DNA from: Alkalilimnicola ehrlichii MLHE-1
Lineage (GTDB): Bacteria > Pseudomonadota > Gammaproteobacteria > Nitrococcales > Halorhodospiraceae
Direction of reading: 5' to 3'
Length of the DNA: 32,000 nucleotides
NCBI RefSeq assembly: GCF_000014785.1
Contig: NC_008340.1
Location: 2,610,001-2,642,000 of the forward strand
Shown here: one piece after another, positions 1 through 32,000 of the stretch
How the letters are laid out: every line of letters starts with the position of its first letter
Numbering within the stretch: position 1 is the first letter of the stretch
Program-made: the position numbers and the translations under genes
Notes under the pieces: generated by a model
Database searches by the model: none
The model's input: the letters and a program-made list of their open reading frames with translations, nothing else
Told to the model about the DNA's origin: nothing

Positions 1-575
1 TCAACCACGGTGCTCTGCTCGTCCTGGGGCACGACCCGACCGCCTATATACCGGGGGCCTACGTGCAGTTCCTACGCATCGACGGAACCGAGCTGGGCGA
101 CCCCATCAAGGACGAAAAGAGACTGACCGGCAACCTGCCCGAGGTCATGGCGCAGCTGGACGAGTTGTTGGAGGTGCACATCCAGGTTGCTGTCGACATC
201 GAGGCCGGATCACGGGAGCAGCGCCAGCCCGACTACCCCGTTGTTGCCTTGCAGCAACTCACCCGGAACGCCCTCATCCATCGCGCCTACGAAGGCAGCC
301 ACGCGCCGGTCCGCGTCTATTGGTTCAGAGACCGGGTGGAAATTCAGAACCCCGGCGGACTCTACGGCCAAGTCACCACCGACAACTTCGGTCAGGGTGT
401 CACCGATTACCGCAACCCCCTGATAGCAGAAGCCATGCATATTCTCGGCTACGTACAGAGATTCGGGTTCGGCATCCCATTGGCACAGCGCCACCTGCGG
501 GAAAACGGCAACCCCGACCCCGATTTTCAGTTCGCGCCAGAGTTCCTGGCCGTCACCGTGAGGGCAGTGACGTGA
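1..575 (+). CDS. C-terminal part of a putative ATP-binding/DNA-binding regulator (AlbA_2 + HATPase_c_4, RecG-like type); 5' end outside window
   Basis: Frame 3 is open from base 3 (NHGALLVLGHDPTAYIPGAYVQFLRIDG...) to TGA 573-575. The stretches LTRNALIHRAY, VRVYWFRDRVEIQNPGGL and RNPLIAEAMHILGYVQRFGFGI resemble this family. The stop overlaps the next start (GTGA). Confidence 0.6.
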   Translation, partial: NHGALLVLGHDPTAYIPGAYVQFLRIDGTELGDPIKDEKRLTGNLPEVMAQLDELLEVHIQVAVDIEAGSREQRQPDYPVVALQQLTRNALIHRAYEGSHAPVRVYWFRDRVEIQNPGGLYGQVTTDNFGQGVTDYRNPLIAEAMHILGYVQRFGFGIPLAQRHLRENGNPDPDFQFAPEFLAVTVRAVT

Positions 576-1543
576 TAACCATTGCCTTCTTCAACAACAA
601 GGGTGGCGTCGGCAAGACTGCTTTGGTCTACCATTTGGCCTGGATGTTCGCCGATCAGGGCCGGTCCGTGCTCGCCGCGGACCTGGACCCCCAAGCCAAC
701 CTCTCCACCATGTTCCTGGACGAACAAAGCCTGGAAGGCTTCTGGCCGGAGGGGGACAGCACGCATACCGTACTCTCACCCATACGCCCACTGCTGGAAG
801 GCGAAGGCGGCATCGAAAGCCCTCATGTTGAGCCCATCGAGGACCTAGGCCTGCTGGTCGGAGACCTGGCCCTGTCCGGCTTCGAGGACGAACTCTCCCA
901 GCAATGGCCCCGCTGCCTGGACGGCGAGAAGCGGGCCTTTCGCATCATCGGCGCCTTTGCCGAAGTCATCCAACGTGCCGGCGCCAACCGGGAAGCCGAC
1001 CTGGCGCTGGTGGATGTCGGCCCCAACCTGGGAGCCATCAATCGTGCCGCACTCATTGCCGCAGATTATGTGGTCGTGCCCCTGGGGCCGGACCTCTTTT
1101 CCCTGAAGGGACTGCAAAACCTGGGCCCCACCCTCCGACGGTGGCGTACGGACTGGCGCAAGCGGCTGCAGGAATTACCCACCAATGTACAAGCCCCATC
1201 GGGGCAAATGACGCCGATCGGTTACGTGGTCATGCAGCATTCCGTCCGACTTGACCGGCCGGTCAAGGCGTATGGCAAATGGATGGACCGGATCCCCAGC
1301 ACTTACCACCGTTACGTCCTCGACAAACCGGACGCTGCCAACCTGCGTGTCGACGACGACAGCGAATGTCTGGCTGCATTGAAGGACTATCGGAGCCTGA
1401 TGCCCATGGCTCAGGAAGCCCGCAAGCCCATGTTTCACCTCAAACCGGCGGACGGCGCCATCGGCTCCCACGTCCGTGCGGTACAAAACTGCTACAAAGA
1501 TTTCCGGGACCTGGCAGCGGCTATCGACAGCCGCACGCAGTGA
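572..1543 (+). CDS. ParA/MinD-like P-loop ATPase (323 aa) with no adjacent parB-like gene
   Basis: GTG 572 overlaps the upstream stop. N-terminal deviant Walker A ITIAFFNNKGGVGKT, DLDPQANLS, and Walker-B-like LALVDVGPNLG. The last codons and stop lie in repeat-like sequence (CGCAGTGACGGTGGGGG). Confidence 0.8.
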   Translation: MITIAFFNNKGGVGKTALVYHLAWMFADQGRSVLAADLDPQANLSTMFLDEQSLEGFWPEGDSTHTVLSPIRPLLEGEGGIESPHVEPIEDLGLLVGDLALSGFEDELSQQWPRCLDGEKRAFRIIGAFAEVIQRAGANREADLALVDVGPNLGAINRAALIAADYVVVPLGPDLFSLKGLQNLGPTLRRWRTDWRKRLQELPTNVQAPSGQMTPIGYVVMQHSVRLDRPVKAYGKWMDRIPSTYHRYVLDKPDAANLRVDDDSECLAALKDYRSLMPMAQEARKPMFHLKPADGAIGSHVRAVQNCYKDFRDLAAAIDSRTQ

Positions 1544-2193
1544 CGGTGGGGGCACCCCCCGTCATCGTGATGAGTGCAGGCCCTCCCCCCGGCATCGCGA
1601 GGGCCGAAGGCCCGTGGCGATCCAAGGCGGTAGACTGCCACGTCGGCTTCGCCTCCTCGCAGTGACGGTGTGGGCAACACCCCCCGTCATCGCGAGGGCC
1701 GAAGGCCCGTGGCGATCCAAGGCGGTAGACTGCCGCGTCGGCTTCGCCTCCTCGCAGTGACGGTGTGGGCAACACCCCCCGTCATCGCGAGGGCCGAAGG
1801 CCCGTGGCGATCCAAGGCGGTAGACTGCCACGTCGGCTTCGCCTCCTCGCAGTGACGGTGGGGTAACACCCCCGTCATCGCGAGGGCCGAAGGCCCGCGG
1901 CGATCCAGGGCGGTAGACTGCCACGTCGGCTTCGCCTCCTCGCAGTGACGGTGGGGGCAACACCCCCCGTCATCGCGAGGGCCGAAGGCCCGCGGCGATC
2001 CAGGGCGGTAGACTGCCACGTCGGCTTCGCCTCCTCGCAGTGACGGTGGGGGCGGATCCGCGCTCGCAGTGACGGTGGGGGCCACCACCACCCCGTCCTC
2101 GCGATGACAGGGGTGTTGCCCCCTCCCCGTCCTCGCGAGGAGCGCCCCCTCCCCCCGTCATCGCGAGGAGCGCAGCGACGTGGCGATCCACAC
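1536..2193 (+). repeat. Hairpin-repeat array A1: 5 full about 94-bp units plus degenerate 3'-arm and type-B units
   Basis: GTCATCGCGAGGGCCGAAGGCCCG starts at 1686, 1781, 1874 and 1969 (period 93-95). An earlier unit lies at about 1587-1670. The tail CCGTCATCGCGAGGAGCGCAGCGACGTGGCGATCCACAC ends near 2193. Confidence 0.92.
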
Positions 2194-2294
2194 GTCAGCC
2201 AAAACACAACGGCATCGGCATCAACACATATCGTCGCGTTATGCGCCAAACACGATACTATTGATTTATGCCTCATAGCACATAAACTATCATC

Positions 2295-2546
2295 ATGATC
2301 GATCTCGCCCGCACGCCGAAGCAGGTCGGCAACCTCATCCGTCGAAGCCGGAAGCAACAGGGCCTTACCCAACAAGCGCTTGGGGCGAAGGCCGGTTACC
2401 GGCAGGAGACCATCTCGCTCATCGAGAATGGCCATCCGGCCGCCAAGCTGGAAACCCTCCTGGCTATCCTCGCCGCGCTCGATCTCGAACTCCGGATCGC
2501 ACCACGCTCCAAGGGAAGCGCCGCTGACATCGAGGACCTCTTCTGA
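2295..2546 (+). CDS. hipB: XRE-family HTH antitoxin, HipB-like (83 aa)
   Basis: HTH core QQGLTQQALGAKAGYRQETISLIENG. Its stop overlaps the hipA start (TGATG). An AT-rich leader lies upstream (2216-2294). Confidence 0.8.
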   Translation: MIDLARTPKQVGNLIRRSRKQQGLTQQALGAKAGYRQETISLIENGHPAAKLETLLAILAALDLELRIAPRSKGSAADIEDLF

Positions 2547-3859
2547 TGCCCCGGCGTCGGCGCCACCCTCCGCTACACGTCCTGCTGAACAACCGCCACG
2601 TCGGCCAGCTCCAAAAGGCGGTGGACGGTGCAATCAGTTTTACCTACGAGCAAAACTGGCTGGACTGGGACCACGCCCTACCCGTCTCGCTCTCCCTTCC
2701 CCTCCGCGAAGACCCCTACCGGGGTGCACCGGTGGCGGCAGTGTTCGACAACCTCCTGCCCGATGCCGAGCCGCTCCGCCGCCGCGTTGCCGAGCGCGTT
2801 GGCGCCGAGGGCACCGACGCCTACAGCCTGCTCTCAGCCATCGGCCATGATTGCGTCGGTGCCCTGCAATTCGTCGGCCCCGACGCCCCGGCCCCCGGCG
2901 ACACCACCCAAATTTCCGGCCAGGTCATTGACGAGGACGACATCGGGAGGCTGCTCCGGGGGCTGGCCCAGGCCCCACTGGGGCTGGACCGCGACGAGGC
3001 ATTCCGGATCTCCATTGCCGGGGTGCAGGAGAAGACCGCCCTGCTCCGGCATGAAGGCCGCTGGCTAAAACCCCACGGCACAACCCCGACCAGCCACATC
3101 CTCAAGCCTCAGATCGGCCAGTTGCCGAACGGCATCGACCTGTCCAACAGCGTCGAGAACGAATACTACTGCCTCAAACTGGCTGCCGCCTTCGGGTTGC
3201 CCGTCAACAGGGCCGAGATCCACACCTTTGGGCCCACCCAAGCACTCGTCGTCGAGCGCTTCGATCGCCACTGGACCCACGACGGCCGCCTGCTCAGACT
3301 CCCGCAGGAGGACTGCTGCCAGGCCCTATCCGTCCCGCCAACACGCAAGTACCAGACCGAGGGTGGCCCCGGTATCGTGCAACTTCTTGAACTGCTCAAC
3401 GGCAGCGACACCCCGGCCAAAGACCAGGCGACCGTCTTCAAGGCACAGATCTTCTTCTGGCTGATCGGCGCTACCGACGGGCACGCAAAGAACTTCAGCC
3501 TGTTTCTGCGGCCACAGGGCGCGTTTCGCCTGACCCCGCTGTACGACATCCTGACCGTCCAGCCGAGCCTTGCCGGCCGGCAAATCGAACGCAAGCAGAT
3601 GAAACTGGCCATGGCCGTGGGGCGCGGAAACCGCTACCGGATCCATGAAATCCAGGGCCGCCATTTCCTACAGACCGGCGCCGCCGCCCGCCTGCCGCGC
3701 ACCTTGGCCACCAACGTCATCGAGGACATAGTGACCCGCGCGGACAACGCCATCACGCAGGTCGAAAGCGCCTTGCCCCCCGACTTCCCCCCGGCAATCC
3801 ACGAAAGCGTGAAGGCGGCCATCGCCGGGCGCCTGGGGGTATTGCAGAGGGCGGGGTGA
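2546..3859 (+). CDS. hipA: HipA-family serine/threonine kinase toxin (437 aa), apparently intact
   Basis: Motifs ISIAGVQEKTALL, catalytic-loop-like GATDGHAKNFSLF and LTPLYDILT. The length matches HipA and the gene is coupled to hipB. Confidence 0.9.
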   Translation: MPRRRRHPPLHVLLNNRHVGQLQKAVDGAISFTYEQNWLDWDHALPVSLSLPLREDPYRGAPVAAVFDNLLPDAEPLRRRVAERVGAEGTDAYSLLSAIGHDCVGALQFVGPDAPAPGDTTQISGQVIDEDDIGRLLRGLAQAPLGLDRDEAFRISIAGVQEKTALLRHEGRWLKPHGTTPTSHILKPQIGQLPNGIDLSNSVENEYYCLKLAAAFGLPVNRAEIHTFGPTQALVVERFDRHWTHDGRLLRLPQEDCCQALSVPPTRKYQTEGGPGIVQLLELLNGSDTPAKDQATVFKAQIFFWLIGATDGHAKNFSLFLRPQGAFRLTPLYDILTVQPSLAGRQIERKQMKLAMAVGRGNRYRIHEIQGRHFLQTGAAARLPRTLATNVIEDIVTRADNAITQVESALPPDFPPAIHESVKAAIAGRLGVLQRAG

Positions 3860-3864
3860 GTGAA

Positions 3865-4296
3865 GGCTTCCCCCCGTCATCGCGAGGGCCGGAGGCCCGT
3901 GGCGATCCAGAGCGGTAGACTGCCACGTCGGCTTCGCCTCCTCGCAGTGACGGTGGGGGCGATTTTCCGCTTCCGGCACAGTCAAGTTCTTCAAGAGAGG
4001 GCCGGAGGCTTTCCCCCCCGTCATCGCGAGGGCCGAAGGCCCGTGGCGATCCAGGGCGGTAGACTGCCGCGTCGGCTTCGCCTCCTCGCAGTGACGGTGG
4101 AGGTAGCCTGCCGCTTCCTGCACCGCCCAGTTGTTCAAGAGTCCCGTAGGGGCGTGGCAGTTCAGGGCGGCGGGTGGATCGCCGCGTCGCTGCGCTCCTC
4201 GCGATGACGGGGAGGGGCTGCGCTCCTCGCGATGACGGGGAGGTGCTGCGCTCCTCGCGATGGCGGGGAGGGGCTGCGGGCCTCGCAATGGCGGGG
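3865..4296 (+). repeat. Hairpin-repeat array A2: 2 full units, two copies of a 37-bp insert module, then inverted type-B and short units
   Basis: Full units at about 3871-3958 and 4015-4098. TTCCGCTTCCGGCACAGTCAAGTTCTTCAAGAG sits at 3960-3997 with a diverged copy at 4099-4141. Reversed GGATCGCCGCGTCGCTGCGCTCCTCGCGATGACGGGG is followed by 28-bp reiterations to about 4296. Confidence 0.9.
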
Positions 4297-4437
4297 TGGT
4301 GGTGCTTTGGGCATCGCGGGGGCGGGGGCGTTTGCGGCGCGGAGGATGGTGCTATGATGCTCATAAGGTCGTGCATTTTTAGTATAAAATAGCTATATAG
4401 TGCACTTTTTCCGATCGCTCTACGGAGAACGAGCCCA

Positions 4438-5559
4438 ATGAAAAAGAAGAACACCCTCACCACCCCCCTCATGCTTTCAGGACTGCTGGTCGGCTCTGCC
4501 TTCACCCTGAGCGGGTGCGTGAGCAGTTCCTCCAGCAGTGGGGACGACGCCACCGGCCCGCAGCATGACAGCCAAGGCGTGTTTGCCGCCGGGGCGCCGC
4601 TGAATAACGAGCAGGAGCTCGACGACGTCATCGCAGCGGCCAACCGGGCCGTCGGCGAGGACGGGGTTGAGCAATTCCTTGATGAGTTGGAAGGTGCAAT
4701 CTTCGTCAAGAGCGTCGATGTGGCCGGTGCCTCGACCACCGATGACGCCGATCGCACCACGGCAGCCCGCGACCGGCTGCGCGAGCGTGCCGGCAGGTGG
4801 CGCCAGGAGGACGCACCGGACCGGGTCATCGCCGCCACCGTCCAGCAGGACGACTGCCCCAACGGCGGCCATATCGTCATCACCAGTGACAGCACCGAAA
4901 ACGACCGTTACGAGCGCTGGGATACCACCGTGGCGTTCCACGGCTGCGCGGTGAACACGCCCTCCTGGGGTGACGTGGTGGTGAACGGGCAGCTCGACGA
5001 AACCTGGGAGGAGTCCTGGGGCGATGAAAACTTCGAGAACTACTCCGTCCACTTCGATATCACCGGCAGCGCCGCCGGGGGTGATCTGGTCCTCTCCGGC
5101 GAGGAACACTGGGGCATCCGCGCTCGGTCGGGCGACGTTTTCTTCAGCGAGCAGGTCCGCATCCCGCGGCTCGAGTTCCTGGCCGGCGAGCACTACATCG
5201 GGTTCCTGGACGTGGACCTGAACTACGTGGAGCGAGAGGTGGAGGAGCAGGGGACCACCCGGTACCCCTACGAAGACCACTGGAGCGGTCGCATCGGCAC
5301 CTCCGGCATGCAGGGCCACATCGCGCTGGATACCCCGAAAACCGTCGCCGGGCCGAACTACGATGCCTGCCCCACAGAGGGCGAGTTGACCATCAGCGGC
5401 AATGGCACCGCCTCCGTGCTCTTCGGGATGGACACCGGCATCTCCAACGCAGAAGTCGCCCTGGTGATCAACAACGCGCTCAGCCAAACCTGGGATGACT
5501 GCGACGACTTCTTCGACGAGTTCGACCTGCTCGAAGGCATCTTCCACGGCGGCCTGTAA
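4438..5559 (+). CDS. Hypothetical acidic lipoprotein (373 aa)
   Basis: Signal peptide with lipobox MKKKNTLTTPLMLSGLLVGSAFTLSGC followed by a Ser-rich linker. GGAGAA RBS upstream. No family recognised. Confidence 0.7.
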   Translation: MKKKNTLTTPLMLSGLLVGSAFTLSGCVSSSSSSGDDATGPQHDSQGVFAAGAPLNNEQELDDVIAAANRAVGEDGVEQFLDELEGAIFVKSVDVAGASTTDDADRTTAARDRLRERAGRWRQEDAPDRVIAATVQQDDCPNGGHIVITSDSTENDRYERWDTTVAFHGCAVNTPSWGDVVVNGQLDETWEESWGDENFENYSVHFDITGSAAGGDLVLSGEEHWGIRARSGDVFFSEQVRIPRLEFLAGEHYIGFLDVDLNYVEREVEEQGTTRYPYEDHWSGRIGTSGMQGHIALDTPKTVAGPNYDACPTEGELTISGNGTASVLFGMDTGISNAEVALVINNALSQTWDDCDDFFDEFDLLEGIFHGGL

Positions 5560-5575
5560 GCCCACCTCAGCACCC

Positions 5576-5599
5576 GGCCCCGGGGGGTTCCCCGGGGCC
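5576..5599 (+). terminator. GC-rich hairpin downstream of the lipoprotein gene (possible terminator, no U-tract)
   Basis: GGCCCCGGGG-GGTT-CCCCGGGGCC, a perfect 10-bp stem 17 nt after the TAA stop. No T-run follows, so an intrinsic-terminator role is uncertain. Confidence 0.35.
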
Positions 5600-5654
5600 C
5601 GTGCCGACACCCTCACCGCATTCCAGCCTCAGTCCGGTACCGGTTCAACGGTCG

Positions 5655-5792
5655 CTATCGCCGCCGCGGCGGCCAGGCCAGGCTGAAGTCCCCGTCGTTA
5701 AAGGCCACCGGCAGGTCGGTCTCGTTCAGTCCGCCCACCGCCTGGTAGCGCTCGCGACGGACCACGAGACAGGCGGCGGTCACCGCCCAGTC
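5655..5792 (-). pseudogene. Internal fragment of a family-2 glycosyltransferase (45 codons between two stops)
   Basis: The minus-strand translation DWAVTAACLVVRRERYQAVGGLNETDLPVAFNDGDFSLAW matches the conserved GT2 block (xxACLxVRRxxxxxVGGxxExxxVAxNDxDxxL). It has no start and is bounded by TAG on both sides. Confidence 0.45.
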
Positions 5793-5840
5793 CTAGCACC
5801 ACGCCCCCGTGCTGCGGGCGCTGCACAAGGGGTGGCCGGG

Positions 5841-6227
5841 ATGATCAGCGTATCCATCGTCAGCCACCGCCACGGCACCATGGTGGCCCGGCTGGTCGAC
5901 GCCCTGCTGGCCCTGCCGGAGGTGGGTCAGGTGGTGCTCACCCTCAACCGCCCGGACTGGGTGGCGGGCCTGTTCATCCTGGTGCGGGCACCGGCCTACC
6001 AGGCGGTGGGCGGCTTCGACGAGGACTACTTCCTCCACTACGAAGACGTGGGCCTCTGCGCCCGCCTCTGGGCCGCCGGCCACCCGGTCGCCCTGGACTG
6101 CAACGTCAGCATCAGCCACGACGCCCAATACCGCAGCCACCGGGACCCCATCCACTTCCTCTGGCACGTCGGCAGCCTACTGCGCTACCTCCGCAAACAC
6201 CAAGGCGGCGCCCGCCGCCCGCAGTAA
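5841..6227 (+). pseudogene. Family-2 glycosyltransferase with a large internal deletion (128 aa left)
   Basis: The N-terminal GT2 start MISVSIVSHRHGTMVARLVDALLALPEVGQVVLTLN joins directly to the C-terminal block DWVAGLFILVRAPAYQAVGGFDEDYFLHYEDVGLCARLWAAGHPV. About 90-100 aa, including the DxD region, are missing. The stop lies in repeat-like sequence. Confidence 0.55.
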
Positions 6228-6244
6228 TCGCGGGGCACCACCTA

Positions 6245-6549
6245 CCCCGTCATCGCGAGGGCCGAAGGCTTTCTCCCCGTCATCGCGAGGGCCGAAGGCT
6301 TTCTCCCCGTCATCGCGAGGGCCGAAGGCCCGTGGCGATCCAGAGGGGTAGACTGCCACGTCGCTTCGCTCCTCGCAGTGACGGTGGGGGCGGATCCGCG
6401 CTCGCAGTGACAGTGGGGGGCGGATCCGCGCTCGCAGTGACAGTGGGGGGCCACCAACGCCCCGTCATCGCGAGGAGCGAAGCGACGCGGCGATCCACAC
6501 CCCGCCATGGACTGCCACGGCCCTACAGGGCACGCAGTGACGGTGGGCC
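6245..6549 (+). repeat. Hairpin-repeat array A3: 2 short 30-bp units, 1 full unit, 2 3'-arm units, 1 type-B unit
   Basis: CCGTCATCGCGAGGGCCGAAGGCTTTCTCC x2, then a full unit, GGCGGATCCGCGCTCGCAGTGACAGTGGGG x2, then CCGTCATCGCGAGGAGCGAAGCGACGCGGCGATCCACAC... A degenerate 3'-arm motif already begins at about 6219. Confidence 0.92.
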
Positions 6550-6606
6550 CGACACATGCCGTACAATACAAGCGTGGATGCCATACTCCCTGGGAGGCCC
6601 GGGACA

Positions 6607-6852
6607 ATGAAACAGGAAACGACCAAGATCACCATCCGTCTACCGCGACAAGACGTCGAGTTCGCCAAGGCCTACGCCAGGGCGCACGGCCTCAGCATGA
6701 CTGAAGTCATTGATCGTTACCTGCGTCGCCTGCGGGCGCTAGAGCGCCACCAGCCCAGCCCCGAACTGGACGCGATCACCGGCCTGCTGCCAGCCGACCT
6801 GGACGCTGAACAGGCGTACCGAGACCACTTAGTCGAGAAACATCGCCCGTGA
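6607..6852 (+). CDS. vapB: Ribbon-helix-helix-type antitoxin partner of the PIN toxin (81 aa)
   Basis: KITIRLPRQDVEFAKAYARAHGLSMTEVIDRYL is a typical RHH/CopG-like N-terminus. GGGAGG RBS lies at about 6591. The stop overlaps the vapC start (GTGA). ATG 6556 is an alternative start. Confidence 0.7.
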   Translation: MKQETTKITIRLPRQDVEFAKAYARAHGLSMTEVIDRYLRRLRALERHQPSPELDAITGLLPADLDAEQAYRDHLVEKHRP

Positions 6853-7250
6853 TCATGCTGGACCTGAACGTTCTTCTGGACGTTCTGCAAAAAAGGGCGC
6901 CGCATTATCAGGCATCCGCCGCCGTCCTCGAGCATGTCATCCACGGTGAAGAACAAGGCGCACTCAGCGCGCACGCAGTCACTACGGTTCACTACCTGGT
7001 GAGCCGGTACGCGACTCGCGCCGCGGCGGACGGCGCCCTGGATTGGCTTCTCCGGCACTTTCACGTGTGTGCAGTGGGCCGTGACGAACTGGAACAGGCC
7101 CGGTCCCTTGGCTGGCCCGACTTCGAGGACGCGGTTCTGGCATGTGTCGCGCAGAGTGCCGGGTGCAGCTACATCGTGACGCGAAATATCAAGGACTTCG
7201 AACGATCACCGGTAACGGCGTTAACGCCGCAGGAGTGGCTACTTCGCTGA
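6849..7250 (+). CDS. vapC: PIN-domain ribonuclease toxin VapC (133 aa)
   Basis: MLDLNVLLD (first acidic residue), WPDFEDAVLACVAQ and YIVTRNIKDF are typical PIN signatures. The gene is coupled to the upstream RHH gene. Confidence 0.85.
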   Translation: MIMLDLNVLLDVLQKRAPHYQASAAVLEHVIHGEEQGALSAHAVTTVHYLVSRYATRAAADGALDWLLRHFHVCAVGRDELEQARSLGWPDFEDAVLACVAQSAGCSYIVTRNIKDFERSPVTALTPQEWLLR

Positions 7251-7265
7251 GCTGAGTCCGAACCC

Positions 7266-7592
7266 TCCGTCATCGCGAGGGCCTCCTCCCCCGTCATCGC
7301 GAGGGCCGAAGGCTTTCCCCCCGTCATCGCGAGGGCCGAAGGCTTTCTCCCCGTCATCGCGAGGGCCGAAGGCCCGTGGCGATCCAGAGGGGTAGACTGC
7401 CACGTCGCTTCGCTCCTCGCAGTGACAGGGGGCGCACCCCCCGTCATCGCGAGGGCCGAAGGCCCGTGGCGATCCAGGGCGGTAGACTGCCACGTCGGCT
7501 TCGCCTCCTTGCAGTGACGGGGTGGCCCCTCCCCCGTCATCGCGAGGAGCGCAGCGACGCGGCGATCCATACCCCGGCATGGACTGCCACGC
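7266..7592 (+). repeat. Hairpin-repeat array A4: 3 short units, 2 full units, 1 type-B unit
   Basis: Same unit types as A3. The type-B end CCGTCATCGCGAGGAGCGCAGCGACGCGGCGATCCATACCCCGGCATGGACTGCCAC lies at about 7535-7592. Confidence 0.92.
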
Positions 7593-7666
7593 CCCTTCGT
7601 AGGCTTGCACAGCCAGTGTAAGGAACAACGGCTACGTTGAGATCAGGCCAAGGAAGACATATCATA

Positions 7667-8089
7667 ATGATAAGTCCCAAACCAAACGTAAGCGCCTTTG
7701 ATGGTTTCCCACCTACGGCGACTGAAGACCGCGCCATCCAGGGTGGGCCACTGTATCCGCCGGACACCGTGGTGGCGCTGGCGAGGGAAGAAGCGCTCGC
7801 TTTCTGGAGCCGAGGGGCTATTCGAGACGCAGAGAAGTGGGGGCTTGATGTCCCGAGCGCGTGTCAATTAGTGGTAATGGCCGTCCGGCACGGCCACTAC
7901 CTGGGCGCACAATGGTGCATCCAGGGGCCTCGCGGGCCATGGGCAGCCTGCGACGCCTACAAAGTCACGAATCACGAGTGGATCGAGCATGCCCATCGGC
8001 ACATACCGGTCACGTATTACCTGAAATTTTGTATCGCGAAGACCGGAGCAATGCTGCTTTCGGTCTCCAACCACCCGGAGGGTACCTGA
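7667..8089 (+). CDS. mqsR: MqsR-family toxin (about 140 aa)
   Basis: The C-terminal pattern ACDAYKV...YYLKFCIAKTGAMLLSVSNH parallels E. coli MqsR (WQDVYRP...VYLKITVIHDVLIVSFKE). It lies directly upstream of an MqsA-type antitoxin. AGGAAG RBS precedes ATG 7667; ATG 7637 is an alternative start. Confidence 0.7.
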   Translation: MISPKPNVSAFDGFPPTATEDRAIQGGPLYPPDTVVALAREEALAFWSRGAIRDAEKWGLDVPSACQLVVMAVRHGHYLGAQWCIQGPRGPWAACDAYKVTNHEWIEHAHRHIPVTYYLKFCIAKTGAMLLSVSNHPEGT

Positions 8090-8090
8090 C

Positions 8091-8705
8091 ATGACCCGGG
8101 GCACTCGCAACGCACTACGGCCCTGCCCCGCCTGTGGCGAGGGTCGCCTGGAGCCCAGGCAAACGACTCAGCGGGCGGAACATGCCGGCCTCAGCGAGGC
8201 AATCCCATTGCACTACGCCGTGTGCGACACCTGCGGATCCGAACTCGCAGAAGCCCCCGAGGCGAAAGCCAACAAGCGCGCCATGACCGCATTTCGCAAG
8301 CGCGCCGATGGCCTGCTCACCGGGGCGCAGATGCGGCAGGCCCGCAAAGCGCTGGGGCTTACGCAGGCGCAGGCCGCAAAGCTGTTCGGCGGCGGCCAAG
8401 TAGCCTTCTCCCGCTATGAGAACGACGACATCACGCAAAGCGAGGCCATGGACAGCCTGGTCCGCGTTTGCCTGGCCCAACCAGCCAACCTGACATTGCT
8501 GGCTGACCAAAAGGGCGTCTCAGCAATATTCACAACGGACGACAACTGGGCCAACGCACTCGTGCGGCGCCACATCCTTGGCATCAAGAGCGCCCTGGAG
8601 CACCAGATCGCCCCGGACCGCGTTGCCGAGCCAAGCCCTCAAGACCCCTTGAAGCGACACGCCAAAGTCATTGACATTCAGCGTTGGAGAAAAGCCGCAG
8701 CATGA
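8091..8705 (+). CDS. mqsA: MqsA-type antitoxin: N-terminal zinc ribbon, XRE HTH and a long C-terminal extension (204 aa)
   Basis: CPACGEG...CDTCGSE Cys4 ribbon, then LTGAQMRQARKALGLTQAQAAKLFGGGQVAFSRYENDD HTH. There are about 65-70 extra C-terminal residues relative to the 131-aa E. coli MqsA. Confidence 0.8.
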   Translation: MTRGTRNALRPCPACGEGRLEPRQTTQRAEHAGLSEAIPLHYAVCDTCGSELAEAPEAKANKRAMTAFRKRADGLLTGAQMRQARKALGLTQAQAAKLFGGGQVAFSRYENDDITQSEAMDSLVRVCLAQPANLTLLADQKGVSAIFTTDDNWANALVRRHILGIKSALEHQIAPDRVAEPSPQDPLKRHAKVIDIQRWRKAAA

Positions 8706-9139
8706 AAGCCAGCCCGCTGACCCTGCACGGGATCGAGTTCGTGCGCGTCCACGTAGAATCCGATCTCGAGGCGGAAACACGCCGTGCAGAGCAATTCCAG
8801 TTCGACGGCACCACTCTAAAGTGGGGGCTGGACCACGGTCGCGACGAGGATAACGGAACTTGGTGGGTGGCCGTTGGTTTCGGGACCCACCAAGAGGACG
8901 ACGAACCACGGTGTCCCTACATTTTGGATGTCCAGGCCGTCGGCATCGTTTCTGTCTCGGACCAGCTCCCCGAGAAAGACCACGAAAAACTCGCTTTCGA
9001 ATACGGCGCCGCCCTCGTCTACGGCGCCATTCGCGAGATGGTCACCAACATCACCGCCCGTAGCCTCGCCGGACCGCTAATGCTTCCCACGCCAAGCTTC
9101 ATCGGCGCACTGGAAACAAGAAAGCAGCCGGGCAACTGA
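8702..9139 (+). CDS. SecB-like chaperone (145 aa), third gene of a TAC-type locus
   Basis: ATGA overlap with mqsA. The pattern CPYILDVQAVGIVSV...FEYGAALVYGAIREMVTNITARSLAGPLMLPTPSF matches the SecB core (C..Q.GIF.....YP.ARE.I....SRG.FP.L.L.P.NF). Confidence 0.7.
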   Translation: MKASPLTLHGIEFVRVHVESDLEAETRRAEQFQFDGTTLKWGLDHGRDEDNGTWWVAVGFGTHQEDDEPRCPYILDVQAVGIVSVSDQLPEKDHEKLAFEYGAALVYGAIREMVTNITARSLAGPLMLPTPSFIGALETRKQPGN

Positions 9140-9160
9140 GAGACACCGCTTGCCTCCCCA

Positions 9161-9701
9161 CCCCGTCATCGCGAGGGCCGAAGGCTTTCCCCCCGTCATC
9201 GCGAGGGCCGAAGGCTTTCCCCCCGTCATCGCGAGGGCCGGAGGCCCGTGGCGATCCAGAGGGGTAGACTGCCGCGTCGGCTTCGCCTCCTCGCAGTGAC
9301 GGGGTGGCCCCTCCCCCCGTCATCGCGAGGGCCGGAGGCCCGTGGCGATCCAGGGCGGTAGACTGCCGCGTCGGCTTCGCCTCCTCGCAGTGACGGGGTG
9401 GCCCCTCCCCCCGTCATCGCGAGGGCCGGAGGCCCGTGGCGATCCAGGGCGGTAGACTGCCGCGTCGGCTTCGCCTCCTCGCAGTGACGGGGTGGCCCCT
9501 GCCCCGTCATCGCGAGGGCCGGAGGCCCGTGGCGATCCAGAGGGGTAGACTGCCGCGTCGGCTTCGCCTCCTCGCAGTGACGGGGTGGCCCCTCCCCCCG
9601 TCATCGCGAGGGCCGAAGGCCCGTGGCGATCCAGGGCGGTAGACTGCCGCGTCGGCTTCGCCTCCTCGCAGTGACGGGGTGGCCCCTCCCCCCGTCATCG
9701 C
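9161..9701 (+). repeat. Hairpin-repeat array A5: 2 short units, 5 full units, and a 6th unit cut after CCGTCATCGCA
   Basis: Full-unit starts at 9225, 9319, 9413, 9506 and 9600 (period 93-94). The last unit is truncated at 9701, where the hipB-like coding sequence begins. Confidence 0.93.
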
Positions 9702-9953
9702 AAGGGGTGGACCCAGGAAGAACTCGCTGAGCGAGTCGGCGTTGGCGTGATCACGATCCGCCGGGTTGCCAAGGGCTCCCCCCGGGTGGCCATCGGCACT
9801 TACTTTGAAGCGGCCGCACTGGTTGGGGTTTCACTGTTCACCGATGATCCGGACAGGCTCAAACGCGAGCATGCAACCCAGCAGGAACGGCTGACGCTGC
9901 TACCCAAGCGAGTCCGTCGTCAAACACCAGAGCCCCTCGACGATGATTTCTAG
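9702..9953 (+). pseudogene. 5'-truncated XRE/HipB-like antitoxin gene (N-terminus replaced by the repeat array)
   Basis: The frame reads ...KGWTQEELAERVGVGVITIRRVAKGSPRVAIGTYFEAAALVGVSL, i.e. helix 2-3 of an XRE HTH without helix 1 or a proper start. Only an internal GTG at 9747 is available. Confidence 0.6.
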
Positions 9954-10185
9954 CAACCGCGCTTATGTCTGGATCTGGCTGCCCGGCCAGACATCGCCTG
10001 TAGTAGCCGGACTTGTTGAGCGCGACGACCAAGACCGGTACCGCTTTGCCTATGGTCGGCGCTATCTGGCCCGTGAAGATGCAATCAGCCTGTATCCCGA
10101 CGAACTGCCCTGCTGTAGTCATCGCCGCCAGCGGCATGTGCGAATGACGAACCACGGCTTCCCCAGCATTTCCCTAACGGCCTGA
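9943..10185 (+). pseudogene. HipA N-terminal fragment (80 codons, homology lost after about 55 aa)
   Basis: AYVWIWLPGQTSPVVAGLVERDDQDRYRFAYGRRYLAREDAISLYPDELP is the HipA N-terminal subdomain pattern. The kinase core is absent. Confidence 0.65.
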
Positions 10186-10331
10186 AACATGCAGCAGCGG
10201 TGTTAGACTAAACCGAGGTCAAAACCCTCATCGCCACGTGGTGGATCAAAGGCCAGAACATTGCCCACGAGCCCCAGGAATACACAAGGCTCCGAGAAAA
10301 ATCGCCGTCCTCAAGAATTGCCCATGGAGAC

Positions 10332-10766
10332 ATGATGCGGACTCGAGCCCGCCCCAAAAGGAATTCCAAGCGCCGGCTACATCCTGAATTGACCGTCGAG
10401 CGGCGCCGGGCACTCGCCCAGTGTGTCAAATATGTCGGCAGCCCCTTGCACAAGCGCAACCCCGGTGATTTCGGGCTGACGCCGCCCGTTGCGGCCCGTC
10501 CCGGGAAGAGCCTGTGTGATGATGTCTCGATCTTCGAGCGAGACAAGGCTCAGGTGCTGCTGCGAGAGGGAGTGCAAGCGGGCCTTGTAAGCCGTGATGC
10601 CGACGAGGGCTTCCCGCGCCACATCTGGATGGTTCACGAAGGGCGAGTCATCGAGGCACGTTGTGACAACATGGAAGCCGGAACCTACCATGGCTACCCC
10701 CTGGAAGCCGACGATCCCATGGCCGATGCTGTAAAGCGCGAATGGAGCCGGAGGCAAGCAGAATGA
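10332..10766 (+). CDS. Hypothetical basic 144-aa protein, first gene of an unknown two-gene operon
   Basis: GGAGA RBS. Arg/Lys-rich N-terminus. Conserved-looking blocks YVGSPLHKRNPGDFGL and GTYHGYPL. Its stop overlaps the next start (ATGA). No family recognised with confidence. Confidence 0.6.
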   Translation: MMRTRARPKRNSKRRLHPELTVERRRALAQCVKYVGSPLHKRNPGDFGLTPPVAARPGKSLCDDVSIFERDKAQVLLREGVQAGLVSRDADEGFPRHIWMVHEGRVIEARCDNMEAGTYHGYPLEADDPMADAVKREWSRRQAE

Positions 10767-12097
10767 GCGATACCCTGCGATTCGACTGGGAGTGGCTGGC
10801 CTACCCAGAATTGCCTGCTGAAGAGGCTGTGACCTTTGCTGACCTGAGCATCCGGCTCAACGACAAGGCCATGACTCGCCTCTACGACGTGGCCGCCAAG
10901 ACCGAGCGCGACAACCTTTTCGCTGCCGCGTACCCGTTGGCTCAATTTCTAGCGGAAAACTGGTGGCGCATCCGCTGGGAGCCCGCGCCGGCCAGTCTTT
11001 CAAACGCGGGGCCACAGTGGCGTCTGGCGCATAACATCGCAGCCGCTGGTGCCGGCTATGTCTGGCCCAACATCACCTTCCACGGCGATGGCGAGCGGAT
11101 GTTCATGCACGTCGGACCCCACACCTCTGAGTCCTCCGCCGTGCAGTTCGTCTCGGAGGGAAATGGTGTGCTCGACGCCGCAATGTTCGAAGCAGAGGCC
11201 GATCGTTTCATGGAAGGCGTCTTGGCCCGACTGCAAGCCTGTGGCCACCCGGATACGGAGCTCGAACAGCTCTGGCGAGCGGTCCAGGCCGAGCGTTCCA
11301 GCAACGAAGACTGTGAGCGGCGGCGGCTGGAGGCCATGGCGGGCTTCGATCCCGACGAAGCGCCAGAGGCCATGCTGGACGAACTGTTGCAGCTCGAACA
11401 GCGCCTTGGGGTTTCAGCCATCCGAGAATTGGCTGCGGCCTCGCGGGCAAACACACTGGACCATGTGCGAACCCTGGAAGAGGCACTTTGTGCTCGGGGC
11501 CTTCGGTATCAGGTCCCGGATACGAGTCGAATGAGGATTGAATGGCCTGCCCCGCCATGGCGCAGGGCTGTCGAAGTCGCAAAGGCCGCTCGACAGGCCT
11601 GGGGCCTGAACAATGGCCCACTGGATAACACGCAGCTCGCCGCCATCGTGGATCTACCGCGCGAGCAGCTTGACTCTTCGGCACCTGAAGCAGTGCCCTA
11701 CAGCGCGAGCCTGCGCGGGGGGGAAGAGGGCGACAGACTAGTGTTCAGAACCGGCCATCGGCACGGACGCCGCTTCGCAATCGGTCGCCTGATGGGTGAC
11801 GCCTTCTACTCACCCGGGGAAGGGGGGGCACTGGCGGCCGCAACGGATGCCCGGACGGGACGCCAGAAGTTTCAGCGGGCCTTCGCGCAGGAGCTGCTGT
11901 GCCCATTCGAGGCATTGAGCGACTTTCTCAACCTGGGCCAGGACTGGGATGCATGTGACGATATCACCCCCCCGAACGAGGACCGCATCGAAGAGGCAGC
12001 GGAGTATTTCGACGTCTCACCGGTGCTCGTTCAGAGCACGCTTGTCAACCACAACGTCTTGCCCCGCGACGTACTCGAAATAACGGACGCCGCCTGA
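10763..12097 (+). CDS. Hypothetical 444-aa protein whose C-terminal region resembles an ImmA/IrrE (M78) domain lacking the HExxH motif
   Basis: GGAGG lies 8 nt upstream of ATG 10763. N-terminal block AAAYPLAQFLAENWWRIRWEP. The C-terminal GRRFAIGRLMGDAF...RQKFQRAFAQELLCPFEAL aligns with the M78 pattern RRFTLAHELGHLL...E.EANRFAAELLMP. Confidence 0.65.
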   Translation: MSDTLRFDWEWLAYPELPAEEAVTFADLSIRLNDKAMTRLYDVAAKTERDNLFAAAYPLAQFLAENWWRIRWEPAPASLSNAGPQWRLAHNIAAAGAGYVWPNITFHGDGERMFMHVGPHTSESSAVQFVSEGNGVLDAAMFEAEADRFMEGVLARLQACGHPDTELEQLWRAVQAERSSNEDCERRRLEAMAGFDPDEAPEAMLDELLQLEQRLGVSAIRELAAASRANTLDHVRTLEEALCARGLRYQVPDTSRMRIEWPAPPWRRAVEVAKAARQAWGLNNGPLDNTQLAAIVDLPREQLDSSAPEAVPYSASLRGGEEGDRLVFRTGHRHGRRFAIGRLMGDAFYSPGEGGALAAATDARTGRQKFQRAFAQELLCPFEALSDFLNLGQDWDACDDITPPNEDRIEEAAEYFDVSPVLVQSTLVNHNVLPRDVLEITDAA

Positions 12098-12121
12098 GAA
12101 CCCGAGGAGCCAAACAACACA

Positions 12122-12619
12122 CTGTCATCGCGAGGGCCGAAGGCTTTCCCCCGTCATCGCGAGCCCCCCACCCCGCTGCGCGGGCCCGAATCAACGAGGA
12201 ACGGGGCACCCCCGGTCATCGCGAGGGCCGAAGGCCCGTGGCGATCCAGGGCGGTAGACTGCCGCGTCGGCTTCGCCTCCTCGCAGTGACGGTGGGGGCG
12301 ACTTTCCGCTTCCGGCACAGTCAAGTTCTTCAAGAGGGCCGAAGGCCCGTGGCGATCCAGGGCGGTAGACTGCCACGTCGGCTTCGCCTCCTCGCAGTGA
12401 CGGGGTGGCCCCTCCCCCCGTCATCGCGAGGGCCGAAGGCCCGTGGCGATCCAGAGGGGTAGACTGCCACGTCGGCTTCGCCTCCTCGCAGTGACGGTGG
12501 GGATGGGGCCCCGCTCGCAGTGACGGTGTGGATGGGCCCCCGCTCGCAGTGACGGTGGGGGCGGGTCCGCTCCTCGCGGTGACGGTGGGGGCGGGTCCAC
12601 GCTTGCAGTGGCGATGAGG
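12122..12619 (+). repeat. Hairpin-repeat array A6: 1-2 short units, 3 full units (one carrying the 37-bp insert module), 4 3'-arm units
   Basis: Full units lie between about 12214 and 12495. TTCCGCTTCCGGCACAGTCAAGTTCTTCAAGAG is at 12300-12337. Reiterated GCTCGCAGTGACGGTGKGG-type units run from 12496 to 12619. Confidence 0.92.
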
Positions 12620-12648
12620 CACCACCACCCAAAAAGGAGAACACCACC

Positions 12649-14031
12649 ATGGACGACCCCACCCTCCTCCACCACGGCGGCGCTGACGGCGTCACCGGCA
12701 GTTGCCACCAACTCTACGCCAGCCCCGACCACTCACTCCTCATCGACTGCGGCCTCTTCCAAGGCGAAGACGCCGGCCCCGACCCCCTCGCCCAACACAC
12801 CGTCGACTTCGACGTCGACACCCTCCAGGCCCTCGTCCTCACCCACGTCCACATCGACCACGTCGGCCGGCTGCCCTACCTGCTGGCCGCCGGCTACCGC
12901 GGCCCCATCCTCTGCAGCCACCCCTCCGCCCACCTGCTGCCGCTGGTCATTGACGACGCCCTGCGCATCGGCTTCACCCGTGACGGCCAACTCATCGCGC
13001 GCTTCCAGCAGCAGGTCCAAAACCAACTGACCCCCCTCAAATACAGCCGCTGGCACACCGTCACCGACAACCGCCACCTCACCCTCAAGGTCCGCCTGGA
13101 GCGCGCCGGCCACATCCTCGGCTCCGCCTACGTCAAAGTCGCCATCCGGGACAAACGCACCGGCCGCACACACCGCACCGTCTTCTCAGGCGACCTGGGC
13201 GCCCCCGGCTCGCCGCTGCTGCCCGCCCCGCAATCGCCCCACCACGCCGACCTCCTCGTCCTGGAGGCCACCTACGGCGACCGCAGCCACGAAAACCGCG
13301 ACCAGCGCCGCCACCGCCTGCGCCAGGCCATCGAACACGCCGTGCAGGACGGCGGCACCGTCATCATCCCCGCCTTCAGCATCGGCCGCACCCAGGTGCT
13401 GCTCCACGAGCTGGAAGCGCTCACCCACACCGCCCAAGGCCCCTGGCGCCACCTGCGCATCATCGTCGACTCCCCCCTGGCCGCCCGCTTCAACCGCGTC
13501 TACCGCCGCCTGAAACCCTACTGGGACCAAGAGGCCAGAAAACGGGCCCGACAAGGCCGCCACCCCCTCAACTTCAGCCGCCTGCACACCGTCGACAGCC
13601 ACGCCCAACACCAACACACCGTCACCACCCTGGCCCAGGGCGGCCACCCGGCCGTGGTCATCGCCGCCAGCGGCATGTGCGCCGGCGGCCGCGTCGTCAA
13701 CTACCTGAAAGCCATGCTCGGCGACCCACGCCACCACGTGCTGTTCGTCGGCTACCAAGCGGAAGGCACCCCCGGGCGGGACATCCAGCGCTACGGCCCA
13801 ACCGGCGGCTGGGTAGACCTGGACGGAGAACGGTTCGACATCCGCGCCGGCGTCACCACCATCGGCGGCTACTCCGCCCATGCAGACCAACAGGACCTAC
13901 TGCGGTTCGTACAACAGATGAAGCGCCCACCCGGCACCATCCGACTGGTGCACGGCAGCGCCCGCGCCCGGGAGACACTGGCCAACGCCCTCACCCGGCA
14001 GGGCCATACCGTGACCCAGGGAGGGTCATGA
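12649..14031 (+). CDS. Beta-CASP family metallo-beta-lactamase-fold nuclease (RNA-metabolising MBL hydrolase), 460 aa
   Basis: AAAGGAGAA RBS. LLIDCGLFQG, HxHxDH motif LTHVHIDHVGRLPYL, later SGDLG, IPAFSIGRTQ, GYSAHADQ and RLVHGS, typical of beta-CASP enzymes. Confidence 0.85.
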   Translation: MDDPTLLHHGGADGVTGSCHQLYASPDHSLLIDCGLFQGEDAGPDPLAQHTVDFDVDTLQALVLTHVHIDHVGRLPYLLAAGYRGPILCSHPSAHLLPLVIDDALRIGFTRDGQLIARFQQQVQNQLTPLKYSRWHTVTDNRHLTLKVRLERAGHILGSAYVKVAIRDKRTGRTHRTVFSGDLGAPGSPLLPAPQSPHHADLLVLEATYGDRSHENRDQRRHRLRQAIEHAVQDGGTVIIPAFSIGRTQVLLHELEALTHTAQGPWRHLRIIVDSPLAARFNRVYRRLKPYWDQEARKRARQGRHPLNFSRLHTVDSHAQHQHTVTTLAQGGHPAVVIAASGMCAGGRVVNYLKAMLGDPRHHVLFVGYQAEGTPGRDIQRYGPTGGWVDLDGERFDIRAGVTTIGGYSAHADQQDLLRFVQQMKRPPGTIRLVHGSARARETLANALTRQGHTVTQGGS

Positions 14032-14076
14032 CTTCAGAGGCCCGGCACTCCCGCCACGGCGGGGCCCCGCCCCCTC

Positions 14077-14399
14077 CCCCGTCACTGCGAGCGCCGAAGG
14101 GGCGTGACAGTCCATACGGCGTGTGGATCGCCGCGTCGCTTCGCTCCTCGCGATGACGGGGGCGGCGCCCCCACCGTCACCGCGAGAGCGGACCCGCCCC
14201 CACCGTCACTGCGGGCGGGGGCCCATCCACACCGTCACTGCGAGGAGGCGAAGCCGACGTGGCAGTCTACCCCTCTGGATCGCCACGGGCCTTCGGCCCT
14301 CGCGATGACGGGGGAAAGCCTTCGGCCCTCGCGATGACGGGGGAAAGCCTTCGACCCTCGCGATGACGGTGAGAAAGCCCTCGGCCCTCACGATAACGG
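14077..14399 (-). repeat. Hairpin-repeat array A7, inverted orientation: type-B, 3 3'-arm units, 1 full unit, 4 short units as read on the + strand
   Basis: Reverse complements of all unit types are present, e.g. GGAGGCGAAGCCGACGTGGCAGTCTACCCCTCTGGATCGCCACGGGCCTTCGGCCCTCGCGATGACGGGGG and GAAAGCCTTCGGCCCTCGCGATGACGGGG reiterated. Confidence 0.9.
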
Positions 14400-14514
14400 A
14401 AGCACCACCCCCAACTAATCCTTCCGATAGGTTGCACCGCACCATCCCCCATGCTTTACTCCCTAACATCGTTCACCCAGTGAACGACACAACCCTTCGC
14501 ACCCCCCAAGGATG

Positions 14515-14560
14515 GCCGTGCCACCGCATGTCATCCTTGCGGTAGCGTGCCCGAAAGCCG
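14515..14560 (+). repeat. Left copy of the 46-bp direct repeat flanking the ATPase/DUF4276 module
   Basis: GCCGTGCCACCGCATGTCATCCTTGCGGTAGCGTGCCCGAAAGCCG, 45/46 identical to 16355-16400. Confidence 0.9.
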
Positions 14561-14657
14561 GCACCAGGATATGAAAGCAGACGGCTCCCAAACGACATGC
14601 GACAAGGTTTTGGGACCCTACACGTATTGAGGCACACCGAATGAAGGGACTGATTCA

Positions 14658-15788
14658 ATGACATCGGAATCGGACCTGTGTAGCCGAATTTCACGCGTGA
14701 GCATCCGCGGGTTCCGTAGCCTAGCCTGTGTCGAGAACCTTGAGCTCCCGCAACTAGCGGTCCTGATTGGGGCAAACGGATCGGGCAAATCCAACCTCAT
14801 CCGATTCTTCGAGATGCTGAGCTACTCGCTCAAGGGCCGGAACCTTCAGCAGTTCGTGATCGAAAAAGGGGGCGGTGACGACCAGCTCTTTTTCGGAGCG
14901 CGGACCACGTCCCGCCTGGAAGCAGAGATCGCGCTGGAGACTGAGCAGGGCACCAATGAGTACCGGATGGCCCTGACCCACGTCGCACCAGACTCCCTGG
15001 CCTTCGCCGAAGAGGCTTTCCGGTTCTCCCGGCACGACCGCGAAGGCAGCAGCGACTGGATTCACCTCCCCATGCCGGCTCAGGAATCGGGCCTGCCGGT
15101 GGCCGCAGCGGATAGTGGTCAGCGGTCGCGGCGCACAGCACGCACGCTCCTTTACCTGCTGCGCAACTGCGCCACCTTCCAGTTTCATGACACCTCGGCA
15201 AAGGCCAGTCTGAACATGCGCTGGGATGAGAGCGAAAACGCACGCATGCGCTCGGATGGCGGAAACCTGGCCCCCATACTGCTGCATCTTTCTCAGGAGC
15301 ATCCCCGGCGTTACCGGCTCATCACGCGGCAGATTCAACGCGTTCTCCCCGTGTTCGAAGACTTCGACCTGCAATCGACGGGGGGCAAGGTGTTGCTGCG
15401 CTGGCGCGCCCGAAACAGCGACAACACCTTCGGGCCGCATCTGACATCGGACGGCTCGCTGCGACTGTTTTGCCTATTCACCCTGCTCAATCTGCCGGGG
15501 GAAATGCTCCCGGACGTACTCATGATCGACGAACCGGAACTGGGCCTTCATCCGCACGCTATCGCCCTGACCGCCGATATGCTCAAGAGCCTCTCCGTCC
15601 ATCGGCAAGTCTTCATCGCCACCCAGTCACCACTGATGGTCGACGCCTTCGACGTGGATAACATCCTCGTCGCCAGCCTGAAAGACGGCGCAACAGACCT
15701 GACGCCCATGGACCGTGACGAATACCGGGTCTGGCTTGAAAGCGGCTACCAGCCCTCGGATCTATGGCTCAAAGAACCGGTGGGCTGA
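14658..15788 (+). CDS. AAA_21/ABC-type (SMC-like) ATPase, 376 aa, defence-associated type
   Basis: Walker A LIGANGSGKSNL close to the N-terminus, distal Walker B LLMIDEPELGLHP and signature-like TSDGSLR. This split-ABC architecture is typical of OLD/AbiL/PARIS-type ATPases. Confidence 0.85.
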   Translation: MTSESDLCSRISRVSIRGFRSLACVENLELPQLAVLIGANGSGKSNLIRFFEMLSYSLKGRNLQQFVIEKGGGDDQLFFGARTTSRLEAEIALETEQGTNEYRMALTHVAPDSLAFAEEAFRFSRHDREGSSDWIHLPMPAQESGLPVAAADSGQRSRRTARTLLYLLRNCATFQFHDTSAKASLNMRWDESENARMRSDGGNLAPILLHLSQEHPRRYRLITRQIQRVLPVFEDFDLQSTGGKVLLRWRARNSDNTFGPHLTSDGSLRLFCLFTLLNLPGEMLPDVLMIDEPELGLHPHAIALTADMLKSLSVHRQVFIATQSPLMVDAFDVDNILVASLKDGATDLTPMDRDEYRVWLESGYQPSDLWLKEPVG

Positions 15789-15791
15789 GTG

Positions 15792-16354
15792 ATGAGTTCC
15801 AGTGTTCGATTGCTTGTGGTCTGCGAGGGACAGACAAGGGCGGAGGAAACGTCAACATCGAGCGACTGGCTATCCACCTGGCCAACGAATACCCCAACCA
15901 TGACTTTGTCACCACGTTGGTCGACCTCTACGGGTTCAGTGACCGGGAAGGACGAAGTCGGACAGAGCTTGAAGAGGCCATCCGCGAAGCCGTCCTAAGC
16001 CGTCGTCGAGACATTCAGACGGATAGAGTCATCCCGTATGTGCAGCAGTATGAATTCGAAGCGCTGCTGTTCAGCGATATTCAGGGTTTTCAATGGGTGG
16101 TTGATGGCTGGTCCACTGGGGCAGAGCGCCAACTTCAGAGCATCGTCGATAATTACTCGGACCCCGAGCAAATCAACGACAACCCGACCACCGCGCCCTC
16201 GAAACGCCTGGAAGCCATCTTCCGCGGTTACTATCGGAAGACCGAACATGGCCCGATCATTGCCGAAGAAATCGGGTTGGCAGTGATCCGCAGTCAGTGC
16301 CCAGGCTTCGACGGTTGGATAACCAAACTGGAAGGCCTTAATCGACCGCGTTAA
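15792..16354 (+). CDS. DUF4276-family (TOPRIM-like) protein interrupted by an apparent single-base frameshift near 15849-15851
   Basis: The N-terminal hallmark MSSSVRLLVVCEGQTRAEET is in frame 3 (15792-15851). The rest, VNIERLAIHLANEYPNHDFVTTLVDLYGF...EFEALLFSD...PSKRLE, is in frame 2 to TAA 16354. The only frame-2 ATG (15764) overlaps the ATPase gene and lacks the VxCEGxTE block. Confidence 0.7.
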
Positions 16355-16400
16355 GCCGTGCCACCGCATGTCATCCTTGCGGTAGCGTGCTCGAAAGCCG
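16355..16400 (+). repeat. Right copy of the 46-bp direct repeat, starting immediately after the DUF4276 stop
   Basis: GCCGTGCCACCGCATGTCATCCTTGCGGTAGCGTGCTCGAAAGCCG. Confidence 0.9.
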
Positions 16401-16433
16401 ACCCCACACGTCACCGGGGGCCCCACACCCTCA

Positions 16434-16628
16434 CCCCGTCAATGCGAGCCCCGAACCCTTCACCCTCGTCACTGCGAGCCCCCGAAGGGGGCGCGGCAGT
16501 CCACCGCCCTGGATCGCCACGGGCCTTCGGCCCTCGCGATGACGGGGGAAAGCCTTCGGCCCTCACGATGACGGGGTGATGCCTCCCCACCGGCCCTGCG
16601 AACCGCCAAAAGGGGCGCGGCAGTCCAC
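16434..16628 (-). repeat. Hairpin-repeat array A8, inverted and degenerate (about 1 full unit plus arm units), abutting the glycan locus
   Basis: CCCTCGTCACTGCGAGCCCCCGAAGGGGGCGCGGCAGTCCACCGCCCTGGATCGCCACGGGCCTTCGGCCCTCGCGATGACGGGGG plus GAAAGCCTTCGGCCCTCACGATGACGGGG. It ends 5 nt before ATG 16633. Confidence 0.8.
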
Positions 16629-16632
16629 AACC

Positions 16633-16956
16633 ATGACCCGCGAAGAAATCCAATTCCGCATCCTGCGCCTACTCCAGGACAACCCCCAGCTCAGCCAGCG
16701 CGACCTGGCCGCCGAGCTGGGCGTCTCGGTGGGCAGCACCCACTACTGCCTGCGCGCGCTGGTGGACAAAGGCTGGGTCAAGGCCAACAACTTCGCCAAG
16801 AGCACCCGCAAGACACGCTACCTGTACCAGCTCACCCCCAGCGGCATCGCCGAGAAGGCAGCGCTGACACGCCGCTTCCTAAAGCGAAAGCGCGAGGAAT
16901 ACCAGGCCATCCGGGCCGAGATCGCTGAGCTGGAAAAGGACCTGAAAGACCAGTAA
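16633..16956 (+). CDS. MarR-family EPS-associated transcriptional regulator (107 aa)
   Basis: MTREEIQFRILRLLQDNPQLSQRDLAAELGVSVGSTHYCLRALVDKGWVK...YLYQLTPSG is a winged-helix pattern typical of the EPS-locus MarR subfamily. The upstream part of the ORF (from 16576) lies in repeat sequence. Confidence 0.8.
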   Translation: MTREEIQFRILRLLQDNPQLSQRDLAAELGVSVGSTHYCLRALVDKGWVKANNFAKSTRKTRYLYQLTPSGIAEKAALTRRFLKRKREEYQAIRAEIAELEKDLKDQ

Positions 16957-17019
16957 CGCCGCCGACGCAGCAAGAGCCGCCACCGTCCAACCGCGCGGCA
17001 CACAGTGCAAAGAGGAGAA

Positions 17020-18123
17020 ATGGTGTCCTTCACGTCCATTAATTGGCCCAACCGCATCCTGGTCACCGGCGGGGCCGGCTTCATCGGCTCGGCGCTGGTC
17101 CGCCAGCTCATTGCCGAGACCGACAGCACCGTCATCAACGTCGATGCCCTCACCTACGCCGGCAACCCCGAATCCCTGGCAGAGGCCCGCCACCATCCGC
17201 GCCATGTCTTCGAGCAGGAGGACATTCGCAACCGCCCCGCGTTGGACCGCCTCTTCCGCGAACACCGCCCCGACGCCGTCATGCACCTGGCCGCGGAATC
17301 CCACGTGGACCGCTCCATCGAGGGCCCCGCCGCCTTCATCGAGACCAACGTCACCGGCACCCAGAACCTGCTGGAAGCGGCCCGGGAATACTGGCAGGCA
17401 CTGGAGCCGGCGGCCCGGGAGCGCTTCCGCTTCCACCACATCTCCACGGACGAGGTCTACGGCGACCTGGGCCCCAACGACCCGGCCTTCACCGAAGAGA
17501 CCCCCTACGCCCCCAGCTCGCCCTACTCGGCCAGCAAGGCCGGCAGTGACCACTTGGTCCGCGCCTGGCACCACACCTACGGCCTGCCCGTACTGCTCAC
17601 CAACTGCTCCAACAACTACGGCCCCTACCAGTTCCCGGAAAAGCTCATCCCCCTGATGATCCTCAATGCCCTCGAAGGCAAGCCCCTGCCGGTGTACGGC
17701 CAGGGCGACAACGTCCGCGACTGGCTGCACGTGGAGGATCACGCCCAGGCACTGCGCCGGGTGCTCGAAGCCGGCCGGCCCGGGCGCACCTACAACATCG
17801 GGGGCCGGGCGGAGCGCACCAACCTGGAAGTCGTCCACGCCATCTGCGCGCATCTGGACGAACTGCGCCCCCGTCCATCCGGCCGGCACGAGGCGTTAAT
17901 CCAATTCGTAACAGACCGCCCCGGCCATGATCGGCGCTACGCCATCGACGACAGCCGGATCAGCCAGGAACTCGACTGGCAGCCGCAGGAGAGCTTCGAA
18001 TCGGGCCTGCGCCGAACCGTCGAGTGGTACCTGGAGAACACCGAGTGGGTGCAGCGGGTGCAAAGCGGCGCCTACCGGGAATGGCTGGAGACCAACTACG
18101 GCCATCGCGGGGTGGCCGAATGA
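17020..18123 (+). CDS. rfbB: dTDP-glucose 4,6-dehydratase
   Basis: [23 protein letters not shown] Rossmann motif, [19 protein letters not shown] and [15 protein letters not shown] (YxxxK). Confidence 0.92.
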
Positions 18124-19040
18124 GGACACTGCTCTTCGGCCCCAATGGACAGGTGGGCTGGGAACTGCGCCGTTCGCTGGCGCCCCTGGGGGAGCTGATC
18201 CCCCTCGGCCGTCACGAATGGCAGGGCCTGCGGGGCGATCTCACCGACAAGGATGCCATCGCCCACGCCATCCGCTCACTGCGCCCGGATCTCATCGTGA
18301 ACGCGGCGGCCTACACCGCCGTGGACCAGGCCGAGTCCGAACCCGAACAAGCGCGGCTGATCAACGCCACCGCACCCGGCGTCATGGCCGAGCTCGCCCG
18401 CGAGCAGCAAGCCCTGTTCATCCACTACTCCACGGACTACGTCTTCGACGGCAGCGGCGACCGCCCGTGGCACGAGGACGACCCAACGGCCCCCTTAAAT
18501 GTCTATGGCCAGACCAAGCGGGAAGGCGAGGAGGCCGTTCGCGCCGCGGACGGCCACCACCTCATCTTCCGCACCGCCTGGGTCTATGCCGCCCGGGGCC
18601 ACAACTTCATCCGCACCATGATCCGCCTGGCTTGCCAACGCGACACCCTGCAAGTCATCAACGACCAGCACGGCGCACCCACCGGGGCGGAACTCATCGC
18701 CGACGTCACGGCGCACGCCGCACGCACCGCATCAACCCGCCCCGACCTGCGCGGCACCTACCACCTGACCGCCGCCGGCGAGACCACCTGGCACGGGTAC
18801 GCCCGCTTCGTCATCGAACAGGCCCGCGCGGGCGGCGCACCCGTACGCGTCGCCCCGGAGGCCATCGAAGCCGTCGCTACCGACGCCTTCCCCACGGTCG
18901 CCCGCCGCCCGCACAACTCACGGCTGGACGGTCACAAGCTGGAAACCACCTTCGGCCTAAAGCGCCCCGACTGGCGCAGCGGCGTCGCCCGGGCGCTACA
19001 GGAAATGGACATCTCGCACACCCAGGGGAGGCCCGACTGA
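18120..19040 (+). CDS. rfbD: dTDP-4-dehydrorhamnose reductase
   Basis: ATGA overlap with rfb[38 protein letters not shown] and YGQTKREGE are typical RmlD motifs. Confidence 0.9.
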
Positions 19041-19921
19041 TGAACCGCAAGGGCATCATCCTGGCCGGGGGCAGCGGCACGCGACTGCATCCGGCCACGC
19101 TTGCCATCAGCAAGCAACTACTGCCAGTCTACGACAAGCCGATGATCTACTACCCGCTCAGCACCCTGATGCTGGCGGGTATTCGCGATATCCTCATCAT
19201 CTCCACCCCGCAGGACACCCCGCGCTTCGAGCAACTGCTGGGCGATGGCGAGCAGTGGGGGCTTAACCTGAACTACGCCGTGCAACCCTCGCCGGACGGT
19301 CTGGCCCAGGCGTTCATCATCGGCGAGGCGTTCATCGGCGACGACCCCTGCGCCCTGGTCCTGGGCGACAACATCTTCTACGGCCACCATTTCGACGAGC
19401 TGCTCGGCAACGCCATGGAACGCGAGGACGGCGCAACGGTCTTCGCCTACCACGTCCACGACCCGGAACGCTACGGCGTGGCCGAGTTCGACCGCGACGG
19501 CAAGGTGCTCTCCCTGGAGGAAAAGCCCGAGCGACCGAAATCCAGCTACGCCGTCACCGGCCTGTACTTCTACGACAACGACGTGGTCGACATGGCGAAG
19601 GATCTAAAGCCCTCCGCCCGCGGCGAGCTGGAGATCACCGACCTCAACATCGCCTACATGAACGCCGGCAAGCTCGACGTGGCGATCATGGGCCGCGGCT
19701 ACGCCTGGCTGGACACTGGCACGCACGACTCCCTGCTGGACGCCAGCCAGTTTATCGCCACCCTCGAACACCGCCAGGGCCTTAAGGTCGCCTGCCCGGA
19801 AGAGATTGCCTACCGCCGCGGCTGGATCACCGCCGAGACCCTTGAGGGCCTGGCCCAACCGCTGCTCAAAAACGGCTACGGCCAATACCTCCGGCGCGTG
19901 CTGCAAGACACCGTATTCTGA
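19040..19921 (+). CDS. rfbA: Glucose-1-phosphate thymidylyltransferase
   Basis: [54 protein letters not shown] is nearly canonical RmlA. The start overlaps the rfbD stop by 1 nt. Confidence 0.95.
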
Positions 19922-19942
19922 TCCGACCACGGCAAGGACATC

Positions 19943-20491
19943 ATGCAATTCATTCCCACCGCCATCCCCGACGTTATCCTCGTCAAACCCGACGTGTTCG
20001 GCGACGAGCGCGGCTTCTTCATGGAAACCTGGCAGCGGCGCAAGTTCGCCGAGGGTGGCATCGACCACGACTTCGTGCAGGACAACCACAGCCGCTCCGT
20101 AAAGGGCACCCTGCGCGGCCTGCACTACCAGATCCGCCAGCCGCAGGGGAAGCTCGTGCGCGTGACCGCCGGCTCGGTCTTCGACGTGGCAGTGGACCTG
20201 CGCCGGGGCTCCCCCACCTTCGGTCAGTGGGCGGGTGAACACCTCTCGGCAGACAACCACCACATGCTCTGGGTGCCGCCGGGTTTCGCCCACGGCTTCT
20301 ACGTCACCTCCGAGACGGCGGATTTTCAGTACAAGTGCAGCGACTACTATGCGCCCGAGCACGAGCACTGCATCCGCTGGGACGACCCGGAGCTCGGGAT
20401 AGACTGGCCGCTTTCGGATAACGGCGCGCCGCTGGTCTCCGAAAAGGACCGCCAGGGCCTGGCCTTCGCGCAGGCGGAGTACTTCGATTGA
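19943..20491 (+). CDS. rfbC: dTDP-4-dehydrorhamnose 3,5-epimerase
   Basis: FGDERGFFMETW, RGLHYQ, KLVRVTAGSVFDVAVDLR and WVPPGFAHGF are RmlC signatures. Confidence 0.95.
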   Translation: MQFIPTAIPDVILVKPDVFGDERGFFMETWQRRKFAEGGIDHDFVQDNHSRSVKGTLRGLHYQIRQPQGKLVRVTAGSVFDVAVDLRRGSPTFGQWAGEHLSADNHHMLWVPPGFAHGFYVTSETADFQYKCSDYYAPEHEHCIRWDDPELGIDWPLSDNGAPLVSEKDRQGLAFAQAEYFD

Positions 20492-20814
20492 TCAGCTCCC
20501 CCGCACCGGCTGCTGTCGTCCGCCGGCGGCGACGGCCTAAAGGCGCGACTACAAGACAGGAACAGGCGCCGTAGGAGCGACTTCAGCCGCGAAACGGATG
20601 TGATGCCGCGGTGTGGCTGATCTGTTCGCGTGCGAAGATGCCCCCGACCACGCCTGGAAACACACCAATGACCTATATCATTGGATCCTTATCCCGATGA
20701 CATCGCTCTGGTACCCTTGCGCTTTCCCCAAGGGCTGACGCCCTCGTGGCACCGCTCGACATTGTCGGGTCGACGACGCGCGCTGTCATGACGGTAGAAG
20801 AGGCCGCCACCCCC

Positions 20815-22623
20815 ATGCTGCGACAACTCAAGGAACTCTATCGGCTGCTCACGCCCGAGCAGCGCGGCAAGCTCCTGCGCCTGCAGATCCTGGTGGTGCT
20901 CATGTCCATCGCCGAGATCGCCGGGGTGATCTCCATCGGCCCGTTCATGGCGCTGGTCGGCGACATGCAGCAGCTCCAGGGCGACGGCCTGCTCGCCGAT
21001 TTGTACCGCGCCAGCGGCCTGGACGACCCGCGCGACTTCCTCTTCTGGCTGGGCGTGGGCGTGCTGTTCATGCTCACCGTGGCGGCCGTGATCTCCATGA
21101 TCACCGTCTGGCGCCTGTCCCTCTACGGCGCCCAGGTCGGCGCCGAACTGGGCAGCCGCCTGTTTCGCCACTACATGCACCAGGACTGGCTCTTCCATTC
21201 CAGCGGCAGCAGCAGTCAACTGACCAACCAGATCGCCCAGGAAGCCCAGCGCATCACCGCCGCCATCATCAACCCCCTGATGCAGATCAACGCCAAGCTG
21301 GTGATGGCCTCGCTCATGGCCCTGGCGATCTTCCTCTACAACCCGGGCGTCGCCCTGGTGGGGCTTGCCGTCTTCGGGCTGGGCTACCTGCTGCTCTACC
21401 GCACCGTGCGCCGGCGGTTGACCGCCAACGGCGCGGCGATCACCCAGGCCCAGCGCCAGCGCTTCAAGCTGATGGGCGAAGGCTTCGGCGGCATCAAGGA
21501 CGTGCTGCTGCTCGGCCGGCAGGACACCATCACCCGGCGCTTCGAGAACGCGGCCAACCGCTTCGCCCGCGCCCAGGGCACCACCATGGCGCTCTCCCAG
21601 GTGCCGCGCTACGCCATGGAACTGATCGCCTTCGGCGCCGTGATCTTTCTCGTCCTCTACCTGCTCGCCAGCCACGAGGGCAACCTCGGTACCATCCTGC
21701 CGGTGCTTTCCGTCTACGCCCTGGCCGGCTTCAAGATGCTGCCCGCCTTCCAGCAGGTCTACCAGGGCGTCTCCCAGATCCGCGGCAACCTCGCCGCCTT
21801 CGAGGCGGTGCGCGACGACCTGCGCGCCAGTACCATGGAAGGCGCACGCGCCAGCCGGAACGGGGAGGAAGACCCGGACGCGCACTGGTCCCCGAAACAA
21901 TCCATCGAACTGCGCGACATCACCTTCCGCTACCCCGGCAAGCAGGAACCGGCCCTGAATGGCCTGAGCATGGAGATTCCCGCCAACGGCGTGGTCGGCC
22001 TAGTGGGCGCCTCCGGCTCCGGCAAGTCCACCGCCATCGACCTGCTGCTGGGCCTGATCCTGCCGGAGACCGGCGAGGTGCGCATCGACGGCGAACCGCT
22101 TACCGCGGAGAACCGCCGCGCCTGGCAGAACAGCGTCGGCTTCGTGCCGCAGAGCATTTTCCTGGCCGACAGCTCCATCCGCGAGAACATCGCCTTCGGC
22201 CTGCCGCCGGAAGCCATCGACAACGACAAGGTCCGCCGCGCCGCGACCATGGCCCACCTGGACGAACTGCTGGCCGAACTGCCCGACGGGCTGGACACCC
22301 GTGTGGGCGAGCGCGGCGTGCAGCTCTCCGGCGGCCAGCGCCAGCGCATCGGCATCGCCCGCGCGCTGTACCACGACGCCGACGTGCTGGTTCTCGACGA
22401 GGCCACCAGCGCCCTCGACGGTATCACCGAGAAACTGGTGATGGACGCCATCCACGACTTCGCCGGCAGGAAGACCATCATCATGATCGCCCACCGCCTG
22501 GCGACCGTGAAGCAGTGCGACACCATCTACCTGATGGCCGACGGCCGGGTGACCGACCGCGGCTCGTTCGATGAACTGGCGGAAAGAAATATCACCTTCA
22601 AGCGCATGGCAGAACATGCCTGA
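20815..22623 (+). CDS. Fused ABC exporter (6-TM permease + ATPase), MsbA/PglK-like, candidate glycan/lipid-linked oligosaccharide exporter
   Basis: A hydrophobic N-terminal half, then Walker A GASGSGKST, signature LSGGQRQR and Walker B LVLDEATSALD. The start is uncertain (ATG 20815 preferred; 20788 or GTG 20746 possible). Confidence 0.85.
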   Translation: MLRQLKELYRLLTPEQRGKLLRLQILVVLMSIAEIAGVISIGPFMALVGDMQQLQGDGLLADLYRASGLDDPRDFLFWLGVGVLFMLTVAAVISMITVWRLSLYGAQVGAELGSRLFRHYMHQDWLFHSSGSSSQLTNQIAQEAQRITAAIINPLMQINAKLVMASLMALAIFLYNPGVALVGLAVFGLGYLLLYRTVRRRLTANGAAITQAQRQRFKLMGEGFGGIKDVLLLGRQDTITRRFENAANRFARAQGTTMALSQVPRYAMELIAFGAVIFLVLYLLASHEGNLGTILPVLSVYALAGFKMLPAFQQVYQGVSQIRGNLAAFEAVRDDLRASTMEGARASRNGEEDPDAHWSPKQSIELRDITFRYPGKQEPALNGLSMEIPANGVVGLVGASGSGKSTAIDLLLGLILPETGEVRIDGEPLTAENRRAWQNSVGFVPQSIFLADSSIRENIAFGLPPEAIDNDKVRRAATMAHLDELLAELPDGLDTRVGERGVQLSGGQRQRIGIARALYHDADVLVLDEATSALDGITEKLVMDAIHDFAGRKTIIMIAHRLATVKQCDTIYLMADGRVTDRGSFDELAERNITFKRMAEHA

Positions 22624-22646
22624 CTGACACAAACAGGGAAAGCCCG

Positions 22647-23645
22647 ATGTTCAACGACTCATCCGTTCTCGTCACCGGCGGGACAGGCTCCTTCGGCCAC
22701 ACCTTCATCCCCATGCTCCTGGAGCGTTACAACCCCAGGCGCGTGATCATTTTCTCTCGGGACGAGATGAAGCAGTGGGAGATGGCCAAGAAGTTCGAGG
22801 GCGATCCGCGCGTGCGGTTCTTCATCGGCGACGTGCGCGACCGCGAACGTGTCTACCGCGCCTTTGACGGCGTGGATTACGTCGTGCATGCCGCCGCCTC
22901 GAAGATCGTGCCCACGGCCGAGTACAACCCGTTCGAATGCATCAAGACGAACGTCACGGGTGCGATGAACGTCATCGACGCCGCCATCGACAAGGGCGTC
23001 AAGAAGGTCGTCGCGCTCTCCACCGATAAGGCCAGCAGCCCGATCAACCTCTACGGCGCCACCAAGCTCACCTCCGACAAGCTCTTCGTCGCGGGCAACC
23101 ACTACGCCGGTCACTCGGAGACGCGCTTCTCCGTGGTCCGTTACGGCAATGTCATGGGGTCCCGCGGTTCGGTGATCCCGTTCTTCATGTCCATCCGCGA
23201 CCGGGGCGTGCTACCGATCACCGACGATCGCATGACCCGCTTCATGATCTCGCTAGAGCAGGGCGCGGAATTGGTCTGGCATGCCTTCGATGACATGGAA
23301 GGCGGCGAGATCTACGTCAAGAAGATCCCCTCCATGAAGGTCACCGACCTCGCCCGCGTGATCGCCCCCGCGGCCAGGCAGGAAATCGTCGGCATCCGGC
23401 CGGGCGAGAAGCTCCACGAGCAGATGATCGGCGGGGAGGATGCCTACTACACCTACGAATACCCCGAACACTTCAAGATTCTGCCGGCCATCAACGGCTG
23501 GGACCGTGACGCCAATCGCATTAAGGACGGCAAGCGCGTGCCGGAAGGCTTCGTCTATGCCAGCGACAACAACGCCGAATGGATGAGCGAGGACGAGTTG
23601 CGGGCGTGGATCGACGCCAACGAAGGTAAGATCGGGGCCATCTGA
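22647..23645 (+). CDS. pseB: UDP-N-acetylglucosamine 4,6-dehydratase (inverting)
   Basis: VLVTGGTGSFG, FFIGDVRD, YGATKLTSDKLF and VVRYGNVMGSRGSVIP are PseB/FlaA1 patterns. It is the first gene of a pseBCFGHI run. Confidence 0.9.
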   Translation: MFNDSSVLVTGGTGSFGHTFIPMLLERYNPRRVIIFSRDEMKQWEMAKKFEGDPRVRFFIGDVRDRERVYRAFDGVDYVVHAAASKIVPTAEYNPFECIKTNVTGAMNVIDAAIDKGVKKVVALSTDKASSPINLYGATKLTSDKLFVAGNHYAGHSETRFSVVRYGNVMGSRGSVIPFFMSIRDRGVLPITDDRMTRFMISLEQGAELVWHAFDDMEGGEIYVKKIPSMKVTDLARVIAPAARQEIVGIRPGEKLHEQMIGGEDAYYTYEYPEHFKILPAINGWDRDANRIKDGKRVPEGFVYASDNNAEWMSEDELRAWIDANEGKIGAI

Positions 23646-24805
23646 TGATTCCCTACGGACGCCAGGACATCACCCGGGCCGACATCGACACCGTCGTCGA
23701 GGTGCTGGAATCCGACTTCCTCACCCAGGGCCCGGTCGTGCCGCGATTCGAACAGGCCGTGGCCGACTACTGCGGCGCGGACCACGGCGTGGCGGTCAAC
23801 AGCGCCACCTCCGCACTGCACCTTGCCTGCCGGGCGCTGGGCCTGGGGCAGGGCGACTGGCTCTGGACCTCTCCGATCACCTTTGTCGCCTCCGCCAACT
23901 GCGGGCTCTACTGCGGTGCGCGGGTGGACTTCGTCGACATCGACCCGCGTAACTACAATCTCTGCCCTAGGGCGCTGGAGGCCAAGCTCGAACGGGCCGA
24001 AACGGAGAATCGTCTGCCCAAGGTCGTGGTGCCCGTGCATCTCTGCGGCCAGTCCTGCGACATGCAGGCCATCCACGAGCTCTCCCGAAGATGCGGTTTC
24101 CATGTCATCGAGGATGCCTCCCATGCCATCGGTGGGAAGTACCAGGGCGAGCCCATCGGCAACGGCCGCTATAGCGACATCACGGTCTTCAGCTTCCATC
24201 CGGTAAAGATCGTCACCACCGGCGAGGGCGGCATGGCCGTCACCAACGATGCCGGACTCGCGGAGAGAATGTCCCTGCTCCGTAGCCACGGCATCACCCG
24301 CGATCCGGCGCTGATGACCCACGAGCCGGACGGCCCTTGGTACTACCAGCAGATCGAGCTTGGCTACAACTACCGCATGACCGAGATGCAGGCCGCCCTC
24401 GGTTTGTCGCAGTTGCAGCGGCTGGATGACTACGTGGCCCGCCGCAACGAGCTGGCCGAACGCTACGACCGGGAACTGTCCGACCTGCCCGTGACCACGC
24501 CCTGGCAGCACCCGGACGCTTACTCGGCCCGGCACCTCTACGTGATTCGCTTGAGGCTCGACGAGATCCGCACCAGCCACCGCGCGGTCTTCGAGTCCCT
24601 GCGGGAGCAGGGCATCGGTGTAAATATCCACTACATCCCGGTCCACACCCAGCCCTGGTATCGGGCGATGGGGTTCGAGCCGGGTGATTACCGGGAAGCC
24701 GAGCGCTACTATGCCGAGGCGATCAGCCTGCCGATGTTCCCGACGATGACCGAGGCGCAGCAGGATCAGGTGATCGCGGCGATCCGGGGAGCGATTCGCG
24801 GATGA
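23645..24805 (+). CDS. pseC: UDP-4-amino-4,6-dideoxy-N-acetyl-beta-L-altrosamine transaminase
   Basis: MIPYGRQDIT...LESDFLTQGP, DASHAIG and SFHPVKIVTTGEGG (PLP lysine) mark the DegT/PseC family. Overlapping start/stop with its neighbours. Confidence 0.9.
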   Translation: MIPYGRQDITRADIDTVVEVLESDFLTQGPVVPRFEQAVADYCGADHGVAVNSATSALHLACRALGLGQGDWLWTSPITFVASANCGLYCGARVDFVDIDPRNYNLCPRALEAKLERAETENRLPKVVVPVHLCGQSCDMQAIHELSRRCGFHVIEDASHAIGGKYQGEPIGNGRYSDITVFSFHPVKIVTTGEGGMAVTNDAGLAERMSLLRSHGITRDPALMTHEPDGPWYYQQIELGYNYRMTEMQAALGLSQLQRLDDYVARRNELAERYDRELSDLPVTTPWQHPDAYSARHLYVIRLRLDEIRTSHRAVFESLREQGIGVNIHYIPVHTQPWYRAMGFEPGDYREAERYYAEAISLPMFPTMTEAQQDQVIAAIRGAIRG

Positions 24806-25512
24806 AAGTCGCCATCATCCCCGCACGCGGCGGCAGCAAGCGCATCCCGCGCAAGAACATCCGCGGATTCGCCGGCAAGCCGATGATCGCCTGGTCGATC
24901 GAGGCGGCCAGGGCGAGCGGCTGCTTCGACCGTGTCATCGTCTCCACGGACGACGACGAGATCGCCGGGGTGGCGAGACAGTGGGGTGCCGAGGTACCGT
25001 TCATGCGCCCTGCGGAACTGGCGGACGACCACACGGGCACCATCCCCGTGATCGCCCACGCCATCGACTGGTTGAACGAGCACGGGGAGACGCCGGACAG
25101 GGTGTGCTGCGTGTACGCCACCGCCCCGTTCGTCCAGGCCGGGGATCTGCGTCGGGGCCTGGAAGCGCTGGAGGAGCGGCAAGCCGACTATGCCTTCTCG
25201 GCCACCAGCTATGCCTTCCCCATCCAGCGGGCACTGCGCATCACCGACGACGGGCACGTGGCGATGTTCCAGCCCGAACACTTCGCCACCCGCTCCCAGG
25301 ACCTCGAAGAGGCCTGGCACGATGCCGGCCAGTTCTACTGGGGGCGCGCCGAGGCCTGGCGTACCGGCACCCCGATCTTTTCCGAACGCGCCGTGCCGGT
25401 CATCCTGCCACGTCACCGCGTCCAGGATATCGACACCCCCGAGGACTGGAAACGTGCCGAATGGCTCTTCCGAGCCTGGCAGGCCCAGGAAGGCGAGAGC
25501 GAGGGTCGATGA
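24802..25512 (+). CDS. pseF: Pseudaminic acid cytidylyltransferase
   Basis: MKVAIIPARGGSKRIPRKNI is the CMP-nonulosonate synthetase N-terminus. Its position between pseC and pseG supports the call. Confidence 0.85.
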   Translation: MKVAIIPARGGSKRIPRKNIRGFAGKPMIAWSIEAARASGCFDRVIVSTDDDEIAGVARQWGAEVPFMRPAELADDHTGTIPVIAHAIDWLNEHGETPDRVCCVYATAPFVQAGDLRRGLEALEERQADYAFSATSYAFPIQRALRITDDGHVAMFQPEHFATRSQDLEEAWHDAGQFYWGRAEAWRTGTPIFSERAVPVILPRHRVQDIDTPEDWKRAEWLFRAWQAQEGESEGR

Positions 25513-26714
25513 CGATGGCCGTGGCAGCGCAACACAGGACAACGACTGGCGGGATGCGCGTCGCCTTCCGCGTGGACGCCTCCCTGGCGATCGGATCGGG
25601 TCACGTCATGCGCTGCCTCACCCTCGCCGGGGCACTGTGCGAGCAGGGCGCGGACTGCCATTTCCTCTGCCGCGAGCCGCAAGGTCATCTCAACAGTCAG
25701 ATAGCCGAGCGGGGATTTGCGGTTCATCGTCTGCCCGCGGTAGAGGATGGCTCGATAACGTCGCCCGCCGGTTCGGGCCGTTCAGCGAGCGTGGATGACG
25801 AACCACCGCAACCGAAACACGCCGAGTGGCTGCAAACCACCCAGGCGACCGATGCCCGCCAGAGTCTCGAAACGCTGCGAGAGCTGGCACCGGACTGGCT
25901 GATCGTCGACCACTACGCACTGGATGCCCAGTGGGAGGCGCGGGTTCGAGAGGCCATTCCGGGGATGCGCGTCATGGTCATCGACGATCTGGCCGACCGC
26001 CTGCACCAGGCCGACCTGCTGCTGGACCAGAACCTGGGCCGCAAGGCCGAGGACTACCGTGACCTCGTCCCGGCCCACTGCCGCCTTCTCGTCGGGCCGA
26101 AGTACGCCCTGTTGCGCCCGGAATTCGCCGAATGGCGGGAATGGAGCCTGGAACGCCGACAGGAGAACGGGCCGGTCAGGCGGCTGCTGGTCAGCCTCGG
26201 CGGCGTGGACAGGGACAACGTCACCGGGCAGGTCCTCGATGCCTTGTCCGAAGTCGAGTTGTCGAAAGAAATGGAAATCACCGTGGTCATGGGCGCATCC
26301 GCCCCTTGGCTTGAAGCGGTTCGGGGCCGCGCCCGGCAGATGCCGTGTTCGACGGAAGTCGTGGTTAACGTCGATGACATGGCCCGGCGCATGGCCGAGG
26401 CCAATCTTGCCATCGGCGCGGCGGGCAGCACGGCGTGGGAGCGCTGCTGTCTTGGCTTGCCGACCATCGTGCTGGTGCTGGCGGAGAATCAGCGGGAGAT
26501 CGCGCGAAGCCTGCATCGTGCGGGTGTGGCTCATTCACTTGGTGCCCCTGATGCATTGTTCGATCTGGTTGGCCAATGGCCAATGATCACCCAGCCAGAG
26601 TACTTGAAAGGCCTGAGCCGGAAGGCCGCAAGCCTGGTGGATGGCCGTGGTGCCGTCCGTGTGCGGAATGGGCTGATGGGCGTTGAGATGGCGAACGAGG
26701 CGAACGATGGTTGA
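25509..26714 (+). CDS. pseG: UDP-2,4-diacetamido-2,4,6-trideoxy-beta-L-altropyranose hydrolase
   Basis: FRVDASLAIGSGHVMRCLTLAGAL is the PseG N-terminus, plus a GT-B-like C-terminal half (GAAGSTAWERCCLGLP). ATGA overlap with pseF. An internal start near 25551 is possible. Confidence 0.75.
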   Translation: MTMAVAAQHRTTTGGMRVAFRVDASLAIGSGHVMRCLTLAGALCEQGADCHFLCREPQGHLNSQIAERGFAVHRLPAVEDGSITSPAGSGRSASVDDEPPQPKHAEWLQTTQATDARQSLETLRELAPDWLIVDHYALDAQWEARVREAIPGMRVMVIDDLADRLHQADLLLDQNLGRKAEDYRDLVPAHCRLLVGPKYALLRPEFAEWREWSLERRQENGPVRRLLVSLGGVDRDNVTGQVLDALSEVELSKEMEITVVMGASAPWLEAVRGRARQMPCSTEVVVNVDDMARRMAEANLAIGAAGSTAWERCCLGLPTIVLVLAENQREIARSLHRAGVAHSLGAPDALFDLVGQWPMITQPEYLKGLSRKAASLVDGRGAVRVRNGLMGVEMANEANDG

Positions 26715-27237
26715 GCAGCAGGCTGGTCTCAGACCGATCGAGGCGAATGATCTGGAAGTGGTGCGCGGCTGGCGCAATCACCCGAAGGTCAGGGCGTACA
26801 TGTATACCAGGCACGAGATAGGGGCCGAAGAGCACCTGGCCTGGTTCGAACGGGTGCGTCATGACGAATCCCGCCATGCAATGATTTTCGAGATCGATCA
26901 CCAGCCCATTGGGTTTGTACAGTTCTCCGTTGTCGACGTGAAAGCCGGGCGAGCCGACTGGGGCTTCTACCTGGCTCCGGATGCCCCGCGAGGCAGCGGT
27001 TACCAGCTAGGGGAAAGCGCGTTGACGCACGCTTTCGGCCAGCTTTTGCTGCACAAGGTCTGCGGGGAGGCCCTGGCATTCAACGAGCGCTCCATTCGTT
27101 TTCATGAGCGTCTCGGTTTCACGAAAGAAGCCTCGCTGCGAGATCACCACTTTGACGGTGAGACGTACCATGATGTCGTCGGATTCGGTTTGTTGTCCGC
27201 CGAATGGAATGAGAGGAAAGAAGCCAAGTGTCCATGA
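26707..27237 (+). CDS. pseH: UDP-4-amino-4,6-dideoxy-N-acetyl-beta-L-altrosamine N-acetyltransferase (GNAT)
   Basis: LRPIEANDLEVVRGWRNHPKVRAYMYT...EHLAWF plus a GNAT core (RGSGYQLGE..., FHERLGF). The pathway position supports the call. Confidence 0.75.
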   Translation: MVEQQAGLRPIEANDLEVVRGWRNHPKVRAYMYTRHEIGAEEHLAWFERVRHDESRHAMIFEIDHQPIGFVQFSVVDVKAGRADWGFYLAPDAPRGSGYQLGESALTHAFGQLLLHKVCGEALAFNERSIRFHERLGFTKEASLRDHHFDGETYHDVVGFGLLSAEWNERKEAKCP

Positions 27238-28286
27238 GTGATCCGCACATTGTCATTGACGAGCGCCGCATTGGGGCCGACGAGCTGCCCTACGTGATTG
27301 CTGAACTTTCCGCCAACCACAATGGCAAGCTCGAAACCGCGTTGAAGATAATCGATGAAGCGAAGCAGGCTGGAGCGGATGCCGTCAAGCTGCAGACCTA
27401 TCGCCCGGATACCATCACGCTGGATTGCGACAGCGAGGACTTCCAGATCCATGGTGGTCCGTGGGACGGTCGTACCCTCTACGAGCTGTACGAAGAAGCC
27501 CACATGCCCTGGGAATGGCACAAGCCGCTCTTCGATCATGCCCGCAAGCTGGGCGTCACCATCTTCAGTTCGCCCTTCGACACCACGGCGGTCGACCTGC
27601 TCGAAGACCTTGGCGCACCGGCCTACAAGATCGCCTCCTTCGAGGCCGTCGACCTGCCGCTGATCGAGTACGTCGCCAGCACCGGCAAGCCCATGATCAT
27701 CTCCACCGGCATGGCGGACGCCGAGGAGATCCAGGAAGCCATCGACGCCGCCCGCGGCGCCGGCTGCGAGCAGTTGGCCATCCTCCACTGCGTCAGCGGC
27801 TACCCGGCCCCGGCCGAGGACTACAACCTGCGCACCATCCCGGACATGATCGACCGCTTCGGCCTGGTCACCGGCCTGTCCGACCACACGCTCGACAACA
27901 CCACCGCCATCACCAGCGTCGCTCTGGGTGCCAGCGTGATCGAGAAACACTTCACCCTCGACCGCAACGGCGGCGGCCCCGACGACAGCTTCTCCCTTGA
28001 ACCCCCGGAACTCGCCGCCCTGTGCCGCGACAGCAAGACCGCTTGGCAGGCGCTGGGCAAGGTCGATTACGGCCGCAAGTCCAGTGAGCAGGGTAACGTC
28101 AAGTTTCGGCGGTCGCTCTACTTTGTCAAGGATCTCAAGGCGGGGGATGTCATTACCGAGGATGCGGTAAGGAGTGTGAGGCCGGGGTTCGGGGTTGAGC
28201 CTAAGCATATTAACGACATATTGGGAAGGAAGGTGGTCCGTGATATTAGGCGACGAACCGCAGTCCGAAAAGTTGATATTTCGTGA
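27234..28286 (+). CDS. pseI: Pseudaminic acid synthase
   Basis: PYVIAELSANHNGKLETALKIIDEAKQAGADAVKLQTY, SPFD, KIASFE, STGMA, LHCVSGYP and a C-terminal SAF-like region. ATGA overlap with pseH. Confidence 0.9.
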   Translation: MSDPHIVIDERRIGADELPYVIAELSANHNGKLETALKIIDEAKQAGADAVKLQTYRPDTITLDCDSEDFQIHGGPWDGRTLYELYEEAHMPWEWHKPLFDHARKLGVTIFSSPFDTTAVDLLEDLGAPAYKIASFEAVDLPLIEYVASTGKPMIISTGMADAEEIQEAIDAARGAGCEQLAILHCVSGYPAPAEDYNLRTIPDMIDRFGLVTGLSDHTLDNTTAITSVALGASVIEKHFTLDRNGGGPDDSFSLEPPELAALCRDSKTAWQALGKVDYGRKSSEQGNVKFRRSLYFVKDLKAGDVITEDAVRSVRPGFGVEPKHINDILGRKVVRDIRRRTAVRKVDIS

Positions 28287-28470
28287 TTTGAGCCACTCTT
28301 ATGACCGCAAACCATTTACAACGTTAGCCAAGGTGCATTTCAAGACACCATATTCCAAGCCTAAGTTTAAAGCGGAAGTTTTAAACGAAATCTCTTTAAA
28401 CACTTCTCTATGCAATCCAGCGACAATGGAACGATCTTTTTAACTCGGCCTAGTGTAATGAGAAAATAAA

Positions 28471-29400
28471 ATGATCGATAGATCGATTTTCGTGTGTGGT
28501 TGTGAGCGCAGTGGCACTACCATGCTAGGTGCCCTTTTGGGAGCGGCTTCCGGCTGTGTAGCCACGCCAGAATCACAGTTTAAGTTTGATGGGATCAATG
28601 CAATAAGCGATGAGCTTGACACTAAAACCATTTATGACCTATTTGTGTCCAGTTATAGATTTAAGTTGTGGCAGGTCGCACCCCCGTCGATTAAAGATAT
28701 AGAAGGAGTAAACTCACTCAAAGGCCTGCTTTTCTTGTTCGTAAAGGAGTATGCCAAGCAGAAAGGAAAGAATTTGGACCGGCTGCACACATGGGTCGAT
28801 CATACTCCAGGCAATATTGATCACATTCAAAGATTATACACAGAATTCCCAAATAGTATGTTTGTTCATGTCATACGGGACGGCCGAGCGGTTACAGCGT
28901 CCATGAAATCACTACGGTGGGGAGCGCGCACGGCATTTGACGGGGCGGATATTTGGCAAAAGAAAGTCGCCCGAGGATTGGCTGCAAGTCACCTCAATCC
29001 AAGCTATGTCTACACCGTTCGATATGAGGATTTGGTTCTTGATCCCGTCCATGAAATGAAAAATCTATGCAGTTTTTTAGGAGTCGACTTTGAAGAAAGG
29101 ATCTTTAGATCTAACTCGTTCGAGGTCCCGGAATACACTCAAAGCCAGCACAAACTGGTCGGTAAAAAACAAGACCCTGACAGAATATCCGCGTGGAGGT
29201 CCGCTTTATCGGCAAGAGAGGTCGAGGTTTTTGAATACCTGACCGGAGATATGTTGTCCTCTTTGGGCTATGAAAAAGTGTTTTCCCGACCTAGGAGGGT
29301 TACATACCCCGAATGGATCCTTTTTCTTATAAAGGCAGCGGAAGGTAAGGTGGCGACTAAGTTATATCAGCGGGGGGCAAGGAAAAAATTCCAGTCCTGA
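28471..29400 (+). CDS. Sulfotransferase-family protein (309 aa), low-GC gene
   Basis: PAPS 5'-phosphosulfate loop-like CGCERSGTTMLG and 3'-phosphate motif-like VIRDGRAVTAS. GC is about 42-45%, against about 65% upstream. Confidence 0.75.
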   Translation: MIDRSIFVCGCERSGTTMLGALLGAASGCVATPESQFKFDGINAISDELDTKTIYDLFVSSYRFKLWQVAPPSIKDIEGVNSLKGLLFLFVKEYAKQKGKNLDRLHTWVDHTPGNIDHIQRLYTEFPNSMFVHVIRDGRAVTASMKSLRWGARTAFDGADIWQKKVARGLAASHLNPSYVYTVRYEDLVLDPVHEMKNLCSFLGVDFEERIFRSNSFEVPEYTQSQHKLVGKKQDPDRISAWRSALSAREVEVFEYLTGDMLSSLGYEKVFSRPRRVTYPEWILFLIKAAEGKVATKLYQRGARKKFQS

Positions 29401-29419
29401 CGACTGATATTTCTTTTTT
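29392..29419 (+). terminator. Weak intrinsic-terminator candidate after the sulfotransferase gene
   Basis: A 5-bp stem CAGTC/GACTG with a 5-nt loop overlaps the stop and is followed by ATATTTCTTTTTT. The stem is short, so this is tentative. Confidence 0.3.
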
Positions 29420-29599
29420 CACCTAGTTGCTCGTATTCTGGTTCAATCAAGCCTTAGTTTGAGGTCCTTTCGCGAATCGTGTGGGTAACGGGGCCTTACG
29501 GTGGGGGTAGCGGCGAGGTGGGCACCCCCTATATCTTGTGGCGGGACTCAACCAGTGTCGGGTCCCGTGCGGTGGCTGTCAAGGTAGTTGGCACCTGAA

Positions 29600-30658
29600 T
29601 CATGCCGTTTCTAATTGAGCATTGTGACCATGGCACTCACGCTCGGGGTTGAGCCAGACAGCACCCACTGGCTGCCAGTTTCGGGTCCGACCCGGCCAGC
29701 GCCCGGGGTTTTGGACACGTGCCCGCTCGTACTGGCGGGCCCGCCGGGCGAGAATGGCGCGGTCGTCGCCGCTATGCCGCTGCGCGGGGGTGACATAGCG
29801 AATGGCGCTGTGTCGGTGTTCGTGGTTATACCAGCGCTCGAAGCTCAGCACCCACTCGCGGGCCTGGGCCAGGTCCCGGAAGCCGTCCACCGGGTAATCG
29901 GGGCGGTACTTGCAATGGCGGAACAGCGCCTCGGAGAAGGGATTGTCGTCAGATACCTGCGGCCGGCTGTGGGAGCGGATGATCCCGAGTCGTTCCAGGG
30001 TCACGCGCACGGTCGAGCCCTTCATCGCGCTGCCATTGTCGGCGTGCAGGACGAGTGGAGTGCCATGACAGCCTTCCCGCAGCACCGTTCGTTCGATCAG
30101 CCGGGCACTGTTGAGCGCGGTCTCGTTCTCGAAGACCTCCGCGCCCACGATCTTGCGGCTGTAGATGTCGATGATCAGGTACAGATAGAAGTACACGCCG
30201 CGAACGGCCGAGGGGAGGTAGGTGACATCCCACGTCCAAACGGCGTTCGGTTGGTCCGCCCGGTGAGACGCCGGTGCGCCCATCTGGCGCGGCGTCCTTG
30301 CCCGGCCACGCCGGTTCTGCTCGCCGGCATCGCGCAGGATGCGGTAGAACGTCGACTCCGAGGCCAGGTAGCAGTCGTGCTCGTCCAACAACCGCGGCAC
30401 GATCTGCGCTGGCGGCAGGCTGGCATACTCGGGCAGATGGCATGTGGCCAGCACCGCCTGGCGCTCGGCATCACTCAGTGCGTACTGCGGACAAGGCCGG
30501 TGCGCCGTGGGCCGACGGTCCTCACCGCCACGCGACCAACGCCGGTACGTGTTGGGGCCGATCCCCAACACGGCACACGCGGACTTCAGCCGAGCACCGT
30601 CGCGCCGGGCTTCATCGACCAGCCTGATGGCTCGATTGCGATCTGCGGTGCTGGTCAT
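29600..30658 (-). CDS. IS3-family transposase OrfB (DDE/rve integrase core), 352 aa
   Basis: WTWDVTYL, LVLHADNGSAM and YNHEHRHSAIRYVTPAQRH are typical rve-domain blocks. Its ATG overlaps the orfA stop (ATGA) and is in the -1 frame relative to orfA. Confidence 0.9.
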   Translation of the reverse strand: MTSTADRNRAIRLVDEARRDGARLKSACAVLGIGPNTYRRWSRGGEDRRPTAHRPCPQYALSDAERQAVLATCHLPEYASLPPAQIVPRLLDEHDCYLASESTFYRILRDAGEQNRRGRARTPRQMGAPASHRADQPNAVWTWDVTYLPSAVRGVYFYLYLIIDIYSRKIVGAEVFENETALNSARLIERTVLREGCHGTPLVLHADNGSAMKGSTVRVTLERLGIIRSHSRPQVSDDNPFSEALFRHCKYRPDYPVDGFRDLAQAREWVLSFERWYNHEHRHSAIRYVTPAQRHSGDDRAILARRARQYERARVQNPGRWPGRTRNWQPVGAVWLNPERECHGHNAQLETA

Positions 30659-31146
30659 TCGTCCTCGTCCCCCCAGATCGCATGGGCTTTTTTTCGCAAC
30701 GTCAGCAAGGCCGCTGTCTCGGCCAGCGCGGCCTCCTTGCGTTTGAGCTCGCGCTGTAGTTTCCGGCTACGCTTGCGCTCCTGCTTGAGGGCATCGCCCT
30801 CGCGCTGGGAGGCGGCCTGGCTCAGGTCGTTGCCTTGTTCGCAGGCCAGCCGCCAACGCCGAACCTGTTCCGGGTACAGGCCTCGTCTGCGGCAGTATTC
30901 GGCGAGCTCCGCCTCCGACAAAGACGCGGTTTCCAGCACCGCATTGAACTTGTCCCGGGAACTCCAGCCCTCCGGGTCACAACCCCCTTCAGGCAGCAAC
31001 TGGCCGCTCTGGCGGGCCTGCTTGCGCCAAAGGTATATCGTTGCCGCCGAGATACCTTCCTCGGCAGCGACCTCCGGGACCGACCGGTTATGTGGCGCCC
31101 GGAGCTTGTTCAACACCGCTTCCTTGCGCTCGGTGGAATACTTCAT
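30655..31146 (-). CDS. IS3-family transposase OrfA (HTH), 163 aa
   Basis: MKYSTERKEAVLNKL...VPEVAAEEGISAATIYLWRKQ HTH, followed by a coiled-coil/leucine-zipper-like region. Confidence 0.85.
   Translation of the reverse strand: MKYSTERKEAVLNKLRAPHNRSVPEVAAEEGISAATIYLWRKQARQSGQLLPEGGCDPEGWSSRDKFNAVLETASLSEAELAEYCRRRGLYPEQVRRWRLACEQGNDLSQAASQREGDALKQERKRSRKLQRELKRKEAALAETAALLTLRKKAHAIWGDEDE
30688..30694 (-). promoter_or_regulatory. Programmed -1 ribosomal frameshift site (A AAA AAA G) for OrfAB fusion
   Basis: The minus strand reads CGA AAA AAA GCC near the end of orfA. A -1 slip gives ...KKSPCDLGGRGRMTSTADRN, in frame with orfB. Confidence 0.7.
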
Positions 31147-31266
31147 CGGAACCTCTCTGCGCCCCCCTGTTCAGGTTCAAACTCTAACACCAGGTGAAGT
31201 TCCAACTAGCTTGACAGTGGGGGATGCCTAGAGGCGTCGATGCAATCATCAGGGACCTGACATTTT

Positions 31267-32000
31267 ATGCATTCTAAGAAAAAAACTTTATACATTTTGA
31301 TGGAGCTAAAACGTCGCGAGCTCGAAGGCAAGATGCTCTTGGCGCATGAAGCGGCCGCTCAAGGTTTTCGGGTAATATTAGGGTCGCAGGATTATATTAA
31401 GCGTGCGTTTGAATATGGATTTTTCCCGCCAGGGATTTACATGGATAAGTCCTTGGCAAAGGCAAAGGCACGGGAGCTAAATAAAAGATCGAAGGAAGGG
31501 TGTGTAATCGTATCTCAGGATGAAGAAGGGGGGTTTTTGGATCGAGATTCAGTCAAGTTCGTCAAGTTTCGAAGCTCAGGGGAAACAGTAAGTGCCGCCA
31601 GCGCAATTTTCGCATGGGGTGAATTGGACGCTGATGGCTGGAAATATTGTTATCCCCAGGCGCGCGATAAAATTTTCATCACCGGTTCCCCGCGGGTGGA
31701 CTTCTGGAGGAAAGATTTTGAAAGTTTTTTCTCAAATGATATCGACAGGATTCAAGAAGAATATGGTAGTTTCGTTCTTATTCCCTCGAATTTTTCTCTC
31801 GCGAACCCTCTCGCTATAGAAACGGATCTTCTTGAGCAGGCGAAACAGAGTGGGAGGGTTCAATCTGCTCGTGAAGAACGAGAGTTTTTAAAGCTTATTG
31901 AGGATATCGGAAAGATATTTGACGAATATGTTTCGTTAATAAATTATCTTGCAGACATATTTCCTGAAGTCAACTTCGTTGTCCGTCCGCATCCTTCCGA
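31267..32000 (+). CDS. Partial (3' end outside window) low-GC gene, putative surface-carbohydrate biosynthesis protein
   Basis: My own translation from ATG 31267 is open to the window end (244 codons): MHSKKKTLYILMELKRRELEGKMLLAHEAAAQGFRVILGSQDYIK...ITGSPRVDFW...NFVVRPHPS. It is absent from the ORF track because no stop is reached. The function is a guess from locus context and the N-terminal pattern. Confidence 0.6.
   Translation, partial: MHSKKKTLYILMELKRRELEGKMLLAHEAAAQGFRVILGSQDYIKRAFEYGFFPPGIYMDKSLAKAKARELNKRSKEGCVIVSQDEEGGFLDRDSVKFVKFRSSGETVSAASAIFAWGELDADGWKYCYPQARDKIFITGSPRVDFWRKDFESFFSNDIDRIQEEYGSFVLIPSNFSLANPLAIETDLLEQAKQSGRVQSAREEREFLKLIEDIGKIFDEYVSLINYLADIFPEVNFVVRPHPS

Follow-up and report, generated by a model that had tools for sequence, protein, structure and literature searches.

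CGTC-tagged REP arrays in BIME-like mosaics crowd a toxin–antitoxin and defence island of Alkalilimnicola ehrlichii

REP palindromes with a CGTC tag have been reported mostly in alphaproteobacteria; no adjacent transposase was found, and large clusters were called rare (Di Nocera et al. 2013, PMC3733652). Alkalilimnicola ehrlichii is absent from the text and supplements of that study. In E. coli and Stenotrophomonas, the REPs that make up BIMEs are of the GTAG type, occur in hundreds of copies across the genome, and have a cognate RAYT (Nunvar et al. 2010, PMC2817692). The defining features of REPINs are a cognate single-copy RAYT and singlet dispersal (Bertels & Rainey 2011, PMC3116915). In the NIME arrays of Neisseria, which were not seen outside this genus, 20-bp dRS3 elements are separated by more than 100 RS element families and are abundant genome-wide (Bentley et al. 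2007, PMC1797815). The Neisseria host is naturally transformable and has a phage recombinase targeting dRS3, recombination end points were mapped in the arrays, and the arrays were proposed to promote adjacent-gene exchange (PMC1797815).

In the 32,000-nucleotide stretch of A. ehrlichii MLHE-1 analysed here—hereafter called the window—eight arrays partition a series of co-oriented modules. A sequence-only reading of the window had taken this architecture as undescribed, with the arrays as landing pads for the shuffling of modules. The repeat family is, however, that of CGTC-tagged REP palindromes in BIME-like mosaics, and not a new kind of element; the idea that such arrays promote module exchange had already been put forward for the NIME arrays. 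We consider it likely that the arrays are BIME-like CGTC REP clusters—a resident repeat that is crowded at this island and provides substrates for recombination—rather than a dedicated cassette-capture machine.

Two REP subtypes, Y (CGTC-ATCGC-GA-GGGCC-GAA-GGCCC-GTG-GCGAT-CCA) and Z (CGTC-ACTGC...GCAGT-CTA), are joined head to head in a dimer, the basic unit, which is predicted to form an imperfect hairpin of ~90 nt. The dimers are tandemly amplified, with tandem truncated “heads” (y, z, and w; 28–30 nt) at the flanks and fixed linker motifs—the S spacer, the T element, and the W–V end dimer—scattered among them. Every array, also outside the island, follows this grammar, (y)n(YZ)n(z)n W V. 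Tandem Repeats Finder detected 94–95-nt units at 1585–2053 (x5.0) and 9218–9706 (x5.2) with 96% matches, and 28–30-nt units at every boundary where the sequence-only reading had placed an array, confirming that the arrays are real. The 12-nt head CGTCAYYGCGAG occurs 75 times with at most one mismatch, against 1.37 expected; all matches but one lie within 1534–16573, and 16574–32000 contains none. In a covariation analysis of 41 distinct monomers, 91.4% of the cells are paired, compensatory changes occur in 7 of 11 pairs, and the 68 double-change cells exceed the 22.7 in shuffles, none of the 500 shuffles being as high. The predicted fold of the dimer has an energy of -28.8 kcal/mol (z = -4.6), and A5 modelled as RNA gives z = -6.1.

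The CGTC tag, the two-tier hairpin, and the CCA/CTA tail fit the published description of the CGTC REPs. Shared with this superfamily (PMC3733652) are the terminal CGTC (sometimes TGTC) tag, the AT-starting stem, the short loop, the CCA-type tail, the predominance of head-to-head dimers, and an extragenic, cross-phylum occurrence without an adjoining transposase. However, the stem here is two-tier with internal bulges, as compared to their plain 8–9-bp stem, the host is a gammaproteobacterium, and large clusters dominate. The BIMEs (PMC2817692) resemble the present arrays in their two alternating REP subtypes, regular spacing, fixed linkers, tandem amplification of the module, strong inter-strain length polymorphism, and position past the 3′ ends of genes. 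In contrast to BIMEs, the present REPs are CGTC-type, they are few outside a single region, no RAYT was seen, and the tandem truncated heads at the array edges fall outside the BIME pattern. As in REPINs (PMC3116915), two inverted REPs make up one long hairpin that serves as replicating unit, and doublets form clusters, but neither the cognate RAYT nor the singlet dispersal was seen here. The NIME arrays (PMC1797815) share the CGTC-type REP base (dRS3), the variable-gene neighbours, and repeat numbers that differ between strains at syntenic positions, whereas the present arrays have few linker types, are concentrated in one island, and have no known recombinase. Finally, defence/TA islands beside variable surface-polysaccharide loci share the Wadjet, HEC-01, hipBA, vapBC, and TAC-like modules and the remnants, as well as IS elements, a group II intron, and strain-to-strain turnover. 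A REP array in nearly every inter-module gap, as here, is unusual for such islands.

The island region is hypervariable: a Wadjet operon stands at one end, a strain-specific surface-glycan locus at the other, and decaying TA/defence modules lie between them. All of the following genes, and both copies of the 46-bp direct repeat, are on the + strand. The window begins within the 3′ part of a SLFN_AlbA_2/HATPase_c_4 “ATP-binding protein/regulator” gene (1–575; Pfam HATPase_c_4), which starts upstream and encodes 376 aa at full length (locus L003, 2597–3727). The next gene encodes a ParA-like P-loop ATPase (572–1543; AAA_31/CbiA). Its stop codon lies within a REP head (1534–1545). Owing to a difference in the adjoining array, the protein is 323 aa long in MLHE-1 but 344 aa long in a second A. 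ehrlichii strain (hereafter strain 2). Array A1 (1534–2190; w> (Y> Z<)x5 z< W>) leads to the hipB–hipA operon (2295–3859; HTH_3, Couple_hipA + HipA_C), and A2 (3870–4300) reads Y> Z< S-spacer Y> Z< and then inverted W< w< w< w<. The block that follows (4438–6227) comprises a lipoprotein gene (4438–5559) and a truncated glycosyltransferase-like ORF (5601–6227); it has a coding-like GC3 of 0.83–0.85, weak GT matches in NCBIfam, and no match in a Pfam search. A3 (6245–6545; y> y> Y> z< z< W> V<) precedes the vapB (DUF6364)–vapC (PIN) operon (6607–7250), and A4 (7268–7610; y> y> Y> Y> Z< W> plus a degenerate V) precedes a toxin–antitoxin–chaperone-like set (7637–9139).

In this TAC-like set, previously read as mqsRA-secB, the second protein is indeed an MqsA-like antitoxin (8091–8705; MqsA_antitoxin E = 2.6e-17) and the third has a weak SecB-like match (8702–9139; SecB E = 0.0027) that misses the family cut-off, but the candidate toxin ORF taken as mqsR (7637–8089) has no family match in domain searches. 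A5 (9161–9706; y> y> (Y> Z<)x5) ends exactly where a hipB remnant starts and replaces its N-terminus; a hipA N-terminal remnant follows (both in 9702–10185, by translation frames). This junction and the ParA stop codon bear out the earlier observation that gene truncations coincide with array edges. Next is an operon of 144-aa and 444-aa genes (10332–12097), without a match in Pfam, PADLOC, or NCBIfam, the larger of which is named “IrrE N-terminal-like” in UniRef. A6 (12123–12613) reads y> T-element Y> Z< S-spacer (Y)Z< Y> Z< z<x4, and is followed by a beta-CASP metallo-beta-lactamase nuclease (12649–14031; Beta-Casp, RMMBL, Lactamase_B) and by A7 (14080–14410; W< z> Z> Y< y< y< y<). The AAA_21 ATPase and DUF4276 genes (14658–16354) constitute the PADLOC candidate defence system HEC-01 (HEC-01A E = 6e-110; HEC-01B E = 2e-141). 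The HEC-01 unit is bounded by a 46-bp direct repeat (14515–14560 and 16355–16400) that occurs nowhere else among the loci examined. A8 (16437–16628; U> Y< y< U>) then adjoins a MarR-type regulator (16633–16956; family match), the first gene of the glycan region. The earlier gene calls (ParA, hipBA, vapBC, beta-CASP, ATPase–DUF4276, and, by its weak matches, the glycosyltransferase-like debris) agree with the domain searches.

The regularity of this layout has its exceptions. Every gene had been placed on the + strand, and the PGAP calls spanning the SLFN/ATPase regulator and the glycan genes bear this out with one exception, a 42-aa ORF. The arrays had been described as polar; however, A7, A8, and a further array just upstream of the window, A0, are inverted with respect to A1–A6, and the arrays are therefore not uniformly polar. 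Arrays do not mark all module junctions: the one between the hipA remnant and the 144-aa ORF has no array, and HEC-01 lies within its 46-bp repeats. Only the superficial layout—small co-oriented modules with repeats between them—evokes an integron cassette array or a CRISPR-type array, and this reading is refuted, with next to no probability left to it. From -5.8 kb to +46 kb, gene calling yields IS transposases but no intI or any other integrase or recombinase. There are no attC-like R″/R′ core pairs in 1–17000, against 0.8 expected, and both absences had been correctly stated from the sequence. The island genes have protein accession numbers ~1,900 higher than that of the genome's annotated integron integrase, ABI55737. 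Between the repeats lie either whole operons or a small, recurring set of linker motifs rather than unique spacers, cas genes are absent, and an Rfam search gave no match.

What could the arrays do for the genes they separate? The array starts fall 11–49 nt past stop codons, the arrays fill the inter-operon gaps, and two of them end within 36 nt of the next start codon. E. coli REP/BIME sequences have established roles in Rho-dependent termination, gyrase binding, and IHF binding. These positions, the very stable predicted structure, and the E. coli roles suggest a model in which the hairpins would end or attenuate read-through and shield upstream mRNA 3′ ends, allowing the co-oriented, autoregulated TA operons to function independently. 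We regard this model as rather improbable as the explanation of the arrays. The array sites have no U-tract terminators. Nor do the arrays face transcription in a consistent way, given the inverted A7 and A8 and the position of A0 and of the array at L048 (20450–20786) in divergent promoter regions. Moreover, the copy number is free to vary between strains, and other TA operons of A. ehrlichii manage without arrays. As one property of the BIME-like clusters that we favour, by analogy with E. coli BIMEs, the arrays probably also act as 3′ stem-loops between co-oriented operons, either as mRNA stabilisers or as attenuators.

We compared MLHE-1 with strain 2 and found the locus to be polymorphic, as had been anticipated. 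The copy number differs in every array; A1 has five dimers in MLHE-1 and one in strain 2, and A5 has five and two, respectively. Nevertheless, orthologous arrays retain their own signatures despite these changes. Units resemble each other most closely inside one array. The dimer identity is 0.94–0.96 inside the large arrays, 0.95–0.97 when orthologous arrays are compared across the strains, and mostly lower (0.85–0.95) between different arrays. The arrays thus grow and shrink in place, and such expansion may proceed by slippage or unequal crossing-over. In addition, the lipoprotein/GT2 module (3897–6400, 2.5 kb) is present in MLHE-1 and absent from strain 2 (locus L002). Both junctions lie inside REP units, the left at 3896/3897 in A2 and the right at ~6400 in A3; the MLHE-1-only block has REP pieces at either end, and the single array of strain 2 is A2-left fused to A3-right. 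In these two strains, the dispersed homology of the arrays has mediated at least one gain or loss of a 2.5-kb module. The hairpins might favour such events by stalling replication or transcription, leading to breakage and recombination.

The landing-pad proposal is thereby upheld for one module gain or loss, but not as a dedicated cassette system. The two strains differ structurally in four further respects, and three of these make no use of arrays. HEC-01 is absent from strain 2, where the 46-bp repeat is single copy (an empty site). The beta-CASP gene is a pseudogene there through three deletions that used microhomology on an 8-nt scale, and an IS21 and a group II intron are inserted at 10109–10116, outside the arrays. 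In the arrays themselves, A6 is mostly deleted in strain 2 and A8 lacks its Y< y< part. The between-strain divergence ranges over 0–9% and changes in steps from one array-separated module to the next (chi-square P = 3e-38); the identity is 99.6% for hipBA, 100% for vapBC, and 91% for the MarR-type regulator, beyond which strain 2 shows no similarity in ~9 kb downstream (L041). The glycan locus, previously described as conserved, is entirely different in strain 2, and is bracketed by A8 and the L048 array.

The lipoprotein-module junctions, the stepwise divergence, and the bracketed glycan locus are also what might be expected if, as proposed for the Neisseria NIME arrays (whose dRS3 elements are CGTC-1 REPs), the arrays promoted exchange, and were maintained for raising the rate at which the flanked TA/defence modules enter, leave, or pass between strains. 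The swaps would use homologous recombination with incoming DNA or a recombinase recognising the CGTC heads, in an integron-free cassette system. This reading seems unlikely to us. The HEC-01 edges, the beta-CASP deletions, and the IS21/intron sites away from arrays argue against it, as does the lack of a recombinase from -5.8 to +46 kb; the gradient of divergence toward the glycan locus is also expected from ordinary O-antigen-locus replacement.

The distribution of the repeats bears on the same reading. In a 351-kb genome sample outside the island (~10% of strain 2 and 21.5 kb of MLHE-1), which is not random because it was anchored on IS copies, there are four REP clusters, as compared to nine in 19.8 kb at the island (Poisson P = 3e-12). 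This ~40-fold higher density would suit an exchange scaffold. However, at least eight other TA/defence loci in the A. ehrlichii sample are array-free, including CRISPR-Cas III, type I R-M/GmrSD, two FitA-PIN loci, MNT/HEPN-like pairs, DUF4258–MqsA-like, and DUF4160/DUF2442, and none of 80 metagenomic hipA relatives has an array beside it. The four outside clusters adjoin ordinary genes (after tRNA-Asn, hemE/gltD, ubiA/Na-Pi transporter, and Bax1-I/HAD). In this sample, and in the other taxa described below, the supposed tie of arrays to TA/defence genes thus largely did not hold.

We favour a REP family resident in the A. ehrlichii chromosome, which would be sparse elsewhere beside ordinary genes and extremely dense here. 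The ~40-fold local crowding is what stays unusual, and “ordinary REPs” do not explain it; Pseudomonas REPs avoid islands, and recently acquired regions are “REP deserts” (PMC3390384). Crowding could arise by local over-production near a RAYT-like or other HUH transposase just beyond the region. In Thauera, more than one third of the REPs are near a rayt gene, and the tandem truncated heads may resemble products of repeated cutting at CGTC ends. We nonetheless judge this origin very unlikely. CGTC REPs are reported without a dedicated transposase, and the gene lists, which cover ~0.45 Mb and take in the island surroundings from -5.8 to +46 kb, contain no Y1_Tnp gene. The called genes of these surroundings likewise lack the flanking recombinase or RAYT suggested earlier. 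No enzyme mobilising the arrays was identified in the sampled sequence.

The repeat also extends beyond A. ehrlichii. The exact 22-mer core is found in 34 loci of other taxa from many phyla, beside housekeeping genes. The 78 proteins encoded beside it belong to 110 Pfam families, the 25 most frequent of which include no TA/defence family. In one of these loci (L024), three arrays lie around rmlD-, rmlC-, and capsule-export-like ORFs, as read from their translations.

The full repeat unit of the island arrays consists of two related palindromes of ~35-37 nt, Y and Z, arranged head-to-head; W, V, and U are additional monomer subtypes. Each Y or Z palindrome opens with an unpaired CGTC. Its outer stem spans 5 bp and leads through bulges to an inner stem of 3-6 bp, which is capped by a GAA-type loop, and a tail closes the palindrome. 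Each of the window's 43 complete monomers carries CGTC or TGTC as its first four nucleotides, and the terminal tag also occupies the monomer start in other genomes. Y, W, V, and U end in a CCA tail and Z in a CTA tail; a CTC tail occurs in certain other taxa. Among 41 distinct monomers, from here and from other genomes, 91.4% of the cells in the two-tier hairpin are paired, and the stem has undergone compensatory changes: double changes occur at 7 of the 11 pairs, with 68 double-change cells, a count that none of 500 shuffles attained (shuffle value, 22.7). The Y-Z dimer is predicted to fold into a single long hairpin (-28.8 kcal/mol, z = -4.6), and an entire array folded as RNA yields z = -6.1. 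A tRNA scan found none.

The sequence-only reading placed such arrays at the boundaries of the island modules, and this placement is correct. In the window, 75 copies of the 12-nt head CGTCAYYGCGAG were counted as compared to 1.4 expected; all except one fall within 1534-16573, and the right half is free of them. TRF detects 28-30-nt units at every boundary named in that reading, and 94-95-nt units in five copies each in arrays A1 and A5. Another array, the ninth (A0), lies directly upstream of the window, and a tenth bounds the MLHE-1 glycan locus on its distal side (20450-20786 of the retrieved locus L048). The arrays obey a common grammar, in which a tandem run of truncated Y heads (y) precedes the amplified Y-Z dimers, and a tandem run of truncated Z heads (z) and a W-V end dimer come after them, with two linkers—the S spacer and the T element—recurring in between. 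The dimers are predominantly Y> Z<, with their tags outward. Contrary to the sequence-only reading, the arrays are not uniformly polar, since A7, A8, and A0 are inverted relative to A1-A6, and some module junctions are free of arrays. When spurious array-encoded ORFs were used as queries, they returned only five matches, including the A0 array ORF Mlg_2297. Inward-pointing heads (>>>>><<<) and truncated heads at the edges are also present in unrelated MAGs (L021 1299-1614, L008 166-353, and L037 1215-1351), and the half-unit runs therefore seem to belong to the repeat family as such.

The arrays are extragenic and lie between the called genes, with exceptions at the ParA stop codon and at the edge of the hipB remnant. 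The start of this remnant coincides exactly with the end of A5, as the sequence-only reading noted, and a hipA N-terminal stub comes next. The arrays start 11-49 nt past the stop codons, and A6 and A8 leave at most 36 nt before the next start codon. By analogy with the E. coli BIMEs, the arrays, lying between co-oriented operons, probably serve as attenuators or as 3′ stem-loops in the RNA. Binding of gyrase, IHF, and Pol I and an effect on termination or mRNA stability are characteristic of BIMEs; what the arrays show in this respect is the predicted folding. Scans of the arrays for intrinsic terminators and promoters gave nothing above shuffles, and no U-tract terminators were found there.

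To which class of elements do these arrays belong? First, the CGTC-tagged REP superfamily is characterized by a CGTC tag, a CCA-type tail, head-to-head dimers, and the lack of a dedicated transposase (PMC3733652). The tag, the tail, the head-to-head extragenic dimers, and a covarying stem-loop are all present in the arrays, although the stem is two-tiered with bulges here, as compared to the plain 8-9 bp described for that superfamily (PMC3733652). Second, in the BIME concept, REP subtypes alternate, are joined by fixed linkers, and vary in length between strains (PMC2817692). Consistently, Y and Z alternate at a 94-95-nt period, several arrays, within the island as well as beyond it, share the S spacer, the T element, and the W-V end dimer, and orthologous arrays are polymorphic in length. 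BIMEs and REPINs are associated with a cognate RAYT, an IS200-like tyrosine transposase flanked by the same REPs; no Y1_Tnp (RAYT-type) gene appears among the genes listed for the ~0.45 Mb sampled. A. ehrlichii is absent from both published descriptions (PMC3733652, PMC2817692). The suggestion that the architecture is undescribed is not supported, since the arrays match the CGTC-tagged REPs and the BIME concept.

Two other element types were rejected. An integron cassette array would have one attC per cassette, whereas the module boundaries are multi-copy REP arrays; moreover, there is no integrase from -5.8 to +46 kb, and window 1-17000 contains no RYYYAAC...GTTRRRY (attC-like core) pair, in agreement with the earlier statement that integron hallmarks are lacking. 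As for a CRISPR array, the inter-repeat sequences are repeated linker motifs rather than unique spacers, cas genes are absent from the window, and an Rfam search returned no match.

We then compared the island between strains. Over window 1-17250, the re-sequenced MLHE-1 chromosome CP183314 (L003, L004, L048) matches at 100% identity, and the corresponding region is also present in another A. ehrlichii strain, CP184336 (L002, L041, L047; hereafter "strain 2"). The MLHE-1 assemblies CP000453 (3,275,944 bp) and CP183314 (3,264,331 bp) differ in length by 11.6 kb. The copy number is unequal between the two strains at every array; for example, MLHE-1 and strain 2 have 7 and 4 full dimers in A0, 5 and 1 in A1, and 5 and 2 in A5, respectively. 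Orthologous arrays nevertheless retain array-specific sequence signatures: the dimer identity is 0.95-0.97 between orthologous arrays of the two strains and 0.94-0.96 within large arrays, and is mostly lower, 0.85-0.95, between different arrays. The kept signatures and the copy-number differences together argue for amplification and contraction of the arrays in place. Slippage or unequal crossing-over would set the array size.

Five larger structural differences distinguish the two strains, and in one of them both junctions lie in arrays. First, the block with the lipoprotein gene and GT2 debris (window 3897-6400) is missing from strain 2. This MLHE-1-only block has REP pieces at each end, and the lone array of strain 2 is the left part of A2 fused to the right part of A3; thus, both junctions are within REP units, and one REP-to-REP recombination event took place. 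Second, strain 2 lacks the 1.84-kb HEC-01 unit, which in MLHE-1 is flanked by a 46-bp direct repeat, GCCGTGCCACCGCATGTCATCCTTGCGGTAGCGTGCYCGAARGCCG (window 14515-14560 and 16355-16400). This repeat is single-copy at the empty site of strain 2 (L041 ~11265-11310) and occurs nowhere else in the retrieved DNA; the polymorphism may have arisen by site-specific insertion or by repeat-mediated deletion. Third, strain 2 has lost most of A6 and part of the beta-CASP gene through three separate deletions, each at a short microhomology. The beta-CASP gene of strain 2 is a 259-aa remnant (L002 19494-19700, as compared to window 12110-13434), and one of the deletions fuses a REP-like element to codon 43. 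Fourth, the hipA remnant of strain 2 holds IS21-family istA/istB and a group II intron (L002 13162-17479, inserted at window 10109-10116), with the intron reverse transcriptase/maturase on the strand opposite the IS21, adjacent or nested. Because the alignments overlap by 8 nt, a target duplication is suggested for this insertion. Fifth, beyond marR, strain 2 carries a wholly different glycan gene set (L041 11743-20780, as compared to window 16957-32000), and hence this surface-glycan locus is not "conserved", as it had been called.

Across the unique segments, nucleotide divergence between the strains forms a strong mosaic and rises toward the glycan locus. It is 0% in the jetA-SLFN spacer, 1.2% in ParA, 0.4% in hipBA, 0% in vapBC, and 0.2% in mqsA/secB, and then 1.5-1.9% onward, 3.9% in beta-CASP, and 9% in marR (heterogeneity among segments, P = 3e-38; window 1-16956 against L002/L047, two strains). 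The pattern is compatible with recombination tracts whose ends lie between modules, and also with the usual divergence gradient beside a replaced O-antigen-type locus.

Do the arrays then function as sites of module exchange? The Neisseria NIME arrays, which are built on CGTC-type dRS3, were proposed as exchange sites (PMC1797815) and provide a precedent. By this account, the CGTC-REP arrays would form a NIME-like recombination scaffold for integron-free cassette exchange, in which portable homology or a recombinase target flanks every small operon, and the exchange would serve the toxin-antitoxin and anti-phage modules and the neighbouring surface-glycan locus; that selection retains the arrays as exchange sites is a minority view. 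NIME-type arrays would be expected to concentrate recombination or indel end points and to have flanking genes of above-average variability; in the two strains compared here, one structural difference of five has both junctions in arrays, and divergence differs from module to module. However, no recombinase was seen near the island from -5.8 to +46 kb, and the majority of the structural events bypass the arrays. We therefore regard exchange by such a scaffold as unlikely; if true, it would be without precedent outside Neisseria. The sequence-only reading, which regarded the arrays as landing pads and predicted strain differences in whole modules with breakpoints inside arrays, is borne out for the one block polymorphism, and not for three of the four other differences, which did not use arrays. 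The arrays are recombination substrates—structured REP dimers in BIME-like mosaics that change their copy number in place—and a known kind of element rather than a new cassette system. Their hairpins and dispersed homology would render them fragile and recombinogenic.

Next, we examined the distribution of the family. In genome contigs, the exact 22-mer core was found at 34 loci of other taxa, spanning Acidobacteriota, Omnitrophota, and Alpha-, Beta-, and Gammaproteobacteria, mostly as dimers and sometimes as arrays; viral contigs contained no copy. The 78 genes flanking these copies hit 110 Pfam families, and none of the 25 most frequent is a toxin-antitoxin or defence family. The listed families include sugar epimerases, NadC, response regulators, fumarase, and GroEL, and in L024 three arrays bracket ORFs that, by eye, resemble rmlD, rmlC, and a capsule-export gene. 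An identical 35-nt monomer, CGTCATCGCGAGGGCCGAAGGCCCGTGGCGATCCA, is shared with Betaproteobacteria (Georgfuchsia, Thiobacillus) and an Acetobacteraceae MAG (L007, L015, L020, L025, and others), and the 22-nt core extends to Acidobacteriota and Omnitrophota, a cross-phylum identity that is striking for a non-coding repeat.

A. ehrlichii itself was sampled outside the island via multi-copy IS genes (329.6 kb of strain 2 and 21.5 kb of MLHE-1). CGTC-tagged REPs are typically high-copy and chromosome-dispersed. This IS-anchored sample of 351 kb holds only four array clusters (five full dimers), which would extrapolate to tens per genome, not hundreds. One cluster follows a tRNA-Asn gene and another follows ubiA; hemE and gltD flank the third, and genes for Bax1-I and a HAD hydrolase flank the fourth. 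The array at L050 11340-11867, directly after the tRNA-Asn gene and its terminator and beside the gene for a 1237-aa RP005_N protein, may be another island junction. At least eight sampled toxin-antitoxin or defence loci of A. ehrlichii are free of arrays, among them type III CRISPR-Cas, type I R-M/GmrSD, two FitA-PIN pairs, MNT/HEPN-like pairs, DUF4258-MqsA-like, and DUF4160/DUF2442. This also speaks against a scaffold for defence-module exchange. Arrays are likewise absent around 80 metagenomic hipA relatives (62-75% identity, 524 kb). Since the same family stands beside ordinary genes and these loci lack it, the family is not specific to toxin-antitoxin or defence modules, and the proposed association is largely refuted on the terms that the sequence-only reading itself had set.

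The island is nonetheless atypical, with nine arrays in 19.8 kb as compared to four clusters in 351 kb elsewhere, a ~40-fold excess against an IS-anchored background (Poisson P = 3e-12). The arrays may pile up here because the region tolerates long non-coding inserts. In Pseudomonas, recently acquired regions are REP deserts (PMC3390384); in contrast, REPs can crowd into the flexible defence island of A. ehrlichii. If these are mere REP/BIME clusters, then their value is modest: they document a CGTC-type REP family with a BIME-like grammar in a haloalkaliphilic gammaproteobacterium, and clearly illustrate the addition or removal of a gene block through recombination between REPs. Should the crowding be under selection, then the NIME idea of local recombination enhancers would extend to defence-gene turnover in another lineage, and would bear on the assembly of defence islands without dedicated mobile-element machinery.

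The gene content called from the sequence agrees with Pfam, PADLOC, and NCBIfam, except for "mqsR". These searches support the ParA-like ATPase, hipBA, DUF6364/PIN, the MqsA-like antitoxin with a weak SecB-like partner, the beta-CASP nuclease, and AAA_21 with DUF4276, the PADLOC candidate system HEC-01. The original observation is confirmed with corrections to the polarity, the non-array junctions, "mqsR", and the "conserved" glycan locus, and its interpretation is partly supported. A Wadjet jetABC operon lies just upstream of the window, on the opposite strand. In plasmid comparisons, the island gave only distant hipA matches (73-76% identity), and the HEC-01 unit gave none. The MqsR identity of the ORF upstream of mqsA is unsupported by family searches. 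This unannotated 150-aa ORF (7637-8089) stops 2 nt upstream of the MqsA-like antitoxin gene, and with it and the SecB-like gene forms a toxin-antitoxin-chaperone layout. Because its codon composition is moderately coding-like (GC3 0.64) and it has no match in Pfam, PADLOC, NCBIfam, or PDB, the ORF may encode an undescribed toxin.

Two further observations concern MLHE-1. A 694-aa protein annotated as "integron integrase", ABI55737, precedes the island genes by ~1,900 protein accession numbers and falls into a 90%-identity cluster with IS66 transposases; A. ehrlichii may thus have a disrupted or fused integron integrase, distant in accession numbering from the island. The MLHE-1 glycan locus contains rml and pseudaminic-acid-type genes, and within it, window 28000-32000 drops to 48-55% GC and carries a sulfotransferase gene and IS3/IS21-type transposase genes. 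The PseB of this locus belongs to a 90%-identity protein cluster common to Halomonas, Billgrantia, and Marinobacter, which suggests its horizontal transfer.

Follow-up and report, generated by a model that had tools for sequence, protein, structure and literature searches.

In the 32,000-nt stretch of DNA analysed here (the window), the gene cassettes of a toxin-antitoxin and defence island are all set apart from one another by tandem repeat arrays, eight in number and unusually dense. These arrays are probably clusters of CGTC-tagged repetitive extragenic palindromes (REPs), whose units have multiplied in place; they would have been seeded in the island, with cassettes gained and lost between them and a role as 3′ barriers. 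The genes between the arrays are accessory and include HipBA, VapBC, an MqsA-like antitoxin, the candidate defence system HEC-01 and a beta-CASP nuclease.

Arrays and cassettes of the island

The arrays, at 1534-16626, consist of 19-20 near-identical units of ~87 nt, repeated head to tail with a period of 93-95 nt, as an earlier note on this DNA had described, together with many head-only pieces of 28-30 nt (Table 1). A BLAST search with the consensus given in that note returned 19 matches of at least 70 of 87 nt, 95-100% identical, and one 53-nt partial match, in agreement with its count of roughly 20 full units; about 30 arm-only matches complete the set, which lies entirely within 1536-16576, and the note had also placed the GTCATCG starts of the units correctly. 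Tandem Repeats Finder assigns 5.0 copies (96% matches) to the array at 1585-2053 and 5.2 copies (96%) to that at 9218-9706, both with periods of 94-95 nt; it also detects a periodicity of 90 nt at 7349-7547, one of 144 nt at 3870-4141, and arrays of 28-30 nt at 2118, 4189, 6245, 6372, 7288, 9161, 12485, 14166, 14289 and 16409. A degenerate pattern of the module has 8 matches, compared with none in 100 shuffles. The summed length of the arrays is ~3.2 kb, or ~21% of the segment from 1.5 to 16.6 kb, and the repeats are, as previously proposed, non-coding, the spurious ORFs that they create reaching at most 133 aa on the minus strand.

A ninth array was found upstream of the window. The repeat family was not found at 16.7-32 kb, the remaining 15 kb of the window, and is thus confined to the island there; the rml and polysaccharide genes that follow the MarR-family regulator at the right edge carry no REPs. 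The PIN toxin of the VapBC-like cassette is 100% identical to a protein in nr labelled Alkalilimnicola ehrlichii.

Table 1. Cassettes, arrays and representative modules, in order of position in the window
Feature	Position	Strand	Description
Cassette	63-1543	+	C-terminal end of AlbA_2/HATPase_c_4 protein and ParA-like ATPase (572-1543); stop codon inside an inverted REP head
Array A1	1534-2189	+	Inverted head over the stop codon of the upstream gene, 5 full head-to-head units (1587-2051, period 93-95), head-only pieces, terminal single module (2153-2189)
Representative left module	1873-1907	+	CGTC tag, ATCGC outer stem, GAGG/CGCGG internal loop, GGCC-GAA-GGCC apical hairpin, CCA tail
Representative right module	1916-1950	-	Inverted heterodimer partner: CGTC-ACTGC-GAGGAG-GC-GAA-GC-CGACGTG-GCAGT-C
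Cassette	2295-3859	+	HipB-HipA toxin-antitoxin pair
Array A2	3872-4296	+	Two full units 144 nt apart with a second repeat element between them (3960-3998), then 4 inverted head-only units, 28-nt period (4189-4296)
Cassette	4438-6227	+	Two proteins, no family match
Array A3	6245-6547	+	Two head-only units, one full unit, two inverted head-only units, further dimer (6460-6547); 94-96% identical to A4
Cassette	6607-7250	+	DUF6364 antitoxin and PIN toxin (VapBC-like)
Array A4	7267-7596	+	Three head-only units, two full units, terminal dimer; near-duplicate of A3 across the VapBC cassette
Cassette	7637-9139	+	MqsA-like antitoxin (8091-8705), with ORFs of no assigned family on either side
Array A5	9161-9706	+	Two head-only units, then 5 full units, 94-nt period
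Cassette	9747-12097	+	Three proteins, no family match
Array A6	12124-12610	+	Head-only units, 3 units (one without head), 4 inverted head-only units, 29-nt period
Cassette	12649-14031	+	Beta-CASP metallo-beta-lactamase nuclease
Array A7	14079-14399	-	Reverse orientation; one variant dimer, then composite of head-only units, full unit and further head-only units
Cassette	14658-16354	+	AAA_21 ATPase and DUF4276, candidate defence system HEC-01 in PADLOC; bounded by 52-nt direct repeats (14515-14566 and 16355-16406)
Array A8	16409-16626	-	Reverse orientation, degenerate; head-only units and one dimer; 84% identical to A7
Gene	16576-16956	+	MarR-family regulator; right edge of the island

Module structure and folding

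Each unit comprises two different, inverted hairpin modules of ~35 nt, placed head to head with their tags outward and 8-10 nt apart. A module begins with an unpaired CGTC tag and continues through an outer stem of 4-5 bp (AYYGC/GCRRT), an internal loop and an apical stem to a CCA tail. The internal loop (GAGG/CGTGG) is fixed, with a bulged G, a G-T pair and an A/G mismatch; the apical stem is variable, and its cap is mostly a GNA triloop. The head-only (arm-only) units are modules cut off just after the apical hairpin. The earlier reading of the two halves as inverted, diverged copies of one module, able to fold together as one long imperfect hairpin, is borne out, and each half is itself a hairpin.

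As RNA, the full unit folds better than shuffled controls, with -48.5 kcal/mol on the plus strand (z -2.1) and -55.7 kcal/mol on the minus strand (z -3.9); as DNA, it gives z of -1.3 and -2.4. Single modules do not exceed shuffles in stability (z -1.0 to +0.5), so that the structure is supported mainly by covariation and not by energy. Positions of the apical stem form 76% canonical pairs, compared with 36% in shuffles, changes on both sides occur in 5 of the 11 stem pairs, and the covariation score is 0.198 versus 0.077, a value reached by none of 500 shuffles. Among 91 distinct loops, 43 are GNA triloops closed by C-G and only 2 are GAAA, and these loop types point to DNA hairpins. In 100 modules from other genomes, GTC is preceded by C in 49 cases and by T in 43. 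Of 125 modules across phyla, 63 have a head-to-head partner at most 150 nt away; in random 150-nt windows, the frequency of the motif is 3.7%.

Could the elements work as RNA instead, that is, as transcribed 3′ hairpins that terminate, insulate or stabilise upstream mRNAs, with DNA mobility irrelevant? The location of the arrays, each starting at most 55 nt 3′ of the stop codon of the upstream cassette, would suit such a role, as would the tolerance of G-U pairs, the T/C variation that keeps pairing at the G-T position and the folding of the dimer as RNA, and many REPs have been argued to act as RNA in the text of a survey of the class discussed below (PMC3733652). Nevertheless, the arrays have no match in Rfam even at E up to 1 and contain neither canonical intrinsic terminators nor terminator-like sites bearing T tracts, A7 and A8 run opposite to the genes, which all share one strand, and C-GNA-G triloops outnumber GNRA tetraloops. 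An RNA role alone would, moreover, explain neither the identical 32-nt modules across phyla nor the tandem amplification, and we regard this reading as improbable.

Class membership, dispersal and the search for a transposase

The window family shares an unpaired CGTC or TGTC tag, a stem starting with A-T and a CCA tail with the CGTC-tagged REPs, which the survey text describes as head-to-head heterodimers (Di Nocera, De Gregorio and Rocco 2013, BMC Genomics 14:522, PMC3733652). As in that description, the elements are head to head, often heterodimeric, with the tags outside, lie downstream of ORFs and have no associated transposase. Conversely, the four CGTC families presented in the text have stems of 8-9 bp and loops of 4-5 nt, whereas the window stem has two parts with 11 paired positions, separated by an internal loop with a bulged G, and is capped by a triloop; the class is reported there from 5 phyla, compared with at least 14 for the module type found here, and the window host is a gammaproteobacterium absent from the survey's species list (PMC3733652). 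Clusters of CGTC REPs are called rare outside Neisseria and Wolbachia in the same text (PMC3733652), whereas the window elements are massively clustered; hence the density and tandem order, which the earlier note considered unusual, are so for the CGTC class, although tandem clusters of REP dimers are themselves known. The main text and five supplementary files of the survey hold no trace of the window stem sequence, and the peptide strings expected from the module (VIAR, VIAS, LRGA, CEER, LAMT, ARND) are absent from those supplementary files. Given the bipartite stem and the absence of these strings, the window repeats would represent an undescribed family of the CGTC superfamily, as judged against the main text and five supplementary files of the survey.

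Judged from other genomes and metagenome contigs, the module family is dispersed, because the exact module stands beside unrelated genes on many contigs and the module type recurs in many phyla. A genome scan located modules in at least 120 stretches, and the exact left module was recovered from 54 metagenome contigs, of which 10 are large and come from a single soda-soil metagenome. At these other sites, the modules are single and the neighbouring genes are diverse, mostly with housekeeping functions.

No transposase was found in association with the CGTC module family, either in the window or beside the modules elsewhere. This bears on the assignment to the REPIN-RAYT system made in the earlier note, under which inverted REP pairs are non-autonomous elements mobilised by a cognate Y1 (IS200-like) REP-associated tyrosine transposase encoded elsewhere in the genome. 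The architecture is indeed the same, with inverted palindromes bearing an unpaired 5′ tetranucleotide and folding as one hairpin, and the GNA triloops suggest a single-stranded DNA substrate of the kind used by Y1 enzymes. However, the tag reads CGTC where REPINs have GTAG, an A-T pair opens the stem and the module ends in CCA; neither a Y1 gene nor a Y1 domain was found in the window, and no Y1-like gene turned up in 345 kb of metagenome sequence around exact copies of the module. The related genus Thioalkalivibrio does have a RAYT gene and REP dimers in the equivalent island, but this RAYT is flanked by GTAG REPs, with no CGTC heads at the locus. Among ~230 modules elsewhere, no associated Y1 transposase was detected, the sole Y1-like gene near a module bearing its own, different hairpins, and no gene family was over-represented in either of two sets of neighbour ORFs (110 and 119). 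In line with these results, the survey text states that in none of the species it covers do CGTC REPs flank a RAYT or another transposase gene (PMC3733652). From the window and the loci surveyed, we thus consider mobilisation by a RAYT unlikely and do not retain the assignment. Pseudomonas REPINs, as reportedly characterised by Bertels and Rainey in 2011, are inverted REP doublets that form a hairpin and occur as singlets, doublets and tandem clusters, and they are said to carry GTAG as their tag and to depend on no foreign element, their RAYT being vertically inherited and bordered by these REPs themselves; the inverted hairpin doublet is common to them and the window repeats, whereas the GTAG tag and the RAYT were not found here.

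Array growth and cassette content

On sequence evidence, the units have multiplied in place within the island, since each array repeats its own junction sequence. The junction sequences are array-specific, and unit identity is 96.0% within arrays compared with 93.5% between them. Within a genome, the units are homogenised (93-100% identical), whereas identity to the same-position array of a related organism is ~76-84%, mostly 81-83% for full-unit arrays. The related metagenome contig carries this array upstream of the beta-CASP gene, in the position of A6, with its own homogeneous unit variant. There, REP clusters adjoin VapBC directly and beta-CASP comes next; the window has two extra cassettes at this point. 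Only two cassettes are shared with the window in the 23 kb available (with a 4-kb gap), and 16 other window proteins tested have no match in these 23 kb. In the comparison with this one contig, arrays mark both ends of the difference in gene content.

Such a pattern also fits an integron-like platform, with the repeats as attC-like sites of a dedicated site-specific recombinase that captures and shuffles promoter-bearing cassettes. The resemblance extends to the same orientation of all cassettes, each with a structured repeat at its 3′ end, to the rich toxin-antitoxin and defence content, as in sedentary chromosomal integrons, and to the conserved base and variable terminal structure with an extrahelical base, as in attC. 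Unlike attC arrays, however, the window repeats have no R or L core sites (the unit lacks RYYYAAC and GTTRRRY, and its consensus even GTT and AAC triplets) and no IntI gene; neither the window nor the 1.4 kb recovered upstream of it encodes a tyrosine recombinase; the sites are multi-copy tandem arrays and not one per cassette; and elsewhere the same module is scattered singly by core genes. The equivalent Thioalkalivibrio island uses an unrelated REP type, an argument that such islands gather REPs and are not defined by them. An integron-like platform therefore appears very unlikely.

Precedents for clustering exist among other REPs. The dRS3 elements of Neisseria are classed in the survey text as CGTC-1 REPs, most of them in large clusters (PMC3733652). 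The dRS3 stem (ATTCCCGC) differs from the window module, and the Neisseria intergenic mosaic elements (NIMEs) interleave dRS3 with unrelated RS segments and are not head-to-tail copies of one dimer. Neisseria regions with dRS3 or NIMEs have been associated with recombination and with variation in gene content; phages also use dRS3 as a target for integration, a link not seen for the window arrays. In E. coli, BIME-2 are tandem, alternating inverted REPs of two types located between same-orientation or convergent genes; they are GTAG-type REPs with a cognate RAYT and are bound by gyrase, IHF and Pol I. The window arrays resemble BIME-2 in the tandem inverted two-type layout but differ in sequence and stem design.

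Within the preferred reading of the arrays as clusters of CGTC-tagged REPs, we propose that the modules act as single-stranded DNA hairpins recognised by a putative trans-acting enzyme that once seeded, or still seeds, new sites; as no such enzyme was found, we infer this dispersing step. Unequal recombination or replication slippage would then lengthen and shorten the arrays. The long direct repeats would render the island recombinationally plastic, so that cassettes may be gained and lost between arrays, and, at the transcript level, the arrays would probably serve as 3′ hairpin barriers or insulators between operons.

Arrays and cassettes of the island

The repeat family proposed in the earlier note is real and lies where it had been placed: all BLAST matches of the consensus in the window fall within 1536-16576, including 19 of at least 70 of the 87 nt (95-100% identical), one 53-nt partial copy and about 30 arm-only pieces. 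A degenerate module pattern has 8 matches in the window vs 0 in 100 shuffles, and a motif scan of the window from 16.7 to 32 kb found no heads. The copies form eight arrays (A1 to A8), the last two inverted, which part same-orientation gene cassettes along the island (Table). A ninth lies just upstream of the window, where the 2.4-kb contig carrying the first two genes starts inside another array. Tandem Repeats Finder detected 94-95 nt periods at 1585-2053 and 9218-9706, with about 5 copies each and 96% matches, as well as further arrays with periods of 90 nt (at 7349), 144 nt (at 3870) and, in ten cases, 28-30 nt. The arm-only pieces are modules ending just past the apical hairpin and stand in 2-4 copies to the left of a full dimer; to its right follow repeated inverted truncated modules of another subtype, as in the 3+3 heads at 6245-6450, where the heads of the full unit are counted.

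The inverted head of the first array overlaps the upstream stop codon, and the other arrays begin 13-55 nt past the upstream stop. The TGA stop of the ParA-like gene falls in the inverted head CGCAGTGACGG, so that the REP supplies the end of the ORF. A CRISPR-like reading was ruled out because there are no spacers, a coding repeat because the period is not a multiple of 3, and intrinsic terminators because no terminator-like sites lie within the arrays. In practical terms, the arrays disrupt short-read assemblies around each cassette and yield spurious ORFs of up to 133 aa.

Table. Arrays, cassettes (in their order along the island) and other features, with window positions
Feature	Position	Content
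Cassette 1		AlbA_2, ParA-like ATPase
Stop codon of ParA-like gene	1541-1543	TGA
Array A1	1534-2189	
Cassette 2		HipBA
Array A2	3872-4296	
Cassette 3		two proteins without family match
Array A3	6245-6547	
Cassette 4		DUF6364 and PIN (VapBC-like)
Array A4	7267-7596	
ORF after A4	7637-8089	150 aa
Cassette 5		MqsA-like group
Array A5	9161-9706	
Cassette 6		three proteins without family match
Array A6	12124-12610	
Cassette 7		beta-CASP nuclease
Array A7 (inverted)	14079-14399	
Cassette 8		AAA_21 and DUF4276, candidate defence system HEC-01
Array A8 (inverted)	16409-16626	
After cassette 8		MarR and polysaccharide genes, without REPs
52-nt direct repeat	14515-14566, 16355-16406	within A7 and A8
35-nt direct repeat	10108-10142, 13647-13681	upstream of a cassette without family match; inside the beta-CASP gene
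Second repeat	3960-3998, 12299-12336	diverged copy near 4108-4140
IS3-family element	29600-31146, minus strand	HTH_Tnp_1 orfA, rve orfB
Low-GC stretches	28.0-29.4 kb, 31-32 kb	

Several other features accompany the arrays. A second, unrelated repeat, GCGAYTTTCCGCTTCCGGCACAGTCAAGTTCTTCAAGAG, sits between REP units of A2 and A6, in place of the head of the next unit. The 52-nt direct repeat (GCCGTGCCACCGCATGTCATCCTTGCGGTAGCGTGC..., 94% identical) flanks the HEC-01 cassette and looks like an insertion scar or an attachment site independent of the REPs; the two copies of the 35-nt direct repeat are 91% identical. The ORF after A4, with no family match and no gene called in the public record, is possibly spurious. 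An nr protein named as from Alkalilimnicola ehrlichii matches VapC at 100% identity, and the closest relative of RmlB is from Thioalkalivibrio (~80%). The host is accordingly most likely a gammaproteobacterium of the Ectothiorhodospiraceae, and an alphaproteobacterial (Acetobacteraceae) origin, suspected at first from the literature, was rejected. Within the polysaccharide cluster, the IS3-family element lies beside a 48% GC segment carrying a sulfotransferase gene, which suggests recent horizontal acquisition.

Hairpin modules of the CGTC REP kind

As had been read from the sequence alone, each unit pairs a module with a diverged, inverted copy. The modules are ~35 nt long, the left one being CGTC-ATCGC-GAGG-GCC-GAA-GGC-CCGTG-GCGAT-CCA and the right one, on the other strand, CGTC-ACTGC-GAGGAG-GC-GAA-GC-CGACGTG-GCAGT-C. 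Each is a hairpin in its own right: its outer stem of 4-5 bp leads to an internal loop, which holds one bulged G together with a G-T pair and an A/G mismatch, and the hairpin ends in a variable apical stem with its loop; in the dimer, the tags point outward and the tails lie 8-10 nt apart. The earlier note had each unit folding into one imperfect hairpin. The dimer does fold as a single long hairpin, but its stability goes only moderately beyond that of shuffled controls (z of -2.1 on the plus and -3.9 on the minus strand as RNA; -1.3 and -2.4 as DNA) because the sequence is ~70% G+C, and single modules range from -1.3 to +0.5. Given these modest z-scores, the energy test is weak in this case, and it is covariation that carries the argument for structure. 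In a gap-free alignment of 38 sequences, 5 of 11 pairs show changes on both sides, the observed score was reached by none of 500 shuffles, and controls with slid partners collapse. All 38 sequences have A-T as the first stem pair; at the second, 37 have T-A and one has C-G, and the third covaries between T-A and C-G (29 to 8). Among 91 distinct apical regions from across phyla, 76% of nested positions form canonical pairs vs 36% (sd 2%) in shuffled sequences; at the base of the apical stem, Watson-Crick pairs alternate with tandem G-A/A-G pairs, and the loop is a GNA triloop with a closing C-G pair in 43 of the 91 and a GAAA tetraloop in two.

The features just described fit CGTC-tagged REPs as defined in the text of Di Nocera et al. 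2013 (PMC3733652): an unpaired CGTC/TGTC tag, a stem opening with A-T, a CCA tail and no associated transposase, with TGTC or CCTC allowed as tag variants. According to the same text, such REPs are mostly head-to-head dimers, often heterodimers, located downstream of ORFs, and clusters are rare except in Neisseria and Wolbachia. In the window, CCCCGTC is present in every full unit but the one at 1587, which has GGCA; the stem starts with the required complementary A-T positions; all units have GCGATCCA, with its unpaired CCA tail; every full unit is a head-to-head dimer with the tags outside; and no transposase gene flanked by modules was found in the window or at the module loci examined. Of 100 modules from various genomes, 49 have C and 43 have T ahead of GTC, and 27 have a CCA tail, most others ending in CTC. 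A head-to-head partner with the tags outside lies no more than 150 nt away for 63 of 125 modules, vs 3.7% of random windows. Thus, the window carries CGTC-type REP hairpin modules, packed with unusual density.

The stem differs from the 8-9 bp stems with 4-5 nt loops that the text of PMC3733652 ascribes to the four described families: in the window it has two parts and 11 paired positions, together with a bulged G and an A/G mismatch, and its loops are mostly GNA triloops. The authors of that study themselves allow for bulged variants having been missed by their search. The accessible supplementary files of PMC3733652 contain none of six peptide strings that the window module would be expected to give, and its species list does not include Alkalilimnicola. 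We therefore treat the window elements as a further family of the CGTC superfamily, set apart from CGTC-1 to CGTC-4 by stem and loop as described in the text. Literature searches with an array DNA string and a spurious-peptide string returned unrelated primer matches only. No covariance model of Rfam 15 gave a match, either with gathering scores as the cut-off or with E-values of up to 1 allowed, and no tRNA or tmRNA was found in the window.

The arrays had initially been filed with the REPIN-RAYT systems, in which GTAG-tagged REP pairs are accompanied by a Y1 transposase. This reading, an attC-like site and a pure RNA element are the rivals of the CGTC REP reading. The architecture of REPINs is indeed shared, two inverted REPs folding as one hairpin in both cases, but a REPIN hairpin carries a conserved GTAG at its foot, whereas the tag in the window is CGTC.

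Dispersal without an associated transposase

For the family as a whole, confinement to a single locus, which by the earlier note would have favoured local amplification, does not hold: the exact 32-nt left module recurs in 58 stretches on 54 metagenome contigs (55-71% G+C), ten of the 54 being large contigs from one metagenome. These copies are mostly single head-to-head dimers next to unrelated genes; the exact dimer centre had no matches in the metagenome scan. With the pattern GTCAYYGCGAGG-N7-12-CGTGGCRRTC and one genome per species, the genome scan yielded at least 120 stretches in at least 14 phyla, including Chloroflexota, Bacillota, Bacteroidota, Patescibacteria, Planctomycetota, Verrucomicrobiota, Spirochaetota, Elusimicrobiota, Campylobacterota, Nitrospirota and Armatimonadota, as well as Melainabacteria, deltaproteobacterial lineages, and alpha-, beta- and gammaproteobacteria. 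Clustered copies occur at L187, a locus with heads repeated on both sides of a single full dimer (8570-8890; six heads, 29-30 nt period), and on the related metagenome contig L144, with a three-unit array (640-1000; 94-95 nt period). Megablast and blastn of the plasmid collection with an array and a single unit gave no match, and a protein search for arrays elsewhere, using a spurious array ORF, gave one weak match only.

The module type is also present in viral contigs (IMG/VR), in 12 stretches on 11 contigs (L004-L015), with pairs or tandem copies at L006 and L010. In three Dehalococcoidia genomes (L016, L030, L132), the ~60-nt spacer between inverted modules (tcgttgaggttgaacacgcgtcggc...) is conserved, so that there the whole dimer with its spacer, rather than the arms alone, is conserved or mobile.

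No cognate Y1 gene was found in the 32 kb window or the ~1.4 kb examined upstream of it, and the window ORFs scanned encode no Y1, tyrosine recombinase or other relevant enzyme; the only mobile element of the window is the IS3-family insertion sequence. Among the ORFs neighbouring 110 modules across phyla and 119 ORFs at the exact module in metagenomes, no family is enriched, most being housekeeping genes. With the Thioalkalivibrio RAYT as query, the only relative close to a module is a weak one encoded in a Patescibacteria genome, a gene with different flanking hairpins of its own; 345 kb of exact-module metagenome loci contain no relative. These findings agree with what the text of PMC3733652 states for CGTC REPs.

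Amplification in place and the meaning of the island

Units are 96.0% identical within arrays vs 93.5% between arrays, and junctions are array-specific, each array repeating its own, e.g., GGCAACACC in A1 and GGGGTGGCCCC in A5. Thus, the arrays grew by tandem duplication of the unit plus its junction. VapBC is flanked by A3 and A4, which share 94-96% identity across 154 and 65 nt. VapBC (82.7% nt identity) and the beta-CASP gene (79.5%) both have orthologues on the soda-soil metagenome contig SR_TP_S13solDRAFT_1000048; where the window has its array upstream of beta-CASP, the contig has one as well, made up of three units of 94-95 nt and stuttered heads. These units are alike among themselves and 76-84% identical to the window arrays, mostly 81-83% for full-unit arrays. 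The array upstream of beta-CASP is thus a long-lived one under concerted evolution. On the contig, VapBC is directly followed by REP clusters and then by beta-CASP, whereas the window has two additional cassettes in between, bounded by A4 to A6. Of the other window proteins, 16 were tested, and none matches the 23 kb covered of the contig. At the rml locus of a relative (L139), the 750 nt upstream of rmlB contain no arrays. Arrays amplify in place and are homogenised within the genome, and they lie at cassette boundaries, where relatives differ in gene content.

An equivalent toxin-antitoxin island is found in Thioalkalivibrio sp. (L140, GCA_000378585.1, 2960-6220), where polysaccharide genes are followed by toxin-antitoxin cassettes, with VapBC 75-76% identical, and then by a 49% identical MarR. 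There, GTAG-type REP dimers fill every intergenic gap, a gene for a 147-aa Y1 transposase (RAYT) is located at 3304-3747, and CGTC heads are absent from the island, so that this locus shows the true REP-RAYT arrangement in the lineage. The VapBC cassette is bracketed by different REP superfamilies in the two islands, and this equivalent layout argues that islands of the kind accumulate the host's own REP family, whichever that is.

One module design, with a fixed base (bulged G, G-T pair), a free apical stem and a GNA triloop cap, recurs across at least 14 phyla, a persistence that argues for recognition by a protein rather than mere hairpin stability. The active form would be a single-stranded DNA hairpin bound by a putative protein, because no variation is seen in the tag or at the non-canonical positions, the apical stem varies freely, and C-GNA-G triloops, those of d(GCGAAGC)-type mini-hairpins, are exceptionally stable in DNA. 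Array length would change via unequal recombination or replication slippage, and the arrays would promote gain and loss of cassettes; in transcripts, they would probably act as 3′ barriers or insulators.

A bolder reading, which we consider distinctly improbable, makes the arrays working parts of an integron-like cassette-exchange platform built from REPs, with a putative hairpin-recognising enzyme, or RecA at the arrays, excising promoter-bearing toxin-antitoxin and defence cassettes and inserting them between arrays. The units differ from integron attC sites in that the R''/R' cores (RYYYAAC/GTTRRRY) are missing, the consensus unit containing neither a GTT nor an AAC triplet, and integrons have an adjacent intI and attI, whereas the scanned window ORFs contain no recombinase domain. 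If this exchange reading were true, some widespread DNA-processing activity yet to be discovered would recognise the near-universal 32-nt module, answering what mobilises CGTC REPs.

CGTC REPs are an orphan class of widespread hairpin repeats, with no known transposase or agreed function. The island offers an unusually clean natural system for these elements, combining ~20 near-identical dimers, junctions that record amplification in place, a conserved array in a relative, and a neighbouring genus with an equivalent island of GTAG REPs and a RAYT.

Follow-up and report, generated by a model that had tools for sequence, protein, structure and literature searches.

Few non-coding repeats are as common in bacteria as REP elements. 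In Escherichia coli they are found in the BIMEs studied by Gilson, Bachellier, Hofnung and co-workers, and especially in BIME-2, as mosaic intergenic clusters in which REPs of alternating orientation are combined with extra motifs. Y and Z REPs alternate in these clusters and the linker motifs are fixed; the clusters amplify in tandem, and their copy number varies by strain. Pneumococcal BOX elements keep a fixed module order of boxA, n copies of boxB and boxC, in which the number of internal modules is variable.

The CGTC REP superfamily was defined by Di Nocera, De Gregorio and Rocco in 2013 (PMC3733652). Its members carry an unpaired terminal CGTC (variants TGTC and CCTC) at one end of a palindrome, a stem of 8-9 bp whose first two positions are complementary A-T pairs, a 4-5-nt loop and a short, unpaired tail that is mostly CCA. 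HH dimers predominate and are often heterodimers, grouped elements are rare and HT dimers are negligible (PMC3733652). Tandem clusters of REPINs (PMC3116915) and HH heterodimers of CGTC REPs (PMC3733652) have both been described before. Here we analyzed a window of 32,000 nucleotides from Alkalilimnicola ehrlichii MLHE-1 (NC_008340.1, positions 2,610,001 to 2,642,000), in which a sequence-only reading had noticed arrays of partial and full hairpin units. A full-text literature search for the sequence words of this repeat returned chance primer matches only, and no literature on REP in Alkalilimnicola was found.

Order of units in two strains

Four profile models (head-short, full, tail-short and type B) were mapped with nhmmer alongside a motif parse. 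In all eight intergenic arrays of the window, and in a ninth just upstream, head-only units are followed by full units and these by tail-only units, usually with type B after them (Table 1). The conserved internal order claimed from the sequence alone is thus confirmed, and outside the arrays the window gave no match to any of the four unit models. The 12-mer CGTCAYYGCGAG alone occurs in 57 exact copies, against 0.04 expected from shuffles, and Tandem Repeats Finder (TRF) delineated sub-arrays with periods of 30 bp, 29-30 bp and 90-95 bp and internal identities of 96-100%.

Table 1. Repeat arrays and associated features, numbered from the first nucleotide of the window unless stated otherwise
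Feature	Position	Strand	Content
A1	1532..2196	+	REP tail core, degenerate head, 5 full, 1 tail-short, odd B-type heads, B left monomer
A2	3871..4300	.	Two full with X segments between, then inverted B cluster
A3 overall	6244-6548		2 head-short, 1 full, 2 tail-short, B (nhmmer + motif parse)
A3 head-short	6244..6303	+	Two 30-bp units, mutual identity 100% (TRF)
A3 full	6304..6389	+	86 bp, tags-outward (HH) heterodimer; left monomer 6308-6342 (+), stem ATCGC/GCGAT, tail CCA; right monomer 6349-6383 (-), stem ACTGC/GCAGT, tail CTA
A3 tail-short	6390..6448	-	Two truncated monomers, 29-30 bp
A3 type B	6459..6548	+	90 bp, second REP heterodimer subfamily; left monomer 6463-6497, interior GAGGAGCGAAGCGACGCG; right monomer 6508-6542 (-)
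RHH (DUF6364) antitoxin + PIN toxin module	6607..7250	+	Between A3 and A4
A4 overall	7264-7609	+	3 head-short, 2 full, B
A4 head-short	7264..7347	+	24, 30 and 30 bp
A4 full	7348..7525	+	Two heterodimers; monomers 7352-7386 (+) with 7393-7427 (-), 7442-7476 (+) with 7483-7519 (-)
A4 type B	7531..7609	+	Left monomer 7535-7569 complete, tail degenerate
A5	9160..9706	+	2 head-short, 5 full, truncated head-only stub at 3' end
A6	12119..12620	+	1 head-short, 62-bp head variant (H'), 3 full, 3-4 tail-short
A7	14074..14399	-	3 head-short, 1 full, 2 tail-short, B
A8	16430..16577	-	1 head-short, 1 full, 1-2 degenerate tail-short
Upstream array, beyond the window	L022 1600-2420		Order holds too

Exceptions to the order are few: the inverted B cluster of A2, which comprises on the minus strand a B unit and three or four B-type 28-bp head-short units, the terminal head-only stub of A5, and an inverted head fragment in A1 (2097-2112). 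The middle full unit of A6 carries a 38-nt X segment in place of its head. A joint reading GGCTTTC is common to all A. ehrlichii arrays and does not come from the local flanks. The REP tail core of A1 holds the stop codon of a ParA-like gene. The RHH/PIN module is a gene cassette with arrays on both sides and forms no part of the repeat.

Compared with the sequence-only reading, the composition of A3 stands, except that its tail-short units measure 29-30 bp instead of about 33. A4 was read correctly as three short units, two full units and type B, the first short unit being the 24-bp one and the B tail degenerate, and so was A5, with two short and five full units plus the extra truncated head at its 3' end. 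For A6, the one or two short units resolve into one head-short unit and the 62-bp variant and the three full units remain, with three to four tail-short units where four arm units had been counted. A7 does show the same order on the minus strand, but with three head-short and two tail-short units; the earlier counts of four and three had included the arms of the full unit.

Comparison between strains was limited to two assemblies, MLHE-1 and SGAR-12, which are independent closed hybrid Nanopore/Illumina genomes (PMC12509624). The array flanks are 98.7-99.6% identical. In four arrays the full units number 7 versus 4, 5 versus 1, 5 versus 2 and 2 versus 4 in MLHE-1 and SGAR-12, respectively; head-short units were counted as 2 versus 1 and tail-short units likewise as 2 versus 1. 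Despite these differences in all three classes, the unit order is unchanged at every orthologous array, which fits the earlier suggestion of slippage or unequal exchange. One gene module is present in one strain and absent from the other, and the pattern of this difference is mosaic and not that of a cassette cleanly excised. A two-gene block and a deletion have end-points within arrays, and one deletion has its start in an array.

Monomers, dimers and truncated units

Each arm of a full unit is a separate REP monomer hairpin with its own covarying stem, and not one half of a single hairpin as previously read. The monomer spans 34-37 nt and consists of a CGTC tag, a 5-bp stem (AYYGC/GCRRT) enclosing a conserved internal loop (GAG/CGYG) and a variable inner mini-hairpin, and a CCA tail, so that it reads CGTC, AYYGC, GAG, mini-hairpin, CGYG, GCRRT, CCA. 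Compensatory stem changes within a monomer show that the arms are separate: ATCGC faces GCGAT in 177 of 183 cases, ATTGC faces GCAAT in 72 of 73, and ACTGC faces GCAGT in 35 of 37. Beyond the internal loop lies an inner stem of 3-5 bp with a GAA/GNRA-like loop. It covaries too: 43% of interiors close with a stem of 3 bp or more, versus 2% of shuffles. Inner loops belong to the C-GAA-G / GCGAAGC class of mini-hairpins, and the 30-bp unit has its right breakpoint at the inner C-GAA-G. The stem opens with A-T and T-A in the left monomer and with A-T and C-G in the right one. CCA ends 98 of the 185 distinct complete monomers; within the window the left monomer ends in CCA and the right in CTA.

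The full unit is a tags-outward inverted heterodimer and REPIN-like: two inverted REPs are separated by a 6-nt spacer, and a single-hairpin fold is predicted at -50 kcal/mol for the plus and -55 kcal/mol for the minus strand (z -3.5 and -4.9). It can also form one long imperfect hairpin. As a conserved structure, such a hairpin, or a long four-way junction, was rejected: a C.A mismatch and a G.T wobble are conserved in the head/tail pairing, but covariation within the monomer stems is perfect. About 139 of 172 dimers combine different stems (120 ATCGC with ATTGC, 19 ATCGC with ACTGC) and 15 are homodimers. The ACTGC combination is that of A. ehrlichii and the ATTGC combination is found elsewhere. 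Convergent complete pairs number 142 in the metagenome loci described below and 20 in the window. Unit ends are CCGTCATCGCGAGG / CCTCGCAGTGACGG, and full-unit identity is 0.94 within and 0.90 between arrays, a weak signal confounded by indels.

In A3 the head-short unit comprises the CGTC tag, ATCGC, GAG, a GGCC-GAA-GGC mini-hairpin and TTTC, and the closing strand is absent; the tail-short unit is a minus-strand monomer with ACTGC, GAG and a GCGGATCCGC palindrome behind a TGTC tag, a variant found in tail-short units. The two short classes are alike in nature: each is a truncated monomer that points inward, its tag on the outer side, and they differ in orientation. Since the full unit is a heterodimer flanked by opposite-facing truncated monomers, the layout of an array is mirror-symmetric, and the head-to-tail polarity that had been read into it does not hold. 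The only true polarity is the side of the B cluster, which is one and the same in five of six arrays.

The same order is real and recurs in many bacteria. A metagenome scan with a general tandem-core pattern gave at least 120 loci; a metagenome scan for the head-short unit specific to A. ehrlichii gave no match, and a protein search for further arrays with an array-spanning open reading frame gave two matches only. Among tandem neighbours, truncated-then-complete pairs outnumber complete-then-truncated ones by 185 to 12 in 120 independent metagenome loci and by 12 to 0 in the window. The arrays are thus no random REP scatter, as the sequence-only reading had maintained, and the same asymmetry led us to reject random decay, in which the short units would be full units degraded at random positions. 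Mirror layouts exist in unrelated taxa (L010, L019, L031/L027, L032, L045 and L139). Of 136 tandem repeats collected blind to the motif, 104 contain the tag and none the closing strand alone. In clusters that bear short units the runs are one-sided in 59 of 67 and equal in number in 8; such runs accompany 16% of dimers and 9% of monomers, a difference that is not significant. The short-unit period is mostly 21-31 bp (mode 24), and the right breakpoint lies anywhere from 13 to 35 nt past the tag. In about 24% of runs, versus about 2% of controls, the filler of the short unit is echoed in the upstream flank, most clearly in L019, L045 and the first unit of the SGAR-12 hipA array; about three quarters of the runs have no such copy. 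A 13-nt core, CGTCAYYGCGAGG, is almost invariant and kept across phyla, and an exact 23-mer is common to alpha-, beta-, gamma- and deltaproteobacteria and Acidobacteriota. Single copies of the repeat also lie in ordinary intergenic regions across many taxa.

Origin of the arrays

We favor, with a probability of roughly 0.6, the view that these are clusters of a CGTC-tagged family of REPs, produced by repeated local duplication and then by slippage or unequal exchange where REP dimers form hairpins. Full units show tandem amplification, and truncated monomers, which retain the tag, the 5' strand of the stem and a stretch that varies, pile up in both orientations solely on the outer, tag side of the dimers. 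Very stable hairpins would make replication stall or slip. Slippage could then seed a short tandem duplication whose left end lies a few bases before the tag and whose right end falls at varying positions within the monomer, and the resulting 21-31-bp and 94-bp direct repeats may grow or shrink in number through slippage or unequal recombination. Unit types, for instance the GGCTTTC joint or the X segment, might be spread and mixed when arrays recombine with one another. The succession of head-short, full and tail-short units would follow from geometry, and a dedicated head or tail function would be unneeded; the simplest account of the order is as a side effect of replication slippage, and not as a designed head and tail. 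Part of it is trivial, because a duplicated sub-segment that contains the tag can place a truncated copy on the tag side only. Some observations fit less well. The GGCTTTC joint, being common to all arrays and not flank-derived, requires spread between arrays, and with most fillers lacking a flank copy, duplication in situ including the flank is unsupported for most runs. Were stalling at a monomer hairpin passive, duplications on the tail side would be expected as well, and none is seen among the 136 tandem repeats. Nor are short-unit runs clearly confined to dimers, which would have favored stalling at the base of the long hairpin. The scheme does not account for the one-sidedness of the B cluster.

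In a rival reading, the truncated runs would be the footprint of a trans-acting nuclease or transposase, HUH/RAYT-like or other, that recognizes the CGTC-AYYGC-GAG core, with repeated copying from the tag that is abortive or proceeds from one end only. The strict tag-side asymmetry, the absence of closing-strand-only repeats and the fillers that are mostly not flank copies agree with it, as does a GAG/CGYG loop resembling a recognition feature; the conservation of the core across phyla hints at a trans-acting factor, and CGTC REPs have no known transposase (PMC3733652). Variable breakpoints, however, argue against a cut placed by an enzyme, periods vary as well, and the changes in 94-bp full-unit number are ordinary VNTR behavior. 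No protein family recurs as a neighbour in 135 loci, the window has no transposase beside its arrays, the ~35 kb read of the 3.26-Mb genome contain no RAYT gene, and a 373-aa protein with inverted arrays on its flanks matches neither Pfam nor NCBIfam. We hold an enzymatic footprint to be quite unlikely, and the more specific proposal that an enzyme nicking or priming at CGTC is the 'missing' mobilizing activity of CGTC REPs to be more doubtful by a shade. Were an enzyme responsible, the arrays would offer a sequence handle for finding it, through cleavage side, polarity and recognition motif. A selected function, with the arrays as multi-copy protein-binding or RNA/DNA structural modules whose copy number is tuned by selection, is unlikely in our judgement; possible roles would be insulators, mRNA 3'-end stabilizers or recombination hot spots between toxin-antitoxin (TA) and defence operons. 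Arrays do start 12-22 bp past stop codons and separate TA and defence modules, and the two-gene block and the deletion have their end-points in them. Specific roles for ordered clusters have been proposed by Bertels and Rainey (PMC3116915), and REPs elsewhere are reported to act as 3'UTR elements (10.64898/2026.03.23.713779). Against this, three of the nine arrays run opposite to the genes on their flanks, one is placed between divergent genes, copy number differs freely between the strains, and the repeat periods have no clear helical phasing. None of the seven terminator-like sites in 1400-16700 (shuffles give 10.5) falls in an array, which leaves a terminator reading without support; Rfam gave no match over the window at gathering score, and at a permissive E-value only chance miRNA-like matches over 6200-7650 (E > 1). 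A functional head and tail, the other option raised in the sequence-only reading, finds no support here either.

The remaining explanations are far less probable. Site-specific recombination of TA/defence cassettes at attC-like full units, as in an integron, would suit the co-oriented small gene modules, each followed by an imperfect palindrome, and the module that differs between strains. It is very improbable and was rejected: no integrase is annotated in the ~35 kb examined, the units lack the attC core sites RYYYAAC/GTTRRRY, tandem runs reach seven units, single copies occur in ordinary intergenic regions, and the strain difference is no clean excision. Repeated nested insertion of a palindromic miniature element into the centre of its own copies, which like a Russian doll would leave a core between n heads and n tails, is scarcely credible. 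Equal head and tail counts in A3 (2 and 2), the upstream array (1 and 1) and A8 speak for it, and a whole-array fold permits nested head/tail pairing, yet the ensemble frequency of that fold is negligible, head and tail counts vary independently between strains, the short units lack the inner halves expected of an interrupted element, and the predominance of one-sided runs contradicts it, so it too was rejected. Just as hard to credit is mis-assembly as the source of unit counts or order: short-read Logan contigs of A. ehrlichii do break at the arrays, but the two closed genomes agree on the order, arrays of at most 0.8 kb lie well within single long reads, and the architecture is found in more than 100 unrelated assemblies.

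Slippage or unequal exchange at REP dimers remains the preferred reading, and the tag-side asymmetry is a testable clue to either hairpin-induced replication slippage or an undiscovered tag-directed enzyme. Together, the locus and the metagenome survey define a widespread CGTC-type family with a precise monomer architecture, a strict heterodimer rule and a reproducible cluster grammar in which truncated copies stand on the tag side only. The arrays are hypervariable, VNTR-like markers for close strains that break short-read assemblies, alter gene ends (a stop codon inside a repeat, the start of a deletion) and flank variable TA/defence modules.

Comparison with known repeat systems

The closest relatives are the CGTC REPs (PMC3733652), which share the terminal CGTC with its TGTC variants, the A-T start of the stem and the CCA tail, occur mostly as HH dimers of monomers that usually differ in stem, and have no adjacent transposase. 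Within the window, the tag, the tail, the HH heterodimers and the lack of a flanking transposase are all found. The A. ehrlichii family differs in its 5-bp stem with internal loop and mini-hairpin, where CGTC REPs have a continuous 8-9-bp stem and a 4-5-nt loop, and in its monomer length of 34-37 nt; the stem matches none of the four described CGTC families exactly. The family commonly forms large ordered clusters, and runs of truncated monomers arranged head to tail; besides a gammaproteobacterial host (Ectothiorhodospiraceae) it is found in many other phyla. Neisseria dRS3/NIME (CGTC-1, PMC3733652) is of the CGTC class and similar in forming large intergenic clusters interleaved with other repeats, near variable gene content. 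In contrast to the present arrays, dRS3 is a 20-bp inverted repeat around unrelated RS units and a known target of phage/IS integration, and it has no heterodimer core with truncated flanking runs.

In the REPINs of P. fluorescens SBW25 the repeated entity is likewise the hairpin formed by an inverted REP doublet, and their tandem clusters repeat near-identical doublets including flanks (PMC3116915). SBW25 REPINs, however, are of GTAG type and RAYT-linked, and truncated-monomer runs beside the doublets are not described for them (PMC3116915). A modular repeat with fixed order and variable internal module number is also seen in BOX, which differs in sequence and structure and in that its variable modules are internal and complete, not truncated outer copies. 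BIMEs resemble the arrays as mosaic clusters of alternating orientation with strain-variable tandem copy number, while their sequence is unrelated (GTAG type) and mirrored truncated-REP runs are not known in them. The arrays of A. ehrlichii are a variant within the known clusters of REP/BIME type.

Unit order and monomer anatomy

The window contains 57 copies of the core CGTCAYYGCGAG, where 0.04 would be expected, and TRF resolves sub-arrays of 30 bp, 29-30 bp and 90-95 bp at 96-100% identity. Motif parsing and nhmmer searches with four profile models built from the units agree on their arrangement. In every array head-short units are followed by full units, then tail-short units and usually a type-B unit, as the sequence-only reading had proposed. 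This order is also kept in A1, A8 and the array just upstream of the window. Deviations are few: A2 holds an inverted B cluster, A5 closes at its 3' end with a head-only stub, and one head fragment in A1 is inverted. The four models had no matches outside the arrays. Tail-short units, earlier put at about 33 bp, measure 29-30 bp, and the higher counts first given for A7 had included the arms of its full unit.

The short units had also been taken for arms of one hairpin. However, the head core and the tail core are imperfect partners (one C.A mismatch, one G.T wobble), and each finds its perfect complement in a closing strand some 25 nt distant in the same arm. Counted over distinct units (the window plus 135 other loci), the stem strand has its matching partner in 177 of 183 cases for ATCGC/GCGAT, 72 of 73 for ATTGC/GCAAT and 35 of 37 for ACTGC/GCAGT. 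Because the stem strands covary within an arm, each arm is its own monomer hairpin of 34-37 nt, built in order from CGTC (the tag), AYYGC, GAG, a variable inner hairpin, CG(T/C)G, GCRRT and CC(A). It follows that in a full unit two different monomers form an inverted dimer with the tags outward. The inner hairpins vary in sequence and keep their self-complementarity (closing stem of at least 3 bp in 43% versus 2% of shuffles), and C-GAA-G, GCGAAGC or GNRA-like loops are frequent among them; in DNA, hairpins of the C-GAA-G and GCGAAGC types have unusual stability. In the window and metagenome loci L023-L142 the great majority of dimers are heterodimers (ATCGC+ATTGC 120, ATCGC+ACTGC 19, homodimers 15), so that long head/tail pairing always retains a mismatch. 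An alternative fold of the dimer is a single long imperfect hairpin (-50 and -55 kcal/mol, z -3.5 and -4.9).

Head-short and tail-short units are truncated monomers that keep tag, 5' stem strand and inner hairpin or filler and lack the closing strand. On both sides they face the dimer, and the architecture is one of mirror symmetry, not the polarity initially described. Type-B units form a second heterodimer subfamily; A1 and A2 contain truncated 28-bp units belonging to it. Type-B left monomers contain GCGAAGC or GCGCAGC, a sequence type known for forming an exceptionally stable DNA mini-hairpin, and full-unit monomers carry a related C-GAA-G loop. In some units a 38-nt segment X (core ...TTCCGCTTCCGGCACAGTCAAGTTCTTCAAGAG), seen only in A. 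ehrlichii loci, stands in place of the tag and ATCGC, its joint always at GAG.

Genomic setting and strain differences

The window is identical to CP183314.1, the A. ehrlichii type strain MLHE-1; the second strain, SGAR-12, is CP184336.1 (PMC12509624). The arrays lie in a toxin-antitoxin/defence island covering the first ~17 kb of the window, where all island genes are on the plus strand, and DNA upstream of it. The island encodes SLFN/AlbA_2-HATPase, ParA-like, HipBA, a 373-aa protein, RHH-PIN, MqsA-like, SecB-like, a beta-CASP nuclease and an AAA_21 (MADS3-like) ATPase with DUF4276, and has a JetABC (Wadjet-like) system upstream. A repeat array follows every module of the island, and the adjoining sugar-biosynthesis operon (17-29 kb) has none. 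An IS element with an rve-family integrase, on the minus strand where the sugar cluster ends, has no relation to the arrays.

Coordinates and unit composition (window positions unless stated; L021, SGAR-12 locus; L022, MLHE-1 DNA upstream of the window)
Feature	Position	MLHE-1	SGAR-12
Upstream array		1 head-short, 7 full, 1 tail-short, B	1, 4, 1, B
A1		5 full	1 full
A3	6244-6548	2 head-short, 1 full, 2 tail-short, B	1 tail-short
A4	7264-7609	3 head-short (2 of thirty bp), 2 full, B	1 thirty-bp head-short, 4 full (one X-substituted)
A5		2 head-short, 5 full	2 head-short, 2 full
A6		2 head-short (one 62-bp variant), 3 full, 3-4 tail-short	
A7	minus strand	3 head-short, 1 full, 2 tail-short, B	
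A3 full-unit monomers	6308-6342 (+), 6349-6383 (-)		
Type-B left monomers	6463-6497, 7535-7569, 2156-2190		
X segment	3965-3997, 12304-12336		L021 9376, 10660
Island	1-16400; L022 1-3151		
ParA-like ORF	320-1543	stop 1541-1543, REP tail core 1532-1551	L021 6360-7394
Two-gene block	4438-6227	present	missing; site L021 9130-9720
SGAR-12 deletion	12135-13378		L021 19495-19645
IS21-family element and intron		missing	L021 13295-16914
IS element, rve-family integrase	29600-31231 (minus)		

Comparison of unit counts between strains, suggested by the sequence-only reading, gave different numbers in every comparable array and a constant order, with flanking DNA 98.7-99.6% identical. A two-gene block between A2 and A3, encoding the 373-aa protein (no Pfam/NCBIfam match) and a C-terminal glycosyltransferase fragment, is flanked in MLHE-1 by an inverted B cluster on one side and a forward array on the other. 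SGAR-12 lacks it and has at this site a single mosaic array, A6-like in its 5' part and made up of the A3 tail in its 3' part. In SGAR-12 ~1.24 kb is deleted between the 61-bp head variant of A6, where the deletion starts, and the interior of the beta-CASP nuclease gene, which is thereby truncated (259 versus 460 aa). Differing unit numbers, mosaic array and deletion together mark the arrays as hypervariable and recombinogenic.

Further differences concern neighbouring genes. In MLHE-1 the TGA stop of the ParA-like gene falls within the REP tail core CACGCAGTGACGG; SGAR-12 has CAGTTACGG there and its ORF extends 21 codons into the first full repeat unit (344 versus 323 aa). Downstream of A5 in SGAR-12 lie an IS21-family element (transposase plus IstB) and the reverse transcriptase of a group II intron.

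Distribution and origin of the order

Identical copies of a 23-mer from the left monomer, CCGTCATCGCGAGGGCCGAAGGC, were found in alpha-, beta-, gamma- and deltaproteobacteria and an Acidobacteriota MAG; carriers are Georgfuchsia, Lysobacteraceae, Caulobacter, Acetobacteraceae, Burkholderiaceae, Halorhodospira, Pseudomonas, one deltaproteobacterium and one Thermoanaerobaculia MAG. Its presence in such distant groups points to horizontal spread or a very strong constraint on the core. At two of these loci (L010, L019) head-short runs precede a full dimer, in L010 with four additional tail-short units. Metagenomes scanned for a pair of head cores lying within 51 bp, a pattern neutral as to truncated/complete order, gave at least 120 loci, many with the mirror layout: 6 short units, a dimer and ~7 short units in L031/L027, 5 short units then a dimer in L032, 8 short units then a complete monomer in L045, and a dimer then 8 short units in L139. 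Adjacent same-orientation units run from truncated to complete in 185 cases and the reverse in 12 among the metagenome matches listed (12 and 0 in the window). Motif-blind TRF on the listed matches gave 136 tandem repeats, 104 with the tag core and none consisting of the closing strand only. This neighbour order and the tag-bearing tandem repeats refute the idea that short units are randomly placed degraded full units. Complete monomers also occur on 28 viral or proviral IMG/VR contigs, one with three dimers in tandem (L163); no IMG/VR contig was found to carry tandem head-core runs. The unit order is more general than the sequence-only reading could know.

Tandem duplication of a tag-containing sub-segment necessarily leaves the truncated copy on the tag side, so that part of the order is geometric. 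Slippage or unequal exchange at the arrays probably produced the runs; this part of the first interpretation holds up, while its anatomy and type of order do not. In favour of slippage count the variable right breakpoints of short units (13-35 nt after the tag), their periods (mostly 21-31 bp, mode 24), the near-identity of units within each run, and the upstream flank, which reproduces the filler in ~24% of runs versus ~2% in two controls. L019 and L045 show this clearly, as does the first unit of the SGAR-12 hipA array, with a distance of 29 bp between GAAGGC in the 3' flank of the gene and the monomer's GGAGGC. The breakpoint directly after a GGCC-GAA-GGC mini-hairpin in A. ehrlichii and L019 counts likewise; hairpins on the nascent strand promote duplications between short direct repeats.

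A minority reading attributes the truncated runs to an enzyme directed by the tag or to selection favouring additional cores. It draws on the fillers, most of which are not copied from the flank, on a REP core almost invariant across phyla, and on the absence of tail-side duplications although short runs also adjoin unpaired monomers (runs at 16% of dimers versus 9% of monomers). The GGCTTTC joint common to all A. ehrlichii arrays belongs among these points too, and requires recombination that carries units or blocks from one array to another. Nested self-insertion was rejected, 59 of 67 clusters with short units being one-sided; an integron reading fails on core sites and on the absence of an integrase from the ~35 kb covered, and a terminator reading found no support. 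No recurrent protein family was found next to the repeat loci. The strict tag-side rule is a clue to how CGTC REPs propagate and the main point of interest in the arrays.

Relation to known REP families

Neither Rfam nor a literature search with the repeat's sequence words returned a match. In tag, stem start, tail, tags-outward (HH) heterodimers and absence of a transposase next to the arrays in the window, the units match the CGTC-tagged REP superfamily described by Di Nocera et al., which has a CGTC tag, an A-T-starting stem and a CCA tail, forms mainly HH dimers, often heterodimers, and has no dedicated transposase (PMC3733652). Their stem architecture, however, fits none of the four Di Nocera families, whose stem is a continuous 8-9 bp (PMC3733652). 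For the CGTC class Di Nocera et al. describe grouped elements as rare and head-to-tail dimers as negligible (PMC3733652), and REPIN clusters, tandem near-identical inverted doublets, were reported for GTAG REPs in Pseudomonas (PMC3116915). The arrays are a variant, not previously described, within REP/BIME/REPIN-type clusters.

Follow-up and report, generated by a model that had tools for sequence, protein, structure and literature searches.

The paradigm of toxin-antitoxin-chaperone (TAC) systems is HigB1-HigA1-SecB(TA) of Mycobacterium tuberculosis (Rv1955-1957), in which the extension of the antitoxin HigA1 contains an aromatic anchor (W108, R110, Y114) and ends in an aliphatic-Ala degron for ClpXP (PMC6377645; bioRxiv 10.1101/2024.02.24.581848). 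Control by the chaperone through a chaperone-addiction (ChAD) segment with aromatic motifs has also been described for HigBAC and CmdTAC of Escherichia coli (Mets et al. 2024 preprint; Vassallo et al. 2022/2024), for which the phage trigger is known, together with a modular exchange of the toxin-antitoxin "warhead" and the chaperone "sensor". In general, TAC systems are now known as phage-defence modules with the chaperone as sensor. Closest to the locus studied here are the systems of the MqsRA type. In Vibrio cholerae RC385, control of the toxin of MqsRA-SecB(TA) ("Vcho-TAC", VCRC385_03678/03679 plus the chaperone) requires the SecB-TA chaperone, and residues 136-176 of Vcho-MqsA constitute a transferable ChAD (Bordes et al. 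2016, PMC5105189). In E. coli, MqsRAC confers a protection from phage T2 that is lost when extra MqsC is supplied (PMC9519451, PMC10783111). Control of the toxin only when the chaperone is present has thus been observed in two tested relatives of this kind (PMC5105189, PMC9519451).

The window analysed here is a stretch of 32,000 nucleotides from the haloalkaliphile Alkalilimnicola ehrlichii MLHE-1 (NC_008340.1, positions 2,610,001 to 2,642,000). The original prediction, made from the letters alone, had placed three tightly coupled genes at 7667-9139 and had read them as a TAC locus of the MqsR/MqsA/SecB-like type. A check of the open reading frames confirmed three co-directional genes, for a toxin, an antitoxin and a SecB-like chaperone, with a gap of 1 nt between the first two and an ATGA overlap between the last two that implies translational coupling. 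The type assigned to the locus was in turn supported by the family of the antitoxin, the predicted SecB fold of the third protein and the homologous toxins, and we consider it highly probable that this is an intact MqsRA-type tripartite TAC operon. The class is already known, and the locus extends it. The features are the following:

7259-7596, no strand: upstream boundary, a host-specific block of palindromic repeats with the core CCGTCATCGCGAGG (repeat analysis)
7637-7665, plus strand: sigma-70-like promoter match TTGAGA-17-TATCAT, 10/12 positions (promoter scan; uncertain)
7650-7656, plus strand: Shine-Dalgarno-like AAGGAAG, 10 nt upstream of the toxin ATG
7659-7673, no strand: operator-like palindrome ATATCA-TAA-TGATAA, centred on the toxin start codon
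7667-8089, plus strand: toxin gene, 140 aa (ATG 7667, TGA 8089)
8077-8081, plus strand: Shine-Dalgarno GGAGG, 9 nt before the antitoxin ATG and within the end of the toxin gene
8091-8705, plus strand: antitoxin gene, 204 aa, MqsA family (ATG 8091, TGA 8705)
8124-8495, plus strand: MqsA core, antitoxin residues 12-135, zinc ribbon and XRE-type HTH (Pfam/NCBIfam models)
8496-8702, plus strand: C-terminal extension, antitoxin residues 136-204, candidate ChAD segment
8686-8689, plus strand: GGAG, Shine-Dalgarno for the chaperone gene, made by the codons of W199 and R200 (TGG AGA)
8702-8705, plus strand: ATGA overlap of the antitoxin stop and the chaperone start
8702-9139, plus strand: SecB-like chaperone gene, 145 aa (ATG 8702, TGA 9139)
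9154-9710, no strand: downstream boundary, a block of the same palindromic repeats, with periods of 30 and about 94 nt

The toxin-antitoxin-chaperone order was kept in all nine complete related genome loci, and the ATGA overlap was retained in at least eight of them. Since the same three genes appear in the same order in 9/9 cases, the arrangement is more than chance; furthermore, it is maintained across gamma- and betaproteobacteria. In every locus examined, a SecB-like gene comes after those close MqsA relatives that bear the extension. At least three SecB-like lineages, very divergent from one another, occur with the one toxin-antitoxin core, which mirrors the exchange of modules mentioned for HigBAC and CmdTAC.

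By its sequence, the antitoxin is a clear member of the MqsA family. It scored above both curated cut-offs (MqsA_antitoxin, PF15731, 63.6 bits against 30; TIGR03830, 125.1 bits against 61.8), and both the zinc ribbon and the HTH that had been predicted were recovered, the former as two CxxCG motifs (C12-P-A-C15-G and C45-D-T-C48-G) and the latter as HTH_31/HTH_3 matches at residues 78-134. The core is homologous to that of E. coli K-12 MqsA (E = 5e-8 to the structure 3gn5), whose Arg101 is conserved as R108; its base-contacting residue Asn97 is replaced by Val104. The toxin gene also comes first in the K-12 MqsR/MqsA system, which differs from the present locus in having neither chaperone nor tail. 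As the Pfam model spans residues 12-131 and TIGR03830 residues 12-135 of the 204, about 69 residues lie beyond the MqsA core. The greater length claimed for this antitoxin, 204 aa against about 131 aa in E. coli, was borne out by the open reading frame and by the solved E. coli structures (131-133 aa), and the extra tail quoted in the original prediction corresponds exactly to residues 132-204, starting near the end of the core.

The tail (residues 136-204) could be, by analogy with the described ChADs, the chaperone-addiction segment. Among the 120 closest antitoxin homologues listed, 110 carry the extension (at least 175 aa); of these, 53 end in Ala (25 in Ala-Ala, 10 in Val-Ala) and 60 have a Trp within the last nine residues. 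In an alignment of 24 sequences, Trp199 was at least 90% conserved. The tail has two conserved islands, I165..L169 and V-x-D-I-Q-R-W199-R-K-A-A-A, with its Ala-Ala end. The resulting W-x3-5-Ala terminus resembles the ClpXP degrons described for other TAC antitoxins, which lie at the same place in M. tuberculosis HigA1 (Val-Ala) and in CmdA of CmdTAC (Ala-Ala, as here) (bioRxiv 10.1101/2024.02.24.581848), and the aromatic residues of a ChAD are those that anchor the chaperone (PMC6377645). It should be noted that Trp199 may also be conserved for another reason, namely that in most loci its codon and the next one form the Shine-Dalgarno sequence of the chaperone gene.

The third protein is named "protein-export chaperone SecB" by NCBI, and the same naming is found in E. 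coli. As had been anticipated, this name is a mislabel: the protein reached 13.1-14.7 bits with the SecB equivalog models (TIGR00809, NF004392/3), whose cut-offs lie at 102.8-180. It weakly matched the PADLOC CmdC model. A phmmer search against the PDB gave no match, and its profile found there only SecB of Haemophilus influenzae (E = 0.025). The AlphaFold2 model (pLDDT 89) shows a four-stranded sheet, a long helix and a short C-terminal helix, and its 19 best Foldseek matches in the PDB were all SecB or M. tuberculosis SecB-TA (E from 9e-7 to 5e-5, TM 0.5-0.68), among them 5mtw, in which SecB-TA is bound to a ChAD peptide. Since this confident model matched only SecB and SecB-TA, the third protein has, as modelled, a SecB fold, in agreement with the label SecB-like; the lack of such a fold, which would have refuted the original prediction, was not observed. 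The searches with family models supported the predicted trio in part, with MqsA above its cut-offs, SecB below (18.2 bits against the Pfam threshold of 26) and MqsR with no match.

Regarding the toxin, the homologues all start with M-[IV]-x-x-x-N-V-S, which favours ATG 7667 over TTG 7637 as the start. The protein begins with about 28 conserved residues that form an N-terminal extension and continues as a domain with a predicted MqsR fold, and W83, C84, C95, D96, Y98, K120, S134 and H136 are near-invariant. The toxin of the window had no match in Pfam, NCBIfam or PADLOC, and nothing was found in the PDB by phmmer or by profiles of 24 and 117 sequences. With the Pfam model MqsR_toxin (PF15723, gathering threshold 26.2 bits) the best relative reached 16.9 bits, and 4 of the 24 relatives, as well as the toxin of locus L028, touched this model in a consistent register. 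The predicted structure (pLDDT 91) had MqsR (3hi2) as its top Foldseek match in the PDB, with probability 1.0, TM 0.62-0.65 on the target and a modest E of 4.5e-3. In hhalign, the 117-sequence profile matched E. coli MqsR over 90 columns (E = 2.5e-4, probability 43%) and the 24-sequence profile with a probability of only 3%. The MqsR signal thus comes from the deeper profile and the predicted fold, and not from the family libraries; of the original label "MqsR-like toxin", the fold part stood as a prediction, joined by a weak profile-profile match, and membership of the sequence family did not. The 140-aa family comprises 409 clusters at 50% identity and has no Pfam entry.

Another aspect to mention is the palindrome at the start of the toxin gene. 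The family consensus is TTAYCA-N3-TGRTAA, and in the window the site is unique at up to one mismatch (0.03 expected). Each of 19 related loci contains one perfect copy, located at the toxin start in every locus whose position was examined, and the two arms covary (TTATCA/TGATAA versus TTACCA/TGGTAA). The layout, with its 3-nt spacer, matches that of the E. coli MqsA operator, AACCT-N3-AGGTT (PMC4894380), and the half-site differs, AACCT in K-12 against TTAYCA in this clade. The palindrome includes the first and second codons of the toxin gene. If it is an operator, the site of the repressor would dictate the N-terminus of the toxin (Met-Ile or Met-Val, followed by a codon starting with A), and repression would take place right where the coding sequence begins. 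This operator-like site on a start codon is a small and testable regulatory feature. The promoter match at 7637-7665, the only promoter-like site found, conflicts with the start codon and is uncertain, since its -10 hexamer coincides with the left palindrome arm and transcription would begin after the toxin ATG. Similar -35-like hexamers at 17 nt were read by eye in loci L001 and L015. The promoter and terminator scan found no intrinsic terminator at the locus.

The locus is part of a toxin-antitoxin and defence island in the chromosome of A. ehrlichii, where its neighbours are HipA, a PIN/VapBC-like pair and the candidate defence pair HEC-01. Its relatives adjoin type I restriction-modification genes, and one lies in a lambdoid prophage; others were found on nine plasmids and in three phages. 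The GC content of the locus showed no departure from the rest of the window. The upstream repeat block divides the TAC cassette from the VapBC-like cassette and lies outside the former. The palindromic repeats on both sides were absent from all 29 related loci searched and matched no Rfam family; they were therefore rejected as a component of the TAC and are a feature of the host. The ORF at 9943-10185 was considered as a hipA remnant and rejected, as no support was found. No paper among those searched names both A. ehrlichii and SecB.

The toxin and the antitoxin core are, by sequence comparison, homologous to those of the Vibrio-type and of the E. coli MqsA-SecB loci. The loci compared, L013 and L030, are relatives of the published systems. 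L013 is distinct from the RC385 sequence: its toxin starts with MVNNAIN, as in the published cloning primer of Vcho-TAC, yet its DNA differs from the primers. Gene order and sizes in Vcho-TAC are the same as in the window, and the extension begins at the same place, residue 136, ending at 176 in the Vcho ChAD and at 204 here (PMC5105189). Between L013 and the window, the toxins share 45% identity and the antitoxin cores 51% over 133 residues, and the same palindrome is present at the toxin start. In contrast, the chaperone of L013 belongs to another lineage (22% identity over 82 residues, E = 0.001 in a single comparison), and the tails, 69 residues in the window against about 41, fail to align. 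Because the chaperones are divergent and the tails do not align, function is transferred here by analogy of architecture, and in this way we infer that the antitoxin would depend on its chaperone.

The E. coli locus L030, from a prophage of strain E2, is of the type of C496_10 MqsRAC (PMC9519451, PMC10783111). Its toxin is 39% identical to that of the window (E = 2e-32), as is its antitoxin core (39%), and the antitoxin has a long tail with a Val-Ala end. The next gene is SecB-like, and its start overlaps the antitoxin gene; a TTACCA-N3-TGGTAA palindrome lies on an in-frame ATG. However, BLASTP gave no significant match between the chaperones, and L030 is prophage-borne, whereas the locus of the window lies in a chromosomal island. 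The M. tuberculosis TAC shares the order of the three genes and a SecB-fold chaperone (5mtw), but its toxin and antitoxin belong to unrelated families (HigB/HigA against an MqsR-fold toxin and MqsA), and neither tails nor chaperones are similar in sequence. HigBAC and CmdTAC likewise have other toxins (the HigB RNase and the ADP-ribosyltransferase CmdT) and other antitoxins.

The name given by NCBI and the predicted SecB fold would also agree with an ordinary two-component MqsRA-like module, with a self-sufficient antitoxin, next to an independent SecB paralogue that works as a general or export chaperone and merely shares the transcript. We regard this as very improbable, given that different families and orders retain the ATGA link between this gene and that of the antitoxin, that the scores fall far below the SecB equivalog cut-offs, that a SecB-like gene follows the extended MqsA relatives wherever these were examined, and that the two tested relatives need the chaperone for control of the toxin. 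It is less unlikely, though still doubtful, that within the same TAC the toxin is not a GC-specific mRNA interferase of the MqsR type but a different enzyme built on an MqsR/RelE-like scaffold, whose site contains His, Asp and Cys and which might act on another substrate or depend on the ribosome. Apart from the failed family match, the modest Foldseek score and the N-terminal extension, which MqsR lacks, this is suggested by the active site. The 98-aa K-12 MqsR uses Lys56/Tyr81 chemistry, both residues being essential (PMC9636575), and hhalign places, with low confidence, Lys56 on the variable, non-conserved G80, so the chemistry may differ; Lys96 and Gln68 of MqsR are occupied by the near-invariant His136 and Cys95. 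The same alignment, on the other side, puts Tyr81 on the conserved Y118 and Lys83 on the invariant K120. MqsR is the top fold match in the PDB, and a comparison of the model with the MqsR structure gives the same order of secondary-structure elements. The toxin is paired with an MqsA, and the N-terminal domain of MqsA is the known module for binding MqsR; in the literature, the TAC toxins of Vibrio and E. coli already go by the name MqsR. We retain the label MqsR-like, on the basis of the predicted fold and the weak profile-profile match, for what is presumably a ribonuclease.

With regard to the biological role, the chromosomal position within an array of toxin-antitoxin cassettes (HipA, PIN/VapBC-like) could indicate that the TAC is not a phage sensor but an addiction module which responds to stress or stabilises the island, a role proposed for HigBA1-SecB-TA of M. 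tuberculosis; the original TAC literature ties the availability of the chaperone to protein-folding or export stress (PMC3581621, PMC5105189). This is possible, somewhat more so than a distinct toxin enzyme, but E. coli MqsRAC, HigBAC and CmdTAC defend against phages through titration of the chaperone (PMC9519451; bioRxiv 10.1101/2024.02.24.581848), the HEC-01 pair is in the same island, and relatives lie beside restriction-modification genes and in a prophage. Island context and E. coli precedent thus suggest, by analogy, a role in phage defence, and the two roles are compatible with each other.

Under the preferred reading of an intact MqsRA-type TAC operon, the toxin would be a ribonuclease that arrests translation, and the N-terminal zinc domain of the antitoxin would bind and neutralise it. 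[quoted passage not shown] With the chaperone available, the antitoxin would hold the toxin and, as a dimer, repress the operon at the start-codon palindrome. Titration of the chaperone, either by unfolded clients or, with greater probability, by a structural protein of a phage (compare MqsRAC, HigBAC and CmdTAC of E. coli), would lead to loss of the antitoxin and free the toxin, with dormancy or abortive infection as the outcome. We give about an even chance to three proposals that go further: that the palindrome is the operator of this MqsA clade, that the toxins form a large MqsR-fold family with a remodelled His/Asp/Cys site, and that recombination has joined the core to three or more very divergent SecB-like/ChAD modules, of which the lineage in the window is an uncharacterised sensor.

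These findings leave the field unchanged beyond the extension of a known class. The relatives of the toxin are annotated as "hypothetical protein" in relatives of A. ehrlichii, in E. coli, on plasmids and in phages, and, since the chaperone is in turn named SecB, TAC loci of this type are invisible to keyword and Pfam surveys; the 140-aa toxin family deserves a model of its own. Finally, one toxin-antitoxin core with several divergent chaperone and tail modules fits the idea of a "warhead plus exchangeable sensor", and these loci provide natural chimeras with which to test it.

The operon consists of three tightly coupled genes, and the ORFs lie exactly where the original prediction had placed them; both its observation and its interpretation as a toxin-antitoxin-chaperone (TAC) locus of the MqsRA type proved right. 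The elements of the operon, including the expected ATGA overlap, are:

7650-7656, Shine-Dalgarno-like AAGGAAG of the toxin gene
7667-8089, toxin gene, 140 aa, ATG start, TGA stop
8077-8081, Shine-Dalgarno-like GGAGG of the antitoxin gene
8091-8705, antitoxin gene, 204 aa, starting one base past the toxin TGA
8686-8689, Shine-Dalgarno-like GGAG of the chaperone gene
8702-8705, ATGA shared by the antitoxin stop and the chaperone start
8702-9139, SecB-like chaperone gene, 145 aa, ATG start

The same gene order with near-identical spacing was observed in 9/9 complete related loci from genome assemblies (Arhodomonas, Ectothiorhodospira, Rhodoferax, Nitrosospira, Comamonadaceae, Burkholderiaceae, Limnohabitans and an unclassified proteobacterium). 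The antitoxin-chaperone ATGA overlap is present in at least eight of these nine; in the ninth, the chaperone start had been assigned wrongly.

The antitoxin belongs to the MqsA family, with the zinc ribbon and HTH that had been proposed. It exceeds the curated cut-offs of Pfam MqsA_antitoxin (63.6 bits, cut-off 30; residues 12-131) and NCBIfam TIGR03830 (125.1 bits, cut-off 61.8; residues 12-135), aligns with the solved E. coli MqsA (131-133 aa; E = 5e-8), and carries both CxxCG zinc motifs (C12/C15 and C45/C48) as well as the HTH. Since the MqsA models end at 131-135, the protein has an extra C-terminal tail, and the tail sequence quoted in the original prediction is that of residues 132-204. 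Residues 136-204 gave no match. Among the 120 closest antitoxin homologues, 110 have at least 175 aa, which makes such an extension the norm for the clade.

In sequence, the third protein bears just a faint resemblance to SecB: it scored 18.2 bits against Pfam SecB (cut-off 26), and its family profile finds H. influenzae SecB with E = 0.025. The AlphaFold2 model (pLDDT 89, pTM 0.85, with 29 homologues as input) is confident and is laid out as in SecB, with four long strands, one long helix and a short helix at the C-terminus. The best 19 PDB matches to this model are all E. coli or H. influenzae SecB or M. tuberculosis SecB-TA (5mtw, the chaperone with a bound chaperone-addiction, ChAD, peptide), with E values of 9e-7 to 5e-5 and TM of 0.5-0.68. 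The predicted fold is therefore that of SecB. Membership of the export-chaperone SecB equivalogs of NCBIfam is not supported by the sequence scores (13-15 bits, cut-offs 103-180). As anticipated, the NCBI entry 100% identical to this protein, from the gammaproteobacterium Alkalilimnicola ehrlichii MLHE-1, is named 'protein-export chaperone SecB', which is thus an over-annotation; the E. coli counterpart gene carries the same export-chaperone name in public records.

The toxin belongs to an unannotated family of ~135-150 aa, with 409 clusters at 50% identity (E 1e-3 or better). Relatives of the toxin are recorded at NCBI as 'hypothetical protein', among them copies from 9 plasmids and 3 phages. 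Its proposed MqsR-like nature stood as regards the predicted fold, with weak sequence support, and did not stand as a sequence match, none being found in Pfam, NCBIfam, PADLOC or PDB. The top PDB match of the AlphaFold2 model (pLDDT 91) is MqsR 3hi2 (probability 1.0, TM 0.62-0.65 on target, E = 4.5e-3), and the order of its secondary-structure elements (helix, strand, helix, helix, four strands) is that of MqsR. Sub-threshold Pfam MqsR_toxin matches in one consistent register were obtained for 4/24 toxin relatives and for the toxin of L028, another related locus. An hhalign comparison of a 117-sequence toxin profile with E. coli MqsR gave E = 2.5e-4 and a probability of 43% over 90 columns, with these correspondences:

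MqsR Lys56, window toxin G80, variable
MqsR Trp67, window toxin W92
MqsR Gln68, window toxin C95
MqsR Asp69, window toxin D96
MqsR Tyr71, window toxin Y98
MqsR Tyr81, window toxin Y118
MqsR Lys83, window toxin K120, invariant
MqsR Lys96, window toxin H136

The strictly required MqsR residues are Lys56 and Tyr81 (PMC9636575), so that one of them is kept and the other is absent at the aligned position. We conclude that this is a toxin of predicted MqsR fold, whose active site is probably remodelled and whose N-terminus bears a conserved extension of 28 residues. It is not an MqsR at the Pfam level. It may act as an RNase.

Judged by sequence identity, the operon is homologous to MqsRAC-type loci of Vibrio and E. 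coli. The toxin of the Vibrio-type locus L013 has the N-terminus MVNNAIN, for which the published cloning primer of V. cholerae RC385 also codes. With respect to the window, L013 shows 45% identity in the toxin and 51% in the antitoxin core (133 residues), but just 22% in the chaperone (82 residues), and the antitoxin tails do not align. In RC385, the toxin escapes control unless its SecB-TA chaperone is present, and residues 136-176 of MqsA are a transferable ChAD (Bordes et al., PMC5105189). In a prophage of E. coli E2 (L030), the toxin is 39% identical and MqsA ends in Val-Ala, followed by the 'SecB' gene. In further loci, the same toxin-antitoxin core is combined with yet another SecB-like lineage, the third and likewise very divergent, which fits the published idea of an exchangeable chaperone/ChAD module.

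Related operons lie directly after HsdS alone (L013, L029) or HsdM (L028) of type I restriction-modification systems, whereas L030 belongs to a lambdoid prophage of E. coli and lies in its immunity region. Antitoxins of the L028 type are present on >1000 contigs. Four copies from Thioalkalivibrio spp. and a soda-lake metagenome (L010, L011, L012, L023) are decayed: antitoxin residues 1-~80 run straight into chaperone residues ~99-142, and the four loci gave no match to the toxin. An internal deletion seems to have taken out the HTH, the antitoxin tail and the greater part of the chaperone. In Aromatoleum bremense (L024/L025), antitoxin and chaperone are intact, but of the toxin only a remnant is left: one assembly has a pair of 41-42-aa ORFs, and in the other a 97-aa ORF with epimerase-family matches was called over the toxin region. 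This operon is inserted amid polysaccharide-biosynthesis genes, and the island in the window likewise borders a cluster of such genes.

The antitoxin tail is variable among its nearest relatives except for two islands, I165-x3-L169 and the C-terminal V-x-D-I-Q-R-W-R-K-x-x-A. A terminal Ala occurs in 53 of the 110 long homologues (Ala-Ala in 25, Val-Ala in 10) and is not forced by the ATGA overlap, which needs only the final A of the last codon. The ClpXP degron is a terminal Val-Ala in M. tuberculosis HigA1 and Ala-Ala in CmdA (bioRxiv 10.1101/2024.02.24.581848), and aromatic ChAD residues anchor the chaperone (W108, R110, Y114; PMC6377645). By analogy, A203-A204 is a candidate ClpXP degron and W199 a candidate chaperone anchor, and the antitoxin may be chaperone-addicted.

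The conservation of this Trp, found among the final nine residues in 60/110 long homologues, has a second possible cause: in most loci its codon and the next purine-rich codon (here TGG AGA) form the Shine-Dalgarno of the chaperone gene. Such Trp-Arg/Lys codons doubling as Shine-Dalgarno are found at 8685-8690 in the window and in the related loci L001-L009, L024 and L026, and constraints at the protein and translation levels are thereby confounded. L008 retains the Trp at a place that does not coincide with the Shine-Dalgarno, and this points to a protein-level role as well.

The toxin start codon falls within a palindrome, ATATCA-TAA-TGATAA (7659-7673). At <=1 mismatch, the 32-kb window has a single copy of the pattern TTAYCA-N3-TGRTAA (expected 0.03). 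Each of 19 related loci has exactly one perfect copy, situated at the toxin start in all cases where its position was checked; the copy of the E. coli prophage falls on an ATG in frame with the annotated start and four codons ahead of it. The arms covary, TTATCA...TGATAA with Met-Ile and TTACCA...TGGTAA with Met-Val, and the palindrome seems to constrain the first three toxin codons. MqsA Arg101 and Asn97, which are base-contacting residues, correspond to R108 (conserved) and Val104, the latter change being compatible with a different operator half-site. The E. coli MqsA operator, AACCT-N3-AGGTT, has an equal layout (PMC4894380). Given the 19-locus conservation, the arm covariation and this layout, we propose the palindrome as the putative operator of the operon. 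The sole sigma-70-like match (7637-7665), whose -10 element is the left arm, is doubtful as a promoter because transcription would begin past the toxin ATG.

The operon is located in an island of cassettes (nt 1-16,600), followed by a polysaccharide-biosynthesis cluster (17-32 kb). The island contains:

1-16,600 (within), ParA-like ATPase
2546-3859, full-length HipA kinase toxin (HipA_C E = 2e-54, Couple_hipA E = 5e-27), in its own repeat-bounded cassette
4438-5559 and 5601-6227, two ORFs without Pfam or PADLOC match, in repeat-bounded cassettes
6556-7250, DUF6364 (98 aa, E = 2e-16) and PIN (133 aa, PIN_3 E = 1.5e-20) genes with a 4-nt overlap
9747-12097, ORFs without family match
12649-14031, beta-CASP metallo-beta-lactamase-fold protein
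14658-16354, HEC-01 candidate defence pair, AAA_21 ATPase (376 aa) and DUF4276 (196 aa)
1589-2168, 3874-4266, 6247-6475, 7267-7547, 9163-9705, 12122-12585, 14146-14369 and 16532-16574, repeat blocks

The DUF6364-PIN pair is a VapBC-like system in its own repeat-bounded cassette immediately upstream of the TAC operon. The repeat-bounded ORFs 10332-10766 and 10742-12097, with a 25-nt overlap and no Pfam or PADLOC match, look like a two-gene module. The PADLOC matches of the HEC-01 pair (E = 6e-110 and 2e-141) support a defence-island context.

Nearly every gap between the cassettes is filled by tandem repeat blocks, with periods of 30 and ~94 nt. The palindromic repeat CCGTCATCGCGAGG has 42 copies (<=1 mismatch; expected 0.06), all upstream of nt 16,574 and none past 16.6 kb of the window. 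The ~94-nt units fold as long imperfect hairpins of ~85 nt (DNA, -28 kcal/mol, z = -2.1), and the blocks yield many spurious ORFs (translations like '...PRDDG...' and '...ALAMTG...'). As part of the TAC operon the repeat was rejected, since it is absent from 29/29 related loci searched and is thus a host feature; it matched no Rfam family and looks like a REP/MITE-like repeat delimiting cassettes.

The E. coli C496_10 MqsRAC protects from phage T2, and surplus chaperone removes this protection (PMC9519451; PMC10783111); the operon described here may likewise serve in phage defence. It is of an already known kind, to which it makes modest additions: a divergent chaperone lineage, a putative operator that overlaps the toxin start, and a family of toxins for which no model exists.

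What the first reader, a model, noticed from the sequence alone, without database searches (positions are those of the whole stretch)
9690..10331. Second hipBA locus reduced to two stubs, with its 5' breakpoint inside a repeat unit
The sixth unit of A5 stops after CCGTCATCGCA (9701). The sequence then continues in frame as the middle of an XRE HTH (WTQEELAERVGVGVITIRRVAKG...), so the promoter, start codon and first helix are gone. The overlapping downstream gene keeps only about 55 residues of the HipA N-terminal subdomain before homology ends. An unrelated 150-bp spacer follows. This is direct evidence that the arrays take part in rearrangements or deletions. It also shows turnover of a module that is duplicated in function by the intact hipBA at 2295-3859.
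Basis: seen in the sequence. Interest (0 to 1): 0.5.

Follow-up and report, generated by a model that had tools for sequence, protein, structure and literature searches.

The report
Decayed hipBA toxin-antitoxin remnant beside repeats
This is the dead remnant of a second hipBA toxin-antitoxin gene pair in Alkalilimnicola ehrlichii: the front of the antitoxin gene and almost all of the toxin gene have been deleted, and one cut lies inside a repeat array, so it is an ordinary pseudogene with a cleanly mapped history.

Summary
The window is Alkalilimnicola ehrlichii MLHE-1; the 80-aa ORF at 9943-10185 is Mlg_2310.

- **hipB remnant:** 9702-9953 encodes residues 30-112 of a 112-aa HipB-like family.
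- **hipA remnant:** 9943-10110 encodes residues 1-56 of its roughly 417-aa HipA partner. Both are 83-84% identical to Halomonas chromatireducens.
- **Normal form:** 29 of 44 species-representative loci carry the full-length pair. Short versions elsewhere each have a different lesion, so they are independent decay, not conserved small genes.
- **5' junction:** a REP-like unit (...CCGTCATCGC) meets hipB codon 29 at a 3-bp CGC microhomology (9699-9701). A second A. ehrlichii strain has the identical junction but two rather than five 94-bp units.
- **3' junction (10110-10117):** it is followed by 25 bp identical to the beta-CASP gene at 13657-13681, so the "spacer" is not wholly unrelated.
- **Sister strain:** an IS21-family element carrying a group II intron sits exactly on that 3' junction.
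- **Relation to the intact hipBA (2295-3859):** it belongs to a distant subfamily, so the stub is not a recent duplicate.

Verdict: ordinary toxin-antitoxin decay. The evidence that arrays serve as breakpoints is modest but real. Interest is low.

The parts
9161..9245 (+). Left part of array A5: 30-bp 'left-arm' units (CCCCGTCATCGCGAGGGCCGAAGGCTTTCC), 2.8 copies
   Evidence: Tandem Repeats Finder; sequence
9218..9701 (+). Five full 94-bp hairpin-forming REP-like units plus the first 14 nt of a sixth. The sister strain has only two full units here.
   Evidence: the centroid fold pairs CCGTCATC/GCGAGG with CCTCGC/GTGACGG
9699..9701 (+). 5' junction. CGC is shared by the repeat unit (CAT CGC GAG GGC) and the parental hipB (CTA CGC AAG GGx). 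The similarity is 7 of 8 over CGCRAGGG.
   Evidence: codon-registered comparison with L003, L004 and the upstream repeat units
9702..9953 (+). hipB remnant: codons 30-112 plus the stop of a 112-aa HipB-like XRE antitoxin. The promoter/operator, start codon, N-terminal 13 aa and helix 1 are missing.
9747..9953 (+). 68-aa ORF from an internal GTG (inside HTH helix 3). Annotation pipelines call this as a gene; it is unlikely to be a real gene.
9943..10110 (+). hipA remnant: codons 1-56 of a HipA of about 417 aa. The 11-nt overlap with the hipB stop is the same as in intact relatives.
9943..10185 (+). Annotated ORF Mlg_2310 (80 aa): 56 HipA residues followed by 24 residues read from unrelated DNA
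10109..10113 (.). CCTGC. In sister strain CP184336.1 this is duplicated as the target site of an IS21-family element carrying a group II intron. The site is empty in this window.
10118..10142 (+). 25-bp filler identical to 13657-13681 in the beta-CASP gene (motif PAVVIAASGMC). Weaker similarity begins at 10108 (32/35).
10143..10331 (+). Spacer of unknown origin, probably the upstream region of the 144-aa gene at 10332-10766. It matches nothing else in the window or in any fetched locus other than same-species copies.
13647..13681 (+). Segment of the resident beta-CASP gene (12649-14031) that matches the filler
2295..3859 (+). Intact hipBA of a different subfamily (hipB 2295-2546, hipA 2546-3859), used for comparison

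Best explanation
The segment is a non-functional remnant of a once-complete hipBA type II toxin-antitoxin cassette. The cassette belonged to the 112-aa HipB / roughly 417-aa HipA subfamily common in Halomonadaceae, Ectothiorhodospiraceae and Chromatiaceae.

**Shown.** At least two separate deletions occurred before the two sequenced A. ehrlichii strains diverged, and they left only the central 410 bp:
- The left deletion removed the right end of REP-like array A5, the hipB promoter/operator, and hipB codons 1 to about 28. It joined a repeat unit to hipB at a 3-bp CGC microhomology.
- The right deletion removed hipA codons 57-417, which include the whole kinase domain. Its junction carries a 25-bp filler identical to a gene 3.5 kb downstream.

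**Inferred.**
- Both junctions arose by microhomology-mediated illegitimate recombination or template switching.
- The array acted as a repeat-rich, hairpin-forming substrate, not as an active agent.
- Loss of the toxin was selectively favoured or neutral, as is usual for chromosomal toxin-antitoxin modules.
- The two ORFs that gene callers report (68 aa and 80 aa) make no functional product.

**Later events.** The array changed copy number (five versus two units). An IS21-family element inserted at the 3' junction in the other strain.
For: - **Identity and extent of both stubs:**
- **Architecture of intact relatives,** with the same 11-nt overlap between the two genes.
- **Family assignment:** the full-length relatives match solved HipA kinases and HipB.
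- **Upstream of the hipB remnant:** no start codon and an in-frame stop. No sigma-70-like promoter between 9100 and 10400. The AT-rich operator region seen upstream of relatives is absent.
- **Junction microhomology:**
- **What is missing from array A5:** three complete arrays in the window end in a conserved terminal element before the next cassette and, in the two arrays read in full, in right-arm units. A5 lacks both, which fits a deletion that started inside the array.
- **Age of the junctions:** both are identical in strain CP184336.1 at about 98% flanking identity.
- **Filler:**
- **Independent decay of the same module elsewhere:**
  - H. abdelmalekii: hipA cut at codon 52.
  - L008: nonsense codon in hipB, hipA deleted after codon 4.
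  - L009: internal deletion in hipA.
  - L017, L024, L028, L012: other lesions.
  - L055: hipA cut by a REP-flanked Y1 transposase.
  -.
- **Relaxed constraint:** a T-to-P change at the conserved GWT in the sister strain, and 3 non-synonymous versus 3 synonymous changes in the hipB remnant.
Against: - No genome with the intact cassette at this position was found, so the pre-deletion state is inferred. The closest full-length relatives are only 84-88% identical and lie in unrelated contexts.
- The exact 3' breakpoint cannot be placed more finely than 10110-10117.
- The hipA remnant shows 0 differences between the strains over 171 bp, against 6 in the hipB remnant. This could hint at constraint, but the counts are too small to interpret.
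- An IS21-family element landing exactly on the 3' junction in the sister strain is an unexplained coincidence.
- Expression was not tested.
Confidence: 0.8

Rival explanations
1. Patchwork insertion. No complete hipBA ever sat at this locus. The 410-bp hipB'-'hipA piece and the 25-bp beta-CASP piece were both copied in as filler during one template-switching repair event between array A5 and the 144-aa cassette.
For: The adjacent 25-bp filler, identical to a gene 3.5 kb away, shows that at least one template-derived insertion happened at this site. Both ends of the hipBA piece lie at short microhomologies.
Against: Searches with both stubs returned no full-length protein of this subfamily from A. 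ehrlichii, so no donor is known. A 410-bp filler is unusually long. The island consists of whole toxin-antitoxin and defence cassettes in the same orientation, which makes a resident cassette the simpler origin.
Confidence: 0.08
2. Active repeat-element mechanism. The 5' junction was made by the machinery that spreads the REP-like units, for example a REP-associated tyrosine transposase cutting at GTCATCGC, or by insertion or expansion of units into hipB. Passive microhomology-mediated deletion was not the cause.
For: - The junction falls right after the conserved left-arm motif GTCATCGC, where many partial units in these arrays also end.
- Array copy number differs between strains.
- In the sister strain the beta-CASP gene is also joined to an array fragment.
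- In an unrelated relative (L055), hipA is cut by a Y1 transposase flanked by its own REP hairpins.
Against: No Y1 transposase was found among the window ORFs scanned. The upstream half of hipB is not on the other side of the array, so a simple insertion is excluded. A 3-bp microhomology with 7/8 flanking similarity is sufficient for passive slippage.
Confidence: 0.12
3. Functional mini-genes. The 80-aa product acts like HipS, a stand-alone HipA N-subdomain antitoxin, and/or the 68-aa product acts as a truncated HipB tail that modulates the intact HipA at 2546-3859.
For: Stand-alone HipA N-subdomain proteins (HipS) exist in HipBST systems; this rests on established knowledge, and HipT structures appear among the PDB hits. 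The hipA remnant has no substitutions between the two strains. Both ORFs are called as genes by annotation pipelines.
Against: - Only 56 of the roughly 110-120 residues spanning the N-terminal domain remain, and the remnant scores in no Pfam or NCBIfam model.
- No hipT follows it.
- All relatives are fused full-length HipA proteins.
- Short versions elsewhere have different endpoints.
- The 68-aa ORF starts inside the recognition helix.
- The stub's family shows no detectable N-terminal similarity to the resident HipA.
- No promoter-like site is present.
Confidence: 0.03

Closest known systems
HipBA type II toxin-antitoxin modules (E. coli K-12 HipBA, Shewanella oneidensis HipAB; PDB 3dnv, 4pu3)
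   Same: An XRE-family HTH antitoxin gene lies immediately upstream of, and overlaps, a HipA kinase gene. Full-length relatives of the stub carry Couple_hipA and HipA_C domains and match solved HipA and HipB structures.
   Different: Only hipB codons 30-112 and hipA codons 1-56 survive here. There is no kinase domain, no complete HTH, and no promoter or start codon. The parental subfamily has a longer HipB (112 aa, with a C-terminal ...LLPKR...DDDF tail). It is only distantly related to the window's intact hipBA.
Decayed toxin-antitoxin loci and orphan antitoxins in chromosomal islands
   Same: The toxin is lost by deletion, frameshift or insertion-sequence hit, while fragments or the antitoxin persist. 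The same module shows at least five clearly degraded hipA genes next to an intact hipB among 44 species-representative loci. Several more occur in metagenome contigs.
   Different: Here the antitoxin is truncated as well, so nothing functional remains. One breakpoint lies in a repeat array, and the other carries a 25-bp filler.
REP / BIME / REPIN repeat clusters as substrates for rearrangement and insertion-sequence targeting
   Same: The units are extragenic imperfect palindromes in composite tandem clusters between convergently or co-oriented genes. Copy number differs between strains, and the clusters flank insertion/deletion polymorphisms.
   Different: The 94-bp units form unusually regular head-to-tail arrays, with separate 30-bp left-arm and 29-bp right-arm sub-arrays. 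No associated RAYT was seen in the window. No Rfam family matches.
HipBST tripartite systems (HipS = stand-alone HipA N-subdomain)
   Same: A short ORF carries HipA N-terminal sequence downstream of a hipB-like gene.
   Different: There is no hipT. Only about half of the N-terminal domain is retained, followed by 24 junk residues. The parental family is a fused HipA of about 417 aa.

Membership tests
HipB (XRE-family antitoxin of HipBA) | Complete Cro/C1-type helix-turn-helix domain (Pfam HTH_3) | tested here: not met
   Only profile positions 8-52 of 55 are matched and helix 1 is absent. Full-length relatives match positions 1-52 at residues 23-74.
HipB (XRE-family antitoxin of HipBA) | Own start codon and autoregulated promoter/operator upstream | tested here: not met
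   In-frame TGA at 9672-9674 and no start codon before the GTG at 9747. No promoter-like site between 9100 and 9760. The upstream DNA is repeat array.
HipB (XRE-family antitoxin of HipBA) | Homology to HipB proteins encoded next to hipA | tested here: met
   83% identity to residues 27-112 of the H. chromatireducens protein, which lies directly upstream of a full HipA. That protein matches PDB HipB 9u9g (E 7.6e-7).
HipA serine/threonine kinase toxin | HipA_C kinase domain with catalytic loop | tested here: not met
   The domain is absent. tblastn with a 417-aa relative finds only residues 1-56 at this locus and nothing else of this subfamily in the window.
HipA serine/threonine kinase toxin | N-terminal Couple_hipA domain | tested here: inconclusive
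   The stub itself gives no Pfam or NCBIfam hit. However, it is 84% identical to the first 56 residues of a HipA whose Couple_hipA domain is matched at residues 21-122. Less than half of the domain is therefore present.
HipS of HipBST | Stand-alone N-subdomain protein of about 100 aa followed by a hipT kinase gene | tested here: not met
   No kinase gene follows; the next genes are a 144-aa and a 451-aa protein with no Pfam or PADLOC hits. Relatives are fused HipA proteins.
REP / REPIN-type repeat arrays | Extragenic imperfect palindromes able to form hairpins, many copies, clustered | tested here: met
   41 copies of GTCATCGC against about 2 expected. Arrays lie between genes. The centroid fold pairs the two arms, with a modest z-score of -1.8.
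REP / REPIN-type repeat arrays | Associated RAYT (Y1 transposase) gene in the genome | not testable with these tools
   Only the 32-kb window and 16 kb of a sister strain were available. None of the ORFs scanned has Y1_Tnp.
Integron cassette array (attC sites) | attC with RYYYAAC / GTTRRRY core sites and a nearby IntI integrase | tested here: not met
   The 94-bp consensus contains neither GTT nor AAC. No tyrosine recombinase was found among the scanned ORFs. Units are head-to-tail with no cassettes between them.

The most novel reading that the evidence does not exclude
The REP-like arrays of this island may be the working parts of an integrase-free cassette-turnover system, not passive bystanders. 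Under this reading, units ending at GTCATCGC serve as preferred breakage and template-switch points. That would account for cassettes being gained, lost and truncated at array borders. Three observations fit: the hipB junction here, the beta-CASP junction in the sister strain, and the 2.5-kb cassette present in only one strain. It might also explain why a filler and an IS21-family insertion coincide at the other hipA junction.
Probability: 0.1. Interest if true: 0.55.

Novelty: new member of a known kind. Interest (0 to 1): 0.2.

Why it matters
- **Annotation.** Mlg_2310 and the 68-aa ORF called in the sister strain are pseudogene fragments of one hipBA module, not hypothetical proteins.
- **A dated example of toxin-antitoxin decay.** Both genes were cut before the strains diverged. 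The breakpoints are mapped to the base or to within a few bases, and they show microhomology and a filler segment.
- **Concrete, though circumstantial, evidence on the arrays.** The unusually regular REP-like arrays of A. ehrlichii serve as deletion endpoints and vary quickly in copy number.
- **No new biology.** None of this changes how HipBA or REP elements are understood.

Tried and rejected
1. **A degenerate REP hairpin at the 3' junction** (GTCATCGC...GCGAATGAC, 10118-10148). Rejected: the fold is no better than shuffles (z +0.29), and the GTCATCGC there belongs to the 25-bp beta-CASP-identical filler.
2. **The missing halves moved elsewhere in the window.** tblastn of full-length HipB and HipA against all 32 kb found nothing beyond the stubs and the distant intact HipA.
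3. **The region after the hipA breakpoint is the displaced 3' end of hipA (an internal deletion, as in L009).** No similarity in any frame.
4. **Integron attC interpretation of the arrays.** No core sites and no integrase.
5. **HipS-like stand-alone protein.** Rejected; see the membership test.
6. **Search for a close relative retaining the intact cassette.**
   - An exact-pattern scan of JGI metagenomes found nothing.
   - A protein-based scan gave at best 88% identity, in unrelated contexts without the A. ehrlichii repeats.
   - The species-representative genome scan did not return any Alkalilimnicola locus.
   - Logan contigs of the same species only repeat the truncated state.
7. **Other searches that returned nothing.**
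   - Rfam found no family in the window.
   - Literature searches for Alkalilimnicola with 'integron' or with 'repetitive extragenic' found nothing relevant.
8. **IS21-mediated adjacent deletion as the cause of the hipA truncation.** Rejected: the 5-bp target duplication is intact on both sides in the sister strain. The element therefore inserted into the already truncated sequence.

Full report
**Source and setting.** The 80-aa ORF at 9943-10185 is identical to Mlg_2310 of Alkalilimnicola ehrlichii MLHE-1. The first 16.5 kb of the window is an island of toxin-antitoxin and defence cassettes, all on the + strand.
- ParA-like gene.
- Intact hipBA at 2295-3859.
- Two genes of unknown function at 4438-6227.
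- DUF6364/PIN pair.
- MqsA-like group.
- The stubs examined here.
- A 144-aa/451-aa pair of unknown function.
- A beta-CASP nuclease gene.
- A HEC-01 pair.

Composite REP-like arrays separate the cassettes. GTCATCGC occurs 41 times against about 2 expected.

**Check of the observation.** Array A5 has 2.8 copies of a 30-bp unit and then 5.2 copies of a 94-bp unit. The sixth 94-bp unit follows the consensus only through ...CCCCCCGTCATCGC, which ends at 9701. From 9702 the same frame reads KGWTQEELAERVGVGVITIRRVAKGSPRVAIGTYFEAAALVGVSLF...DDDF and stops at 9951-9953.
- An in-frame TGA lies at 9672-9674. The first possible start codon is the GTG at 9747, inside HTH helix 3.
- Pfam HTH_3 covers profile positions 8-52 of 55 (E 1.7e-6). 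NCBIfam's HipB-coupled model TIGR03070 covers positions 15-58 of 58.
- The overlapping ORF 9943-10185 has no family hit of its own.

**What the stubs come from.** A database search with the HTH stub returned a tight family of 112-aa proteins from Halomonas, Billgrantia, Aidingimonas, Halorhodospira and purple sulfur bacteria, 75-88% identical for the closest members (alignment A2).
- In Halomonas chromatireducens the 112-aa gene overlaps by 11 nt a 417-aa HipA. Pfam matches Couple_hipA at residues 21-122 and HipA_C at 167-383.
- The window has the same 11-nt overlap (9943-9953).
- tblastn aligns window 9693-9950 with HipB residues 27-112 (83% identity) and 9943-10110 with HipA residues 1-56 (84% identity). 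No other fragment of either protein occurs in the 32-kb window.
- The full-length relatives match solved HipA kinases and HipB.

The locus therefore lacks hipB codons 1 to about 28 with everything upstream of them. It also lacks hipA codons 57-417, about 1.09 kb that includes the whole kinase domain.

- Of 44 loci found in species-representative genomes, 29 carry full-length hipB plus full-length hipA. Five have an intact hipB next to a clearly degraded hipA, each with a different lesion: L012 (1-258), L017 (pieces in two frames), L021 (1-52), L024 (4-47 plus 320-390) and L028 (3-71). Up to seven have no detectable hipA.
- The five closest JGI metagenome loci all have full pairs.
- The 68-aa database entries are artefacts of one internal GTG. 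P0035 is the same junction in a second A. ehrlichii strain. P0045 (L008) follows a TAG at codon 24. P0046 (L002) follows a 1-nt deletion, which could also be an assembly error.
- The short HipA_N entries end at different places. H. abdelmalekii ends at codon 52. L009 keeps 44 N-terminal residues plus the C-terminal tail. L002 is frameshifted and hipA continues in another frame. L055 is cut near codon 210 by a Y1 transposase flanked by its own REP hairpins.

The short forms are recurrent independent decay, not a conserved small-gene architecture.

**The 5' junction.** In codon register:

| Sequence | Bases across the junction |
|---|---|
| Relatives (L003/L004) | ...CGG CTA CGC AAG GGT TGG ACC (L003; L004 has AGG at the first codon and differs at two third positions) |
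| Repeat unit | ...CGT CAT CGC GAG GGC CGR AGG |
| Window | ...CGT CAT CGC AAG GGG TGG ACC |

The crossover lies within the shared CGC (9699-9701). The flanking similarity is 7 of 8 over CGCRAGGG, which is why Tandem Repeats Finder extends the array to 9706.

Three other arrays in the window end in a conserved terminal element, CCCCGTCATCGCGAGGAGCGCAGCGACGYGGCGATCCA, before the next cassette's own upstream region. The two read in full also carry right-arm-only units before it. A5 has neither. I infer a deletion that ran from inside a unit, or from the identical first 14 nt of the terminal element, through the promoter into hipB. If the sixth 'unit' was the terminal element, that deletion was roughly 200-250 bp.

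A simple insertion of repeats into hipB is excluded. The other side of the array abuts the stop codon of the 151-aa gene and carries no hipB sequence.

**The 3' junction.** HipA homology ends at codon 56 (10110). The next few bases cannot be assigned. Positions 10118-10142 are 25/25 identical to 13657-13681 inside the beta-CASP gene, which encodes PAVVIAASGMC, and 10108-10142 match 32/35 (E 6e-9).
- Both strains carry this filler.
- The sister strain's own beta-CASP copy differs at 2 of the 25 positions.
- The remaining 190 bp up to the 144-aa gene match nothing available and contain no promoter-like site.

A short templated filler is a signature of template-switching repair. A remnant of a lost paralogous cassette is the alternative, and I could not separate the two.

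**Comparison with a second strain (CP184336.1, locus L001).**
- Both junctions are identical there at about 98% flanking identity, so the decay predates the split.
- That strain has two full 94-bp units in A5, not five.
- It lacks window 3897-6400, a two-gene cassette, and has 367 bp of array in its place.
- Its beta-CASP gene is reduced to a patchwork by three deletions, the first of them joined to an array fragment.
- It carries an IS21-family element (istA and istB, inverted repeats TGTCAATGGCCA...) with a nested group II intron (Rfam RF00029 and RF01999). The element is inserted with a 5-bp duplication, CCTGC, equal to window 10109-10113, which is exactly the hipA/filler junction.
- Because the duplication is intact on both sides, the element entered the already truncated sequence. 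Why it landed on the junction is unexplained. For one insertion in 16 kb, the chance of falling within 5 bp of either junction is about 1 in 1000.
- Between the strains the hipB remnant has 3 non-synonymous and 3 synonymous changes, including T to P in the conserved GWT. The hipA remnant has none, and the spacer has two. These counts are too small to test selection.

**Relation to the intact hipBA.** The stub's subfamily and the hipBA at 2295-3859 are distant:
- 27% identity over the kinase core;
- no detectable similarity in the N-terminal domain;
- 33% identity over 27 residues for HipB.

The stub is therefore not a recent duplicate, and functional redundancy is an assumption.

**Verdict.**
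- This is a doubly truncated, promoterless and kinase-less hipBA remnant.
- The array was a deletion endpoint at a short microhomology. Strain comparison shows the arrays are unstable and border other rearrangements. Whether they act as agents or only as substrates is open.
- Toxin-antitoxin decay, orphan fragments and repeat-associated deletions are all well known. The finding corrects the annotation and gives a clean case history, not a new phenomenon.

Noticed in passing
window 10118-10142 and 13657-13681: A 25-bp perfect repeat: a piece of the beta-CASP gene (motif PAVVIAASGMC) sits directly after the hipA breakpoint, 3.5 kb upstream of the gene itself. The sister strain has the same filler, but its own beta-CASP copy differs at 2 of the 25 positions.
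   Followed up: partly
L001 8371-12688 (A. ehrlichii CP184336.1), inserted at window 10109-10113: An IS21-family element (istA, istB; inverted repeats TGTCAATGGCCA...) carries a nested group II intron (reverse transcriptase on the minus strand; Rfam RF00029 and RF01999). It is inserted with target duplication CCTGC exactly on the hipA/filler junction. The site is empty in MLHE-1.
   Followed up: partly
window 3897-6400 vs L001 4396-4762: A 2.5-kb segment holding two ORFs of unknown function (373 aa at 4438-5559 and 208 aa at 5601-6227; no Pfam or PADLOC hits) is present in MLHE-1. In the sister strain 367 bp of repeat array takes its place. Both edges of the difference lie in arrays.
   Followed up: partly
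L001 14700-14900 vs window 12134-13425: In the sister strain the beta-CASP gene is a patchwork pseudogene: window 12190-12773, 12833-13052 and 13173-13378 are deleted. The first junction joins an array fragment to the inside of the gene. This is a second case of array-adjacent 5' truncation.
   Followed up: partly
window 2155-2200, 6462-6500, 7533-7575: A conserved 'terminal element' (CCCCGTCATCGCGAGGAGCGCAGCGACGYGGCGATCCA) closes three of the arrays just upstream of the next cassette. The arrays have an ordered build: 30-bp left-arm units, then 94-bp hairpin units, then 29-bp right-arm units, then the terminal element.
   Followed up: partly
window 14658-16354: A two-gene candidate anti-phage system, HEC-01 (AAA_21 ATPase of 376 aa plus a DUF4276 protein of 196 aa). 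PADLOC E-values are 6e-110 and 2e-141.
   Followed up: no
window 10332-12097: An overlapping gene pair (144 aa and 451 aa) with no Pfam, NCBIfam or PADLOC hit, conserved in the sister strain with 5 synonymous and 2 non-synonymous changes in the first gene. It may be an uncharacterised toxin-antitoxin or defence pair.
   Followed up: no
L055 2560-3340 (JGI metagenome contig Ga0643512_0045916): In the closest full-length relative of the HTH stub, hipA is cut near codon 210 by a 216-aa Y1_Tnp (RAYT-like) gene. The gene is flanked on both sides by the hairpin CAGAGGGTCAGACCCTTAAGCGGATTTAAGGGTCTGACCCC. This is an independent REP-element hit on the same toxin gene.
   Followed up: partly
L004/L021 5326-5538 (Halorhodospira abdelmalekii NRRN01000044.1): A full-length 112-aa HipB-like gene is followed by a hipA cut at codon 52, within four codons of the A. 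ehrlichii breakpoint but with different downstream sequence. Several other lineages also keep only 44-71 N-terminal codons.
   Followed up: partly
window 17000-29400: Downstream of the island lies a glycan biosynthesis cluster. It includes dTDP-rhamnose genes, an ABC exporter, Polysacc_synt_2, DegT, a CMP-sugar cytidylyltransferase, NeuB and a sulfotransferase. An rve-type transposase follows at 29600-30658 on the minus strand.
   Followed up: no

Follow-up and report, generated by a model that had tools for sequence, protein, structure and literature searches.

The two genes at positions 10332 to 12097 of the window (the whole 32,000-nucleotide stretch of Alkalilimnicola ehrlichii MLHE-1 DNA analyzed here) constitute a self-contained, horizontally mobile two-gene module with a patchy distribution. 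They encode a 144-aa protein and a 444-aa protein that, judged from sequence, belong to two unannotated protein families, of which the family of the small protein is new. The reading that we favor, with a probability of roughly 55%, is a Rosmer-like, toxin-first module that would belong to the toxin-antitoxin (TA) or abortive-infection type and contribute a new family of toxins. The original prediction had proposed the pair as a candidate for a new TA or defense system.

All features of the cassette lie on the forward strand. The small gene (10332 to 10766, ATG start) and the large gene (10763 to 12097) share an ATGA start/stop overlap at 10763 to 10766, a mark of translational coupling, and each has its own ribosome binding site, so that the gene layout originally described can be read directly from the sequence. 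The GGAG site of the small gene (10326 to 10329) precedes ATG 10332 by 2 nt and a second ATG, at 10335, by 5 nt, and the GGAGG site of the large gene (10750 to 10754) lies within the 3' end of the small gene, 8 nt before ATG 10763. An alternative 451-aa reading of the large gene from an ATG at 10742 is possible; the homologs begin at the MS(D/E)xL position. Among 75 related loci, 55 had an overlap of this kind (35 ATGA, 11 TTGA, and 9 GTGA).

A leader region (10110 to 10331) travels with the cassette, as seen in comparison with other records: from about 10112 on, the window matches two other A. ehrlichii records at almost every base, and the sequence further upstream differs in both of them, with IS21 and a group II intron reverse transcriptase present in CP184336. 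Between 10150 and 10345, no convincing sigma-70 or other promoter-like site was detected, nor was any inverted repeat or palindrome of the kind expected of an operator, and an Rfam scan of the whole window gave 0 matches. The GC content of the cassette is 0.59 to 0.64, compared with 0.67 to 0.70 in the adjoining sequence. Repeat arrays are present on both sides, at 9161 to 9706 and at about 12100 to 12630, which agrees with the placement of the cassette beside an array. The label of "decayed hipBA" that had been given to the open reading frames at 9747 to 10185 was not confirmed: these gave 0 Pfam matches at an E value of ≤0.001, no BLASTP similarity to the intact HipA of the window, and no PDB sequence match.

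The pairing of the two genes is obligate. In 79 of 80 genome loci picked by the large protein, the large gene is immediately preceded by the small gene in the same orientation, and among 81 loci picked by the small protein, the large gene lies directly downstream wherever room exists; the co-occurrence on which the idea of a pair depends thus extends to other genomes across many phyla, nearly without exception. No third conserved gene was found around the pair. The loci span more than 15 bacterial phyla, with unrelated flanks, and the pair is carried by more than 500 of 185,579 species-representative genomes. Of the two proteins, the small one shows the higher conservation in 127 of 129 loci (median identity to the window proteins, 46.8% versus 34.9%), and the identities of the two proteins to those of the window are correlated (r = 0.71). 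The pair was present on 8 of 72,556 plasmids, a few of which are conjugative or mobilizable, and carriage by phages is nearly absent, with 0 of 50,697 phage records and 1 of 2.9 million IMG/VR contigs containing it. The module is less frequent in phages and plasmids than many classical TA families.

Neither protein could be placed in a named family when it was first described, and both are indeed absent from the curated family libraries. Searches of Pfam, NCBIfam, and PHROGs matched neither protein, sequence-profile searches of the PDB returned nothing for either, and the PADLOC 2.0 models gave only short, partial, noise-level matches to NsnC (E value of 0.007) and RmrA (E value of 0.003). The RmrA match (0.0032, 14.8 bits) covers 68 residues of the large protein (aa 221 to 288), running from the linker into the start of the C-terminal domain. 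The literature on the HGYP motif, the Burkholderia dolosa CdiI protein, and COG2856 toxins contained no description of this gene pair.

Homologs of the large protein numbered at least 464, and genomic relatives numbered at least 507. The AF2 model of the protein is confident (pLDDT of 93.4 and pTM of 0.91) and contains two domains joined by a linker. The N-terminal domain (about aa 1 to 160; 10763 to 11242) consists of two beta-beta-beta-beta-alpha repeats with a PUR/Whirly-like topology, as assigned by DSSP from the model, and Foldseek aligned it to CdiI (5ffp_A) with a probability of 0.85 and weakly to PURA (8cht) and MRP1/2 (2gid). Conservation identifies NWWRIRWEP (aa 66 to 74; 10958 to 10984) as the signature of this domain, with W67, W68, R69, W72, and E73 invariant in 48 large homologs. 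The helical linker (about aa 161 to 261; 11243 to 11545) has helices at residues 166 to 245 in the model. The remainder of the protein (11546 to 12094) is a domain of the M78 (ImmA/IrrE/CapP) fold with an HTH-like end, recognized by both Foldseek and hhalign. The ImmA/IrrE-like C terminus that had been suspected is thereby confirmed as an M78 fold: CapP (7t5t) was matched over 189 columns with an E value of 6.5e-4 and a probability of 1.0, IrrE (3dti) was matched with a probability of 0.8, and weak matches to PF06114 (Peptidase_M78) were obtained for 12 of 48 relatives (best E value of 5e-4). The large protein of the window itself had no match to Pfam M78 at an E value of ≤1, and the gathering threshold was not reached.

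The active site of this M78 domain is dead. In place of HExxH, the protein carries the degenerate motif RRFAIGRLMGD (aa 336 to 346; 11768 to 11800), in which R342 stands at the first His, L343 at the catalytic Glu, and D346 at the second His, in a register set by profile-profile alignment (hhalign) to the TLAHEICH motif of a sister family described below and by the RF...G pattern of M78. R337, F338, and R342 are invariant in the large family, D346 is 96% conserved, and the degenerate motif is kept in 108 of 120 relatives, among which the sole HExxH (1/120) lies off-site. The C-terminal half of the family contains no conserved His. The counterpart of the M78 motif E..A..FAaELLxP, found by alignment to the sister family, is RQKFQRAFAQELLCP (aa 367 to 381; 11861 to 11905), in which the invariant Q368 replaces the Glu that serves as the third zinc ligand. 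Because HExxH and the third ligand are replaced across the family by R342, L343, D346, and Q368, the large protein is, to judge from these residues, a pseudo-protease with a catalytically dead M78 domain. The loss of the catalytic and zinc-binding residues had not been noticed in the original prediction.

For the small protein, 314 homologs were collected, and a profile search of 1.84 billion representatives placed at least 906 clusters at 50% identity in its family. Among the best 150 of the 906 clusters, essentially all members stand alone, at a length of about 140 aa; the longer ones are explained by miscalled starts, one cNMP-binding fusion, and one frameshifted fusion of the small and large proteins, and none of the 150 showed a fusion to polymorphic-toxin delivery domains. 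The AF2 model (pLDDT of 83.5) predicts a basic N-terminal tail, a helix, a conserved loop, further helices, a three-stranded sheet, and a C-terminal helix. N11, K13, and R14 are conserved in the tail, and Y34, G36, H40, K41, P44, D46, C62, D63, E108, Y119, H120, Y122, and P123 are invariant across 41 diverse homologs. The mean column identity of the family across phyla is 46%.

These residues fall into a few blocks. The segment from Y34 to P52 (YVGSPLHKRNPGDFGLTPP; 10431 to 10487) is nearly invariant in the window family and may form a partner- or substrate-binding loop, in a part of the model where prediction is of low confidence (pLDDT of about 50 for residues 41 to 60). It is followed by the invariant C62-D63 (10515 to 10520), of which the Cys does not vary in the sister family either (GKCP), and by E108 (10653 to 10655), which is invariant in the window family and at least 90% conserved in the sister family (as E81). 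The block from G117 to P123 (GTYHGYP; 10680 to 10700) has the H-G-Y-P core in common with the sister family (WHGYPW), to which hhalign aligned the small protein with a probability of 97.5% and an E value of 6.9e-12. The motif blocks that had been quoted for both proteins are thus real, and no other part of either family is better conserved.

The strict or nearly strict conservation of Lys, Cys, Glu, and His-Gly-Tyr-Pro suggests that the small protein is an enzyme. A divergent branch on the Tistrella plasmid pTM2 has Gln and Lys at the Glu and His positions, so that either the branch has lost its activity or these two residues are perhaps not catalytic. Interpretations of the conserved residues as papain-like Cys-His, His-Me finger, ART (H-Y-E), dsRBD/HicA-like, or RelE-like were considered, and none was adopted. 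Foldseek searches with the model found nothing significant (best E values of 0.33 in the PDB and 0.08 in BFVD), and the resemblance to small nuclease-type toxins that had been put forward as an impression gained no significant support.

A sister module, consisting of a small "WHGYPW" protein and an M78 peptidase of about 470 aa, was found, for example, in Marinobacter sp. ELB17 (locus L070, 13138 to 14951) and Vreelandella titanicae (locus L170). It has the same two-gene layout with an overlap, and both of its proteins are homologous to those of the window, the small proteins as noted above and the large proteins over both domains (hhalign probability of 94.8%, 361 columns), with NWSxLxLEQ as a weaker form of the N-terminal signature. 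The two modules differ in that the sister large proteins have retained HE(I/L/M)(C/A)H together with the Glu ligand and score above the Pfam M78 threshold, and in that the sister small protein has neither the basic tail nor the PGDFGLTPP loop of the window family. The sister family is also unannotated and uncharacterized.

The two genes of the window family decay asymmetrically. Where the large gene is intact, the small gene has been independently disrupted in 14 of 79 loci, by nonsense mutations (4), frameshifts (3), in-frame deletions that remove the catalytic-looking core (3), deletions at the 5' end (3), and loss of the whole gene (1). In the reverse direction, the large gene, despite being three times longer, is broken in only 2 to 3 of 63 loci with an intact small gene; the two counts come from locus sets of different collections, and some of the frameshifts may be errors of metagenome-assembled genome (MAG) assembly. 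An asymmetry of this kind would be expected of a small product that does harm when its partner is missing; the sign is indirect but consistent with that reading, and it speaks against the large protein as the toxin.

On the favored reading, the 144-aa protein would be the effector, a small enzyme acting on some cellular component; conservation of the protein across phyla makes a universally conserved target probable, and RNA would be a low-confidence guess as to its identity. The 444-aa protein would be the neutralizing partner, supplied in fixed proportion through translational coupling. It would hold the effector inactive by binding rather than by cleavage, because the M78 domain has lost all of its zinc ligands and the catalytic Glu and carries a conserved R342/D346/Q368 site instead. 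The effector may be clamped in the former substrate cleft, by the PUR/Whirly/CdiI-like domain at the N terminus, or by both, perhaps at the invariant HKRNPGDFGLTPP loop, and it could be set free by a cue such as a nucleic acid, a product of a phage, or the partner's own turnover. The layout of the two genes, their constant pairing, the lost active site, the homology to the sister module with its active protease, and the asymmetric decay are established by the data, whereas toxicity, neutralization by binding, the trigger, and a role in phage defense are put forward here as proposals.

The same proteins could instead operate as a regulatory switch of the ImmR/ImmA, DdrO/IrrE, or CapH/CapP kind, in which the small protein would be a nucleic acid-binding regulator and the large protein a sensor or antiregulator, with cleavage replaced by sequestration and single-stranded nucleic acid perhaps sensed through the PUR/Whirly-like domain. 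The closest solved structure is indeed that of CapP, a sensor protease that is encoded beside its small substrate and activated by single-stranded DNA (ssDNA) (bioRxiv 10.1101/2022.04.27.489752). The retention of an active protease beside a homologous small protein in the sister family is consistent with such a switch, as are the PUR/Whirly-type topology, which is typical of binders of ssDNA or RNA, and the conserved basic tail of the small protein. However, Pfam, the AF2 model, and Foldseek identified no HTH, RHH, or AbrB-type DNA-binding fold in the small protein, and the pattern of invariant residues (His, Lys, Cys, Asp, Glu, His, and Tyr), together with the mean column identity of 46% across phyla, resembles that of an enzyme and not that of a repressor. 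The flanks contain no conserved target genes or operators, the neighbors varying by genome, and a regulator without a conserved target would be hard to keep in more than 500 genomes. We consider this alternative unlikely.

The genomic neighborhood bears both on the favored reading and on a second alternative. In favor of the former, the local context is rich in TA and defense genes, including HipA, an MqsA-like module, and HEC-01 at 2.5 kb downstream, and on a Massilia plasmid the pair adjoins DptH, a patatin-like protein, and a PD-(D/E)XK nuclease. Across 80 genomes, however, the immediate neighbors are mostly metabolic or polysaccharide genes rather than defense genes, so that the expected enrichment in defense islands proved weak. 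The pair might alternatively be seen as a two-subunit accessory enzyme of surface polysaccharide (O-antigen or capsule) loci, with the small protein as the catalytic subunit and the large protein as scaffold or regulator. The sister module lies mostly inside such loci (5 of the 7 distinct contexts examined, among them ihfB-wzz-[module]-wzx-pseB-degT and a KpsC/S capsule locus), 8 of 64 window-family genome loci that extend over 9 kb or more carry at least two polysaccharide genes within 10 kb, and the window contains rml and pse-type genes from 17927 on. On the other side, 56 of the 64 loci are without such neighbors, and their flanks vary from pyruvate kinase to DXP synthase. Polysaccharide loci are hotspots for mobile DNA, which explains the association without a functional link. 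Repeated loss of the small gene alone would also be odd for a catalytic subunit whose scaffold is retained, and we regard this alternative as improbable. The weakest alternative, that both proteins are nonfunctional leftovers of an ancestral active M78 module, could draw on the lost protease site and the frequent disruption of the small gene but is effectively refuted by strong purifying selection on both families across phyla, the conservation of the replacement residues R342, Q368, and D346, the confident AF2 models, the conserved coupling overlap, and the hundreds of intact pairs.

A TA or abortive-infection module also allows a broader and more speculative picture, which we offer tentatively: an immune or addiction module, hitherto unrecognized and distributed across phyla, that would unite a new fold of enzymatic toxin, a dead ImmA/IrrE domain acting as a "pseudo-substrate clamp," a PUR/Whirly-like N-terminal sensor through which a nucleic acid or phage cue sets the toxin free, and, in the sister family of O-antigen and capsule loci, the ancestral cleavage-based switch. 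If this were true, the sister and window families would be a natural before-and-after pair for the passage from protease-controlled to binding-controlled neutralization, a step that the intact protease of the sister family makes directly testable. On the favored reading, the module would also be a large addition to the TA and defense repertoire, overlooked by Pfam, NCBIfam, PADLOC, and PHROGs, and would combine a new toxin fold with a clear pseudoenzyme antitoxin in which conserved Arg, Asp, and Gln stand in for the zinc site. Both families merit profile models of their own, as their members are currently annotated as "hypothetical" or, wrongly, as "metallo-endopeptidase."

Among known toxins, those of the RelE/ParE/HigB (BECR) type resemble the small protein in their small size, in the predicted succession of helices, three-stranded antiparallel sheet, and C-terminal helix, and in having a conserved Glu and His on adjacent strands. 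This superfamily supplied 12 of the top 50 PDB Foldseek neighbors of the small protein and was the only recurring theme among these nonsignificant matches. No individual match was significant, however (E values of 0.33 to 3 and TM scores of ≤0.3), there was no Pfam match, and the small protein exceeds those toxins in length by about 50 residues and has a conserved loop and an invariant Cys, which they lack. The CdiI immunity protein of B. dolosa AUO158 (5ffp) aligns with the N-terminal domain of the large protein over 168 columns at the probability given above, and both proteins would neutralize a cognate toxin by binding. That match has an E value of 0.1 and a TM score of 0.45 on the target only, and no contact-dependent inhibition (CDI) or polymorphic-toxin context is present here.

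The CapH/CapP, DdrO/IrrE, and ImmR/ImmA pairs likewise have a small partner gene adjacent to that of the large protein, and no structures match the C-terminal half better than those of CapP and IrrE, with the match covering the peptidase fold and the HTH-like subdomain. CapP has H96, H100, and E129 as zinc ligands and E97 as the catalytic residue (bioRxiv 10.1101/2022.04.27.489752). In contrast to the window protein, those proteases are active enzymes with a GAF domain at the C terminus, and their substrate is an HTH repressor of the XRE type, whereas the window pair has a dead site, an extra domain that is N-terminal and of another fold, and a partner that is not an HTH protein.

The closest published parallel is RosmerTA, in which antitoxins with ImmA protease domains are combined with many unrelated toxins, an experimentally validated class in which 58% of the pairs begin with the toxin gene (Ernits et al. 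2023, PMC10440598). The theme of a small effector with an ImmA-type partner that the original prediction invoked is therefore established in the literature, whereas PADLOC did not assign the window pair itself to Rosmer, the RmrA match being at noise level and the RmrT model giving no match. The large protein further departs from the RosmerTA scheme in having neither HExxH nor the third ligand and in carrying the PUR/Whirly/CdiI-like domain of about 160 aa instead of an N-terminal HTH, and the small protein represents, on present comparisons, a new family. In common with RosmerTA and the "ImmA/Rosmer zone" of NetFlax (PMC10440598), the window pair is a two-gene operon of a kind that is often toxin first, with a large partner of the ImmA/IrrE fold, and it resembles RosmerTA in its gene overlap, in its patchy, mobile spread, and in belonging with small partners that are varied and often unannotated. 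It also has the generic layout of type II TA systems, with adjacent, co-oriented, and usually overlapping genes that are inherited as a unit and patchily distributed.

The cassette comprises a small gene (10332-10766, forward strand; 144 aa, ATG start) and a large gene (ATG at 10763 to stop at 12097, forward strand; 444 aa), whose stop and start codons overlap in an ATGA at 10763-10766. GGAG lies shortly before the small-gene ATG and GGAGG lies 8 nt before that of the large gene; both start codons are supported because the homologue alignments begin at the same residues. The original prediction of ATGA-overlapping 144-aa and 444-aa genes, each with a ribosome binding site, was confirmed by direct reading of the sequence, and the sequence blocks quoted with it are real, being the most conserved parts of both families (41 and 48 homologues). 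No confirmation was obtained for the label "decayed hipBA" given to the ORFs upstream. The closest relatives of both proteins, at 98-99% identity, are "hypothetical proteins" from Alkalilimnicola ehrlichii. Neither protein had a match in Pfam, NCBIfam, or PHROGs scans, PDB sequence-profile searches were empty for both, and PADLOC returned noise-level partial matches only, to NsnC (E 0.007) and RmrA (E 0.003), the latter covering 68 residues from the linker of the large protein into the start of its C-terminal domain.

The two genes form an obligate, self-contained unit. In a survey of orthologue pairs, which upheld their co-occurrence, the small gene was directly upstream and on the same strand in 79 of the 80 genome loci that a search with the large protein yielded, and in the 81 loci found with the small protein, the large gene came next wherever the contig had room (56 intact, 13 cut by the contig end, 5 without room). 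Start/stop overlap was kept among 75 loci as ATGA (35), GTGA (9), or TTGA (11), and clustering of all flanking ORFs found no third conserved gene. Across loci, the closer one protein is to its window counterpart, the closer its partner tends to be as well (r = 0.71 between the two identities), in keeping with joint inheritance. The small family comprises 906 clusters at 50% identity, essentially all of which, among the best 150 of 906, are stand-alone proteins of ~140 aa; the large family has at least 464 homologues in a 5.8-billion-protein set and more than 507 relatives in one-genome-per-species contigs. Carriers include Desulfobacterota, Verrucomicrobiota, Chloroflexota, Acidobacteriota, Planctomycetota, Cyanobacteria, Spirochaetota, Myxococcota, and Alpha- and Gammaproteobacteria, among others. 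The module occurs in 0 of 50,697 phage records, 1 of 2.9 million IMG/VR contigs, and 8 of 72,556 plasmids.

Across 41 diverse homologues, the invariant residues of the small protein are Y34, G36, H40, K41, P44, D46, L49, C62, D63, E108, Y119, H120, Y122, and P123. Its AF2 model (pLDDT 83.5) runs from a basic tail through a helix, a ~25-residue loop, further helices, and a three-stranded antiparallel sheet to a C-terminal helix; the loop is almost invariant in sequence yet predicted with low confidence. A Foldseek search with this model gave no significant neighbour, its best E values being 0.33 for the PDB and 0.08 for BFVD. The sole recurring theme, 12 of the top 50 weak PDB matches, was the RelE/ParE/HigB toxin superfamily, which may hint at a resemblance at the level of the modelled fold and is not evidence for membership.

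The large protein was modelled with confidence (pLDDT 93.4, pTM 0.91). In the model, residues 1 to 160 form two beta-beta-beta-beta-alpha repeats, a PUR/Whirly-type topology; Foldseek relates them to 5ffp, a CdiI immunity protein, with probability 0.85, and weakly to PURA and MRP1/MRP2. Helices make up residues 166 to 245. For the C-terminal half, the matches are CapP (7t5t; E 6.5e-4, probability 1.0, 189 columns) and IrrE (3dti), both ImmA/IrrE-family (M78) sensor proteases in which a peptidase domain is followed by an HTH-like subdomain. The residues invariant in 48 homologues are W67, W68, R69, W72, and E73 (NWWRLRWEP) and a C-terminal block of R337, F338, R342, Q368, Q371, R372, F374, L379, C380, and P381. 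In a profile alignment, the canonical RFTLAHELGH becomes RRFAIGRLMGD, with R342, L343, and D346 at the positions of the first His, the Glu, and the second His of HExxH, and the motif E..A..FAaELLxP becomes RQKFQRAFAQELLCP, with Q368 in place of the ligand Glu. Among 120 relatives, HExxH occurs in one only, and off-site there, and of the H/E/D/C-type residues in the C-terminal half, just D346, E377, and C380 reach 80% conservation. Judged from these alignments, the large protein is a pseudo-protease, and because the replacement residues are themselves invariant or nearly so, its site is remodelled and selected rather than decayed. The fold match would suit a CapP-like regulatory switch, a reading that is unlikely. 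CapP has zinc ligands H96, H100, and E129 and catalytic residue E97 (bioRxiv 10.1101/2022.04.27.489752); the large protein has no equivalent of any of them.

A scan of the loci fetched for comparison (L numbers) for canonical M78 motifs found two ~470-aa proteins, in L070 (Marinobacter sp. ELB17) and L089, each downstream of a window-type pair, at a distance of between a few hundred and a few thousand bases. Both exceed the Pfam Peptidase_M78 threshold of 22 bits (46.5 and 40.2) and retain HEICH and the Glu ligand, and each is preceded by an overlapping gene for a ~135- to 145-aa protein with the motifs R.KH, GKCP, LL..G, IY...V.YEA, and WHGYPW. In hhalign comparisons of the window and sister families, the small proteins aligned with a probability of 97.5% (E 6.9e-12) and the large proteins with a probability of 94.8% (E 4.9e-8; 361 columns spanning both domains). 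Profile homology in both partners indicates that the window pair is the protease-dead branch of a wider superfamily combining a small xHGYP protein with an N-domain-M78 protein, the sister family being equally unannotated. The two small families share a Lys, a Cys that opens a helix, an Ala and a Gly in the helix after it, Glu-Ala on one strand, and His-Gly-Tyr-Pro on the strand that follows, all of them fully or at least 90% conserved in either family. This set looks catalytic, with the caveat for Glu and His that a third divergent branch, on Tistrella mobilis plasmid pTM2 (L163, 3496-5254), has Gln and Lys there (EHKNKRW...ICP...GTYKGWP). The 417-aa pTM2 partner is labelled "ImmA/IrrE family metallo-endopeptidase" although it lacks HExxH, the kind of annotation error that the large family invites. 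Sister modules lie at L070 13138-14951, L089 7763-9584, L166 6001-7768, and L170 7001-8799 and in L171, L172, and L173; the partners in L173 are separated by an inserted HNH/RRXRR gene. A 231-aa protein on mobilizable plasmids (Acidithiobacillus caldus pLAtc3, L174 2923-3618; also NC_010600) consists only of the NW..RL-type N-terminal domain, without the M78 part or a small partner; its gene has trbL on one side and an N6 DNA methylase gene on the other, and the protein may be a stand-alone neutraliser (anti-toxin or anti-defence).

Gene integrity was compared in two symmetrical samples, loci with an intact large gene and loci with an intact small gene. The small gene was independently inactivated in 14 of 79 loci of the first kind, by nonsense codons (four loci), frameshifts (three), 5' deletions (three), complete absence (one), or in-frame deletions (three) that keep both ends and the coupling while removing the whole C62...H120 core (two loci) or the YHGYP strand (one). 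The large gene, three times longer, was broken in only 2 to 3 of 63 loci of the second kind, a difference of more than 10-fold in disruptions per kilobase between counts in which some frameshifts are possibly MAG errors and the samples are different collections. This asymmetry is the pattern expected if the small product were harmful when unguarded; a large protein acting as the toxin is incompatible with it. In 127 of 129 loci, the small protein is the more conserved partner, which is how enzyme toxins usually compare with binding antitoxins. We infer, with a probability of roughly 55%, that the pair is a toxin-first toxin-antitoxin (TA) or abortive-infection module in which the predicted pseudo-protease would hold a novel, putative enzymatic effector neutral through binding; part of the remaining probability is assigned to no particular reading.

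The TA/defence interpretation of the original prediction is partly supported overall. Direct neighbours of the pair vary widely and are mostly metabolic, with defence or TA genes in the minority (SoFic, PtuA, PsyrA, AbiEii, LmuB, a type I S subunit, and a type IV restriction enzyme). On a Massilia sp. H6 plasmid (L162, 4738-6302), a clear defence-island setting, DptH (a Dnd-associated restriction protein) flanks the pair on one side and a patatin-like phospholipase and a PD-(D/E)XK nuclease on the other; the small gene there is annotated at only 80 aa and may be truncated. Surface-polysaccharide genes (rmlA/C, pseB-like, degT, CMP-sugar synthetase, neuB, and sulfotransferase) occupy 17927-29400 of the window. 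O-antigen or capsule clusters house the sister module in five of seven distinct contexts, one reading ihfB-wzz-x-[module]-wzx-pseB-degT and another adjoining KpsC/S-type Capsule_synth genes. The window-type pair, too, tends to adjoin surface-polysaccharide genes, at least two of them lying within 10 kb in 8 of 64 genome loci of at least 9 kb (raw count), mostly in Gammaproteobacteria; L037, L046, L064, L070, L077, L089, and L115 are among the loci concerned. A polysaccharide-linked accessory enzyme is a very improbable reading of the pair.

Addiction and defence genes abound in the cassette's stretch of the window. An intact HipA is encoded at 2546-3859, and an overlapping three-gene module at 7637-9139 places an MqsA-like zinc-ribbon/HTH antitoxin (8091-8705; Pfam E 2.6e-17) between 150-aa and 151-aa ORFs without a family match. 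The same layout recurs in the closest sequenced strain, A. ehrlichii CP184336 (L164, 14333-15695), as DUF4258, an MqsA-like HTH protein, and a 169-aa protein without a family; such modules may be tripartite TA systems (toxin-antitoxin-chaperone-like). At 14658-16354, 2.5 kb downstream of the cassette, an AAA_21 ATPase (376 aa) and an overlapping DUF4276 protein (196 aa) make up a complete candidate defence pair, HEC-01, with near end-to-end PADLOC matches to the HEC-01A and HEC-01B models (E 6e-110 and 2e-141). A beta-CASP/RMMBL metallo-hydrolase gene (12649-14031) directly adjoins the pair in four gammaproteobacterial loci, the others being L164 (11385-12164), L089 (4358-6004), and L060 (8039-9304, 11302-11502, and 14169-14606). 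It is truncated in L164 and broken into three pieces surrounding the pair in Pseudomonas lopnurensis, which suggests a hotspot for the insertion of such cassettes at this gene or its end. The GC content of the cassette (0.59 to 0.64) is below that of the surrounding repeat arrays and genes. GC-rich imperfect-palindrome arrays part almost every cassette in the first 16.5 kb (1585-2173, 3870-4296, 6245-6451, 7288-7547, 9161-9706, 12100-12630, 14166-14399, and 16409-16482), with units of ~28 to 30 bp and ~90 to 95 bp, a core of CGTCATCGCGAGGGCCGAAGGC...CCTCGCAGTGACGG, and up to five tandem copies at 96% identity; a window scan gave them no Rfam match, and they resemble REP/BIME-type elements that mark an island prone to recombination. 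In L164, an IS21-family element (transposase and IstB) and a group II intron RT (5162-8781) occupy the place of the repeat array and ORFs 9747-10185 just upstream of the cassette, showing recent rearrangement there.

The family is large, conserved, and wholly unannotated, and its evolutionary story is clear, while the pair falls inside an already recognised theme. RosmerTA is an experimentally validated class in which antitoxins with an ImmA protease domain accompany many unrelated toxins; 58% of cases are toxin-first, and an N-terminal HTH is frequent (PMC10440598). The window pair resembles RosmerTA in layout but is not a member by PADLOC model match. Its large protein, unlike those of RosmerTA, fails the defining M78 catalytic motif and is a predicted dead protease, it carries a PUR/Whirly/CdiI-like N-terminal domain where RosmerTA commonly has an HTH, and its small-protein family is new by comparison.

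Follow-up and report, generated by a model that had tools for sequence, protein, structure and literature searches.

The ops elements that have been studied act on the non-template strand, where they pause RNA polymerase and load RfaH, a paralogue of NusG. Once loaded, RfaH suppresses pausing and termination by Rho in long operons, which are often foreign. In E. coli the element, ops12, reads GGCGGTAGCGTG; among its bases, recruitment of RfaH requires G4, G5, A7 and G8, and C3, T6, T11 and G12 are important (PMC5995543). The ops motif lies within JUMPStart, an element of the regulatory regions of RfaH-activated genes that was first described in polysaccharide gene clusters (PMC6775461). RfaH is mainly gammaproteobacterial and has a patchy distribution outside Enterobacteriaceae (PMC7593976).

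An ABC ATPase of the AAA_15/21 type followed by a small partner of the TOPRIM superfamily is the arrangement found in AbiL (AbiLi/AbiLii), in MADS Mad3/Mad4 and in PARIS (AriA/AriB). The AbiL partner, AbiLii, is RloB-like. That PARIS uses a DUF4435 partner had been mentioned in a preliminary description of the DNA considered here and is borne out by the literature (PMC11464382). HEC-01 (Hma-embedded candidate 01) combines an ABC ATPase with a TOPRIM-like DUF4276 protein, and its published representative gave no protection in E. coli phage assays (bioRxiv 10.1101/2024.01.29.577857). The TOPRIM motif carries its catalytic Glu on the beta1-alpha1 loop (PMC12065111). The attL and attR sites of integrative and cis-mobilisable elements are direct repeats of tens of base pairs that flank foreign DNA, with a single copy in a relative.

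The locus described here belongs to Alkalilimnicola ehrlichii and lies in a stretch of 32 kb that was analysed as a whole and is called the window. It contains a 46-bp direct repeat around an ATPase and DUF4276 module, which had been taken for an att duplication or a cassette-borne recombination site. Our reading, to which we give a probability of about 0.6, is that the 46-mer is the duplicated, ops-bearing leader end of a polysaccharide operon, that it flanks an inserted and now broken module, and that it is not an att site. What looks like the signature of a mobile element, an attL/attR-like repeat, would thereby be reassigned to a duplicated ops-type leader.

Table 1. Features of the locus, with positions counted from the first base of the window
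Feature	Position	Strand	Basis or remark
REP-like array A1, 29-nt units and hairpin units	14071-14400		Between beta-CASP gene and leader
Putative sigma-70-type promoter of the polysaccharide operon	14432-14460	+	TTGCAC (14432-14437), 17-nt spacer, TTTACT (14455-14460), read from sequence
Conserved leader box (candidate element), palindrome CGTTCA-n5-TGAACG, then n-CACAACC	14470-14494	+	Alignment of window, L179 and L003
Left 46-mer, 3' end of the leader, ops-like tGCGGTAGCGTG at 14538-14549	14515-14560	+	Conservation with L179
97-nt segment (GC 0.52) ahead of the ATPase gene, found in this genome only	14561-14657	+	Comparison with relatives
HEC-01A-type ABC ATPase, Pfam AAA_21, 376 aa	14658-15788	+	Pfam AAA_21 6e-27; PADLOC HEC-01A 6.1e-110
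HEC-01B/DUF4276 (TOPRIM-like) pseudogene	15792-16354	+	PADLOC HEC-01B 1.7e-141; 95-nt deletion at 15835/15836
Right 46-mer, partial leader duplicate without promoter or box, ops-like motif at 16378-16389	16355-16400	+	Alignment
REP-like array A2	16401-16632		Between the right 46-mer, which it adjoins, and the marR_EPS start
Polysaccharide operon head: MarR_EPS (16633-16956), rmlB, rmlD, rmlA, rmlC	16633-20491	+	NCBIfam, Pfam

The repeat pair and its surroundings

The 46-mer reads GCCGTGCCACCGCATGTCATCCTTGCGGTAGCGTGC(C/T)CGAAAGCCG, and its two copies (Table 1) are 45/46 identical, with the sole mismatch at position 37. The pair is as the preliminary description had reported it and is confirmed by comparison with shuffled sequences, 0/100 of which gave a match. 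The distances given there also agree with the sequence, the left copy ending 97 nt before the ATPase ATG at 14658 and the right copy taking up at the very next base once the DUF4276 ORF has ended in TAA (16352-16354). The window has no third copy, even when up to 19 mismatches are allowed, and, leaving aside the REP-like arrays and one 25-nt match, a self-BLAST of the window shows no significant repeat but this pair. The small hairpin that had been noticed in the repeat, ACCGCA-n9-TGCGGT, is present, though it is not conserved in relatives: 5/6 pairs are kept at locus L179 and the hairpin is absent from locus L003. It was rejected as a functional structure on account of this lack of conservation and of fold z-scores of only -0.6 to -2.6. 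No sigma-70 promoter or intrinsic terminator was found within the 46-mer. A known RNA, tRNA or tmRNA as integration target was likewise rejected, there being no tRNA and no Rfam family; an Rfam togavirus frameshift match at E=0.95 is noise.

Larger REP-like arrays (14166-14400 and 16401-16632) enclose the module on either side, just beyond the 46-mers, and A2 is collinear with A1 over 129 nt at 84%. The 46-mer could be imagined as a further member of a dispersed REP- or MITE-like family in a window that is saturated with such arrays, or as a chance similarity, but this has a negligible probability. The 46-mer is unrelated to the arrays, its Smith-Waterman z against REP units being about 0, and both the shuffles and the absence of a third copy from the window speak against the idea. 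So does the lack of any match to the 46-mer core in the genome, metagenome and viral collections (0 matches), where the patterns for the genome and metagenome scans held lineage-specific 5' bases, which makes L179-like copies undetectable, and where the source genome is apparently absent from the genome collection or masked in it. The latter was judged from a scan of the genome collection with the rmlB-like neighbour, which gave only distant loci (best 77%), and makes the 46-mer scan there blind to the rest of that genome, where other polysaccharide loci may carry further copies.

Downstream of A2 begins the polysaccharide operon, whose first product is matched by the NCBIfam MarR_EPS model TIGR04176 at 160 bits (cut-off 88), with matches also to the rmlB, rmlD and rmlC equivalogs. 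The polysaccharide cluster runs to about 29.4 kb and includes an ABC exporter and sugar-modifying genes, with NeuB and a sulfotransferase further downstream. The only mobility genes in the window are an IS3-type OrfA/OrfB pair (DDE transposase) at 29.6-31.1 kb, 13 kb away. The preliminary description mentioned neither the bracketing REP-like arrays nor the ops-type motif, the promoter and leader upstream of the left copy or the frameshift in the DUF4276 gene.

The ops-type motif and the conserved leader

The ops-like tGCGGTAGCGTG inside each 46-mer matches E. coli ops12 at 11/12 bases, positions 2-12 being identical and only G1 different. All ops bases critical for RfaH loading and pausing are kept, including C3-G8 and the T11-G12 pause dinucleotide, and exact GCGGTAGCGTG occurs in the 32-kb window only at the two 46-mers. 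Each copy of the motif occupies the coding (non-template) strand, the right one ahead of marR_EPS-rmlBDAC and 244 nt from the marR_EPS ATG, the left one at what is now the head of the inserted module.

The closest known counterparts are the ops/JUMPStart elements of RfaH-dependent operons in Enterobacteria (waa, rfb, kps, hly, tra). As there, the motif is a non-template-strand element of the leader that precedes, untranslated, the genes of polysaccharide clusters, and it is the most conserved stretch of that leader. The locus differs from the enteric systems in its host, an ectothiorhodospiraceal haloalkaliphile, and in the duplication of the element around an inserted defence-type module. It also differs from the 39-bp enteric JUMPStart in that the upstream half of the leader is another box (CGTTCA-n5-TGAACG-n-CACAACC), and the Rfam JUMPstart family gave no match to the 46-mer or leader, whether at the gathering threshold or with E relaxed to <=1 or <=10. 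An ops/RfaH function is inferred for A. ehrlichii, and recognisable ops leaders, with a distinct upstream box, are extended by this case to haloalkaliphilic Ectothiorhodospiraceae. In Oceanisphaera (L024) the extended motif GCGGTAGCGTGCCC is found 46 nt upstream of a wzz-glycosyltransferase unit.

The left 46-mer ends a leader in which promoter-like hexamers, the box, about 45 nt and the ops-type element follow one another, and whose conserved core is CATGTCATCCTTGCGGTAGCGTGCCCGAAA. The hexamers of the putative promoter in the window are weak and fall below the threshold of the consensus scan; equivalent hexamers stand in the same place relative to the box in L179 (TTGCAG-18-TTAAAT) and in L003 (TTGACG-17-TAAAAT), where the leader is also present with box and ops. 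Box and ops are invariant in the three lineages (window, L179, L003), and the composite pattern box-n30-60-GCGGTAG occurs, among the 179 loci fetched, only at these loci. The box may be an operator or an element of the 5' leader. An Arhodomonas beta-CASP locus was rejected for comparison, having neither synteny nor ops.

The nearest relative, L179, is a different organism with 88% nucleotide identity in the neighbouring gene. It has the leader unit once and lacks the module; a single copy without the module, for which the preliminary description had suggested a search, is thus present, though in another organism. The unit is placed directly upstream of the UDP-glucose 6-dehydrogenase gene (ugd), inside which the contig ends, and its single ops copy is about 30 nt upstream of ugd, a different downstream gene from the marR of the window. 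A 32-nt block (14525-14556) that includes ops is identical in L179, in surroundings that are about 85-88% identical. The left junction aligns with L179 through the upstream leader and the 46-mer, whereas at the right junction only the 46-mer part aligns (L179 1828-1865, 92% identity), and every one of these homologies runs out at a common 3' boundary. Over its first 11 nt, the 46-mer has identical bases in both window copies and other bases in L179; the duplication is therefore younger than the split from L179.

The ATPase and DUF4276 genes

Both proteins match the HEC-01 profiles of PADLOC best (Table 1), and the earlier recognition of an ABC-ATPase/TOPRIM-like pair is thus well founded. The module differs from HEC-01 as named in that it lies in the leader of a polysaccharide operon and is not embedded in an Hma system, and in that its B gene is frameshifted. 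PARIS is more remote, the ATPase scoring only 1.8e-25 against AriA (6e-110 against HEC-01A) and the partner being DUF4276 rather than the DUF4435 of AriB. The AbiL-type affiliation proposed in the preliminary description does not stand, with 2.6e-19 against AbiLi as compared with 6e-110 against HEC-01A and no AbiLii match in PADLOC. The values for mad3/MAD3 are 4.5e-22 (PADLOC) and 1.8e-29 (NCBIfam, below the cut-off). A second ATPase and DUF4276 module suspected at 4438-6227 was rejected, with no Pfam or PADLOC match.

The ATPase gene is apparently intact, since its product can be aligned over its full length with 25 homologues and carries every invariant residue, Walker A included. The DUF4276 gene is a pseudogene, because a deletion of 95 nt shifts its frame. 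Its first 15 codons (MSSSVRLLVVCEGQT) are in one frame and the rest, from 15836, in another. BLASTN against loci L002, L003 and L004 places the 95 missing nucleotides within the gene, and the protein alignment shows 31 codons and 2 nt gone directly after CEGQT. The Pfam DUF4276 profile matches only from its position 36, and the deletion separates the catalytic-Glu end from the remainder of the domain, leaving no intact TOPRIM partner. In L003 the segment lost in the window is flanked by an 8-nt repeat, GGGCAGAC. The same broken ORF is present in 4 independent assemblies, and the HEC-01B gene of this genome is hereby flagged as a pseudogene. One PADLOC HEC-01B profile was apparently built on the frameshifted product of this gene.

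The composition of the module is foreign, with a GC3 of 0.75 in the ATPase gene and 0.64 in the DUF4276 gene against 0.89 in the beta-CASP gene and 0.86 in marR, and it was probably acquired horizontally. Homology to the module family starts exactly at the ATPase ATG; the relatives have another, common leader, and the 97-nt segment is not similar to the leader that L002, L174 and L176 conserve ahead of the ATPase, and has no match in plasmids or phages. The pairing of ATPase and DUF4276 is kept in 66/78 related loci. The module is a candidate phage-defence pair. In its closest relatives it stands after ugd (L002, L004) or 1.9 kb upstream of the box and ops leader (L003). This association with polysaccharide loci holds for the closest clade only; for the whole family it was rejected, the 54 distant loci having heterogeneous neighbours.

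Origin of the duplicated leader end

It is proposed that the 46-mer represents the far end of the 5' leader transcribed ahead of an operon of the EPS or O-antigen type, and that in the A. ehrlichii lineage an acquired segment of 1.8 kb was inserted precisely where the conserved leader stops on its 3' side. This segment consists of the 97-nt leader, the HEC-01A ABC ATPase gene and the HEC-01B DUF4276/TOPRIM gene. Because the last 46 nt of the operon leader stand on both sides of the insert, the repeat would be an insertion footprint consisting of a regulatory element and not the att site of a self-mobile unit. The resulting order of promoter, box, ops, module, ops, REP array and marR_EPS-rmlBDAC would have turned the module into the promoter-proximal cargo of the polysaccharide operon, with which it is probably co-transcribed, and each transcription unit would keep an ops of its own. 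As RfaH remains bound after loading, a second ops is mechanistically unneeded, and the right copy may therefore be kept neutrally. A slippage deletion of 95 nt would later have frameshifted the TOPRIM effector gene. The duplication itself may have arisen by RecA-dependent Campbell-type integration of a circular fragment that carried a copy of the leader, by a template switch of replication at the ops pause site, or by the joining of donor and recipient leader copies.

The repeats might instead be the attL and attR of a small site-specific cassette, a unit of 1.84 kb that could be excised and reinserted by a recombinase acting in trans. Such a cassette would account for near-identical direct repeats that coincide with the two ends of a two-gene unit of foreign composition, and for the single copy without module at an unoccupied site in L179, a related organism and not an isogenic strain. 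The Logan contig L001, which starts and ends inside the repeat, points weakly the same way, as a k=31 assembler produces this at any repeat. An att cassette is nevertheless very improbable. No tyrosine or serine recombinase was found among the ORFs scanned across the 32-kb window or in the Pfam list for L085, the only transposase being the IS3-type DDE enzyme 13 kb off. Unlike the att site of a mobile element, the repeat does not accompany the module in other genomes: the related module loci L002, L003, L004 and L174-L178 lack the 46-mer and are just such relatives with the module and without flanking copies as the preliminary description had named as evidence against its proposal. Flanking repeats were also rejected as a trait of the module family, since 52 of 53 other module loci are at the shuffle null and the remaining one (L121) has only a 23/25-nt repeat. 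An origin from a phage or plasmid attP was rejected too, there being no BLASTN match of segment 14401-14660 in plasmids and phages and no viral contig match, and the core is unmatched in the viral, genome and metagenome scans described above. An integron attC was ruled out by inspection, the 46-mer having neither AAC nor GTT and no RYYYAAC/GTTRRRY cores, with no integrase in the window; there are no terminal inverted repeats either. A strain-level empty site was discarded, as all exact-protein contigs come from the same strain and are broken at the repeat, and 4 assemblies contain no alternative junction. Finally, the repeat has an identity of its own as a conserved host regulatory leader. The part of the earlier proposal that survives is that the repeats mark the junctions of a foreign insertion, for which the single copy without module in L179 and the low GC3 speak; the att or cassette-borne recombination site does not, given the ops-bearing leader end and the lack of a recombinase in the window.

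Another course of events would be the fusion of two operon heads, paralogous or in tandem, with near-identical ops leaders, followed by a deletion that removed the second promoter and box and left the last 46 nt of the second leader abutting the DUF4276 stop. Polysaccharide regions can hold more than one ops leader, as in L024, where ops lies between rmlBDAC and the wzz unit, and in the closest relatives (L002, L003, L004) the module is already in or beside polysaccharide loci. The region is moreover rich in REP arrays that could promote rearrangement, and the locus demonstrably undergoes deletion (95 nt). Fused heads are nonetheless rather unlikely, as they require at least two events and a deletion endpoint exactly one base past the stop, and no other copy of the leader exists in the 32 kb. 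With 1/46 positions different and the same lineage-specific bases in their first 11 nt, the copies agree better with a recent single duplication than with old paralogues.

Under the insertion of the module into the ops leader, the locus would be a concrete case of a candidate anti-phage module in the promoter-proximal part of a surface-polysaccharide operon, and, provided that ops is functional in this organism, expression of the module would follow the antitermination route that RfaH gives to horizontally acquired operons. A broader idea, and one that is quite unlikely, is that ops-bearing polysaccharide leaders are capture sites for small defence modules, so that the recurrent position of the HEC-01 clade would reflect a preference and not shared ancestry. 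The leaders could serve in this way as short portable homology for the integration of circles by RecA or through a template switch at a strong ops pause. Were this true, incoming foreign genes would be placed directly under RfaH-type antitermination, and the 46-bp duplication would be the footprint of the event. Members of the HEC-01 clade are found at the heads of polysaccharide loci in the window and in L002, L003 and L004.

The repeat pair and its surroundings

The 46-nt direct repeat around the ABC ATPase and DUF4276 genes was confirmed as first described, in both its positions, in the 97-nt spacing before the ATPase and in its start directly behind the DUF4276 stop codon. The copies differ by a single C/T and none of 100 shuffles gave such a match. 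The 32-kb window holds no third copy with up to 19 mismatches allowed, and in a self-BLAST of the window the pair is the sole significant repeat outside the REP-like arrays, bar one 25-nt match. As the 46-mer is also unrelated to the REP-like units, a dispersed repeat or a chance match is exceedingly improbable. The 46-mer core had no match in viral collections, nor in genome and metagenome collections with patterns that include the lineage-specific 5' bases (the source genome is absent or masked in the genome collection); the segment 14401-14660 had none in plasmids or phages and the region 14350-14700 none in Rfam.

The window corresponds to about 2,696,072-2,728,071 of the A. ehrlichii chromosome CP183314.1. 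The module is preceded by a toxin-antitoxin/defence-type island encoding HipA, PIN and DUF6364, MqsA-like, ParA-like and beta-CASP nuclease proteins and several unknowns, and is followed by a polysaccharide cluster headed by a MarR_EPS regulator and rmlBDAC. REP-like arrays occupy all intergenic gaps of the island with periods of 28-30 nt and about 94-95 nt, reaching five tandem copies at 96% identity and flipping orientation near 14120. The beta-CASP gene is placed between 149-nt inverted arms (12415-12563 and 14166-14314, 93% identity). Its nearest available relative (88% nucleotide identity) is found on contig L179, where the same REP-like family lies upstream of the gene (143-263). A perfect 25-nt direct repeat has an intergenic copy (10118-10142) and a copy inside the beta-CASP coding sequence (13657-13681), the latter conserved in L179 (1304-1327). 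Two same-strand gene pairs of the island (4438-5559 with 5601-6227, and 10332-10766 with 10763-12097) have no Pfam or PADLOC match and are candidate uncharacterised two-gene systems.

Features of the window and of compared loci from other genomes (window positions unless a locus is named)
Feature	Position	Strand	Remark
Left 46-mer	14515-14560	+	ends 97 nt before ATPase ATG
Right 46-mer	16355-16400	+	first base directly after TAA of DUF4276 ORF
ABC ATPase, 376 aa	14658-15788	+	Pfam AAA_21; PADLOC HEC-01A 6e-110
DUF4276 ORF	15792-16354	+	PADLOC HEC-01B 1.7e-141
Promoter-like hexamers	TTGCAC 14432, TTTACT 14455		fixed position just upstream of box
Box: perfect palindrome CGTTCA-n5-TGAACG, then CACAACC	14470-14494; L179 1776-1800; L003 4920-4943		just past putative -10
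REP-like arrays	about 1491-2200, 3776-4330, 6238-6560, 7259-7600, 9125-9810, 12114-12625, 14071-14400, 16401-16632		
IS3-family OrfA (HTH_Tnp_1) and OrfB (rve)	29600-31146	-	within polysaccharide cluster
Module in L002	4073-5866		after ugd
Module in L004	6010-7830		after ugd
Module in L003	1212-3038		1.9 kb upstream of box and ops leader, ops at 4986

The repeat in relation to the module family

The preliminary description read the long repeats as the signature of site-specific insertion or of a cassette recombination site. The two copies do lie at the ends of an insertion, but the best reading of the pair is a duplicated regulatory leader of ops type and not an attachment site of a mobile element. 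A dedicated att site is improbable, since genes for a tyrosine or serine recombinase are missing from the window and the repeat from related modules. Mobility genes in the window are limited to two IS3-type transposase genes 13 kb away from the module; these adjoin segments of low GC (0.46-0.48) at about 28-29.5 kb and 31-32 kb. A module-sized Logan contig starts and ends inside the 46-mer; because a k=31 assembler yields such a contig at any repeat, it is uninformative on excision.

DNA homology between the window and all relatives begins exactly at the ATPase ATG and stops about 20 nt short of the DUF4276 stop. The relatives have a conserved leader of their own upstream of this ATG, which the window lacks, and the 46-mer is absent from all their module loci compared (L002-L004, L174-L178). 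A further 80 ATPase loci were gathered from metagenomes, and a DUF4276 partner occurs in 66 of 78 ATPase loci. When the 400-nt flanks of 53 module loci were compared for direct repeats, the best score of a locus was 7-13, the level of shuffled controls, with one exception, whereas in the window the 46-mer scores 43 and the REP-like arrays 70. This exception (L121), the only other locus above the null, has a 23/25-nt repeat (1-25 and 2264-2288) at the edge of a 2.3-kb contig. The 46-mer repeat is not a property of the module.

A probable duplicated ops-type leader

The single-copy site without module that was to be sought in relatives was found in L179, which derives from a related organism and differs from the window in its first gene. 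L179 1776-1865 aligns to window 14470-14559 in a single copy, and a UDP-glucose 6-dehydrogenase gene follows about 30 nt past the leader with no module between, the contig ending inside this gene. Homology with L179 spans the upstream segment and the 46-mer at the left junction and is limited to the 46-mer at the right one, both sharing one 3' boundary. A 32-nt block (14525-14556) is identical in the window and L179, against about 85% identity in the surrounding DNA. Both window copies agree in the first 11 nt of the 46-mer and L179 differs there, which dates the duplication after the split from L179. Arhodomonas, the next relative, shows neither synteny nor ops.

The conserved 32-nt block includes tGCGGTAGCGTG. 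The E. coli ops element, which pauses transcription and loads the NusG paralogue RfaH, is GGCGGTAGCGTG. Recruitment of RfaH requires G4, G5, A7 and G8 of this element, C3 and T6 have a part in it, and the pause is made up of T11/G12 (PMC5995543). The window motif retains all ops bases needed for recruitment and pausing, and the exact 11-mer does not occur in the window beyond the two 46-mers. Ops elements sit in JUMPStart sequences, known first from polysaccharide gene clusters and frequent in the regulatory DNA of genes that RfaH activates (PMC6775461). The Rfam JUMPstart model gives no match to the window leader. RfaH is mainly gammaproteobacterial with a patchy distribution (PMC7593976). 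The canonical GGCGGTAGCGTGCCC occurs in L003, 1.9 kb downstream of the related module and preceded by the box and a near-consensus promoter, and in Oceanisphaera (L024) a wzz-glycosyltransferase unit has the same extended ops motif 46 nt ahead of it.

In the window and L179 the box is located 45 nt upstream of ops, and among the 179 fetched loci the composite box-ops pattern is confined to the window, L179 and L003. Promoter-like hexamers hold a constant place before the box in these three leaders, those of the window being too weak for a consensus scan. The palindrome is invariant in the three lineages and shows no covariation, which suggests a candidate protein-binding operator of the polysaccharide operon, possibly with the MarR_EPS regulator as its ligand.

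The left 46-mer would thus form the 3' end of a conserved promoter-box-ops unit that appears to head polysaccharide operons in the lineage, and the right one would be a partial duplicate of this leader without promoter and box. Between them lie the module and a unique 97-nt leader. This would give the order promoter, box, ops, module, ops, REP array and marR_EPS-rmlBDAC. The proposal, with a probability of about 0.6, is that the 46-nt ops segment was duplicated when a foreign HEC-01 module entered the locus at the 3' boundary of the conserved leader; this insertion would have turned the module into the first cargo of the operon. The duplication may have arisen by Campbell-type recombination of a circular fragment via leader homology, by template switching during replication at the pause site or by joining of donor and recipient leaders, three routes that are compatible with the data alike. 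The main alternative, a later deletion that joined two operon heads of near-identical sequence, is unlikely.

A decaying HEC-01 module

In the closest clade (the window, L002, L003 and L004) the module resides at polysaccharide loci, an association not seen in the wider module family (33-55% identity). In the window its GC3 of 0.64-0.75 is far below the 0.89 of the beta-CASP gene and the 0.86 of marR, and similar to that of the relatives' modules. AbiL, to which the preliminary description likened the pair, is not its best match, as the AbiLi profile scores far worse than HEC-01A in PADLOC; the same is true of the AriA profile of PARIS, a system that does use DUF4435 as supposed (PMC11464382). 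DUF4276 falls in the TOPRIM superfamily, whose catalytic Glu sits on the beta1-alpha1 loop (PMC12065111). HEC-01 gave no protection in published E. coli assays (bioRxiv 10.1101/2024.01.29.577857).

The ATPase gene is apparently intact, aligning end to end with 25 homologues and containing all invariant residues of the alignment. The public annotation gives a 324-aa protein starting after the Walker A motif, while the ORF of 376 aa that opens with the ATG at 14658 aligns over its full length. The gene for DUF4276 (HEC-01B), by contrast, is a pseudogene. It has lost, at 15835/15836, 95 nt that are present in three homologous loci (L002, L003 and L004, about 78% nucleotide identity), leaving the canonical N-terminus MSSSVRLLVVCEGQT in one frame and the remaining protein in another. 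In L003 the segment lost from the window is flanked by the 8-nt repeat GGGCAGAC, a pattern typical of slippage deletion between short direct repeats. Four independent assemblies, the NCBI chromosome and three from short reads, carry the identical broken ORF, which is therefore not a sequencing error. The module bracketed by the 46-mers is a candidate defence system in decay.

The PADLOC profile PDLC04186 (HEC-01B, 196 positions) matches residues 1-196 of the frameshifted ORF (15764-16354) with 466 bits; since this full-length match covers the 24 out-of-frame N-terminal residues, the profile seems to have been built from the pseudogene product of the window. In L176 (508-4305), and also in L177 and L178, a HEC-01 module with 83% identity lies directly upstream of a gene for a 604-aa OLD-like ATPase-TOPRIM protein, placing two ABC-ATPase/TOPRIM systems in tandem.
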